A stretch of DNA of 32,000 nucleotides, from positions 270,001 through 302,000 of the forward strand of contig JAUQQN010000001.1 of assembly GCA_030549845.1 (NCBI GenBank). The letters run 5' to 3'. The stretch comes from Patescibacteria group bacterium (GTDB taxonomy: Bacteria > Patescibacteriota > Minisyncoccia > UBA6257 > HR35). The notes beneath the pieces were generated by a model. The model made no database searches, was not told where the DNA came from, and saw only the letters and a program-made list of their open reading frames with translations. Shown here piece by piece: positions 1 to 32,000 of this stretch. Position numbers and translations under genes: made by a program. Every line of letters starts with the position of its first letter. Within the stretch, counting starts at the first letter, position 1.

Positions 1-8
1 AGCTTTTT

Positions 9-2051
9 TTGTGGTTTCTTTTTATAATTCTCTTACTCTCTTTAAGTGCTTTTTTACTTTTTGCTGCTTTTACAATCAAAAATTTACCCAATCCTGAGAT
101 ATTAGCAAAAACCACAACAAGTGGTAGCCTTCAAATATACGATAGAACAGGTACTATATTACTTTATGAAGTAGGTTTAAGAAAATATTGGGCAAATTAT
201 GAAGACTTTGGAAAAAATATAATTTATGCAACATTGGCCGCTGAAGATGATTCTTTTTTTGAACATAAAGGAATAAGTATAAAAGGAATTTTGAGATCAA
301 TTTGGCTTAATTTAAAGACGAGAAGTTTAACTTATGGTGGATCAACTATTACTCAACAACTTGCTAGAAATTTATTTTTGACTCAAGAAAAAACTTTATT
401 AAGAAAAATTCAAGAGATTGTTTTAGCAATAGAATTAGAAAGAAGGTTTTCTAAAGAAGATATTTTGACATATTATTTAAATTCAATATATTATGGAGCA
501 GGGAATATAGGCATAAAAGCTGCTGCTGATTTTTATTTTAATAAAAATATAAAAGACTTAACATTAGCAGAAGCAGCTACCTTAGCAGCAATTCCAAAGT
601 CACCAAAATATTATGAACCAACAAATGAAAATAATCTAAAAAGATTAAAAGAAAGAAGGGATTTAATTTTAAAAAGATTATTAGATTTGAAATGGATAAG
701 CGATGATGAGTATACTCAAGCTGTAAACAGTGAATTAAAAATCACCAAAAAGAAATATACAAAAATTGCTGCCCCTCATTTTGTTATTGAAGTTAAAAAA
801 ATATTAGAAAATATGTTTCCTAATAAAAATCTAGAAAATTCTGGTTTTAAGGTAATTACAACTTTGAATTATAACTATCAAAAAATTGCTGAAGAAGTTG
901 TTAAAGAAGGAGCATTAAAAAATGAGGAAAAAAGTGGTGCTAGAAATGCTGCTCTTTTAATGATGGACACAAAAACTGGGGAAATATTAGCTATGGTAGG
1001 ATCTAGAGATTTTTTTGATGAGTCTATTCAAGGACAAGTTAATATGACTACTGCACCTCGGCAACCTGGATCTGCATTCAAGCCAATATCATATGTTACA
1101 TTATTTCAGTTAGGTTATCCGATAGAGACAATAGTTTTTGATGTGCCTACAAATTTTGGTACTCCAGAAAATCCTTATTTCCCTAAAAATTTTGATGAAA
1201 GATTTAGGGGACCTGTAGATTTAAAAACAGCATTAGCACAATCTATTAATGTACCTGCTGTTAAAGTATTTTACTTAGCTGGGCCAGAAAGAGTAATAGA
1301 AAATGCAAAAAAGTTTGGGATTACAACCTTAAAAGACCCTCAGTATTATGGGCTTTCTTTAGCTTTAGGTAGCGCTGAAGTAAAAATGATAGATTTAGTA
1401 AAAGCTTATAGTGTATTTGCAAATGATGGAGAACTTGTAAGTCAAAGTTTAATTTTGAAAATTTATGACCATAACAATAATTTAATTTATGAATATAAAC
1501 CTGAAAGAAAAAGAGTAATAGATAGTCAGCCAGTTAGAATGTTAAATTTTATATTAAAAGATTACGAAGCTAGGAGAGGTTTACTTGTTGCTTCTTTACC
1601 ATTGACCAAAATCGATGATTATGAAATTGCTATAAAAACAGGAACTAGTGAATATTATAGAGATGCTTGGACAATTGGCTATACTCCTAATTTTGTTGTA
1701 GCAGTGTGGGCAGGGAACACTGATGGAAAACCTACAAAAAAAGGAGCAAGTATTGTGGCTACCCTTCCTATATGGCATAATTTTGTAAAACAAATTATCA
1801 AAGATTATCCAAAAACAAAATTTTTAGAACCATTACCAGTAAGAGTAAATAAACCTATGTTAAATGGTAAGTGGTATGATGAAATTTACGGGGTTCATGA
1901 AATTTTACATTATGTGGATAGAAACAATCCTTTAGGTCCTATTCCTTCTAACCCCTATAAAGATCCTCAATATATAAAGTGGGAATCTGCTCTCCAAATT
2001 TGGCTTAATCAACAAGGATTTTTACTGAATACCCTTCAAAAAAAACTTTAA
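9..2051 (+). CDS. ponA: Class A (bifunctional) penicillin-binding protein, PBP1A-type glycosyltransferase/transpeptidase. Probably 5'-truncated by the window edge.
   Basis: An N-terminal TM helix is followed by GT51 motifs (EDDSFFEHKGI, GGSTITQQLARN, RKIQE). The transpeptidase motifs are SxxK (SAFKP), SxN (SINVPA) and KTG (KTGTS). The frame is open back to the window start and the ORF-track start is a TTG, so the true start may lie upstream. Confidence 0.9.
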   Translation: MWFLFIILLLSLSAFLLFAAFTIKNLPNPEILAKTTTSGSLQIYDRTGTILLYEVGLRKYWANYEDFGKNIIYATLAAEDDSFFEHKGISIKGILRSIWLNLKTRSLTYGGSTITQQLARNLFLTQEKTLLRKIQEIVLAIELERRFSKEDILTYYLNSIYYGAGNIGIKAAADFYFNKNIKDLTLAEAATLAAIPKSPKYYEPTNENNLKRLKERRDLILKRLLDLKWISDDEYTQAVNSELKITKKKYTKIAAPHFVIEVKKILENMFPNKNLENSGFKVITTLNYNYQKIAEEVVKEGALKNEEKSGARNAALLMMDTKTGEILAMVGSRDFFDESIQGQVNMTTAPRQPGSAFKPISYVTLFQLGYPIETIVFDVPTNFGTPENPYFPKNFDERFRGPVDLKTALAQSINVPAVKVFYLAGPERVIENAKKFGITTLKDPQYYGLSLALGSAEVKMIDLVKAYSVFANDGELVSQSLILKIYDHNNNLIYEYKPERKRVIDSQPVRMLNFILKDYEARRGLLVASLPLTKIDDYEIAIKTGTSEYYRDAWTIGYTPNFVVAVWAGNTDGKPTKKGASIVATLPIWHNFVKQIIKDYPKTKFLEPLPVRVNKPMLNGKWYDEIYGVHEILHYVDRNNPLGPIPSNPYKDPQYIKWESALQIWLNQQGFLLNTLQKKL

Positions 2052-2226
2052 CCATACTTTCAAGTTTTTTTATCTCTTCAAAATTTGGTCTTTTGTCTAT
2101 CCTTAAGTAGATATTTTTGTTTTTATGATCAACCTTGATATAAATCTTGTAGTGAGGTGGTATTTCTTTTTTTAAATTTTCTACCAATTCTAAAAGTTTT
2201 GATTTTCTAATTTCAATACGCTCCAT
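2005..2226 (-). CDS. Small hypothetical protein (73 aa) immediately downstream of dnaN
   Basis: The ORF's start codon shares one base with the dnaN stop (position 2226). It is Lys/Glu-rich with no motif I can name. Its 3' end overlaps the convergent PBP gene by 47 nt. Confidence 0.5.
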   Translation of the reverse strand: MERIEIRKSKLLELVENLKKEIPPHYKIYIKVDHKNKNIYLRIDKRPNFEEIKKLESMVKVFFEGYSVKILVD

Positions 2227-3353
2227 TAAATTGGCATTAATATATAAATAAAATCTTCTTCTAGGGGTGATTTCAAAAGAATAGGTTTTATTCCATATTC
2301 TGATGGTAAATTAATACCAACAAAAACTTTCTCACTATCTATATTTTTAATACCTTCATACAAAAAATCAATATTAAAAGACATTTCTACTTTTTCTTCG
2401 TTATCTAATTTTTCCAAATCTATTCCTATAGTATTTTTTGTTTCACCAAGTAAATCATTTTTTGAATAAAATTCTATTGTTTTTTCCTTGGTATTAATAG
2501 TTACCTTTAGTTCTTTTGATTGATCTGTGTATACTTTATTCAATTTCAAAGCCTTTAAACTTTCATCTCTGTTTATATAGAAGATAATATTGAAATCTTT
2601 GGGGATAACTTGTTGATAATCTGGATAATCTATAGTTAATAATTTTGTTAATAAAACCTGATCATCTAAATCAAAGGTAATTTGAGCTTTCTCTATATAA
2701 ATTCTTAATTTTAATGGTTTCTTCTTTATTTTTAAATACTCAGTAATTATTCTTTCTGGAATCAAGATTTTTTCTTCTTGGATATTAGTAATAACTAAAT
2801 CTTTTTTAAATTTAACCTCAGATAATCTTATAGTATCAGTAGTTACAAGCTTGACATAATTATTATCAATCACCATATAAACCCCAGCAAATTCTGGTTT
2901 TATTATATTTGCAGTTTTTATATTCCCATAAATTTTTTCTAAATAACCTTCAAAAAGTCTATTTTCTATTTCTAAATAAATATCCTCATTGTAATCAGGT
3001 ATTAATGGATACTCTTCTTCTGAAACACCTGGTAGATTTGAAATACTTGATTTACTTTTAATCAATAAATTATTTTCTGTGCTTTCTAAAGTTATATCTT
3101 CTTCAAAAAAATTTTGAAGAACTTCATAAAATTGTTTTGCTGGTATTAAAACCACTCCTTCTTCAATTATTTTTTTAGGTAAAACAGAGGCTTTATATGA
3201 AATTTCTAAATCAGTTGCAAATATATTTAATTTTTCTCCTTTTGCTTCTAATTTAAAAAAATTCAAAACACTTAAATCAGTCTTTTTTGGACAAATTCTA
3301 TTAACTACTGTTATTTTATCTAGTAATGATGTTTTTGATATATTTACTTTCAT
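2226..3353 (-). CDS. dnaN: DNA polymerase III beta subunit (sliding clamp)
   Basis: 375 aa, lying directly downstream of dnaA. The length, the beta-clamp-like N-terminus (MKVNISKTSLLDKITVVNRI) and a periodicity consistent with three domains all fit DnaN. Confidence 0.9.
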   Translation of the reverse strand: MKVNISKTSLLDKITVVNRICPKKTDLSVLNFFKLEAKGEKLNIFATDLEISYKASVLPKKIIEEGVVLIPAKQFYEVLQNFFEEDITLESTENNLLIKSKSSISNLPGVSEEEYPLIPDYNEDIYLEIENRLFEGYLEKIYGNIKTANIIKPEFAGVYMVIDNNYVKLVTTDTIRLSEVKFKKDLVITNIQEEKILIPERIITEYLKIKKKPLKLRIYIEKAQITFDLDDQVLLTKLLTIDYPDYQQVIPKDFNIIFYINRDESLKALKLNKVYTDQSKELKVTINTKEKTIEFYSKNDLLGETKNTIGIDLEKLDNEEKVEMSFNIDFLYEGIKNIDSEKVFVGINLPSEYGIKPILLKSPLEEDFIYILMPI

Positions 3354-3450
3354 AATAATAATAAAGTTTAAAATTGTGGATTTAATTACAAATTAATTAA
3401 AAATTATACAATTTTTCATAAAAACTTTTTGTGGATGAAATGTTAATTAA
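3354..3450. other. Candidate oriC / DnaA-box region in the dnaA-dnaN intergenic spacer
   Basis: This is a 97-nt, almost pure A/T spacer. It contains two same-orientation DnaA-box-like 9-mers that are complements of the TTATCCACA consensus. They are TGTGGATTT at 3375-3383 (7/9) and TGTGGATGA at 3430-3438 (8/9), flanking an AT-rich core (aattaattaaaaattatacaattttt). Confidence 0.45.
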
Positions 3451-4800
3451 TTATTCATTTAAAATCCTGTTCTTTAAAACTTCTATTTCTTGAAATAAAT
3501 CGAAGCTTTCTTGAATTTCTTTTTCAATTTTTTCGCAAGAATATAAAACTGTTGTATGGTCTCTTTTGTTTAATAATTCACCTATTGAATTATAAGATAA
3601 TTTCCCTATTTCTCTTAATAAATACATTGCAACTTGTCTTGGTTTAATGAGTTCCTTTTTCCTTATTTTTTTAGTTAAATCTTCTTCTTTTATATTGTAA
3701 AATTCAGCTACTATTTTGAGAATTTTTTTAGGTGAAATAGTTTTTATATTATGCCTTTGATATTCTTTAATAAGAGTTTCAATTTTTTCTGGTGTAGCAT
3801 CCTTTAAAGACCTTAATTTAAAAGCGGTATAATTTAAAGCTCCTTCTAGCTCTCTTATATTTTTTGTAATTTTTTGAGCAATTATTTCTAAAATATAATC
3901 CGGTAAATAATAAGCCCTTTCTTGGTTTTTAAGTCTTAAAATAGCAAATCTTGTTTCAAAATCAGGAGGTGTAATATCTATTACTAAACCACCTTCAAAT
4001 CTAGATTGTAGTCTTTCTTCAATATCAGGTATCATTTTAGGAGGTCTATCTGATGAAAAAACTATTTGTTTTCTTGCATTATATAACTCATTAAATGTAT
4101 GAAAAAGCTCTTCTTGTGATTTGGTTTTACCTGAAAGAAAATGGACATCATCTAAAATTAGAACATCAACTTCTCTAAACTTCTGCCTAAATTCTTCTAT
4201 ATTTTGGTTTTTTAATGTATTTATAAGCTCATTAGTAAATTGTTCTGTTGTAGCATACCTCACTTTTTTAGTTGTGCTGTATTTTTTGACAATTTCATTC
4301 CCAATTGCTTGTAAAAGATGTGTTTTACCTAAACCAACTCCACCCCAAATAAAAAGAGGATTAAATTTTTCACCCAAATTATTTACTACACCTTGCGCAG
4401 CTGCAAACGCTAACTCATTATTACTTCCTACTACAAAATTTTCAAAAGTATATTTTGGATTAAGGTTAGTAGAAGGGCTTACCTCAAAAATTGTTATTTT
4501 TTGACTAAAAAGATATTTTCTAATTCTTGTCTTTTTAACTTCATTGCTGCTTATTATGTATTCTATTGATTTAAGTTCTTTAAAAACTTCTTTAGCTGTT
4601 TTTAATAAAATTACATGGAATTTATTTTCTAACCAATTTTTCACTAGTTTATTAGGAACTTCTAGTTGTAATATTCCGTTTAAAATCTGAAGAGGTACAA
4701 CATTACTAAACCAAGTTTTAATTGTTGGTTTTGATACTCTTTCTTCTAAAATTGTTATAATTTTTTGCCAACCAGTATTTAAATCAAGTTTATCTTCCAT
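3451..4800 (-). CDS. dnaA: Chromosomal replication initiator protein DnaA
   Basis: Contains AAA+ Walker A (GGVGLGKTHLLQAIGNE) and Walker B (VLILDDVHFL). The C-terminal DnaA-box-binding helix-turn-helix region is present (KPRQVAMYLLRE ... DHTTVLYSCEKIE). Synteny is the canonical rpmH<>dnaA-dnaN arrangement. Confidence 0.97.
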   Translation of the reverse strand: MEDKLDLNTGWQKIITILEERVSKPTIKTWFSNVVPLQILNGILQLEVPNKLVKNWLENKFHVILLKTAKEVFKELKSIEYIISSNEVKKTRIRKYLFSQKITIFEVSPSTNLNPKYTFENFVVGSNNELAFAAAQGVVNNLGEKFNPLFIWGGVGLGKTHLLQAIGNEIVKKYSTTKKVRYATTEQFTNELINTLKNQNIEEFRQKFREVDVLILDDVHFLSGKTKSQEELFHTFNELYNARKQIVFSSDRPPKMIPDIEERLQSRFEGGLVIDITPPDFETRFAILRLKNQERAYYLPDYILEIIAQKITKNIRELEGALNYTAFKLRSLKDATPEKIETLIKEYQRHNIKTISPKKILKIVAEFYNIKEEDLTKKIRKKELIKPRQVAMYLLREIGKLSYNSIGELLNKRDHTTVLYSCEKIEKEIQESFDLFQEIEVLKNRILNE

Positions 4801-4835
4801 ATTTTAAAAATTATATTATAATAAATTTACTGGGA

Positions 4836-4952
4836 ATGAATACGGTTAAAAAGAAAAAAAAGAAAACAGGATTTTTAGCAAGGTCAAGTTATAAAGCAGG
4901 GAGAAAAATTTTGCAGAGAAGAAGGAGAAAAGGTAGGAAAAGATTAGCTTAA
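4836..4952 (+). CDS. rpmH: 50S ribosomal protein L34 (38 aa). Not present in the supplied ORF track.
   Basis: Manual translation gives MNTVKKKKKKTGFLARSSYKAGRKILQRRRRKGRKRLA*. This matches the L34 pattern (..HGF.AR..T..GRK.L.RRR.KGRK.L). The stop TAA (4950-4952) overlaps the rnpA ATG as TAATG. The rpmH-rnpA-yidC order, divergent from dnaA, is canonical. Confidence 0.85.
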   Translation: MNTVKKKKKKTGFLARSSYKAGRKILQRRRRKGRKRLA

Positions 4953-5290
4953 TGCTTCCGAAAAAATATAAATTAAAGAAAATAGACTTTGAAAATATTT
5001 TTAAAGTGGCGAAAAAATTTAATAATGAATATTTTGTGGTTTTAAAAGTAAATAAATTAGAAAAAAAATTTGGAGTATTTCCAAGTTTAAAAGAATTTAA
5101 AAAGGCGGTAGAGAGAAATAAAATCAAAAGGAGGATATTTGAAATTATAAGATTAAATTTTGATAAAATACCTTTAGGGTGGTTTTTAATTTTTCCAAAA
5201 AAGAATTGTTTAAAATTAAACTTTGAAGAATTAAAGAAAAAATTGTTAGAAATAATTATTAACATAAAATCCACAAATTATTCACAATGA
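4952..5290 (+). CDS. rnpA: Ribonuclease P protein component
   Basis: 112 aa and basic, with the RNase P protein RNR motif (KAVERNKIKRRIFEIIR). It sits between rpmH and yidC. Confidence 0.85.
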   Translation: MLPKKYKLKKIDFENIFKVAKKFNNEYFVVLKVNKLEKKFGVFPSLKEFKKAVERNKIKRRIFEIIRLNFDKIPLGWFLIFPKKNCLKLNFEELKKKLLEIIINIKSTNYSQ

Positions 5291-5913
5291 AAGAAATTTT
5301 TTACGGAATTTTCGTTCATCCGCTTGTAGTTATTCTTTTAACTATTTATTTGTTTTTGAATGATTTTGGAATCACGATAATTTTAATGAGTCTTTTGTTA
5401 AAAATATTTTTAAGTCCACTTTCTTTTTTACAATATTTGGAAGAGAAGAAACTAAAAAAAATACGGGAAAGAGTTAATAAGGAAACTATAAATATAAAAG
5501 ATTTTATAAAAAAAGTTGAAATTATGAATAAAATTTACGAAGAAGAAAAATTCAGTCCATTTAAAAATATTTTGATTAACTTTTCTTTAATTCCATTTTA
5601 CTTAGGAGCAATTCTAGCAATTTATGAATTAGTTAAAACAATCCCAAACGCTTTATTTTTGAATTATGTAAATTTACTAAAACCGAATATTTATCTGGCT
5701 TTTATCACAACATTTTTTAATTTTTATTATGCTTATAACCAACCAGGAGAAAATAGGAAAATTATGTTTTTTATTTTTGGAGTGCTTTCAGTAATACTTT
5801 TTACTTTACCATCCTTTTTAATTTTATATATATTAACTTCGATTATTTTGAGTTTTTTAGAGAGAAAGATTTTCGATTGGTACTACGTAAAGTTTATTAT
5901 CAAATCTGTTTAA
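5287..5913 (+). CDS. yidC: Membrane protein insertase YidC/Oxa1 family (short form)
   Basis: Polytopic membrane protein whose first TM segment resembles the YidC core (GITIILMSLLLKIFLSPLSFLQ), followed by a basic loop. It has an ATGA overlap with rnpA, and the synteny is canonical. Confidence 0.75.
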   Translation: MKEIFYGIFVHPLVVILLTIYLFLNDFGITIILMSLLLKIFLSPLSFLQYLEEKKLKKIRERVNKETINIKDFIKKVEIMNKIYEEEKFSPFKNILINFSLIPFYLGAILAIYELVKTIPNALFLNYVNLLKPNIYLAFITTFFNFYYAYNQPGENRKIMFFIFGVLSVILFTLPSFLILYILTSIILSFLERKIFDWYYVKFIIKSV

Positions 5914-6936
5914 AAATATTACACCTAAAGGAGTTATAACAGGTTGTAAAATATCAAATTTTCCATCTAAATCAAAATACTTAAGTTCGTTTTTAATTGG
6001 ATCAAAAATTACTAATCTATCATTAAAGTTTTCTTTGTAATAATACCACCTTGTTAAATCAGTGATAGACTGATTTAAGGGAACGCCACAAACAAGCTTT
6101 GTTTTAAATGTACATTTTTCTTTTAATGTTCCAAAATTGAATTCTTTAAGTTTAATCCCTTTTGAGTTAATTAAATAACTTTTCCATTCTTTTTCTAATA
6201 AAGAAACAAAAATCAAGTCTTTTTTGTTAGATAATGCACTTAAATTAATGCCATTTTCTAATAAAATTGTTTTTTCTCCTCTTTTGTTAATAAGAATTAA
6301 TGGTGAAGAATATGTATATTTTAAGTTTTCATAAACTAAGATACCATTCTCAATTACATCAAACTCAGGGTTTAAAATATAAATATCTACAAAAGGTTCT
6401 AGAGATTTTTTAAAGGTTGCTAAATAAGAAAATTCATTTGTTAATACATAGATATATAAATCATCTCCATACCAAAATGTTTTTTTAGTGCTTCTTGGAA
6501 GTTTTTCTATTCTATCTTTTGTGGTATCTAATAAATAATAATCTTCATCTTTTTTAAAAATAATTTTCGTTTTTGAATTAGAAAAAGAGATATTTTTAAT
6601 ACCCTCTTTTTTATAAAATTCTTTATAAGTTTTATCTTCTATATTTATTTCTTTAATAGTTTTTGACTCTGGATCATAAGCATATATATAAGGATAATCT
6701 ATTTCAGGATATAATAAAATTTTTTCATAAAGAATATTAGGTTTTTTTACTTCTTTTTGTTCAATTCCTCCAACCGAAGGAGAAGGCTCTTCGATACTTT
6801 CTTCTATAGTTTTTTCTTCTGTTATTTTAATTTCCTCAGGTTGTTTTGGTTTCAATTCTTTATAAAAGTAAAAAATAAAGCTTATGAATAAGATCAAAAC
6901 TAAAACGAAGAAAATTTTTTTAACTGTACCTATCAT
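5857..6936 (-). CDS. Hypothetical N-terminally membrane-anchored protein, last gene of the T4SS-like operon
   Basis: A TM helix (IFFVLVLILFISFIFYFY) is followed by an acidic linker and a large Tyr/Lys/Asn-rich domain that looks beta-rich. The 4-nt overlap with the upstream gene implies co-translation. No family is recognised. Confidence 0.7.
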   Translation of the reverse strand: MIGTVKKIFFVLVLILFISFIFYFYKELKPKQPEEIKITEEKTIEESIEEPSPSVGGIEQKEVKKPNILYEKILLYPEIDYPYIYAYDPESKTIKEINIEDKTYKEFYKKEGIKNISFSNSKTKIIFKKDEDYYLLDTTKDRIEKLPRSTKKTFWYGDDLYIYVLTNEFSYLATFKKSLEPFVDIYILNPEFDVIENGILVYENLKYTYSSPLILINKRGEKTILLENGINLSALSNKKDLIFVSLLEKEWKSYLINSKGIKLKEFNFGTLKEKCTFKTKLVCGVPLNQSITDLTRWYYYKENFNDRLVIFDPIKNELKYFDLDGKFDILQPVITPLGVIFLNRFDNKLYVVPIENLSL

Positions 6937-7565
6937 TTTTTTCTTTTTATAAAATAAATTATAAGAACAAAAACCAAAATAGCCCCAATTGTTGCTAAAG
7001 TTATCAAAAAAATATTAGAGAAAATTTTAGAAGGCAAGGGAATTTCTTTTTCAGTAGTTTTTGTTACCACTTTAAATTGTGTGGTTATAGGAACTAACTC
7101 CTTTATTGGTTGAGAAAATGGATAATTTGGGTTTTTTGCTGTTTTACAATCTAAGGGACATAAATTTTCTTCTCCTGGTTCACATATATTATTTTCATTA
7201 CAAATTGTTAACCCTGATAAATCTAAATTTTCTTTTTGGTTATTTTTTGCATTGATTAGTTCTATTTTACTTAAATTTAAATAATTAGGAATTGTAATAA
7301 AATCAAAATAAGGTTCATTACTGGGAGAAAAATAAATTATATCAATAATCTGATTTTTAGTGTTATAAATTAAAAGCAAATAATCTTTGCCATTTCTATT
7401 TACAGTTTCATTACTGTTATTTGAATATTCTGCTCCTTTAAAATAATTGAATTTTATTTCATTATTTTCTTTAATAAAATAGATAGTTAAAAATTTAGGA
7501 AATTCTGTTTCTCCCGTTTCGCTTTCTTCAAGTTCTTCAGGTAAAATTGTTAATATTTTTTTCAT
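6933..7565 (-). CDS. Hypothetical protein with a C-terminal TM anchor and a 4-Cys motif
   Basis: The C-terminal hydrophobic helix is followed by KRKK (IFLITLATIGAILVFVLIIYFIKRKK). A Cys cluster CNENNICEPGEENLCPLDC is present. No obvious N-terminal signal peptide. It lies within the operon. Confidence 0.65.
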   Translation of the reverse strand: MKKILTILPEELEESETGETEFPKFLTIYFIKENNEIKFNYFKGAEYSNNSNETVNRNGKDYLLLIYNTKNQIIDIIYFSPSNEPYFDFITIPNYLNLSKIELINAKNNQKENLDLSGLTICNENNICEPGEENLCPLDCKTAKNPNYPFSQPIKELVPITTQFKVVTKTTEKEIPLPSKIFSNIFLITLATIGAILVFVLIIYFIKRKK

Positions 7566-7579
7566 AGATTTATTTTAAA

Positions 7580-8674
7580 TTACTTAAGGTTAACTTTACC
7601 AATTTTACAGACTGTTATATAAGAAGGTTTTATTGATGTGGCATTATTTAAATCTCCTTTACCGAAACCAGCAAATAGATCCAACCAAGCATCAGCTCCA
7701 TTTTTTAACCCACCACCTGTATCAGTAACTATCAAAATTTTACTGAAATTAGGATTACAAGAAATTTGAGTCCCATCTTTTTTATTGCACGCTAAAACCT
7801 TTAGGATATCAAAAGCATTAAAAACCATATCATTTCTATTATGAGCTACAGTTATAAGAGGAATTAATGGGCCATAACTTCCATAAATTTTCCCAGTAAA
7901 TGACTTTCCAACACTATCTGCTGTAGTTATAGCTTTGTTTTCATCTAAAACATCTTTGTTCTTAATTGATTCTTTTTGGGATGACATTGCTGCAGGACAA
8001 TTATGAGGAGGATTTCCTGTGACTTTAATCCAAGTCCATTTCCAACCATATCTACATTTATCTAATTCTTCCCCTGATTTTTTAGATTCATTTAAAATTT
8101 GTATCCCATCCAAGGCATTTAATACTTTCTTTGTTCCAGCAGATCCAAATAACCCTGTTCCTTGCAGGGTGACATCAGAAGAAAACTTATGCCAATTATA
8201 TGTATCTTCATAAAAAGGAATATAATAAGTTGTTAATCTAACCAAATAATTTTTAGATTTACATTCTCTTTGTTGTAATTGATTTATTTCTTCTTGCGGA
8301 ATTCCTGTAACAGATATGGTGTAATCTAAATAATTTATAGTAGTAGTGGTAACAGCAACATTTATTGATGGAAGTTGAATGTTAATTATTTTAAACATTA
8401 TTAATCTTGCATTAAATATTTCTGGGTTTATCCAATAAAGCAAAACACCAGAAGAAAAAATAACAATTAAGCCTATAATAGAATTTCTCATCTGTCTTTT
8501 GCCTTCCATTTTTATATCAGGCACAACACTTAATAAGTTCTTAAAAGCTCCTATAAAAAACATAATAAAAGCAATAACAACAGCTAAAGCTACTATTAAG
8601 TTATAAATAGCTTGAATACATCCTTGTATAGTAACACAACTTGAAGCAATAAACTGTTGTATATCTGGTATCAT
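7580..8674 (-). CDS. Fusion protein: VirB2/TrbC-like two-TM pilin-like hairpin plus an MltA/3D-domain-type lytic transglycosylase (functional VirB1/PrgK analogue)
   Basis: The N-terminus has two hydrophobic helices separated by a short basic loop (IYNLIVALAVVIAFIMFFIGAF ... GKRQMRNSIIGLIVIFSSGVLLYWI), as in TrbC/VirB2-type pilins. The C-terminus resembles MltA motifs: LTTYYIPFYED (cf. TGYYEP), VTLQGTG (cf. IQGSG) and VTDTGGGLKNGADAWLDLFAGFG (cf. the 3D-domain DTGGAIKG..DLF.G.G). These matches are from memory and were not computed. Confidence 0.6.
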   Translation of the reverse strand: MIPDIQQFIASSCVTIQGCIQAIYNLIVALAVVIAFIMFFIGAFKNLLSVVPDIKMEGKRQMRNSIIGLIVIFSSGVLLYWINPEIFNARLIMFKIINIQLPSINVAVTTTTINYLDYTISVTGIPQEEINQLQQRECKSKNYLVRLTTYYIPFYEDTYNWHKFSSDVTLQGTGLFGSAGTKKVLNALDGIQILNESKKSGEELDKCRYGWKWTWIKVTGNPPHNCPAAMSSQKESIKNKDVLDENKAITTADSVGKSFTGKIYGSYGPLIPLITVAHNRNDMVFNAFDILKVLACNKKDGTQISCNPNFSKILIVTDTGGGLKNGADAWLDLFAGFGKGDLNNATSIKPSYITVCKIGKVNLK

Positions 8675-9285
8675 TTTTCTATTTTTATTTGGTCTGAGCT
8701 AAATTCAATTGGATTATCTATATTTGTAACAATAACCTTTACTTCGCTTCCATTTTCGAGCCCTTCGGGATCAAATAAAAGGCTGTAATAAAATTTATTA
8801 AAAACATTCCAAGCAATTGATAAGTTATCTGAAGAAAAATTAAATGTCAAAGGAAAAAGTTTTTCATTTTTTTCGATTCTTCCAAAAGGCAAAACTACAT
8901 TAAGTTCTTCTAAGTACCTTACAATAGAAACAGCAGGCAAATTTTTTTGTTTAAAAACAAAACTATATTTCTTGTCAAAACTTAAATCATTTGAATAAAT
9001 TCTTACTTTTCCTGAAAGAAGTTTATTTTTTGATTCGAAGTGCAAAAGTGGTTTATGGGTCTCATACGTTGCTTGGCTTCCTTCAAAAAATAATACCCAT
9101 TCATAATTTAATAAATCAGGCTTATATTTAGAAAAATCTGCTTCAATTCCTATTAAATACTTATCTCCATTTTTCTGAAACGAAAAATAAGCAAAATCTT
9201 TTTGAGAAAAAACAAGGCTATAAGAAAAAAGCGAGAAAATAAAAATTATGAGTAAAATTTTAATAAATTGTGAATTAATTTTCAT
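8671..9285 (-). CDS. Hypothetical secreted/anchored protein (start trimmed to an internal Met)
   Basis: The ORF-track start at 9381 would overlap the upstream gene by 79 nt. The Met at 9285 gives a classic signal peptide or anchor (MKINSQFIKILLIIFIFSLFSYSLVFSQ). The mature part looks beta-rich. It has a 4-nt overlap with the downstream gene. Confidence 0.65.
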   Translation of the reverse strand: MKINSQFIKILLIIFIFSLFSYSLVFSQKDFAYFSFQKNGDKYLIGIEADFSKYKPDLLNYEWVLFFEGSQATYETHKPLLHFESKNKLLSGKVRIYSNDLSFDKKYSFVFKQKNLPAVSIVRYLEELNVVLPFGRIEKNEKLFPLTFNFSSDNLSIAWNVFNKFYYSLLFDPEGLENGSEVKVIVTNIDNPIEFSSDQIKIEK

Positions 9286-9302
9286 AAAATTATTATAAAA
9301 TA

Positions 9303-9842
9303 TCAAATGGTTTCTCCAATTACTTCTTCTTGTTGCTTTTTTACTTCTTTCTTTAATGACCTTAATCTTTTCACTCTCCAAAGCCTTCCTCTAGAAACTA
9401 GCATTGTTAATGTTTTTATTGGAGCAATTTCTATTAAGCTTCCTATTATTGGAATAAAACCAAAGAATTCTATCGCAACTAAGAAAACATAAACACCTCC
9501 TTCAATTTGAGAAAGGTATCCATTTTTAGTATAATAAAATATCAAATATAAAAACAGTAAGGCTCCAGGTATCTCAAAAATCAAAGGAATGATTCCTAAA
9601 ATACTTAAAGCTCCTGCACTTGCTAACCCTATTATACTAAATATAAATTCAAAAATATCTGCTGTTATTAATAAAATAAAGCTTAGATACCAAATCCAGC
9701 TTATATAATGAGGTTCTTCCTCTTCTTCAGTTGTCTCTTCAAATTTTTTTAATCTTCCTGATTTTTGTAAATAATCTTCTTTTTTCTCTTCGGTGTAATC
9801 TAATTTTTTAATTTCAGAATTTGTTTCAAACACTGCCTTCAT
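9303..9842 (-). CDS. Hypothetical polytopic membrane protein (about 4 TM) with an acidic N-terminal tail
   Basis: The acidic N-terminus (TTEEEEEPH) is followed by four hydrophobic segments and a basic C-terminal tail. It has an ATGA overlap with the stop of the virB4-like gene. Confidence 0.65.
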   Translation of the reverse strand: MKAVFETNSEIKKLDYTEEKKEDYLQKSGRLKKFEETTEEEEEPHYISWIWYLSFILLITADIFEFIFSIIGLASAGALSILGIIPLIFEIPGALLFLYLIFYYTKNGYLSQIEGGVYVFLVAIEFFGFIPIIGSLIEIAPIKTLTMLVSRGRLWRVKRLRSLKKEVKKQQEEVIGETI

Positions 9843-11635
9843 TGATTTTTCAAAGCTTCTTTTATTGCCATTAATTGCTCTAGGGAAGCTTTAATTATTT
9901 GATCTTCAGCATAAGATGCTAAAACATACAAAGGAATTCTTTTAAGACCAGCAATTAAAATTCCTCTTCCTCTTTCAGCTTGTATTAAAAATCTTTTTTC
10001 GCCTTCAGATAAGGCAAATACTTGGCCTACTGTATCAATTGTTGTTGGTGATTGTTTCATTAAAAATGTAAGTGCAGAGTTTGTAATTATAGGCTTACCA
10101 TAAGGAGAGCTCAAAAAATCATCTATATCTTGAGTTATTGTGGTTATTCCTAAAAGATATTTCCTACCTCTTTTTATTGCATTAAGCAAAAAATTAGCAC
10201 CTGATTCATTTTTCATTATCCACCATGCTTCATCTATTATTAAAATTCTTTTCTTTCTTTCTCTTCTTATTTTATTCATTAAATCATTCAAAACAATATA
10301 CATACCAATAGGTCTTAACTCTTCTACTAAATCTTTAAACCCAAAAACAACTATTCTCTTTTTAAGATCAACATTTGTTGGTTGATTAATAAAACCACTA
10401 AAACTACCCTGAGTAAATGGATATAATTTTTCAGCTATAGACTTACCTCCTTCTATACTTAAAAGAACTTTTTCTAAGTCATTTAATGTAGGGAAAACTT
10501 CTATTTTTCCAAAATCTGTATCAGGTAAAATATTAAAGGAAGCATACGTTTGGCTTATTGCTCTATCTAATATAGTAAGTTCTTCTGCGTTAAATTTCTC
10601 ACCTGCTATAACTTCTAAAAGTCCAATTATATCACTAACTTTTTCTTTGTATACATCTTCAGGATTTTCTCCCTCAAGTAAAGGAGGTAAATCAAGAGGG
10701 TTAATTTTGTGCTCTGATCTTAAAGAAATTGGTATAAAAGATCCTCCATAAACTTCAGCTATTGATTGATATTCATTTTCTGGGTCTAACACAATGACAT
10801 CTTGCCCCATCATTAGATTTCTCATAATTTCAATTTTTGCAGTATAACTTTTACCTGATCCTGATCTTGCTAAAATTACCATATGAGCATTCTCAAAAGC
10901 AAATCTATCGAGAAGAACCAGGGAGTTGTCTTGCAAATTAATACCCATCAAAATTCCTTTTTCCATAGACAATTCTGATGAGATAAATGGGAAAAATGAA
11001 CTTGCGGCAGATGAGTTCATTACATATTCTATTTGAAGTCTATTAGAATTAAGAGGTAGTGTTGAAAAGAAAGCATCTTCTTGTTCAAATATAATTGGTT
11101 TTGCAACAATTAAATTACTTTCTAAAATTTTTATAATTCTTTTTTCTTTTAATAATAATTCATCTTTATCTTCAGAAAATATAGTAAGATATAAAGCAAC
11201 ATTAAATATCTTTTCTCTTCCTTGTACTATAGCATCCCTTAATTCCTCTATATCATTGTAGGCTGTTTCAAGTTGTGGGTCTCTAGGCAAGCCTTTTTCT
11301 TCAATTTCTATTAATTGACTTTCTACTCTTAAAAGCTGTTTTTGTAATTGCTTAAGAATAACTCCAGGATCTCTAGGAACAAAATAAATCGAAAGATTAA
11401 AAGGCTCTTCTAATGCTAAAAGATTTTCTAACCAACCAGCAAACAAAAATCTTGGATAAGTAATTATAGCTATAACCTTTCCATAAACTTCTCCTATTTG
11501 AAAATCAGATACCCCAAATAAAGCTCCTGGAGGGGCTATTATATTTTTTATTTTCTCAAAACCTTTTGCCTCCTCGATTTTAACGATAGGAATCCCTTTA
11601 TTTGTTTGTTGGAAAAATGGTAATTTGAATGCCAT
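9839..11635 (-). CDS. virB4: VirB4/TrbE/TraC-family type IV secretion ATPase, C-terminal 598-aa portion including the motor domain
   Basis: Contains Walker A (ILARSGSGKSYTAK), Walker B (RILIIDEAWWIM) and a downstream TQ..D motif (GITTITQDIDDF). The N-terminal stretch (ITYPRFLFAGWLENLL ... LSIYFVPRD ... FEQEDAFFSTLPLN) is typical of monoderm VirB4 homologues. Confidence 0.88.
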   Translation of the reverse strand: MAFKLPFFQQTNKGIPIVKIEEAKGFEKIKNIIAPPGALFGVSDFQIGEVYGKVIAIITYPRFLFAGWLENLLALEEPFNLSIYFVPRDPGVILKQLQKQLLRVESQLIEIEEKGLPRDPQLETAYNDIEELRDAIVQGREKIFNVALYLTIFSEDKDELLLKEKRIIKILESNLIVAKPIIFEQEDAFFSTLPLNSNRLQIEYVMNSSAASSFFPFISSELSMEKGILMGINLQDNSLVLLDRFAFENAHMVILARSGSGKSYTAKIEIMRNLMMGQDVIVLDPENEYQSIAEVYGGSFIPISLRSEHKINPLDLPPLLEGENPEDVYKEKVSDIIGLLEVIAGEKFNAEELTILDRAISQTYASFNILPDTDFGKIEVFPTLNDLEKVLLSIEGGKSIAEKLYPFTQGSFSGFINQPTNVDLKKRIVVFGFKDLVEELRPIGMYIVLNDLMNKIRRERKKRILIIDEAWWIMKNESGANFLLNAIKRGRKYLLGITTITQDIDDFLSSPYGKPIITNSALTFLMKQSPTTIDTVGQVFALSEGEKRFLIQAERGRGILIAGLKRIPLYVLASYAEDQIIKASLEQLMAIKEALKNQ

Positions 11636-12264
11636 TATTCCTCTAATGACTCTATTAATTCTTCAAACAATTTTATTGGAGCAAGCCCCCATCTTAAGCT
11701 AGGATTGTACATCTCATACAAAAGCTGCAAAAGTTCATAATTATTTAATCTTATTGGTTGAAGTCCAATAGCAGAAAGTTTTTCTGTTATATAAATAACC
11801 CTAGTCTCTAATTGCTCTAATTTTGTATAAAATTCCTCTTCTTTAATTTTTGTTTTTTTACCAAATTTTTTTATTTCAATTACTTCTCCCTCATATGGTA
11901 CAACAATATAAAATATTTTTTTCATTATTTTGTGGGTTTCTACATAGCTTTGTATAAATTTAATGTATTCTTCTAGTTGTAATTTAATCAATGGTTCATC
12001 TTCTACTTCAAGTCTTTCTTTTAAGTAATTTAAATAACCCTCTATATACGCATACCTTGAAACAACTAATATTTGTAAATTAAAATCTAGCCCATCTAGA
12101 AATTCTTTAAAAGCACCAACTACTGCTTCCTTTTCTTGTTCTGAAAGTAATGTAAAATTAATTCCCGGAACAGCTAAAATAGCTCTTAAACTTCCATCTT
12201 CTAATATAAGAGTGTCATTTTTTATATCTTTTACTTGTATTAAAGATGCAGTTGTTTTTACCAT
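11635..12264 (-). CDS. VirB4 N-terminal domain-like protein (209 aa), apparently a split-off N-terminus of the VirB4 ATPase
   Basis: The sequence (IQVKDIKNDTLILEDGSLRAILAVPGINFTLLSEQEKEAVVGAFKEFLDGLDFNLQILVVSR) resembles the extreme N-terminus of ~800-aa Firmicutes-type VirB4 proteins. Its stop overlaps the next ATG as TAATG. The two parts sum to 209 + 598 = 807 aa. Confidence 0.6.
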   Translation of the reverse strand: MVKTTASLIQVKDIKNDTLILEDGSLRAILAVPGINFTLLSEQEKEAVVGAFKEFLDGLDFNLQILVVSRYAYIEGYLNYLKERLEVEDEPLIKLQLEEYIKFIQSYVETHKIMKKIFYIVVPYEGEVIEIKKFGKKTKIKEEEFYTKLEQLETRVIYITEKLSAIGLQPIRLNNYELLQLLYEMYNPSLRWGLAPIKLFEELIESLEE

Positions 12265-12785
12265 CTTCTTTTAGGAAATTTTGGAATAGGGAAATTAATA
12301 TAAGGATTAAAAGGATTATAACCTCTTTCTATAGCTTTTTTTACATATACAGCTAAAGATTTATTTACTTCTTTTTCTTCTTTTGGTTTTTCATAACTTA
12401 CAAGAGGGAGCTCTTTTTGTGTTTCAGTTTCTGTTATTTCTTCTAATTCAATATATTTTTCTAAGAGAGGAGATTTTATATATTGAGTAGTAATTTTAAC
12501 TTCTTCTTTCCATATATATTTTTTAGGAGATAATAGAATCATGATAAGTTTTGGAAGAAAGGCATAAATATATTTATTATTTATTTTCAACCAACCTATA
12601 ATAAAAGCTGCTAAAACAATAATTCCAGAAAGAAATACTGCAATAAAGCCACCAAATAATTTAAATGTAGCAAAGGATAACAAAAATGCCCCAAAACTTA
12701 TAAAAAGCTGAGGAAATGTAAAAGAAATCATTCCTAAACGTAATTTATCTTCTATTGTTATATATTGTGGTACACTAAATCTCAT
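12258..12785 (-). CDS. PrgI-family / VirB3-like small membrane protein
   Basis: The N-terminus (MRFSVPQYITIEDKLRLGMISFTFPQLF) is followed by two TM helices, the pattern of PrgI-family proteins. It sits directly upstream of virB4, as prgI-prgJ and virB3-virB4 do. Confidence 0.6.
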   Translation of the reverse strand: MRFSVPQYITIEDKLRLGMISFTFPQLFISFGAFLLSFATFKLFGGFIAVFLSGIIVLAAFIIGWLKINNKYIYAFLPKLIMILLSPKKYIWKEEVKITTQYIKSPLLEKYIELEEITETETQKELPLVSYEKPKEEKEVNKSLAVYVKKAIERGYNPFNPYINFPIPKFPKRRW

Positions 12786-12793
12786 TAAAATAA

Positions 12794-13432
12794 TTATAAA
12801 TTAGAAAGATCTAAAACTTCTCCCTCTTTTTTTTCTTCTTTTGGTTTTTTGATTACCACAATTTTAGAAGATATATCCTCAGTTGGCTTAGGAGGCTCCC
12901 AAGAAATCGTTTGTTTTATATCAATTGTAGATTTAGGAACTTCTGTCTTTATTTGTTGGAGTTTAGATAAATCTATGGGAGTAGTTGGCTTAGGAACCTC
13001 GATTGCTTCTTTTGTTTTTACTACTTTTTGTAAATTTAGAATTTTTTGTGGTGGAACTTCTTTGGCTTTCTGTATTAGATCAATCACTTCTTTTGGCACT
13101 TCTTTTTTGATTTTTTGAGTCTTTTCTTTCTCTTCTTTCCATAATGGTTCTACAAGTGGCAGGAATCTTGCTTTTATATGATATTCTAATTGTTTAGCTT
13201 TTTCTGTATCATAATTTAATCTATTTCTAATAATTTCCGTTAAGCTTTCTTTTTCTAAATCAAATCTTTTTATTGCTAAATCTTGCAATAAATAAATAAA
13301 TTCAACCTCATATTCATCACTAATTTCAAATTTCTTTTTATATTCTTCAAAAAAAGAATAAAAATCATCAGAATATAAAAATTCTTTTACTCTATCTGGT
13401 GCTTCTGTATATGCATCTATAAATGATTTCAT
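12794..13432 (-). CDS. Hypothetical soluble protein with degenerate EVPK-type repeats in its C-terminal half
   Basis: No TM segment or signal peptide. The N-terminal domain is acidic and helical. The C-terminal half carries about five degenerate repeats (KEVPKEVIDLIQ / KEVPPQKILNLQ / EVPKPTTPIDLSKLQ / EVPKSTIDIKQ / EPPKPTEDISS). It lies within the operon. Confidence 0.7.
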   Translation of the reverse strand: MKSFIDAYTEAPDRVKEFLYSDDFYSFFEEYKKKFEISDEYEVEFIYLLQDLAIKRFDLEKESLTEIIRNRLNYDTEKAKQLEYHIKARFLPLVEPLWKEEKEKTQKIKKEVPKEVIDLIQKAKEVPPQKILNLQKVVKTKEAIEVPKPTTPIDLSKLQQIKTEVPKSTIDIKQTISWEPPKPTEDISSKIVVIKKPKEEKKEGEVLDLSNL

Positions 13433-13456
13433 TTTTAAATATTATAAAAATAAATT

Positions 13457-15955
13457 TTATGTAGAACTTGCACCACCACCCCCTCCAGTAGATTGGGCTG
13501 ATTCAGATTTTTCTTTTTCTCTCGCCTCTTCTAGTGCCCGAATTCTTTCCTCAATTTCTTCTCTTTCTCTTCTAGCTTCTGCCCTATAAGGTCTTTCAAA
13601 AATCCCAGCAATCTTTTCAAGCAGAGGAGTTAATTCTTCGGGATTTGAAAGTTGGACACCTTGTTTTTGTATTAATTGTTGTAATTGTACGATTTCTTGT
13701 TGTAGGTCATGTATTTCTTCAAGTCTTTGCTGTAATTCGGTTTTTCTTTGGTTCAAGTTAATTTTTTCATCTTCACTTGCTCCTTGTATTTCCCCATCTA
13801 TGGCTTGTATTTCTTGGTTTAATGAATTAATTTCTCTACCTAGTTCTACTTCAATACCTTTTAATATCTGCTGTAGGTCTATTTTCCCAATAAGTTTTTG
13901 AGGATCTTTTGCCCAATCTTTTACTGTCTTATGTGATATTTCTCCTTGAGAATAAGAACCCATTAGTTGTCTTCTAATCTCTTCTTCTAATTTTGGTTGA
14001 AGCGTATCTGGTATTTTTTGGCCTCCAATCACTAACCTCTGAGCTATTTGTGGTCCTAGCTCTCTTATACTTCTTGCAGCTGGAGAAGCTCTAATAATTC
14101 CTTGAAGTCGTTGTGGACCTATATTTCTTTCGACATCTTGATAAATACCTAAATCATGTAAATACTTTAAATTCTTTGGATTCCAGAATATATCATTTAA
14201 ATCTCTACCAGAAGTAAACATAAAATAATTGGATAATAATGTTTTAACTTCAGCCTCATCTGCTCCAGCTTTTCTAAGTAAAGTTCCTATTGTTTCTAAT
14301 CCAACCTCGCGATGACTAATAATTTCTGGAAGGGTTGATAATACCTCAGCTCGTTTTTCTCTTCCTTCAGTAATTTTTGTTAAAATACATCTTAATTTCT
14401 TACCACATAATGCTTTACGAGTACTTAAATCTAATTTATCCCAATCCAAAATACTAGCAATTTTAAATAGTTCATCTGCACTTAGTTTTGAATTCATTAC
14501 TTTAGCTAATTCTTCTTTGAATGGTCCTCTATATCTTTCAAATATTCCAGCAATCTCTTCAGGGCTTTTACCTTCCATGTGGTCACTGAAAATAGCTTCA
14601 GCTTCTTTTTTAACTTTTTCCTTTGTTGGTTTTTCTAATTTTTCACCTACTCCTTTGGTCCATAACCCTAAACTTCTAATGAATCCAACCCTACTTTTTT
14701 CTAAAGCTTTTCCTATAGTAGAAATTCCTCCTCCTATTTTTGATATAGCTGGTCTTACTGTCCACATTCCTACTCCTGCTGCAGCAGCACCAGCCAATCT
14801 CCAACCTTTCAATGCCAATCCATAAGTATAATTTGCAAAAACACCTCCTAAACTTAAAGAAACTTTCATTACAATATAGAAATAAAGAACAAGGAAAACA
14901 AATTTAGTAGAGACAGCAAAGAAAATACTTAAAGTAGTTTTTTCACTTTCTTCTAGTCCTGCTATAGGTTCTGCTTCTAATGAAGGTTTCATTAAATTTT
15001 GTAATTTCTCTTCATTAAATGCACCAGTTATGCCTTCTGTTTTTGTTGTTGCAACTAAAGCTACTCCTATTAAAATTAAGACAATTAAAATCAAAACATT
15101 GACTGTCCAATTTAGAAACCATTGCCACCAAGTATTCCAATATTTTTCATATCCAGGTGTTGCATATGCTATAGCAGCTAAAGGAAGTAAGCCTGCTAAA
15201 AATCCAATAATAAAGTATCTTCCAATAAATATTCCCACAAAAGACCACAAAGTAAGAGAAAATATAAGAGAAAGAACTATACCTACTAAATTAGCTACTA
15301 TATTTAATGCTCTTCTTAAAGCTGCTGCTTGATCTGGAGTTAGATCAGTTTGATATTTAGTAGCATTTTCAATCATTCCTTTTAATTGTTCTGTTATAAA
15401 ACCTGGAGGTACAGCATTAAATATTGCATAAATCAATGTACCTAATTTTGAAGAGTTATAATTTTCAGTCATTAAATTTGCAGAAAGCAAAATACTTCTT
15501 TGTATAAAATTGATTGTTCCAAAAAATACTTTTGCTAAAAGAAACGAAAAGTTTATTAAAAATGCTATAAGTATTACACCGAATAAAATCCTTCTCGCCT
15601 GGTCTTCTTTATTTAAGATCCAATTAATTCCTGAATATAATGCTAAAAATACTAAAATTACATAAGATAGATTTTTGAAGAATTCCCATAAAAATGATGC
15701 AAGCCCTCCTTCTTCAAATGGATTTAAAACGCTGAATATGTCTATAATAATTCTTGCTAGTCTTGCGAAGATATTAAAAAGAAAAATCACTCCGGTTAAA
15801 ACAATATAAGATACATAATCTATTATTCCAAAAACAAGCGCAGGAATTTTAGCCCAGAAATAATATCCTAATAAGCCTAATCCCAAAGCTCCAAGTAAAC
15901 TTAGCCCTATAACTACCCAAACCACTGCTTTATTTTTTAATTTTTGATTTTTCAT
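13457..15955 (-). CDS. VirB6/TrbL/PrgH-like polytopic membrane protein with a ~430-aa hydrophilic coiled-coil C-terminal extension
   Basis: The first ~400 aa contain roughly 8 hydrophobic helices with Trp-rich loops (YWNTWWQWFLNW). The remainder is charged and helical with heptad-like Gln/Glu/Leu stretches, and it ends in STGGGGGASST. Its position upstream of the PrgI-like and VirB4 genes mirrors prgH-prgI-prgJ. Confidence 0.6.
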   Translation of the reverse strand: MKNQKLKNKAVVWVVIGLSLLGALGLGLLGYYFWAKIPALVFGIIDYVSYIVLTGVIFLFNIFARLARIIIDIFSVLNPFEEGGLASFLWEFFKNLSYVILVFLALYSGINWILNKEDQARRILFGVILIAFLINFSFLLAKVFFGTINFIQRSILLSANLMTENYNSSKLGTLIYAIFNAVPPGFITEQLKGMIENATKYQTDLTPDQAAALRRALNIVANLVGIVLSLIFSLTLWSFVGIFIGRYFIIGFLAGLLPLAAIAYATPGYEKYWNTWWQWFLNWTVNVLILIVLILIGVALVATTKTEGITGAFNEEKLQNLMKPSLEAEPIAGLEESEKTTLSIFFAVSTKFVFLVLYFYIVMKVSLSLGGVFANYTYGLALKGWRLAGAAAAGVGMWTVRPAISKIGGGISTIGKALEKSRVGFIRSLGLWTKGVGEKLEKPTKEKVKKEAEAIFSDHMEGKSPEEIAGIFERYRGPFKEELAKVMNSKLSADELFKIASILDWDKLDLSTRKALCGKKLRCILTKITEGREKRAEVLSTLPEIISHREVGLETIGTLLRKAGADEAEVKTLLSNYFMFTSGRDLNDIFWNPKNLKYLHDLGIYQDVERNIGPQRLQGIIRASPAARSIRELGPQIAQRLVIGGQKIPDTLQPKLEEEIRRQLMGSYSQGEISHKTVKDWAKDPQKLIGKIDLQQILKGIEVELGREINSLNQEIQAIDGEIQGASEDEKINLNQRKTELQQRLEEIHDLQQEIVQLQQLIQKQGVQLSNPEELTPLLEKIAGIFERPYRAEARREREEIEERIRALEEAREKEKSESAQSTGGGGGASST

Positions 15956-18900
15956 TTAATATAAATTTTTTTTGGCTTAAATATATTAATTATCTCAAAA
16001 ATGTTTGCTAAAAATCCTACTCCTATATTGAAAATTCTTTTTATTAAAGAGACCCTTTGAGTTTTTTCAGGTAAAGATTGTGATGTAGATTCTTCAGCAG
16101 GTAATTCCTCTTCCTGTTGTTGAATTAATTTATTATTTATTTCCTCTTCAATTTTATCAATTAAAGAATTATATTCTTCGCATAGATTATTAATTTCTTC
16201 AATTTTTTCATTTATTCGATCCAAGTTTTGTTCAATATTAGTTTGTATGCTTTGAATTTCTTCTGGCTTAAATTGACTTAGATAATCTTCCCAAATTTTA
16301 TCTGTTTCTTTTTGCATTTCTTGTATTAATTGATCTTTTTGTTGCTGTAAATTATTTAATTCTTGTAATTTAGTCCAAAAATCTTGATTTTGTTGTGTAG
16401 AGTTTCTATATAATTCTATTACTTCTTTAAAGGCCTTGCTTGTTTTTAAAATAAGCTCTAAAGACTCATCCATTCTTAAATATATAGCTTCTCCTTTTTC
16501 AGCACTCCATTTATTTGGTACCTTAGAAATGGCAAATTCCCACTCTAAAATATTAGTTCTTTTTGCATATTCCATGGTATTTGAAGCATAATTCTCCAAA
16601 GCATTGAAGTAATCATAAAGTTTATTTAAGTCATTTTGGATTGCTTCAGGAGTTGTAGAGGGTGGATTTGTTATTAAATTTGTTAAGAAATTATAAGATG
16701 CCATAACTAGGTTTTCTTGTTGAATACCACTTTTTGATGCTGGTGAATTGTATAAAGAATAAAATATATGTATAAGATCATGAACAATAAAGTATATTTT
16801 ATACTCAGGTTGTTGATAACCATATTTCCAATCTGTGCCATCATGAAAGTCTGTATCTAGCTGGCTATAATGGAATCTTCTTCTGAAAAATTCATAATCT
16901 TTATCCTTCATACAATTTGTAATGTGGGTAGGATAAAAATCATTAAAGAATGATAATTTTTCTCTTTTTCCTAAAGAAGGAGCACAATCTGTGTATTTTG
17001 TGCCTTCACCTACTCGATATATCTTTGTACCAGTGGCTACTGCAATGTAATCTCTTGGGAAATAATTATCATCTAAATCCAAAGGCGGTCGTTCTAGATC
17101 AATATACCTTTCAAAAAATATTGCTATTTTATTTGAATATAAATTACTAGCTCCGTATAAGCTTTGAGATATTTTTGAATTTATTTCTCTAATAAGATTA
17201 TCAATTTGAGATTTAATTGAATTTATTTGTTCATCCAATTTATTTATTTTTTCGGTATAACTAGCAGTTATAGAATCAATTTGATTTAAAATATTTTGGT
17301 TTATTAATTTTTCTAATGTAGTTGTGTTTGAAGATATTGAATTGGAAATCTCATTTAGTTCATTTTCTAAATTTTTGAAGTTATAAACTATTTCATTTAA
17401 TCTTTCTATACTTTCTGTAGTTTGCTCTTCTTTTAATTTTTGAATTATATTATCAATTTCATTTTTTGACCTTTCGGAAGTAGAAGTATAATCTTGAATA
17501 TTATTCATAAGTTGATTTATAGCCTTCACTATATTAATTACTCTTGAATTTAAACCAATAAGATTTCCTTTTTCTATTTCAGTAATTTTTCTTAATTGTG
17601 ATTCCATAGCAGATTTACATACTTGTTGCGATCCTGGAATTGATACAACCTGAAATTCATTGCATACTACATTTACTCTTTCAGGTCGATAGGCATTTTT
17701 AATATCAGCCATATAAGAAGAGTTACTTGAAGACCTAGCCTCCAAGCTTGCAAAACCTTTATCAATTATCTTAAACAATTTACTAGAAAGCCAACTTCTT
17801 ATAAAAGCTACTAAAACATTTGTTGCTCGCTCTTGTGATTTAAATATTTCTAAGGGGGATGTTAATATTTGCTCTTTTAACTTTTCATAATCTGCTGGGG
17901 ATGATAGGGTTGGCCCAGGTATTAAACAATTAGGATCTTCACCAGGAATATCTTTTTGAGCCTCTATCTTTTGTTTAATTTCTTGTAATTTTTTATCCAA
18001 CTTATCAATTTGAGTTTTATCTCCTTTTAGCATAGCATCTTCTAATTGTCTTGAAACTTCTTCATATTCTACATCTGCCCAAGTTTTTAAACATTGAGTT
18101 TTTGGTTTAAAGGTTAAACCACCGGGTTGTTGAATTTGAGTTTGAAATTGTTCATGTTCTTTATTTAAAGCTTCAATCAATGCTGCTGCATATCTATCTT
18201 GTATAAGCAAACAATTTGAAATTTTAGCAGCGTCTAAAATAGGTTTATTATAGTCAAAAAATATAGTTTGAATAGCACTAAATTCGGAATCAGGATAAAT
18301 TTGTGCTAGTAATTTTTTGAAATTAAGTTTATTTTTTATAGTTCCAAAAATATTAGCTAGCATTTTAAAACTAGGCTTTTCTATCTTAGCTACATAAGTT
18401 TCTGGTTTTTTTAAGCTATAAAGATTTTCTTCTTGTAAAGAAGCAGGTTGAATAAGTTCTAAATTTTTATATACTTGCTGCTCCTCGTATTTCTCGCATA
18501 TTCTTTTAGAGGCAATATTAAATTCTTGATATTTATAGAAAGCATTCAAAAACCCCATTAATTTAATTGAATTTTCTGCATTTCTTGCAACCTCATAACT
18601 CAAATCTTTTGTTGAATATAAAAGATTAATTAAACAACCTTTTAATTCTTCTGGGATACAGGGCTGCTCTTTATATTTATTAAATATTCTATTAAATACT
18701 CTTTGATGTTCTAAAAAAATCTTAAAATTTCTATAAGCTTCTATATCTTTTATATAATTTTTCAAAATTCTTCCATATATGAATTCATTAAGTTTATTAA
18801 TTAATTGAAATTTAAAATATTGAAGGGCATCCTGTAAAGCAAGATGAATAGAAGTTTTAATACTTGCTAAAACATTTTTAGTTGCTTCTTTTATAGAACT

Positions 18901-19260
18901 TGCTATAGCTTTATTTGTTTCTGGAGCTCCTACTGGAACTTTTCCAATTAGTGAACCTAAAATAGATTCTACTGCTTCAATTATTAAACTGGATAAGAAA
19001 TCTCTAATCAAGCTTTCAAAAAACCCAGGGCCTTTTGGAAGATTCCCGGCAAAAGCGTCTAATTCTGTTATATAATCAGTTGTTGATGTTGAAAATTCTT
19101 CGGTTTCTTCAATTTCAATAGGTTTTAAATTGCATTGTAATTTATAAGAAGATAAATCAATTTTTTCAGGGAAATCATCTGATTGAGAAAATATAAATCT
19201 TACTGGCAAGGCATTGAATAAAATAACAAAGATTATAAAAATTGATAAAAATTTTTTCAT
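15952..19260 (-). CDS. Large (1102 aa) secreted coiled-coil protein of unknown family, with a C-terminal hydrophobic segment
   Basis: It has a signal peptide (MKKFLSIFIIFVILFNALPVRFIFSQS), long Asn/Ile/Glu/Lys-rich heptad regions and scattered Cys residues. The C-terminal hydrophobic/amphipathic stretch is IFNIGVGFLANIFEIINIF. It shares 4-nt overlaps with both neighbours. Confidence 0.75.
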   Translation of the reverse strand: MKKFLSIFIIFVILFNALPVRFIFSQSDDFPEKIDLSSYKLQCNLKPIEIEETEEFSTSTTDYITELDAFAGNLPKGPGFFESLIRDFLSSLIIEAVESILGSLIGKVPVGAPETNKAIASSIKEATKNVLASIKTSIHLALQDALQYFKFQLINKLNEFIYGRILKNYIKDIEAYRNFKIFLEHQRVFNRIFNKYKEQPCIPEELKGCLINLLYSTKDLSYEVARNAENSIKLMGFLNAFYKYQEFNIASKRICEKYEEQQVYKNLELIQPASLQEENLYSLKKPETYVAKIEKPSFKMLANIFGTIKNKLNFKKLLAQIYPDSEFSAIQTIFFDYNKPILDAAKISNCLLIQDRYAAALIEALNKEHEQFQTQIQQPGGLTFKPKTQCLKTWADVEYEEVSRQLEDAMLKGDKTQIDKLDKKLQEIKQKIEAQKDIPGEDPNCLIPGPTLSSPADYEKLKEQILTSPLEIFKSQERATNVLVAFIRSWLSSKLFKIIDKGFASLEARSSSNSSYMADIKNAYRPERVNVVCNEFQVVSIPGSQQVCKSAMESQLRKITEIEKGNLIGLNSRVINIVKAINQLMNNIQDYTSTSERSKNEIDNIIQKLKEEQTTESIERLNEIVYNFKNLENELNEISNSISSNTTTLEKLINQNILNQIDSITASYTEKINKLDEQINSIKSQIDNLIREINSKISQSLYGASNLYSNKIAIFFERYIDLERPPLDLDDNYFPRDYIAVATGTKIYRVGEGTKYTDCAPSLGKREKLSFFNDFYPTHITNCMKDKDYEFFRRRFHYSQLDTDFHDGTDWKYGYQQPEYKIYFIVHDLIHIFYSLYNSPASKSGIQQENLVMASYNFLTNLITNPPSTTPEAIQNDLNKLYDYFNALENYASNTMEYAKRTNILEWEFAISKVPNKWSAEKGEAIYLRMDESLELILKTSKAFKEVIELYRNSTQQNQDFWTKLQELNNLQQQKDQLIQEMQKETDKIWEDYLSQFKPEEIQSIQTNIEQNLDRINEKIEEINNLCEEYNSLIDKIEEEINNKLIQQQEEELPAEESTSQSLPEKTQRVSLIKRIFNIGVGFLANIFEIINIFKPKKIYIK

Positions 19261-19916
19261 AATTTTTCTAAAATTTTTTCTTGTAAATTTGCTAAATCGT
19301 TAAGAATTAATAATAACGAAGTTCCTTTTTCTGAATCTTCTGTATTAGAAAGTTCAACCAGAGCCTCTCCTAACATCCCTAGTATTATTACTTCTAATTT
19401 GTGAAATTCATAATAACTTTTAGGTACCTCTATTTTAGAAATATTATTTGCCACACTTAAAATATATTGTCCATTGGCCCTTAAATTGTTTTTATCATTA
19501 AAATCTAAATTAACATATTTTAAATTTTCTATTTCTTTTTTAAGTTCCTCAGCATATACTCTTTCATCCTTTAGGTTGTTTATTTTTATATTTTTTACAT
19601 AATTGTCTATTTTTTTAATTAATTTTGCCTCAAGTTCAATTCTTTTTCCTCCTGTACTTATCATCTCTGCTTTTAAATAATCCAAGGCTGCTTTTTCTAA
19701 ATATAAATCCTTACCTTCTAATACTTGTAATAAATCTTTAAACTCAGGATATTTGTTAAGTTCAGATTTGTAAAAATTAACGTCCTTTTTATAATTTGTT
19801 TTCTTGCTTTGGGTTTTAGAACCTGATATTAAAGAAATAAACCCTAAAATAAAAATTATGAATAGAAAGAATAAGATGATAAGCAATAATAATTTTTTGT
19901 TTTTTAAAATTTTCAT
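19257..19916 (-). CDS. Hypothetical N-terminally anchored protein, first gene of the T4SS-like operon
   Basis: A TM anchor (LLLLIILFFLFIIFILGFISLISG) is followed by a helical, Lys/Glu-rich ectodomain. The ATG lies 5 nt downstream of the tRNA-Thr 3' end. Confidence 0.7.
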   Translation of the reverse strand: MKILKNKKLLLLIILFFLFIIFILGFISLISGSKTQSKKTNYKKDVNFYKSELNKYPEFKDLLQVLEGKDLYLEKAALDYLKAEMISTGGKRIELEAKLIKKIDNYVKNIKINNLKDERVYAEELKKEIENLKYVNLDFNDKNNLRANGQYILSVANNISKIEVPKSYYEFHKLEVIILGMLGEALVELSNTEDSEKGTSLLLILNDLANLQEKILEKL

Positions 19917-19921
19917 AGTTG

Positions 19922-19993
19922 AGCCAGTAGCGGGATTCGAACCCGCAACCTACCGCTTACGAAGCGGTCGCTCTACCATTGAGCTATACTGGC
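19922..19993 (-). tRNA. tRNA-Thr (anticodon CGU)
   Basis: The reverse complement folds as a cloverleaf: GCCAGTA-TA-GCTC-AATGGTA-GAGC-G-ACCGC-TTCGTAA-GCGGT-AGGTT-GCGGG-TTCGAAT-CCCGC-TACTGGC-T. The anticodon loop TT-CGT-AA gives CGU. No CCA is encoded. Confidence 0.9.
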
Positions 19994-20016
19994 TTATTAA
20001 ATAAATTTTAAAACAA

Positions 20017-20301
20017 CTATTCTTCAAAATTTTCAGGCAAAATAATAACACTTTCTCCTGGTTCAGCTAGATTAAGCTTTTCTTTTAATTCTTTTTTAAA
20101 ATTTTCTGGATCACTTAAATATTCTAATCTGCTTTTAAGTTTATTATTTTCGTTTAACTTTCTTTCTAAATAATTTTTGTAAATATAAATTTCATCTTTT
20201 AAGGGTTTATTAAATCTCATTTCTTTTACTATTAAAAAACCTAAATAAATTATTATTAGAATTTCTAAAATAAGCAGAAATTTATAAAGATTTTTAAACA
20301 T
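20017..20301 (-). CDS. ftsB: Septum formation initiator family protein (FtsB/DivIC-like)
   Basis: 94 aa with a single N-terminal TM helix, a coiled coil, and the typical C-terminal motif (LSDPENFKKELKEKLNLAEPGESVI; cf. ..AR..L.l..pGE.v). Confidence 0.6.
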   Translation of the reverse strand: MFKNLYKFLLILEILIIIYLGFLIVKEMRFNKPLKDEIYIYKNYLERKLNENNKLKSRLEYLSDPENFKKELKEKLNLAEPGESVIILPENFEE

Positions 20302-20629
20302 TTTCGTATACTTTTATTTTCACCTTTTTACCCAAAGATACTGTAATTAATAAGATTTTAAACTCATCTATTTTATTTTTATTTACTAAATAGTTAATCA
20401 GATTATGAAATTTTTTAGTTTTTTTGTTGGTATAATGCCAAGAAGGGTCGTAATTTTTATTTGTTTTTAAAGTTTTAACTTCTATAAAATAATAAATATT
20501 ATTCTTTTTAGCTATGATATCAATTTCTCCATACCTTTTAAACCACAAATTTTTTTCTAAAACCTCATACCCTTTTCTTTTTAAGAATTCAGCTGCAATT
20601 TTTTCTCCTAAATAACCCACTTTGTTCAT
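20294..20629 (-). CDS. yraN: YraN-family (UPF0102) endonuclease-like protein
   Basis: GEKIAAEFLKRKGYEVLEKNLWFKRYGEIDIIAKKNNIYYFIEVKT matches the YraN signature (GE..A..yL...Gy.il.rN.r...GEiDii......l.FvEVK). Confidence 0.85.
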   Translation of the reverse strand: MNKVGYLGEKIAAEFLKRKGYEVLEKNLWFKRYGEIDIIAKKNNIYYFIEVKTLKTNKNYDPSWHYTNKKTKKFHNLINYLVNKNKIDEFKILLITVSLGKKVKIKVYENV

Positions 20630-21120
20630 CTAAAAAATCTTCTATACATTAATTCCCATTTAGGAACAGCCTCTTCATATTCATCAAGGAATTCTCTTAA
20701 AGTTTTTCTTAATTCTTCCATATCAATAAGAAATTCTTCAATAGGTATGATAGCGCCTATGGTAAAAATATGCTTAGGTACAAAATACAAATAGTATTTA
20801 TCTTCTATTTTAAAAATTTCAAACCCGATAATTTCATCCCAAGTATATTTTTTATTATTTATAGAAATCCCTTCTTGATTCAATACTATTTTTAATTCTT
20901 TTGTTTCATAAAATATAGGGTGAAAAAAAAAGAAAAGGGCTATGAAAGAAATTACTAAAAAAAGAAAATCTTTTGCGATTATAGAATATAAAATCGATGC
21001 ACCTACTACAACCCCCCAAAATAAATGCCATAAAATATCGCCATAAGGATGTTCGTCATGAGAAGTAGTAACCCATGAAAATGAAAAAGAGGGTATTCTA
21101 TCTTCTTTTGCCATTATCAA
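20626..21120 (-). CDS. Hypothetical membrane protein (2 TM plus a small C-terminal soluble domain)
   Basis: Two hydrophobic helices (LFWGVVVGASILYSIIA, FLFLVISFIALFFFF) are followed by a ~90-aa domain. It has an ATGA-type overlap with yraN. No family is recognised. Confidence 0.6.
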   Translation of the reverse strand: MIMAKEDRIPSFSFSWVTTSHDEHPYGDILWHLFWGVVVGASILYSIIAKDFLFLVISFIALFFFFHPIFYETKELKIVLNQEGISINNKKYTWDEIIGFEIFKIEDKYYLYFVPKHIFTIGAIIPIEEFLIDMEELRKTLREFLDEYEEAVPKWELMYRRFFR

Positions 21121-21149
21121 TTAATTTTTTATAATAATTAAATTATAAA

Positions 21150-23555
21150 ATGAGTTACCCGTTTAAAAAAATAGAAAAAAAGTGGCAAAAGATTTGGAAA
21201 AAAAATAAATACAAAAACTGGAAAGCTAAGGATTTTAAGGGTAAAAAAATTTATATTTTAGATATGTTTCCTTACCCTTCAGGTGAGGGATTGCATGTCG
21301 GCCATGTAGAAGGGTATACTGCAACAGACATTTTAGCAAGATATTATCGTATGAAAGGATATAATGTTCTCCATCCTATGGGGTGGGATGCTTTTGGTTT
21401 ACCTGCTGAGAATTATGCATTAAAGATGAAAAAAAATCCAATGACATTTGTTCCTAAAAATATCAAAAGATATAAAAATCAAATGGAAATGATAGGGTTA
21501 AGCTATGATTGGGATAGAGAAATAAATACAACTGATCCAAATTATTATAAATGGACCCAATGGATGTTCTTGAAAATGTATGAAAAAGGTTTAGTTTATC
21601 AAAAAACTGCGCCTATTAATTTTTGCCCTTCATGCAAAACAGGATTGGCAAATGAAGAAGTTATTGGAGGTAGGTGTGAAAGGTGCGGAAGTATTACAGA
21701 AGTGAAATACCTTAATCAATGGCATATTAAAATAACAGCTTATGCAGATAGGTTATTAGAAGATTTGGATGAACTTGATTGGCCTGAAAATGTCAAAGAA
21801 ATGCAAAGAAATTGGATAGGAAAAAGTGAGGGTTATGAAGTAACATTCAAAATTGCAGGAGAAGAAAAAGAAATTATTATTTTTACCACAAGATTGGATA
21901 CAATTTTCGGTGCAACATTTGTAGTATTAGCTCCTGAACATCCTTTAAGTGCAAAAATTCCTGAAGAAGAATACGTTTCTAATGTGGAAAGCTATATAGA
22001 AAATTCACTTAAAAGGCCCGAAAGAGAAAGGAAAATAGAAGAAGAAATGTCAGGAGTTTTTACTGGTAGGTATGCTATCCATCCTATAACTGGCGAAAGA
22101 ATACCTATATGGGTAAGCGACTATGTTCTTTATTATTATGGCACTGGAGCTATAATGGGAGTTCCTGCACATGACTCAAGAGATTATAGGTTTGCTAAAA
22201 AATTTGGATTAAAAATAATATCTGTGGTTTCACCAAATAAAAACGAAGAACCCCAAAATCTTCCATTTGAAGATTACGGATATTTAATAAACTCATTTGA
22301 TTATAATGGTTTAGATTCAAAAACGGCGATAGAAGAAATAGGTAAATATTTAGAAGAAAAAGGATTAGCTAAAAAAGCTGTTTATTATAAATTAAGAGAT
22401 TGGGTATTTTCAAGGCAAAGATATTGGGGAGAACCAATTCCTTTAATAAAGTGTCCAAAATGCGGCATAGTTCCTGTCCCAGAAAAAGATTTGCCCCTTA
22501 AGTTACCTAAGGTCAAAAGCTATGAACCAACAGGTACGGGAGAGTCCCCATTAAAGAATATTACAAAATGGGTGAAAACCAAATGTCCAAAATGTAAAAG
22601 TGATGCTGAAAGAGAAACTCATACAATGCCACAATGGGCCGGATCCTGTTGGTATTATCTAAGATATATAGATCCTAAGAATAATAAAAAATTTGCTGGT
22701 TTTCAAAAATTAAAATATTGGTTGCCAGTGGATATATATGTAGGCGGAGTAGAGCATGCTGTTTTGCATTTACTTTATGCTAGATTCTGGCATAAATTCT
22801 TATACGATTTAAACCTTGTTCCTACCAAAGAACCGTTTATGAAACTAGTAAATCAAGGAATTATTTTAGGGCCAGATCATGAGAAAATGTCAAAATCAAG
22901 AGGTAATGTTATAAATCCAGACGAAGTTATCGAAAAATATGGAGCAGATACTTTGAGGATGTATGAAATGTTTATGGGTCCATTAGAAGCTGTTAAGCCT
23001 TGGGATACAAAAGGAATCATAGGAATTTTTAGATTTTTAAATAAAGTTTGGGAATATAATAAAAAGGTTAGAAAAAGTAAGAAGAAAAAAGAAGACACTA
23101 AAATAAATATAGAACTTAACAAAACAATTAAAAAAGTTACTGAAGATATAGAAGCCATGAAATTTAATACAGCGATAAGTTCTATGATGGAATTTTTAAA
23201 CTATGTGTGGGACAAAGAAGTAACCAAAACTACTTGGCTTAATTTTATAAAAATTTTATTTCCTTTTGCACCACACATAACTCAAGAAATTTGGTCTCAA
23301 TACAAAAAAGGATTTTTAGATAAAGAAGCTTGGCCCAAATATGATGAAAAATTACTAAAGGAAAAAGAAAAACTAATAATAATTCAAATAAATGGCAAAA
23401 AAAGAGATGAAATGAGCGTTGATGTAAGTGCTTCATTAGAGGAAATTCAAAAAGAAGCGCTAGAAAGAACAAAAGTTAAGAAATTTTTAGAGAATAAAAA
23501 AGTCCATAAAATAATATTTGTCCAAGATAAAATTTTAAATATAGTTACAGATTAA
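21150..23555 (+). CDS. leuS: Leucyl-tRNA synthetase
   Basis: Contains the HIGH motif (PYPSGEGLHVGHVEGYTATD), the KMSKS motif (HEKMSKSRGN) and a zinc-ribbon Cys pair (CPSC...CERC). At 801 aa it has bacterial LeuRS architecture. Confidence 0.97.
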   Translation: MSYPFKKIEKKWQKIWKKNKYKNWKAKDFKGKKIYILDMFPYPSGEGLHVGHVEGYTATDILARYYRMKGYNVLHPMGWDAFGLPAENYALKMKKNPMTFVPKNIKRYKNQMEMIGLSYDWDREINTTDPNYYKWTQWMFLKMYEKGLVYQKTAPINFCPSCKTGLANEEVIGGRCERCGSITEVKYLNQWHIKITAYADRLLEDLDELDWPENVKEMQRNWIGKSEGYEVTFKIAGEEKEIIIFTTRLDTIFGATFVVLAPEHPLSAKIPEEEYVSNVESYIENSLKRPERERKIEEEMSGVFTGRYAIHPITGERIPIWVSDYVLYYYGTGAIMGVPAHDSRDYRFAKKFGLKIISVVSPNKNEEPQNLPFEDYGYLINSFDYNGLDSKTAIEEIGKYLEEKGLAKKAVYYKLRDWVFSRQRYWGEPIPLIKCPKCGIVPVPEKDLPLKLPKVKSYEPTGTGESPLKNITKWVKTKCPKCKSDAERETHTMPQWAGSCWYYLRYIDPKNNKKFAGFQKLKYWLPVDIYVGGVEHAVLHLLYARFWHKFLYDLNLVPTKEPFMKLVNQGIILGPDHEKMSKSRGNVINPDEVIEKYGADTLRMYEMFMGPLEAVKPWDTKGIIGIFRFLNKVWEYNKKVRKSKKKKEDTKINIELNKTIKKVTEDIEAMKFNTAISSMMEFLNYVWDKEVTKTTWLNFIKILFPFAPHITQEIWSQYKKGFLDKEAWPKYDEKLLKEKEKLIIIQINGKKRDEMSVDVSASLEEIQKEALERTKVKKFLENKKVHKIIFVQDKILNIVTD

Positions 23556-23914
23556 AATCCAGAAGCACTACCATAGCCAGTAATAGTACCCACAGTTGGT
23601 ATAGGTATAGGATGGGGAAATGCAGGTTTTAAGCATACGCCTCCTGGGATCCACCAACCAAGCATTTTAGTTCCAGGAACAGGGGGATAAATAAACATCA
23701 TATACCTATTAGAACCTGCAGGTACAAAATATGGCCCAGGTGGTATAGAAATAGAACCAACTGGTGGTTGTACTTTTATCATAACTCCTCCATTTAAGCA
23801 AGGAAAAGGAGAGATCCAAACTACTCTAGGGGTACCAAAAGGAAGTCCTACTGCATAAGTTTTTGTGCTTATTAATAAAAATAACAATAAGAGAAGAAAC
23901 AAAAGTTTTTTCAT
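23552..23914 (-). CDS. Small secreted Pro/Gly-rich protein (120 aa), unknown family
   Basis: A clear signal peptide (MKKLLFLLLLLFLLISTKTYA) is followed by a mature part rich in P, G, V and I with two Cys residues. The ATG abuts the tRNA-Ile 3' end. Its stop overlaps the leuS stop in a TTAA palindrome. Confidence 0.65.
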   Translation of the reverse strand: MKKLLFLLLLLFLLISTKTYAVGLPFGTPRVVWISPFPCLNGGVMIKVQPPVGSISIPPGPYFVPAGSNRYMMFIYPPVPGTKMLGWWIPGGVCLKPAFPHPIPIPTVGTITGYGSASGF

Positions 23915-23986
23915 TGCGGCTGGGAGGATTCGAACCTCCGACCTGGTGTTTATAAGACACCCGCTCTACCACTGAGCTACAGCCGC
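23915..23986 (-). tRNA. tRNA-Ile (anticodon UAU)
   Basis: The reverse complement folds as GCGGCTG-TA-GCTC-AGTGGTA-GAGC-G-GGTGT-CTTATAA-ACACC-AGGTC-GGAGG-TTCGAAT-CCTCC-CAGCCGC-A. The anticodon loop CT-TAT-AA gives UAU, which reads AUA. No CCA is encoded. Confidence 0.85.
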
Positions 23987-24006
23987 TTATTATATAATTT
24001 TACTAC

Positions 24007-24375
24007 TTATTCTAGAGGAATTTTCTTAACTCCTTCTGATCTAATCTTAGGAATTCTTATCATTAATATTCCATCTTTTAAGGAAGCTTTAATATTTTCT
24101 GTATCAACATCTCTTGGAAGAATTATTGTCTTTGAAAAAGGACCCCAATAACATTCTCTATAAAGATAATCTGTAATTCTTGGATTTTCAGGAGGCAACC
24201 TTTTACCTCTTATTATTAACATATCACCGTGAACCAAAATCTCTATATCATTCATAGTAACCCCAGAAATAGGTGATACTATAACTAGTTCATCATCTTT
24301 TAAATAAACATCTACAGCTAATTGTCCTTCTTCTTCGCTTAAGTTTAATGGATGCTCATGTTCCCACTCTGTCAT
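24007..24375 (-). CDS. Hsp20/alpha-crystallin family small heat-shock protein
   Basis: 122 aa with the alpha-crystallin domain pattern (LAVDVYLKDDELVIVSPISGVTMNDIEILVHGDMLIIRGKR ... FSKTIILPRDVDTENIKASLKDGILMIRIPK). Confidence 0.9.
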   Translation of the reverse strand: MTEWEHEHPLNLSEEEGQLAVDVYLKDDELVIVSPISGVTMNDIEILVHGDMLIIRGKRLPPENPRITDYLYRECYWGPFSKTIILPRDVDTENIKASLKDGILMIRIPKIRSEGVKKIPLE

Positions 24376-25081
24376 CTTTTATCTTTAATATTTTAAATTG
24401 AATTAAAACTAAAAGAAAAACAGCCCATAAAATTGGAAAAATATAAATTCTTATATCATCTTTAATTATAAAAATATTATAAATAAAATGCAAAAGGGTT
24501 GAAGAAATAAATGCTACAATAAAAGGTAAAATCCTTCTAATTTTGATTGAAATACCATACCCAAAGCCAATTATTAATGAAGCTAATAAATGTAAAAAAT
24601 TTGCCCCCAAAAATCTCAAAATAGAGATAATTATTACTAAAAATATAGAAACAACAAACTGATAGTTTAATTCAAGAAAACTCTTACATAAATAAGCAAA
24701 TGTTTCTAAAAAACTAAAACCTATAGCAGAAAATCCCATATATATCATAGCATCTACAGGTTCGTCAAAATATTTTGTTGGAAATATAAAAAGAAAAATT
24801 AAAAAAAACTTTAAAAATTCTTCTATAAATGCGCTTAAGAAAAAATATAAATAACTATCAGAACTACCTAATGCAAGATAAGTCCAATACTCGCCATAAT
24901 AACTTATAATAGTCGCTAAAAATCCCAAGAGAATCGAAAAAATTATTAAATATCTAGGTTCAGGATGAGGGTCCTCATTTAATATAAATTCTAAATAAAT
25001 CCAAATAGGTACTAATGTTGTAAAGAAAAGAATAAATATATTTGGATATCTAAGACAAGTAATTAAATCTGTTGTGGCCAC
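24356..25081 (-). CDS. PrsW-family intramembrane protease-like protein
   Basis: Polytopic membrane protein with motifs resembling PrsW: EExxK (FIEEFLKF), FxxxE (GFSFLETFAY) and HxxxxxxxG (FLHLLASLIIGFGYG). Confidence 0.65.
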   Translation of the reverse strand: MATTDLITCLRYPNIFILFFTTLVPIWIYLEFILNEDPHPEPRYLIIFSILLGFLATIISYYGEYWTYLALGSSDSYLYFFLSAFIEEFLKFFLIFLFIFPTKYFDEPVDAMIYMGFSAIGFSFLETFAYLCKSFLELNYQFVVSIFLVIIISILRFLGANFLHLLASLIIGFGYGISIKIRRILPFIVAFISSTLLHFIYNIFIIKDDIRIYIFPILWAVFLLVLIQFKILKIKDDRVGT

Positions 25082-27144
25082 GTTTGAAGCATTAATAAAT
25101 CCTTATTTCCTATCTCTTGCCATAAATATTCTGTAAGAAAAGGCATAAAAGGATGAAGCATTTTTAATGAATTAATAATAATCATTCTTAAGACTTCTCT
25201 ATTATTTTTAGTTTGCCCCTTACAAGATTCGATATAAACATCGCAAAATTGATTCCAGAAAAATTTATAAAATCTTTTAAGAGCATCAGAAAACCTCAAA
25301 TTCTCAATGTTTTTAGTCACGTATTTTAACGTAGAATTAAAAGCTTTTATGATCTTTCTATCTTCTGCTGAGAACCCATTCTTTTTTTCCATCTCAGGAT
25401 ACCTTATTAAATAAAATCTAACAGCATTATAAACTTTATTTGCAAATTTCATTCCATTTTCTACATTTACTTCGTCAAATTTTAGATCTTGCAAAAAAGT
25501 TGTTTGCCATGTAAGACCAAATCTTAAAGCATCAGCTCCGTATTTTTCAATTAAATCCAAAGGATCTATACCTGTTCCTAAACTTTTTGACATCCTTTTT
25601 CCCTCCTTTGTCAAAACTGTAGGATGTACATAAACTAATTTGAATGGGGGTTTTTTCATAAAAAATATTCCTGAAAATATCATTCTACCGATCCATAAAT
25701 TAATAATATCTCTTGCGGTAAAAACTACATTCGCAGGATACCATTCTTTTTCTTTTTGTGTATATAAAATAGCAAAAGGCCATAAGGCAGAAGAAAACCA
25801 TGTATCAAAAACCTCTTCTGTTCTATACCAATTGCTCTTTTTACATATCTTGCATTTTTTGTTTGGTTTTTTTCTAGAAACCTCATAACTATCTTCACAA
25901 TTTTTGCAATACCAAACAGGTAAAGTTTGTCCCCACCATATTTTTCTTGATATACACCAATCCCTTATATTTTTTAGCCAATCAAAATAAATTTTTTTAA
26001 ATCTTTGAGGGAATATATAAACTTCTCTTGATTTAACCGCATCCTTTGCAATCTTAGCAAGAATATCCATTTTTAAAAACCATTCTTTAGATGGAATTAC
26101 TTGAAGTTCTGTATGACATCTATAGCAATAAGGAACATTATGAAGTATTTTTTCTTCTTTGACAAGATAACCCTTTTCTTTAAGAATTTTTAAAATTTTT
26201 TCTCTTGCAGAAAGATAATCCAAACCTTCAAAGCCTTTTATATTTACAATTTTTGCGTTTTCATCTATAACTTTTACTATTTCTAAACCATGTCTTTTCC
26301 CTATTTCATAATCTATTATGCTATGAGCTGGGGTAACTTTTACAACGCCAGTGCCAAATTTAGGATCTACTCTTTGATCTGTAATTACCAATAGCTCTCT
26401 ATTAATAATTGGTAAAATAGCTATATGACCCCAATATTTTTGATACCTTTCATCTGAAGGATTTACTGCTAAAGCTACATCACCTAACATAGTCTCAGGT
26501 CTAGTTGTAGCTACAGTTAAAAATTCATCTAAGTCTTTTAGGGGGTATTTTATGTAGTAAAGAGACCCTTCTTTGGTTTCATATTCAATTTCTAAGTCTG
26601 ATAAACTTGTTTGACATCTTGGGCAATAATTTATAGCCCTATAATCTCTATAAATCCACCCTTTTTTGTAATACTCTATAAAAGCCTTTTCAACCCAATC
26701 AACATATTTTTTATCCATCGTAAATCTTGTTCTTGTCCAGTCAGGAGATATGCCTAATTTCTTAAATTGCTGCAAAATAATCCCACCATATTTTTCTTTC
26801 CATTCCCAAACTCTTTTTAAAAATTTTTCTCTACCTAAATCAAACCTTGTTAAGCCTTCTTTTTTTAATTCTTTTTCAACTACATTTTGCGTAGCTATTC
26901 CAGCGTGATCTAAGCCAGGTATCCAAATTATTTTAAAACCGCGCATTCTTTTATATCTTAATAAAATATCAAGTAAGATATTTTGAAGAGAATGGCCCAT
27001 ATGTAAAGACCCGGTTACATTAGGAGGAGCCATTAAAGCAATGAATTTTTCACCTCCTTTTTGTTTTTCAACCTTAAGATAAGGCAACCATTTTTTATAA
27101 ATTTTTTCTTCTATTTCTTGAGGGTTATATCTTGATCCAAGCAT
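25063..27144 (-). CDS. valS: Valyl-tRNA synthetase (short, 693 aa)
   Basis: The ValRS-type N-terminus and HIGH region are present (PPNVTGSLHMGHSLQNILLDILLRYKRMRGFKIIWIPGLDHAGIATQ), as is KMSKS (GKRMSKSLGTG). There are several CxxC pairs. The protein ends soon after the anticodon-binding region, without the long C-terminal coiled coil of typical bacterial ValRS. Confidence 0.92.
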   Translation of the reverse strand: MLGSRYNPQEIEEKIYKKWLPYLKVEKQKGGEKFIALMAPPNVTGSLHMGHSLQNILLDILLRYKRMRGFKIIWIPGLDHAGIATQNVVEKELKKEGLTRFDLGREKFLKRVWEWKEKYGGIILQQFKKLGISPDWTRTRFTMDKKYVDWVEKAFIEYYKKGWIYRDYRAINYCPRCQTSLSDLEIEYETKEGSLYYIKYPLKDLDEFLTVATTRPETMLGDVALAVNPSDERYQKYWGHIAILPIINRELLVITDQRVDPKFGTGVVKVTPAHSIIDYEIGKRHGLEIVKVIDENAKIVNIKGFEGLDYLSAREKILKILKEKGYLVKEEKILHNVPYCYRCHTELQVIPSKEWFLKMDILAKIAKDAVKSREVYIFPQRFKKIYFDWLKNIRDWCISRKIWWGQTLPVWYCKNCEDSYEVSRKKPNKKCKICKKSNWYRTEEVFDTWFSSALWPFAILYTQKEKEWYPANVVFTARDIINLWIGRMIFSGIFFMKKPPFKLVYVHPTVLTKEGKRMSKSLGTGIDPLDLIEKYGADALRFGLTWQTTFLQDLKFDEVNVENGMKFANKVYNAVRFYLIRYPEMEKKNGFSAEDRKIIKAFNSTLKYVTKNIENLRFSDALKRFYKFFWNQFCDVYIESCKGQTKNNREVLRMIIINSLKMLHPFMPFLTEYLWQEIGNKDLLMLQTWPQQI

Positions 27145-27174
27145 GGTTTGTTATTTAAATTATTAAAAAGAAAT

Positions 27175-27246
27175 TGGGCGGGAGAGGACTCGAACCTCTG
27201 ACCTTCTCGTTGTAAGCGAGACGCTCTGCCACTGAGCTACCCGCCC
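27175..27246 (-). tRNA. tRNA-Val (anticodon UAC)
   Basis: The reverse complement folds as GGGCGGG-TA-GCTC-AGTGGCA-GAGC-G-TCTCG-CTTACAA-CGAGA-AGGTC-AGAGG-TTCGAGT-CCTCT-CCCGCCC-A, giving anticodon UAC. It lies 30 nt upstream of valS on the same strand. Confidence 0.9.
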
Positions 27247-27261
27247 TATTTAATTTTATAA

Positions 27262-27822
27262 TTATAAACCGAGTTTATCTCTTATTTTTTTCATTGCATT
27301 AAGGCAAATTTCAGCAAGTTCTTCAACTTTTATCCCTAATAACTCTTCACATTTTTTGATAATTTCTCTATTAACTCCTCGCGCAAAGGAAGGTTCTTTA
27401 AATTTGCTCATTATTCTTTCAACAGTTACTTCATCTAAAGATTTATTAGGCATAACCAGTGCTACAGCTACAATAAAACCAGTCATTTCTTCACAAGAAT
27501 ATAATGCTTTTTCTAAAAGAGTCTTAGGTTCAAATCCATGAATATGATTATGGATTTTTACAGCGTTTACAATTTCTTCTGGGAAACCTTCTTTTTGCAA
27601 AATTTCTGCACCAAGAAGAGAATGTTTTTCTGGGGTTTCTTTTGTCAATTCCCAATCTATATCATGAACTAAACCTGCAATTTTCCAAAGCTCTTCATTC
27701 TCGCCAAACTTTTTTGCGAGTTCTCCCATCAATGCTTCAACTGCAAAAAGATGTTTTTTCAGGTTTTCATTCTTTATGTATTTTTCCAAAAGTTTAAGTG
27801 CTTTATTTCTTAATTCTTCCAT
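27262..27822 (-). CDS. HD-domain (HDIG-like) metal-dependent phosphohydrolase
   Basis: Contains H...HD...H motifs (KHLFAVEAL ... AGLVHDIDWE ... KIHNHIHG). The ~186-aa stand-alone HD hydrolase architecture fits. Confidence 0.75.
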   Translation of the reverse strand: MEELRNKALKLLEKYIKNENLKKHLFAVEALMGELAKKFGENEELWKIAGLVHDIDWELTKETPEKHSLLGAEILQKEGFPEEIVNAVKIHNHIHGFEPKTLLEKALYSCEEMTGFIVAVALVMPNKSLDEVTVERIMSKFKEPSFARGVNREIIKKCEELLGIKVEELAEICLNAMKKIRDKLGL

Positions 27823-27892
27823 TTCTGAATTTATTCAATTAAAATGAAATTATAAAAAATTTTTGTTTTTTATTAAAATAATTCTAATAATA

Positions 27893-28681
27893 ATGAAAAA
27901 TATAATTTCAAAACTTTTATTGGTTTCTTTATTGTTTTTGGTATGTAACCATTTTGCCTTTGCCCAAAATTTTTATCTTGAAAATTTAAAATTTAAAACT
28001 GCTTATAAAATTTCTATTCTAATTCCTAATCCTGTTCAAAAAATTTCTTTATTAAATAGCTTAGCAACAACTTCTTTGCAAACCTATAAAAAATTGAAAA
28101 ATACAAGACAGAAAAATATTTTTTTAAATAACTATTTAGAAGTCTTAAAAGAATTAGATAAAACTTGGGATAATTTTTCATTTAATTATTCAGAATATCC
28201 AAAACTATATGAAAATTCCATTAAGTTATATGTAAGTCATCTAAAGGAAAATAATGAAACAATAAAAAATTTGAAAATTCAAGAATATCTAATAAAAATA
28301 ATAATAAAGGTAGCATCTAAACTTGACAGCAAAGAAAGCTTAAATTTATTAAACAATATTATCACTAAATATAAAGGAACGGATCTAAATATTTTACAGA
28401 ACTATTTAAAAGAAACAAAAAATTTAAATAACAAATATTATGTTGAATTGATAAAAATTTTAAATGAACTTAAAACTTTAATAGATGAATTTGAAAAAGG
28501 AGAAAGAATTATAGTTAGTAATTATGACAAGATGGAAGAAAAGCTGTTAGAAATGCAAAAAGAAGCAAATTTAGCTATGGAAAATATTAAAAAAATGAAA
28601 TTAAAGGAATTTGAAGAAAATATTTTAAAATTAAAAGAAGCTGTAGATTTTATTAAGAAAAATTCCAAAAAAATAAAATGA
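27893..28681 (+). CDS. Hypothetical secreted helical protein (start trimmed to the ATG at 27893)
   Basis: The ORF-track start is a TTG at 27863. The ATG at 27893 gives a canonical signal peptide (MKNIISKLLLVSLLFLVCNHFAFAQ). The mature part is Lys/Asn/Leu/Glu-rich and helical. No family is recognised. Confidence 0.6.
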   Translation: MKNIISKLLLVSLLFLVCNHFAFAQNFYLENLKFKTAYKISILIPNPVQKISLLNSLATTSLQTYKKLKNTRQKNIFLNNYLEVLKELDKTWDNFSFNYSEYPKLYENSIKLYVSHLKENNETIKNLKIQEYLIKIIIKVASKLDSKESLNLLNNIITKYKGTDLNILQNYLKETKNLNNKYYVELIKILNELKTLIDEFEKGERIIVSNYDKMEEKLLEMQKEANLAMENIKKMKLKEFEENILKLKEAVDFIKKNSKKIK

Positions 28682-29205
28682 AAAAAGTATTATTTATAAT
28701 AGCAAAACAAGGATTTAGAGATGAGGAATATTTTATACCTAAATCTATACTAGAAGAAAAATTTGAAGTTAAAACAGCAAGTAATTCTAAGGAGAAAAGT
28801 ATAGCCTTAGGATTTTTAGGAGGAGAAGCCGAGGTTGATATAAATTACGAAGATATTAACGTTGATGATTTTGATGCAATAATTTTTGTGGGAGGGCAAG
28901 GTGCTTTAAAAAATTTAGATAACGAAATAAGTTATAAAATTGCACAAGAAGCAATGAATAAAAATAAAATTTTATGCGCTATATGCATAGCTCCTGTTAT
29001 TTTGGCTAAAGCTGGAGTTTTAAAAGACAAAAAAGCAACTGTATGGCATTCAAATTTTGATAAAGCTCCTATAAAAATATTAGAAGAAAATGGTGCTATT
29101 TTTGTAGATGAAGATGTAGTAGAGGATGGAAATATAATAACTGCAAATGGTCCTAATGCAGCAGAAGAATTTGGGAAAAAGATTCTTAAAAAGCTAGAGT
29201 CGTAA
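28678..29205 (+). CDS. DJ-1/PfpI family protein
   Basis: 175 aa with the nucleophile-elbow Cys context (KILCAICIAPVILAKAG) and the FVGGQG motif typical of the DJ-1/PfpI class I glutamine-amidotransferase-like fold. Confidence 0.85.
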   Translation: MKKVLFIIAKQGFRDEEYFIPKSILEEKFEVKTASNSKEKSIALGFLGGEAEVDINYEDINVDDFDAIIFVGGQGALKNLDNEISYKIAQEAMNKNKILCAICIAPVILAKAGVLKDKKATVWHSNFDKAPIKILEENGAIFVDEDVVEDGNIITANGPNAAEEFGKKILKKLES

Positions 29206-29227
29206 TTAACCTTCATAAAAAATAAAC

Positions 29228-29422
29228 ATGTATGATAACCATATTTATAATTTAATGTCTCAATTAGTAGAAGAACACAGAAGTTTATGGAGACTTAAAA
29301 AGTACTATGTTAAAGACGCTAAAAATTGTAAAAAATGTAAAGAGTTATGGCAACAACTATTGAAAGAAAAATCTCAACATATAAAAAGAATCTCTGAAAT
29401 ACTAAAAGCTCATAATCTTTAA
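29228..29422 (+). CDS. Small hypothetical helical protein (64 aa) with a CxxC pair
   Basis: This is an ORF in a gap-free plus-strand gene array. It is helical and basic and contains CKKC. No family is confidently recognised. Confidence 0.45.
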   Translation: MYDNHIYNLMSQLVEEHRSLWRLKKYYVKDAKNCKKCKELWQQLLKEKSQHIKRISEILKAHNL

Positions 29423-29424
29423 GT

Positions 29425-30090
29425 ATGAAAAAAAAAGAAAAAAGAAATATTAAAAAATTAAAAGAAAAAGCATTAAAAATTATTCAAAAACTGGATAAAT
29501 TATTTCCTGAATCTAAAATAGCATTAAATTTTTCTAACCCATGGGAACTTTATGTCGCAGTTGTTTTATCTGCAAGAAACCGAGATGATGTTGTAAATAA
29601 AGTTACTGAAAAATTATTTAAAAAATATAAAAATTTAGATGATTATGTAAACGCAAGCTTTGAAGAATTCTCAAAAGATATAAGTAAATTAGGTTTATAT
29701 AAACAAAAAGCAAAATATATCTTAGAAACAGCAAAAATCATTAAAGAAAAATACGGAGGTAGATTGCCAGATAAAATGGAGGAACTTTTAAAATTACCAG
29801 GTATTGGAAGAAAAACTGCTAATATTATTTTATGGAATGCTTATAAAAAAGCTGAAGGCATAGCTGTTGATACACATGTAAGAAGACTATCTCATTTATT
29901 TGGACTAACAAATAAATCAAATCCAGACCAGATAGAAAAGGATTTAATGGAGGTAATTCCTAAAAAAAGATGGGGAGATATCCCCTATAAATTTATAGAT
30001 TATGGAAGAAAATATTGCACAGCAAGGTGCAAACATAAAAATTGCCCTCTTAAAAATTTTATAGTTAAAAGATACAAAGAAAGGAAATGA
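29425..30090 (+). CDS. nth: Endonuclease III family DNA glycosylase/AP lyase
   Basis: The HhH-GPD motif carries the catalytic Lys (LPGIGRKTANIIL) and Asp (VDTHVRRL). The C-terminal Cys cluster is non-canonical (see findings). Confidence 0.88.
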   Translation: MKKKEKRNIKKLKEKALKIIQKLDKLFPESKIALNFSNPWELYVAVVLSARNRDDVVNKVTEKLFKKYKNLDDYVNASFEEFSKDISKLGLYKQKAKYILETAKIIKEKYGGRLPDKMEELLKLPGIGRKTANIILWNAYKKAEGIAVDTHVRRLSHLFGLTNKSNPDQIEKDLMEVIPKKRWGDIPYKFIDYGRKYCTARCKHKNCPLKNFIVKRYKERK

Positions 30091-30509
30091 AAACTATAAA
30101 AATTTGGACAGATGGAGGTGTTATCAATAATCCTGGAGAGGGAGCTATAGGTGTAGTTATAGATTTTGGTGATAGAGTTAATCATTATAAAGCAAAACTC
30201 AAAGAAGTAACTAATAATGAAGCAGAATATTTAGCAGTAATCTATGCGTTAAAAAAATTAAAGGAAATTTTTGGTAAAAAGAAATTAAAAGATTATATGG
30301 TAATATTACACTTGGATAGTGAATTAGTGGGTAATCAACTCATAGGAAAATATAAAATAAAAGAAGAAAATTTGCAAAAATTATTTTTAAAATTTTGGAA
30401 TCTGAAAGTAGATATTCCAAACATCGAAGTAAAAATTATTCCAAGAGAAGAAAATAAAATTGCAGATAAACTAGTTAAAAGCCTTTTGTTTAAAAACACG
30501 CTTTTTTAA
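30087..30509 (+). CDS. rnhA: Ribonuclease HI (type 1 RNase H)
   Basis: DEDD-type residues occur in the expected contexts: IWTDGGV, NNEAEYLAVIYAL, HLDSELV and NKIADKL. The protein is 140 aa. Confidence 0.8.
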   Translation: MKTIKIWTDGGVINNPGEGAIGVVIDFGDRVNHYKAKLKEVTNNEAEYLAVIYALKKLKEIFGKKKLKDYMVILHLDSELVGNQLIGKYKIKEENLQKLFLKFWNLKVDIPNIEVKIIPREENKIADKLVKSLLFKNTLF

Positions 30510-30517
30510 AAAAATTA

Positions 30518-30526
30518 TGGTATAAT
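30518..30526 (+). promoter_or_regulatory. Extended -10 promoter element (TGgTATAAT) for the 5S rRNA gene
   Basis: TGGTATAAT ends 7 nt before the first base of the predicted 5S rRNA helix I. It lies between the rnhA stop (30509) and the 5S start (30533). No convincing -35 element was seen. Confidence 0.5.
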
Positions 30527-30532
30527 TTATAA

Positions 30533-30651
30533 GTCCCTTGTGGCTGTATAGCTGGGTTGGAACCACCCCTTTCCATTCCGAACAGGCAGGTGAAACGGCC
30601 CAGCGCCGATGGTAGTGCCCTTGAGGCGCGAGAGTAGGTGCTGCAAGGGAC
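30533..30651 (+). rRNA. rrf: 5S ribosomal RNA (stand-alone, not adjacent to 23S)
   Basis: This is a GC-rich island in AT-rich DNA. Terminal helix I pairs GTCCCTTG..GGC with GC..CAAGGGAC. Conserved 5S blocks are present: CCATTCCGAACAGGCAGGTGAAAC, AGCGCCGATGGTAGTG and GAGAGTAGG. Confidence 0.92.
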
Positions 30652-30677
30652 TTATTATTTCAACAGAATTTTAAAAA

Positions 30678-30983
30678 ATGGAAAATCAGTTATATGAAAT
30701 CAGTTTTTGGGTTAAATTAAATGCAGATGTAGAAAAAGAAATTGAAAAGATTATAAATTTGATTCAAAAAAATAATGGTGAAATTATATATAAAGATGCA
30801 CCAAAAAAGAAGGAGATGGCTTATCCTATTAAAAAAGAAAAAACTGGCTTTTTCTCTTATATTGTTTTTAAGCTAGAAAAAGACAAGATTGAAAATATTA
30901 AAAAAGAATTATTATTCTATAAAAATATATTAAGATTTTTAATAGTTAAAAGGAAAGTTTTATTACAAAAAGAAAAAGTTTAA
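30678..30983 (+). CDS. rpsF: 30S ribosomal protein S6
   Basis: The N-terminus (YEISFWV) and core (EMAYPIKKEKTGFFSYIVF) match the S6 pattern. It lies directly upstream of ssb, as in the conserved rpsF-ssb cluster. Confidence 0.85.
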   Translation: MENQLYEISFWVKLNADVEKEIEKIINLIQKNNGEIIYKDAPKKKEMAYPIKKEKTGFFSYIVFKLEKDKIENIKKELLFYKNILRFLIVKRKVLLQKEKV

Positions 30984-30988
30984 TCATT

Positions 30989-31405
30989 ATGAATCTAAAT
31001 AAAGTACTTTTAATTGGAAGACTAGTACAAGATGTTGATTTTAAAATAGCTCCTTCTGGAACACCTATAGCAATTATTAATCTGGCAACTAATAGACTAT
31101 ATAAAGATAAAAGTGGTGCAAATAAAACAGAAACAGAATTCCATAGAGTAGTAGCATGGGGTAAGCTTGCAGAGTTGTGCAGAGATTATTTAACTAAAGG
31201 AAGATTAATTTTTGTAGAAGGAAGAATCCACTATAGAACATGGTTAAGCGCAGATGGAACTAAAAAGGTGACTACAGAAATAATAGCTGAAAATATAATT
31301 TTTGGCCCAAGGCCATCCTTAGAGATTGTAGAATCCGAGGAAATACCGGAAGAACTAAAAGAATTTGAAGAACCTCCTCCAGACATATGGGAAATTCAAT
31401 TTTAA
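30989..31405 (+). CDS. ssb: Single-stranded DNA-binding protein
   Basis: The OB-fold signature is present (MNLNKVLLIGRLVQDVDFK ... TEFHRVVAWGKLAE ... GRLIFVEGRIHYRTW), with an acidic C-terminal tail ending in an aromatic residue (PPPDIWEIQF). Confidence 0.9.
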   Translation: MNLNKVLLIGRLVQDVDFKIAPSGTPIAIINLATNRLYKDKSGANKTETEFHRVVAWGKLAELCRDYLTKGRLIFVEGRIHYRTWLSADGTKKVTTEIIAENIIFGPRPSLEIVESEEIPEELKEFEEPPPDIWEIQF

Positions 31406-31419
31406 TTTATAATTAGCAT

Positions 31420-32000
31420 ATGGCAAAGAAAAAAGAAGAAAATACAAAATCCGATTTAGATAGCTTAATAAAAGAACTCCAAAAAGAATTTGGCGAAGGC
31501 TCTGTAATGAAATTAGAAGAAGTTCCTAAAGTTGACGTTGAAGTAATATCTACAGGTTCTCCTTCTTTAGACCTTGCTTTAGGAGTAGGAGGACTTCCCA
31601 GAGGAAGAATTGTAGAAATTTTTGGTCCTGAAGCAAGTGGTAAGACAACTGTTGCTTTAGAAACAATAGCAGAAGCTCAAAAAAAGGGCGGTAATGTTGC
31701 ATTTGTAGACGTAGAGCATGCATTAGATCCAGAATATGCAAAAAAAATTGGAGTAGATATAAATAAAATAATAATTTCTCAACCAGATTCAGGAGAAGAT
31801 GCCTTAAACTTAGTAGAAAGACTTGTAAAGTCGGGATTGTTTGATGTTATAGTAATAGACTCAGTAGCAGCTTTAGCTCCAAAAGCAGAATTAGAAGGTG
31901 AAATAGGAGAGCACTATATAGGATTACAAGCTAGACTGCTTTCTCAAGCACTGAGAAAACTAACAGCGATAATTTCCAAAACAAAGACAATTGTTATATT
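31420..32000 (+). CDS. recA: Recombinase RecA (3' end truncated by the window). Not in the ORF track because no stop is reached.
   Basis: Manual translation from the ATG at 31420 gives [34 protein letters not shown]...[38 protein letters not shown]...[20 protein letters not shown]...[38 protein letters not shown]. The Walker A motif (GPEASGKTT) and RecA signature blocks are present. Confidence 0.97.

Follow-up and report, generated by a model that had tools for sequence, protein, structure and literature searches.

The window, a 32,000-nucleotide stretch of a Patescibacteria contig, contains twelve tightly packed minus-strand ORFs between positions 5857 and 19916, all of which an ORF check recovered at the coordinates first given (Table 1). 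Seven junctions are overlaps (4, 4, 4, 1, 7, 4 and 4 nt, in order) and four are gaps (14, 17, 8 and 24 nt), where 17 nt is the value after trimming of the 236-aa TTG ORF of g9; the co-directional packing proposed in the original prediction was borne out. One flank carries PBP1, dnaN, dnaA, rpmH (4836-4952), rnpA and yidC, and the other tRNA-Thr(CGU), ftsB and yraN/UPF0102, in agreement with the predicted location among core genes near rpmH-dnaA. From the cluster end it is ~0.9 kb to rpmH and ~1.06 kb to the start of dnaA; we call the cluster origin-proximal solely by the dnaA/rpmH marker convention, and DnaA-box matches in the sequence did not exceed the number expected by chance. GC content ranged from 0.22 to 0.34 over the entire window and did not shift where the cluster begins or ends, confirming that the base composition matches the flanks. 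The tRNA gene and the cluster probably share one transcript, and the same tRNA lies directly upstream of the cluster in the related loci L002-L006, L009 and L011. We also considered tRNA-Thr as an integration site and rejected it, as its 3′ end has no second copy in the window. Screening of window ORFs of at least 80 aa gave no match to a relaxase, VirD4/TcpA coupling protein, VirB11, integrase or partition protein, as had been claimed, and every window ORF longer than 400 aa was accounted for.

Table 1 Features of the cluster and the adjacent tRNA gene.
Feature	Description	Length (aa)	Position	Strand	Basis or characteristics
g12	membrane-anchored beta-propeller (predicted)	359	5857..6936	-	AF2 + Foldseek
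g11	protein with Cys-rich motif CNENNICEPGEENLCPLDC	210	6933..7565	-	C-terminal TM anchor only, no signal peptide
g10	VirB2-like TM hairpin + probable MltA/3D-like domain	364	7580..8674	-	PF18895, L008 orthologue
g9	signal peptide + undefined ectodomain	~204	8671..9285	-	start corrected from 236-aa TTG ORF
g8	small membrane component	179	9303..9842	-	acidic N-terminus, then hydrophobic segments
g7	VirB4 ATPase (MPF_FATA/CD1110 type)	598	9839..11635	-	profile matches + Walker motifs
g6	TrsD-like; VirB4 N-terminal domain as separate polypeptide	209	11635..12264	-	profile matches
g5	PrgI/VirB3-like small membrane protein	175	12258..12785	-	Pfam PrgI via orthologues
g4	soluble protein, EVPK-type repeats	212	12794..13432	-	sequence + hydropathy
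g3	VirB6-like polytopic membrane protein ("extended VirB6")	832	13457..15955	-	orthologue profile
g2	giant envelope/surface protein	1102	15952..19260	-	signal peptide, coiled coil, C-terminal hydrophobic segment
g1	lineage-specific accessory protein	219	19257..19916	-	N-terminal TM anchor + helical ectodomain
tRNA-Thr(CGU)			19921..19993	-	ARAGORN + sequence; 3′ end 4 nt upstream of g1

[quoted passage not shown] The 209-aa ORF, originally described as a VirB4 half, runs colinear with the full-length VirB4 model NF045975 over model positions 102-278 (E 2.3e-11) and matched TrsD (NF041427, E 3.4e-7), bearing out that description; 10 of 24 orthologues matched TraC_F_IV over its N-terminal part (best 2.3e-5). 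For g5, the window protein itself reached 1.4e-3 against Pfam PrgI, under the gathering score, and the significance of the PrgI/VirB3-like call derives from its orthologues, 22 of 24 of which matched the model (best 1.5e-10). Residues 27-103 of g5 align with positions 27-107 of NF045975, the model of the fused Mycoplasma VirB4. The three genes for PrgI, TrsD and VirB4 together run colinear with a single fused VirB4 of a Mycoplasma ICE. A hydropathy scan of g3 revealed many hydrophobic segments within residues 1-370, followed by a hydrophilic, coiled-coil C-terminal extension of ~450 aa. As a single sequence g3 matched nothing in Pfam or NCBIfam; the best PDB match of a profile of 18 orthologues was TrwI, the VirB6 of R388 (7o3v_F), over the TM region, and this E value of 3.2e-4 suggests that g3 is VirB6-like, as predicted. 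Together, g5, g6, g7 and g3 constitute a complete membrane motor for a monoderm T4SS.

The predicted pilin-like hairpin of g10 was confirmed at residues 15-82 by a PF18895 match above the gathering score (1.8e-8). Its C-terminal domain, at ~residues 140-364, is probably an MltA/3D-type (double-psi beta-barrel) wall hydrolase, an assignment reached transitively. The positional orthologue at L008:10644-11666 combines PF18895 with a Pfam 3D match that passed the gathering score (7.5e-7, 29.7 bits; gathering score 23.8), and it aligns to g10 through the motifs TTYYxP, QGTG and TDxGGG...DLF. With hhalign, the g10 family aligned to E. coli MltA across the 3D region, at E 0.0044 and a probability of 7.8%, and D318 and D332 of g10 fell on D317 and D328 of MltA. 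One of eight family members matched Pfam 3D, at 0.025. Other results were weak or negative: single-sequence Smith-Waterman alignment gave z = 1.1; the AF2 model had a pLDDT of 51; and Foldseek and PDB profile searches with g10 returned no match. The hydrolase call of the original prediction is therefore supported indirectly, through the L008 orthologue and the family alignments, and g10 is a candidate functional equivalent of VirB1. The cluster contains no separate, free-standing pilin gene, which makes the formation of a pilus or tube less than certain here.

Apart from the motor, g10 and g12, the cluster encodes six lineage-specific proteins, either soluble or of the envelope. The hydropathy scan upheld the predicted topologies: the 219-, 1102-, 204- and 359-aa proteins each have one TM or signal segment, at the N-terminus, and the 364-aa protein has a hairpin. 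The g1 protein has orthologues only in L002-L006 (31-43% identity) and belongs to no recognised family among the models searched. The giant g2 has a central coiled coil at ~residues 555-700 and gave only sub-threshold, coiled-coil-type matches to family models; its orthologues, at 25-44% identity, always lie directly upstream of the VirB6-like gene. This protein evolves fast (dN/dS ~0.41) and is a candidate host-contact component. Family searches with g4 gave no match and the hydropathy scan no hydrophobic segment or TM helix; its orthologues in nine loci keep their position between the VirB6-like and PrgI-like genes. Four hydrophobic segments in g8 are consistent with the predicted 4-TM topology; the only family match was a weak one to DUF4112 (4e-4, under the gathering score), and a 168-182 aa protein occupies its position in relatives. 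Orthologues of g9 measure 201-214 aa and the shorter form starts with a signal-peptide-like hydrophobic segment, indicating a real product of ~204 aa, in line with the ~205 aa of the original prediction; no family was recognised, and Ig-like PDB matches were sub-threshold only. Orthologues of g11 occurred only in L002, L005, L006 and L007, and family models gave no match to it.

For g12, no sequence family matched, and the AF2 model built from 28 sequences (pLDDT 86.7, pTM 0.77) comprised an N-terminal TM helix, a disordered linker at residues 35-59 and an ectodomain predicted to be a beta-propeller. Foldseek returned 700 matches at E <= 1e-3 (best 1.1e-7), and the matches listed were all beta-propellers: lmo1340, Cdc20/Cdh1, BamB and Drp35. 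The 3′ end of g12 overlaps yidC convergently by 57 nt, and this adjacency is conserved in nine loci. Some cluster proteins, such as g12, may be neighbours rather than parts of the T4SS.

We then compared the 80 best VirB4 relatives, all 80 of which came from Patescibacteria-type MAGs, mostly Paceibacteria/Parcubacteria. Homologues of g6 adjoin virB4 in 72 of these loci and homologues of g3 are present in 37. The full order yraN-ftsB-tRNA-Thr-[12 genes]-yidC-rnpA-dnaA-dnaN-PBP1 was found in L002, L005 and L006 and partly recovered in L003, L007 and L008, whose contigs are shorter, VirB4 identity among these order-sharing loci falling from 82% to 64%. Even at 44-48% VirB4 identity, TrsD-VirB4 lay 2-7 kb from dnaA-dnaN-PBP1. 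Every related contig of sufficient length carried the cluster at the yidC/tRNA-Thr locus, so that it is fixed there rather than sporadic, and all twelve ORFs were intact in relatives. Values of dN/dS were 0.07-0.12 for VirB4, 0.10-0.13 for TrsD and 0.12 for dnaA, and accessory genes had values of 0.24-0.57. The core genes evolve at the slow rate of dnaA, the exposed accessory proteins 3-5 times faster.

These features agree with published work. The Patescibacteria VirB4 clade is monophyletic and nested in MPF_FATA, with TrsD, PrgI, VirB6 and PF18895 pilins near virB4; dnaA/dnaN/rnpA/rpmH adjoin virB4 in Paceibacteria, nearly all Patescibacteria genomes have VirD4-like genes at a great distance from virB4, and relaxases occur in only 103 of 3,035 genomes (PMC12102498). 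A distant T4CP or relaxase may therefore lie elsewhere in the genome, and the prediction of VirB4 as the only ATPase can be taken to cover the 32-kb window at most. In Southlakia epibionticum, epibiotic growth requires the T4SS genes SEML1_0006-0019, among which no relaxase or coupling protein is recognisable (PMC10633639), although these data concern Saccharimonadia, a different class from the Paceibacteria of the present cluster. The cluster belongs to a branch of the MPF_FATA conjugation machinery of monoderms that is specific to Patescibacteria, and its connection with DNA-processing genes has been lost. We consider it likely that the cluster encodes a chromosomal, vertically inherited, host-directed T4SS of Paceibacteria, a channel or tube serving a function other than conjugation.

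By analogy with T4SS biology and the Saccharibacteria work, from which we infer the steps, a VirB4 hexamer, its missing N-domain supplied by TrsD, would dock on PrgI and VirB6 and power assembly and transport. The hairpin-anchored hydrolase would open the peptidoglycan at the machine, and the secreted or anchored g1, g2, g9, g11 and g12 would form the extracellular portion in contact with the host cell. Such a machine would move macromolecules across the epibiont-host interface and be needed for host-dependent growth.

The direction of transport is less certain. A tentative alternative, to which we give a minority share of belief, differs in direction only: the same machine would draw RNA, nucleotides or other macromolecules out of the host cytoplasm instead of exporting effectors. 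Patescibacteria lack nucleotide synthesis, and the T4SS has been proposed as a candidate uptake route (PMC11665869); uptake of host RNA is described for a cultivated Minisyncoccota, in which tubular structures that may be T4SS pili penetrate the host envelope and enter the host (bioRxiv 10.64898/2026.06.21.733656). Import powered by VirB4-family ATPases also occurs in archaea, in the Ced system, to whose CedB g7 is distantly similar (1.9e-17, 63 bits; cut-off 700). However, RNA import is not known for any T4SS, the authors of the RNA-uptake study call its mechanism unresolved, and family searches identified no nuclease, RNA-binding or transporter gene in the cluster. The CedB similarity, together with a weak CedD match and the association of ABY1-class T4SS loci with comF, recG and radA (PMC12102498), could also point to a DNA-uptake T4SS resembling H. 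pylori ComB or archaeal Ced, as the original prediction suggested. This we regard as improbable: 63 bits is far under the CedB cut-off, com genes are absent from the window and the syntenic relatives, and the VirB7-10 homologues that ComB systems need are absent here. Moreover, competence in S. epibionticum requires T4P and ComEC, and deletion of comEC abolishes competence yet spares viability and growth, whereas the T4SS is essential (PMC12857230).

The reading as a conjugative element integrated at the tRNA-Thr 3′ end, whether whole or as a decaying remnant, is largely refuted, and we attach very little probability to it. The cluster does begin 4 nt past the 3′ end of a tRNA gene, a classic ICE target, and the best VirB4 model, CD1110, represents a conjugative-element family. 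Nevertheless, the window lacks an integrase, relaxase and T4CP, the tRNA 3′ end is unrepeated within it, flanking direct repeats amount to AT-rich chance matches, and GC content is uniform. Both the tRNA-cluster and yidC junctions are the same in genomes down to 64% VirB4 identity, and purifying selection acts on the ORFs, every one of which is intact.

The proposal of a T4SS-derived apparatus repurposed away from conjugation is supported, none of the observations that could have overturned it having been made. It is correct and not new, papers of 2023-2025 having already published it: Wang et al. 2023 (Cell) and Quinonero-Coronel et al. 2025 (Microb Genom) describe an MPF_FATA-derived, TrsD-bearing, relaxase-less, origin-proximal system essential for epibiotic growth in Saccharibacteria. 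The present locus adds modest details, namely the colinearity of its PrgI, TrsD and VirB4 genes with one fused Mycoplasma ICE VirB4 and a g10-type pilin hairpin that appears to carry swappable wall-hydrolase modules.

ORF listing of the window confirmed the twelve co-directional minus-strand ORFs (5857-19916) that had been proposed from the sequence alone, with neighboring genes either overlapping by 1-7 nt or separated by gaps of 8-24 nt. The core genes said to flank them, yidC on one side and tRNA-Thr, ftsB and yraN on the other, were likewise present, and GC content, ranging from 0.22 to 0.34 across the window, showed no step at the cluster borders, in agreement with a base composition described as matching the surroundings. 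The start of g9 was corrected: as a 236-aa ORF opening with TTG (8671-9381) it would overlap its upstream neighbor by 79 nt, and because its orthologs are 201-214 aa long and the shorter form opens with a signal-peptide-like segment, we assigned it about 204 aa, close to the ~205 aa first guessed.

Features of the window, with the cluster genes g1-g12 numbered in transcription order
Feature	Position (nt)	Strand	Description
PBP1, dnaN, dnaA			core genes, one flank
dnaA / rpmH spacer	4801-4835		35 nt between divergent genes
rpmH	4836-4952		core gene, same flank
142-aa ORF	4846-5274	-	antisense to rpmH and rnpA
rnpA, yidC			core genes, same flank
yidC / g12 overlap	5857-5913		57 nt, convergent 3′ ends
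g12		-	359 aa, predicted beta-propeller
g11		-	210 aa
g10		-	364 aa, hairpin plus hydrolase-like domain
g9	8671-9285	-	~204 aa
g8		-	179 aa
g7	9839-11635	-	598 aa, VirB4
g6		-	209 aa, TrsD-like
g5		-	175 aa, PrgI-like
g4	12794-13432	-	212 aa
g3		-	832 aa, VirB6-like
g2		-	1102 aa, coiled-coil
g1		-	219 aa
tRNA-Thr(CGU)	19921-19993	-	other flank
ftsB/DivIC, UPF0102/yraN			core genes, other flank
164-aa ORF / leuS spacer	21121-21149		29 nt between divergent genes
tRNA-Ile (anticodon UAU)	23915-23986	-	beyond yraN
LeuRS, Hsp20, PrsW, class-I tRNA synthetase, tRNA-Val, others			beyond yraN

The identity of g7 as VirB4 is secure. It matched NCBIfam NF045971, the model of the VirB4-like conjugal transfer ATPase of the CD1110 family, at E = 1.7e-109 (367 bits, above the curated 325-bit cut-off), as well as Pfam TraG P-loop (3.5e-25) and CagE_TrbE_VirB (1.4e-8); its sole PDB relative was the Thermoanaerobacter VirB4 C-domain (4ag5, 4.8e-35), and the Walker A (ARSGSGKS) and Walker B (ILIIDE) motifs are intact. 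A T4SS-DNA_transf match at 0.0062 reflects P-loop cross-similarity. The adjoining g6 aligned to positions 102-278 of NF045975, the 894-position Mycoplasma-ICE VirB4 model (2.3e-11), and to the NF041427 TrsD/TraD model at 3.4e-7, under that model's cut-off. The N-terminal part of TraC_F_IV was matched by 10/24 g6 orthologs, and a TrsD-like gene adjoins virB4 in 72 of the best 80 loci. Judged by its alignments, g6 is the VirB4 N-terminal domain detached as a separate protein, and its colinearity with that domain upholds the proposal that the 209-aa and 598-aa products are the halves of a split VirB4. Moreover, g5, g6 and g7 are colinear with positions 27-107, 102-278 and 292-893 of NF045975, the Mbov_0397-family model, so that the three genes correspond to one fused VirB3-VirB4 polypeptide of Mollicutes. 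There, the fused protein is carried on a mobile ICE, whereas the window holds three chromosomal genes and scores under the equivalog cut-off (276 versus 590 bits).

The other platform components were recovered through their families. The match of g5 itself to PrgI was weak (1.4e-3), and the PrgI/VirB3-like call was sustained by its orthologs, 22/24 of which matched PrgI (best, 1.5e-10). As a single sequence, g3 had no Pfam or NCBIfam match, g2 and g3 yielding coiled-coil noise only in these libraries. An 18-ortholog profile of g3, however, placed TrwI, the VirB6 of R388, at the top of its PDB matches (3.2e-4, the next being at 0.057), in an alignment spanning the polytopic region. This modest but specific match agrees with the predicted VirB6/TrbL-like identity, and a hydrophilic tail of ~450 aa makes g3 an "extended VirB6". 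The terminal gene product, g12, was modeled as a TM helix, a disordered linker and then a beta-propeller (AF2 pLDDT 86.7), for which Foldseek returned hundreds of beta-propeller matches (best, 1.1e-7). PDB profile searches with g1, g9, g12 and TrsD gave no significant match, and no VirB8/PrgL-like protein was identifiable by sequence in the cluster. Where at least six components without a recognizable family had been expected, six (g1, g2, g4, g8, g9 and g11) matched none in sequence and profile searches. Among these, g4 lacks a TM segment, carries degenerate EVPK...IDL repeats in its C-terminal half, and is conserved in 9 loci at its place between g3 and g5.

The N-terminus of g10 matched the VirB2-like hairpin PF18895 (1.8e-8; 34.8 bits against a gathering score of 26.6), as anticipated from its pilin-like appearance, and the hairpin forms the N-terminal 82 residues of the 364-aa fusion rather than a free pilin. 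The original prediction further placed an MltA/3D-type hydrolase in this protein, a call toward which a positional ortholog and shared motifs point, whereas the window protein itself went unmatched: its C-terminal domain gave no Pfam, NCBIfam or PDB match, nor any to a 3D or MltA model. An AF2 model from 8 sequences reached a pLDDT of 51 and Foldseek of that model against the PDB returned nothing at E <= 1e-3, rendering this route to the C-terminal fold unusable. The family profile gave a chance TM-hairpin match only in the PDB, and an exhaustive HMMER search of 1.84 billion representatives with the C-terminal profile returned only 5 matches, all from one narrow family, which offer no bridge to known families. 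Since single-sequence Smith-Waterman comparison with E. coli MltA was not significant (z = 1.1), the link to MltA rests on hhalign, motifs and the ortholog. This ortholog, L008:10644-11666 in the VirB4 locus of a relative, carries PF18895 and Pfam 3D above threshold (7.5e-7), and has the motifs TTYYxP, QGTG and TDxGGG...DLF in common with g10. In hhalign, exactly the 3D region of E. coli MltA was aligned with the g10 family, at E = 0.0044 and a probability of only 7.8%. Two residues invariant in the family, D318 and D332, are aligned with D317 and D328 of MltA, which we take to be mature D297 and the catalytic mature D308; two of the three 3D/MltA aspartates are kept in the g10 family, one member of which matched Pfam 3D (0.025). 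The MltA motifs TGYYTP, VQGSG, LDVGG and FDIY are paralleled by TTYYxP, QGTG, TDTGGG and WLDLF, whereas the first 3D aspartate is replaced in g10 (VAHN versus VASD), a ~100-aa Cys-rich insert is present, and the anchor is a VirB2-like hairpin, not the lipid or signal peptide of MltA/VirB1-type hydrolases. Together, the ortholog, the hhalign result and the one-member 3D match make an MltA/3D-type hydrolase the probable, though not proven, identity of the g10 C-terminus.

Across PF18895 hairpin proteins (the homologs P0011, P0012 and P0013, and the L008 ortholog), the C-terminal domains differ, being Peptidase_C39_2, Peptidase_M15_4 or 3D. The hairpin thus acts as an anchor on which wall-hydrolase modules can be exchanged, and hairpin-anchored wall hydrolases may account for some of the "VirB2-like pilins" that have been counted close to virB4 in Patescibacteria. 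We put forward, tentatively and as a rather doubtful proposal, that the "VirB2-like pilin" of this Paceibacteria lineage is not a pilus subunit but a T4SS-docking hairpin with interchangeable wall-degrading enzymes; joined by the fast-evolving coiled-coil protein of 1102 aa and by the anchored beta-propeller, it would make up a device for breaching the host wall on a conjugation motor. If so, the outward end of the machine would be an enzyme that acts at the contact site by cutting peptidoglycan, whether its own or that of the host, and published pilin-gene counts near virB4 would include enzyme fusions.

Subsequently, we compared the locus among relatives. The best 80 VirB4-encoding loci among 185,579 species genomes all came from Patescibacteria-type MAGs, at 43-89% identity, most of them Paceibacteria/Parcubacteria/Minisyncoccia. 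The comparison called for in the original prediction showed the cluster at the same yidC/tRNA-Thr site in relatives: the order yraN-ftsB-tRNA-Thr-[12 genes]-yidC-rnpA-dnaA-dnaN-PBP1 is whole in three loci (L002, L005 and L006) and partly recovered on the shorter contigs of three more (L003, L007 and L008). In loci with 44-48% VirB4 identity, such as those of Giovannonibacteria, TrsD-VirB4 lies 2-7 kb from dnaA-dnaN-PBP1, and these loci differ in how many genes follow virB4. dN/dS by NG86 was 0.07-0.13 for VirB4 and TrsD, 0.12 for dnaA and 0.24-0.57 for the membrane and secreted accessory proteins, ratios that are rough owing to saturated dS but leave the constraint clear. Taken together, these data depict a functional machine of long standing that has been inherited vertically, with rapid evolution in its exposed parts. 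The window VirB4 is identical to MEM4648335.1, which is labeled [quoted passage not shown], and a close homolog of g3 is labeled Nitrososphaerota archaeon. The window carries bacterial dnaA, dnaN, rpmH, rnpA, yidC, ftsB and a class-A PBP, and the archaeal label of MEM4648335.1 looks like a taxonomic misassignment (Pacearchaeota versus Pacebacteria).

The junction with tRNA-Thr bears on whether the cluster is the remnant of an ICE. Only 4 nt separate the 3′ end of the tRNA from the start codon (ATG) of g1, an arrangement resembling an integration site; this spacing is 3-6 nt in L002, L003 and L005, and upstream, the end of ftsB is 23 nt from the tRNA. Such tight spacing suggests one long yraN-ftsB-tRNA-T4SS transcript, in which tRNA 3′ processing would leave an almost leaderless first cistron. 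An ICE remnant is nevertheless extremely improbable, given that the junction is kept in relatives, GC is uniform and the window contains the tRNA-Thr 3′ end only once, the flanking direct repeats found being chance matches of AT-rich DNA. Furthermore, ORF searches confirmed the reported lack of relaxase, VirD4/TcpA coupling ATPase, VirB11, integrase and partition genes in the 32-kb window, no linked oriT was found there, and the syntenic 10-kb flanks of relatives contain no relaxase or coupling protein. An integrative element at tRNA-Thr was rejected, there being neither an att repeat of the tRNA 3′ end nor genuine flanking direct repeats. DNA uptake for competence would have precedents in ComB of H. 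pylori and Ced of Sulfolobales, where, as here, a VirB4-family ATPase without a relaxase serves a role other than conjugative export. It is nonetheless very unlikely: ComB has VirB7-10 homologs and works in a diderm, whereas no cluster protein gave a VirB7-10-like match; Ced uses CedA/A1/A2, and the window VirB4 scores only 63 bits against CedB (cut-off, 700). Saccharibacteria competence, moreover, runs via T4P and ComEC, and comEC deletion ends competence, not viability (PMC12857230). Import of host macromolecules is possible, if on the unlikely side. A 2026 preprint on a cultivated member of the Minisyncoccota describes tubular structures, possibly T4SS pili, that penetrate the host, together with host RNA uptake (bioRxiv 10.64898/2026.06.21.733656).

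The component matches, the fixed locus and the absence of mobility genes from the window support the interpretation of a repurposed, non-conjugative T4SS, and that inference is already known, since each of its elements (relaxase-less, origin-proximal, repurposed and host-directed) is in print. In Southlakia epibionticum, the T4SS genes SEML1_0006-0019 are essential for growth on the host (Tn-seq; Wang et al. 2023, PMC10633639); that system resembles Gram-positive conjugative T4SSs and has pilins, without a recognizable relaxase or coupling protein. Quinonero-Coronel et al. 2025 (PMC12102498) found VirB4 in 2,417/3,035 genomes as a monophyletic clade nested in MPF_FATA, with TrsD as its most abundant associated component, PrgI/VirB3, VirB6 and PF18895 pilins near virB4, relaxases in only 103/3,035 genomes and VirD4-like genes for the most part distant from virB4. 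In Paceibacteria and Microgenomatia, dnaA, dnaN, rnpA and rpmH adjoin virB4, for which a gene-dosage benefit was proposed (PMC12102498), and a 2025 review treats the Patescibacteria systems as a distinct T4SS superfamily member (PMC12857230). The window cluster is a typical Paceibacteria instance of this kind. It likewise pairs an MPF_FATA-type VirB4 with TrsD as a gene of its own, and has PrgI/VirB3-like and VirB6-like proteins, a PF18895 hairpin near virB4, no relaxase or T4CP within the window, and a chromosomal position by dnaA, dnaN, rnpA and rpmH. It differs in lacking a free pilin gene array in the window, its sole PF18895 hairpin being fused to a hydrolase-like domain, and in six lineage-specific accessory proteins and a beta-propeller that the consulted text of PMC12102498 does not describe. 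With conjugative MPF_FATA T4SSs of monoderms (CTn2/Tn916-type with CD1110 VirB4; PrgH-PrgI-PrgJ-PrgK of pCF10; TrsC-TrsD-TrsE of pGO1/pIP501) it shares the order VirB6-like, VirB3-like, (TrsD), VirB4, putative wall hydrolase, and a VirB4 that passes the CD1110-family cut-off with 4ag5 as the closest solved structure. Unlike them, it is devoid of relaxase, T4CP, oriT and integrase within the window, where neither a VirB8-like (PrgL) protein nor an adhesin of the PrgB type was detected, and it sits at a fixed chromosomal locus and is vertically inherited; its hydrolase is of the putative 3D/MltA type on a VirB2-like hairpin, whereas PrgK/TraG combine SLT with CHAP. We found no description in the literature consulted of four modest features: a hairpin of pilin type fused to a putative hydrolase, with exchange of the enzyme module; three genes colinear with the single fused VirB3-VirB4 of Mycoplasma; a beta-propeller gene conserved at the end of the cluster; and the near-zero spacing to tRNA-Thr.

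For such a repurposed machine, we envisage that VirB4, as a hexamer to which TrsD contributes the missing domain in trans, would sit on a PrgI/VirB6 platform and energize assembly and transport. The hairpin-anchored 3D/MltA-like enzyme would open the wall at the machine, a VirB1 role, and may explain the seeming scarcity of VirB1 homologs, while the secreted and anchored accessory proteins would build an extracellular structure meeting the host; the fast-evolving exposed proteins are natural candidate determinants of host specificity. By analogy with S. epibionticum, from whose Tn-seq alone essentiality is known (PMC10633639), the T4SS may support host-dependent growth. The Patescibacteria T4SS is the first reported to be essential for its own bacterium, and it is near-universal in a lineage estimated at about a quarter of the domain Bacteria. 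The window leaves existing knowledge unchanged and offers a Paceibacteria example that is clean, complete and backed by deep synteny, of practical value as a well-annotated reference locus that displays PrgI, TrsD and VirB4 as three genes where Mycoplasma has one fused protein.

Several minor observations concern the surroundings. The convergent overlap of yidC (+) with the beta-propeller gene (-) has comparable counterparts in four loci of relatives (L006, L008, L011 and L014). The 14-kb T4SS operon lies on the strand opposite rpmH-rnpA-yidC, an arrangement kept in relatives; if the origin is on the dnaA side, its transcription would be head-on to replication, which is odd for a cluster proposed to gain from origin-proximal gene dosage. 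The spacers of the dnaA/rpmH and 164-aa ORF/leuS divergent pairs leave almost no space for two promoters, and the former has no space for oriC. As DnaA boxes were not enriched above chance anywhere in the window, the window does not establish the position of oriC; promoter and terminator scans stayed at or below shuffle expectation and were uninformative in such AT-rich DNA. The 142-aa ORF on the strand opposite rpmH and rnpA has no family match and translates into low-complexity sequence rich in F, L, N and S; almost certainly, it is spurious, a product of the AT-rich DNA. Most bacteria read AUA via a lysidine-modified CAU tRNA, and a genomic tRNA-Ile with anticodon UAU is uncommon; the window carries one, another occurs in a relative at L009:2088-2160, and such a tRNA would fit a very AT-rich, reduced genome.

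Follow-up and report, generated by a model that had tools for sequence, protein, structure and literature searches.

A VirB2-like pilin module fused to an MltA-type domain: a probable wall-opening enzyme of a Patescibacteria type IV secretion system

Which enzyme opens the cell wall for the type IV secretion systems (T4SSs) of Patescibacteria? VirB2-like genes are odd for monoderms. Most Patescibacteria T4SS loci have them, yet contain no recognisable VirB1, and a 2025 survey concluded that pilus biogenesis in this group may not need VirB1 (PMC12102498). The locus that raises the question here lies in a 32,000-nucleotide stretch of Patescibacteria DNA (the window; GC ~27%), for which it had originally been predicted that a TrbC/VirB2 pilin-like hairpin and an MltA/3D-type lytic transglycosylase are joined in one polypeptide. 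The fusion gene is on the minus strand, as are all features described below, at 7580..8674 in the ORF list, and encodes 364 amino acids from an ATG start to a stop codon at 7580-7582; it overlaps the upstream gene, start on stop, by 4 nt (ATGA), and by the ORF check no upstream extension is possible.

The gene belongs to a T4SS operon that runs from 19916 to 5857 with 4-nt overlaps between genes and adjoins dnaA, a neighbourhood that has been described in Patescibacteria (PMC12102498) and that, together with the low GC content and the PF18895 match given below, points to this group. The VirB4 ATPase is split into an N-terminal part (11635-12264), annotated as TraC-like in homologous loci, and the ATPase itself (9839-11635; PF19044, PF12846 and PF03135 for the pair). 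Upstream of these are a PrgI/VirB3-like gene (12258-12785; PrgI E = 0.0014), a gene for a 212-aa protein (12794-13432) and one for an 832-aa polytopic protein (13457-15955), which returned no HMM match and is putatively VirB6-like by its hydrophobic segments and position only. The fusion gene occupies a conserved slot at the operon's distal end, up179 - up236 - [pilin-enzyme] - down210 - down359 (5857..9842). The identical gene order is seen in 14 metagenome loci as well as in L001-L004 and L015; in all, about 19 loci of divergent lineages share it. The T4SS setting of the original prediction is thus secure: VirB4, PrgI and a putative VirB6-like protein are encoded in one operon of overlapping genes whose order is conserved. 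Pfam detected no further wall hydrolase in the operon, and no VirB1 of the SLT, CHAP or LytM type; another hydrolase could be hidden there, because six operon proteins lack annotation. The fusion protein itself has no SLT/GH23, CHAP/NlpC-P60 or LytM match in Pfam.

Relatives of the 364-aa protein comprise 11 database sequences, mostly full length and 43-48% identical, and a further 9 from metagenomes; a genome-collection scan matched 1 genome among 185,579 species representatives. Conservation is given below for a set of 19 distinct family sequences, in which identity over the C-terminal domain is 32-100% (median 48%).

Residues 15-82 (8429..8632) match the Pfam model for VirB2-like T4SS pilins, PF18895 (T4SS_pilin), with E = 1.8e-8 and 34.8 bits against a gathering cut-off of 26.6, over 68 of the 71 model positions. 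The same model is matched by 29 of 31 relatives of the pilin module, and PF04956 (TrbC/VirB2) is touched weakly by some close relatives, so that the predicted kinship with TrbC/VirB2 is upheld by the HMM searches. The original prediction placed a pair of hydrophobic helices, with a basic loop between them, at residues ~20-85; they are found at ~23-45 and ~64-84. The first transmembrane helix (residues 23-45; 8540..8608) was assigned from hydropathy, with Kyte-Doolittle 19-residue windows reaching 3.06, and from a first AlphaFold2 model of low confidence in which the N-terminal module is a helical hairpin and residues 16-48 form a helix. The second (residues 64-84; 8423..8485), assigned from hydropathy and invariant columns, ends in an invariant LYWINP. 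The loop between the hydrophobic helices, NLLSVVPDIKMEGKRQMR, has four Lys/Arg (residues 46-66 hold four Lys/Arg against two Asp/Glu), and by the positive-inside rule residues 46-63 (…KMEGKRQMR; 8486..8539) are predicted to be cytoplasmic. Ahead of the first helix is a short uncharged tail (residues 1-22; 8609..8674), devoid of Lys and Arg and predicted to lie outside the membrane, whose Cys pair, C13 and C19, is kept in every sequence covering these positions. Beyond the second helix the alignments show a conserved junction (EIFNARLIMF) and then a beta-rich linker (residues 85-135; 8270..8422), with strands at 105-113 and 116-124 in the same low-confidence model. The module has 39 invariant positions out of ~100, and the junction (LYWINP-x-IF-x-ARLI) varies little or not at all across the catalytic classes described below.

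It had been noted at the outset that the N-terminal helices might be simply a signal peptide. This was ruled out: not one but two hydrophobic segments are present, a basic n-region is missing from the first, no signal peptide was found in the 364-aa protein, and paralogues at a second locus, downstream of glyS, carry a separate classical signal peptide ahead of the same pilin module. The hairpin, the basic loop, the PF18895 match and the site near virB4 are common to this protein, to VirB2, TrbC and TraA, and to the VirB2-like pilins of Patescibacteria. Canonical pilins, however, are small proteins that mature to ~70-100 aa (~7-10 kDa) on removal of a leader, whereas here there is no leader and an enzymatic extension of 280 residues; no characterised VirB2 pilin has an extension of this kind.

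The C-terminal domain (residues 136-364; 7583..8269) was assigned with AlphaFold2, Foldseek and hhalign. The motifs that had led to its designation as MltA/3D-type, LTTYYIPFYED (147-157), VTLQGTG (168-174) and VTDTGGGLKNGADAWLDLFAGFG (316-338), are all present. Direct HMM searches did not support the designation: for this half of the protein neither the sequence nor the family profile matched Pfam, NCBIfam, PHROGs or PDB sequences, and the MltA/3D HMMs (PF03562, PF06725) and the solved MltA and YuiC sequences gave no match to the window protein at E <= 10. The support that was obtained comes from a profile link and from the fold. Among 1.84 billion representative proteins, family profile A2 finds a 3D-domain protein, P0018 (E = 5.1e-6), which itself matches Pfam 3D (3.5e-17), E. 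coli MltA (1.7e-6) and YuiC (1.6e-4); hhalign aligns the family with P0018 at a probability of 97.2% over 146 columns that cover both barrel halves. Furthermore, L041, a pilin-module protein in the T4SS slot, matches Pfam 3D directly. In sequence, the link of the family to MltA/3D is only transitive, through P0018 and L041. With a generic 3D-domain alignment (mostly YabE-like) hhalign aligned the C-terminal motif alone, at a probability of 39%; the link depends on P0018, which also has in common with the family the N-terminal barrel strand (residues 143-153, YLVRLTTYYIP; 8216..8248), defined here by T148 and Y150, invariant in 19/19 sequences, and the P0018 alignment.

An AlphaFold2 model of the C-terminal domain, computed from 11 family rows and two unambiguous P0018 fragments, reached a pLDDT of 86.6 and a pTM of 0.85; the full-length model from 8 sequences had a pLDDT of 51, and its Foldseek matches are meaningless. 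For the C-terminal model, PDB ranks 1-14 in Foldseek are all MltA-family lytic transglycosylases (probability 0.90-1.00, best E = 2.8e-5), as the original prediction would have it, and an expansin-type barrel comes next; the TM-scores to the MltA structures are moderate (TMq 0.34-0.47), with large rmsd. The best matches are to E. coli MltA and its GH102 relatives (2ae0, 2pi8, 7esj, 6qk4, 3czb, 2pnw, 2g5d), where the double-psi beta-barrel is split by an insert. In the model, an insertion of ~90 residues (175-265; 7880..8152) likewise separates the barrel halves, just where MltA has its domain B of ~130 residues; in Foldseek the alignments to two-domain MltA cover 265-287 columns, and P0018 and L041, which are compact relatives, lack the insertion. 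Residues 266-364 (7583..7879) are, by alignments, model strands and conservation, the equivalent of the 3D domain and contain N279, D318 and D332. Six Cys of the C-terminal domain are invariant in 19/19 sequences. The MltA/3D fold family thereby gains a branch that is invisible to HMMs. The family described here shares with B. subtilis YuiC/Sps, P0018 and L041 the half-barrel motifs TxY ... DTGG ... xDxY; YuiC-type proteins, in contrast, have no inserted domain, carry either a signal peptide or one TM segment as anchor and have no T4SS association.

T148, Y150, D318 and D332 do not vary in any of the 19 distinct sequences. Since this holds despite the divergence of the family, and since the PF18895 score is above its cut-off, the observed features are not due to chance. 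Residue equivalences were drawn from sequence alignment and predicted strands, not from structural superposition. T148/Y150 correspond to YuiC T91/Y93 (MltA T99), and hhalign aligns their strand to RVRTTAYYTP of P0018. D318 (codon 7721-7723) is the equivalent of MltA D297 and YuiC D151, within a D-[TV]-G-G motif where G320 is invariant (19/19), G321 is found in 16/19 and G322 in 18/19. D332 (codon 7679-7681), according to the alignment and the strand pattern of the model, is the equivalent of catalytic MltA D308 and YuiC D162. Of the catalytic Asp residues whose conservation the original prediction had put forward for checking, D318 and D332 thus held, and the first “3D” Asp (MltA D261, YuiC D129) did not: its position (N279; codon 7838-7840, all three codons with coordinates checked) is Asn in 17/19 sequences and Asp in 2/19, and L041 has Pro where this Asp is expected. 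In YuiC and MltA, catalysis is by the third Asp and not the first, the second Asp binds the -2 sugar and the Thr orients the catalytic Asp (PMC4499186).

The register of the first Asp is the least certain, as the segment is aligned one way by MAFFT and hhalign and another way by the pairwise alignments. The former register, with “VIPL” of the 3D proteins on “LIPL” of the family, was rejected, and TVAHN = S(I/V)A(V/S)D was preferred; this choice is an inference from the model strands, the spacing to D318 (39 residues from N279; the MltA spacing is 36) and the pairwise comparisons with fragments of MltA from E. coli and LtgG from B. pseudomallei, which support N279.

The pilin module is not confined to this gene. 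All 31 of its 31 complete relatives are fused to wall-active domains, no free pilin was found among them, and a search of a large protein set with the pilin module alone returned only a truncated copy, P0112. The T4SS slot holds an MltA-type domain (9), a compact 3D domain (1) or a domain of class X (4), while downstream of glyS the module is followed by C39_2, VanY, LAS-like, M15_4 or YkuD domains. These occupants suggest a rule, with glycan cutters in the T4SS slot and peptidases downstream of glyS; the fold of class X is uncharacterised, no match to it was found in Pfam or the PDB, and it is probably a wall-cutting domain too. The catalytic residues of the alternative occupants were checked by eye, for the LAS-type H-x6-D / H-x-H motif only, and the similarity of the P0009-type domain, to the Hedgehog/LAS zinc-peptidase motif, is sub-threshold alone.

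A 229-nt pilin-module cassette in the window (8392..8620) is 98.3% identical in nucleotides to a glyS-locus paralogue (L010/L017), with dissimilar flanks on either side, and one catalytic domain gives way to another at its 3' end (codon ~94-96). L016 matches window 9268-8392 at 99.66% identity and shows no relationship past 8392; L009 and L013 have flanks that are 95-98% identical, yet carry a C39_2 and an M15_4 cassette respectively. Strains that are otherwise nearly identical have exchanged one catalytic cassette for another, with the breakpoint precisely where the pilin module ends. Paralogue pilin modules are 92-98% alike within a lineage and 63-75% between lineages.

From the domain identities, topology logic, conservation, synteny and modularity obtained here we infer catalysis, partner contacts and which wall, the cell's own or the host's, is cut. 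The VirB2-like module would insert as a two-helix hairpin (a bitopic-hairpin protein), N-out/C-out with the basic loop in the cytoplasm, and would therefore place the MltA-type domain outside the membrane. There the double-psi beta-barrel, presumably stabilised by disulfides, would cut the MurNAc-GlcNAc bond of peptidoglycan with Asp332 to leave 1,6-anhydro-MurNAc ends, by homology to MltA D308 and YuiC D162; D318 would bind the -2 sugar, and T148/Y150 would position the catalytic Asp. The pilin module may keep the enzyme beside the VirB3/VirB4/VirB6 translocon or pass it into that complex, and a second pilin-anchored enzyme, the glyS-locus peptidase with its lineage-matched module, probably provides peptide cutting. 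Because its place in the operon is fixed and no SLT-, CHAP- or LytM-type VirB1 is detectable there, the 364-aa protein is the most likely candidate for the dedicated wall opener, and we consider it probable that it is a membrane-tethered VirB1 equivalent serving the T4SS in this role.

A different reading of the same features is that the enzyme is a host-directed weapon: the module would polymerise into, or cap, the T4SS pilus with its C-terminus outward, and the displayed enzyme, together with the peptidases, would digest the wall of host or prey instead of the producer's. In this lineage the VirB2-like pilin would then be no free pilin but a shared, gene-converted module that loads interchangeable wall enzymes onto the T4SS, with a conserved glycan cutter supplied from the operon and a strain-variable peptidase from glyS; a pilus or channel tip decorated with them would drill the host wall, and cassettes would be swapped to suit the peptidoglycan chemotype of the host. 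We hold this scheme to be unlikely. Exchange of cassettes between near-identical strains, seen at both loci, is a usual pattern in molecules whose targets vary, and is easier to explain by variable foreign walls than by housekeeping assembly. Most of the variable enzymes are peptidases, and it is in its peptide moiety that peptidoglycan varies from host to host. Homogenisation of the modules within a lineage and their divergence between lineages would be expected if co-assembly were required, and the lack of a free pilin among the complete members points the same way. Patescibacteria T4SSs and pilins are, moreover, essential for epibiotic growth (PMC10633639, PMC12857230), and the predator Bdellovibrio uses on its prey a secreted MltA-like transglycosylase, Bd3285, whose catalytic residue is the third Asp (PMC10127604); Bd3285 is a lipoprotein or secreted, without a pilin module and outside a T4SS operon, whereas the enzyme described here has both. 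Polymerisation of the module is nonetheless a supposition, a ~30-kDa globular domain on every subunit would be unprecedented for VirB2-type pili, and the MltA-type cassette of the T4SS slot, kept across lineages down to 32% identity, looks housekeeping.

It is also conceivable, though distinctly improbable, that the fusion is a polyprotein or export carrier, in which the hairpin exports the enzyme and a cut at the junction after TM2 frees a pilin of normal size and a soluble transglycosylase. C-terminal trimming of T4SS pilins such as TrbC and VirB2 is known, the near-invariant junction coincides with the recombination boundary, and the T4SS-slot proteins have no signal peptide; yet Pfam detected no TraF/S26-type or other protease in the operon, and the glyS-locus paralogues carry both a signal peptide and the module, so that export alone would not require the module. 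Some double-psi beta-barrels, among RlpA relatives and expansins for example, do no more than bind, and the replacement of MltA D261 by Asn in most sequences, and the Pro of L041, could be taken to mean that the barrel is inactive and only tethers the T4SS or the pilin module to peptidoglycan. This is very improbable, given that D332, D318 and T148/Y150 are invariant down to 32% identity, that the first Asp is not the catalytic one in YuiC and MltA (PMC4499186) and that the other proteins filling the paralogous slot have domains recognised as those of wall enzymes. Finally, short hydrophobic hairpins can yield spurious HMM matches and 34.8 bits is a modest score, so the module might resemble pilins by chance and be a generic signal-anchor of an ordinary housekeeping transglycosylase near T4SS genes. 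We find this scarcely credible: the score exceeds a curated Pfam cut-off, the relatives match PF18895 almost without exception and in some cases TrbC/VirB2, the exact slot is kept in about 19 T4SS loci of divergent lineages, and the number of invariant module positions is far above what an anchor needs.

Under the preferred reading, that of a dedicated T4SS wall opener, the “missing” wall hydrolase of these systems may reside, in at least one lineage, on the VirB2-like protein itself. Published survey work on Patescibacteria counted PF18895 matches as pilins and did not note such extensions (PMC12102498); because wall cutting would be built into the VirB2-like protein, such matches should not be taken for “pilins” until their C-termini have been inspected. 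The arrangement over two loci, with a glycan cutter and a peptidase on the same module, and the cassette swaps also lead to testable ideas on how minimal cells breach walls, their own or a host's, and to testable hypotheses on the determinants of host range. The architecture had been thought uncharacterised when it was predicted, and our literature search agrees: we found no paper describing a pilin module fused to an MltA-type wall enzyme, which is thus apparently undescribed. No significant match was found in a viral structure library, so a phage origin is not indicated.

Among known systems, VirB1-type enzymes act through domains of the SLT/GH23, muramidase, CHAP/NlpC-P60 or LytM type, and their TM or signal anchors are ordinary ones; we know of none that is MltA-type or fused to a pilin. 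VirB1, PrgK, TraG of pIP501, CwlT and TcpG are, as here, wall cutters encoded in a T4SS cluster, and those of monoderms are membrane-anchored, as predicted for this protein (domains and anchors of these hydrolases are also covered in PMC12857230). PrgK, TraG and CwlT, which belong to Gram-positive T4SSs, combine glycan and peptide cutting on one polypeptide, whereas here the two activities are apparently split over two pilin-anchored proteins. MltA, which has conserved equivalents here of T99, D297 and catalytic D308, is also membrane-attached and extracytoplasmic, but its anchor is a lipobox instead of a two-helix pilin hairpin; further differences are the Asn at the first “3D” Asp, the six invariant Cys, the location inside a T4SS operon and the lack of HMM-level similarity. 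The cassette organisation recalls polymorphic toxins, with their constant N-terminal module, sharp junction and unrelated C-terminal enzymatic domains. Unlike in polymorphic toxins, there is no cassette-specific immunity gene downstream, the flank being 98% identical between C39_2 and M15_4 alleles, and the cassettes are all wall-active.

The gene at 7580-8674 (minus strand) encodes a 364-amino-acid protein. Its ATG start shares the sequence ATGA with the stop codon of the preceding gene, and the ORF cannot be extended further upstream. It belongs to a run of twelve minus-strand genes (19916 to 5857), tightly packed or overlapping, in a window of ~27% G+C. Also in the run are a PrgI/VirB3-like protein, an 832-amino-acid polytopic protein with no HMM match, termed VirB6-like by its many hydrophobic segments and position only, and a split VirB4 ATPase (9839-12264, minus strand) matching PF19044, PF12846 and PF03135. 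VirB4 consists of a 209-amino-acid N-terminal protein and a 598-amino-acid ATPase with a one-base overlap. All related loci keep this split, and the shorter part is TraC-like in homologous loci. Just past the run lie yidC, dnaA, dnaN and a class A PBP; a T4SS adjoining the replication origin is a described arrangement in Patescibacteria (PMC12102498). The position of the 7580-8674 gene in the T4SS operon is fixed: the order VirB4, 179 aa, ~205 aa, this gene, ~210 aa, ~360 aa, then yidC/rnpA/rpmH/dnaA/dnaN, is kept in the related loci L001-L004 and L015. No other protein of the operon gave a wall-hydrolase Pfam match. A scan of 185,579 species representatives returned one match only.

The pilin-like VirB2 hairpin of the original prediction was borne out. 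Residues 15-82 match Pfam T4SS_pilin (PF18895; E = 1.8e-8; score 34.8 bits, cut-off 26.6). Hydropathy places two helices at ~23-45 and ~64-84, separated by a loop that contains four Lys/Arg; weak TrbC/VirB2 (PF04956) matches occur among relatives. Residues 1-22 are free of basic residues and include a conserved Cys pair, and the positive-inside rule predicts that both termini lie outside the membrane. The helices are not a mere cleaved signal peptide, since in close paralogues a classical signal peptide precedes the same pilin module, and therefore the module itself is not one.

The MltA/3D assignment of the C-terminal half found no direct match in Pfam, NCBIfam or PDB, whether one sequence or the family profile served as query, but is upheld by a profile link and by structure. 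The family has few members (11 database sequences and 9 from metagenomes) and its sequence link to the 3D domain passes through one protein, P0018, reached by the family profile at E = 5.1e-6 when 1.84 billion representatives were searched exhaustively with HMMER. In hhalign the two align with 97.2% probability over 146 columns, which include the N-terminal strand (RVRTTAYYTP...VKLQGSG) and the DTGG...IDVY...GKEELNKA end; P0018 is itself a genuine member of the 3D-domain proteins (Pfam 3D, 3.5e-17; E. coli MltA, 1.7e-6; YuiC, 1.6e-4). The structural evidence agrees with this link. An AlphaFold2 model of residues 136-364 (alignment A4; pLDDT 86.6, pTM 0.85) was compared to the PDB with Foldseek, where ranks 1-14 are exclusively MltA-family lytic transglycosylases, from E. 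coli, A. baumannii, C. crescentus, B. pseudomallei, A. tumefaciens and N. gonorrhoeae (probability 0.90-1.00, best E 2.8e-5, TMq 0.34-0.47), and rank 15 is an expansin-type barrel; a viral structure library gave no significant match. An insert of ~90 residues (175-265) occupies the site of domain B in MltA. P0018, P0020 and P0021 have almost the same N-terminal anchor with a single TM segment (MSEFRPI[IV]SIVL...QILKKG) followed by different domains (3D, SLT (PF01464) and unannotated), and so offer an independent example of wall-cutting domains interchanged behind one anchor.

The catalytic acid of YuiC and MltA is the third Asp (D162/D308), oriented by a Thr (T91/T99), and Y93 of YuiC may assist (PMC4499186). 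The proposed check of whether the catalytic Asp residues are conserved was made: across 19 distinct sequences, 32-100% identical over the C-terminal domain, D332 and D318, equivalent by alignment to D308/D162 and to MltA D297/YuiC D151, are invariant, as are T148 (T99/T91), Y150 (YuiC Y93, no MltA entry) and six Cys. The residue at MltA D261/YuiC D129 is N279 here (Asn in 17/19, Asp in 2/19) in the register preferred from the model strand pattern, spacing and pairwise MltA/LtgG-fragment alignments; MAFFT and hhalign give this short segment a different register. The protein, as aligned and modelled, joins a VirB2-like hairpin to a predicted MltA-fold domain whose constellation of catalytic residues is intact.

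It is also one of a larger group of wall enzymes anchored by a pilin module. An initial protein search found other C-termini behind pilin modules 54-70% identical: Peptidase_C39_2, Peptidase_M15_4 and an unannotated domain bearing the motif H-x6-D...H-x-H. Scanning metagenomes with the module alignment (A5) yielded 33 loci, and all 31 complete proteins are 281-373 aa long, so each consists of the module plus an enzyme-sized extension. The extensions are MltA-type (9), Peptidase_C39_2 (6), an unknown 'class X' (4), VanY/M15 (4), LAS-like (3 plus 1 variant), M15_4 (2), YkuD (1) and a compact domain with a direct Pfam 3D match (1; L041). Context sorts these cleanly. MltA-type, 3D or class X domains occupy the T4SS slot, and glyS lies directly upstream of every peptidase type whose contig extends that far, upstream context being absent on three short contigs (L018, L042 and fragment L046). 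The glyS-downstream proteins examined carry a signal peptide; at these loci (L009, L013, L010/L017/L018/L028, L021-L047) the cassette is strain-variable (C39_2, VanY, M15_4, LAS-like, YkuD). One C39_2 paralogue (L008/P0011, GCA_039801685.1), on a 2.9-kb contig, is filed as 'candidate division WOR-3 bacterium', reflecting either a mis-binned contig or unsettled lineage taxonomy. Class X (L016:880-1581, L024:3289-3999, L037:3289-4017, L039:3289-4017; alignment A7) is ~235 aa long with an invariant LLxTExGGHxC...GRGxYxFAxFGIEWGR and had no match among Pfam and PDB sequences. It stands in for the MltA-type domain behind the same module in the same slot, and may be a new glycan-cleaving domain.

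The L016 DNA is 99.66% identical to 9268-8392, covering the upstream gene and pilin module, and beyond 8392 is unrelated, encoding class X and not the MltA-type domain. The glyS-locus paralogue L010/L017 is 98.3% identical across exactly 229 nt (8620-8392), with no similarity on either flank, and L009 and L013 have flanks 95-98% identical around unrelated cassettes (C39_2 vs M15_4). Modules resemble each other by lineage (paralogues 92-98% identical) and not by catalytic type (orthologous MltA-type proteins 63-75% identical). Read together, these patterns mark the module end (…IFNARLIM[FY]) as a recombination junction and suggest concerted evolution of the modules in co-resident paralogues. 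Contigs bearing the module are often very short (L010, L016, L017 and L018, 1.1-1.7 kb), and P0112, a database protein of 85 aa, is identical to residues 1-85 of the protein from 7580-8674. This repeated, polymorphic cassette is a probable break point in assemblies, and surveys may consequently miss or truncate some of these genes.

We infer that the MltA-type protein would be the T4SS's dedicated lytic transglycosylase, held at the translocon by its pilin module, with the glyS-locus peptidase as its partner. Such a pair would follow the glycosidase and peptidase logic of PrgK, TraG and CwlT, except that the two activities would here be divided over two polypeptides. Alternatively, the enzyme could be displayed on a pilus to attack the host's wall, a reading that cassette swapping favours, or the protein could be cleaved at the junction to yield pilin and free enzyme. 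A barrel that only binds is unlikely.

The Patescibacteria T4SS survey (PMC12102498), a review of T4SSs from 2025 and a Tn-seq paper on Southlakia deal with VirB2-like pilins, with how scarce VirB1 is, and with essentiality. None of the three mentions a pilin-hydrolase fusion; therefore, for a T4SS-associated wall hydrolase, itself a known kind of protein, both fold class and attachment mode are rated new.

Elsewhere in the window, a lone 5S rRNA gene (30536-30649, plus strand) is flanked by an RNase H-like gene and ssb, and the window contains neither a 16S nor a 23S gene. A tRNA-Ile with anticodon TAT, uncommon in bacteria, is found at 23915-23986 (minus strand) and suggests that AUA is decoded without lysidine.
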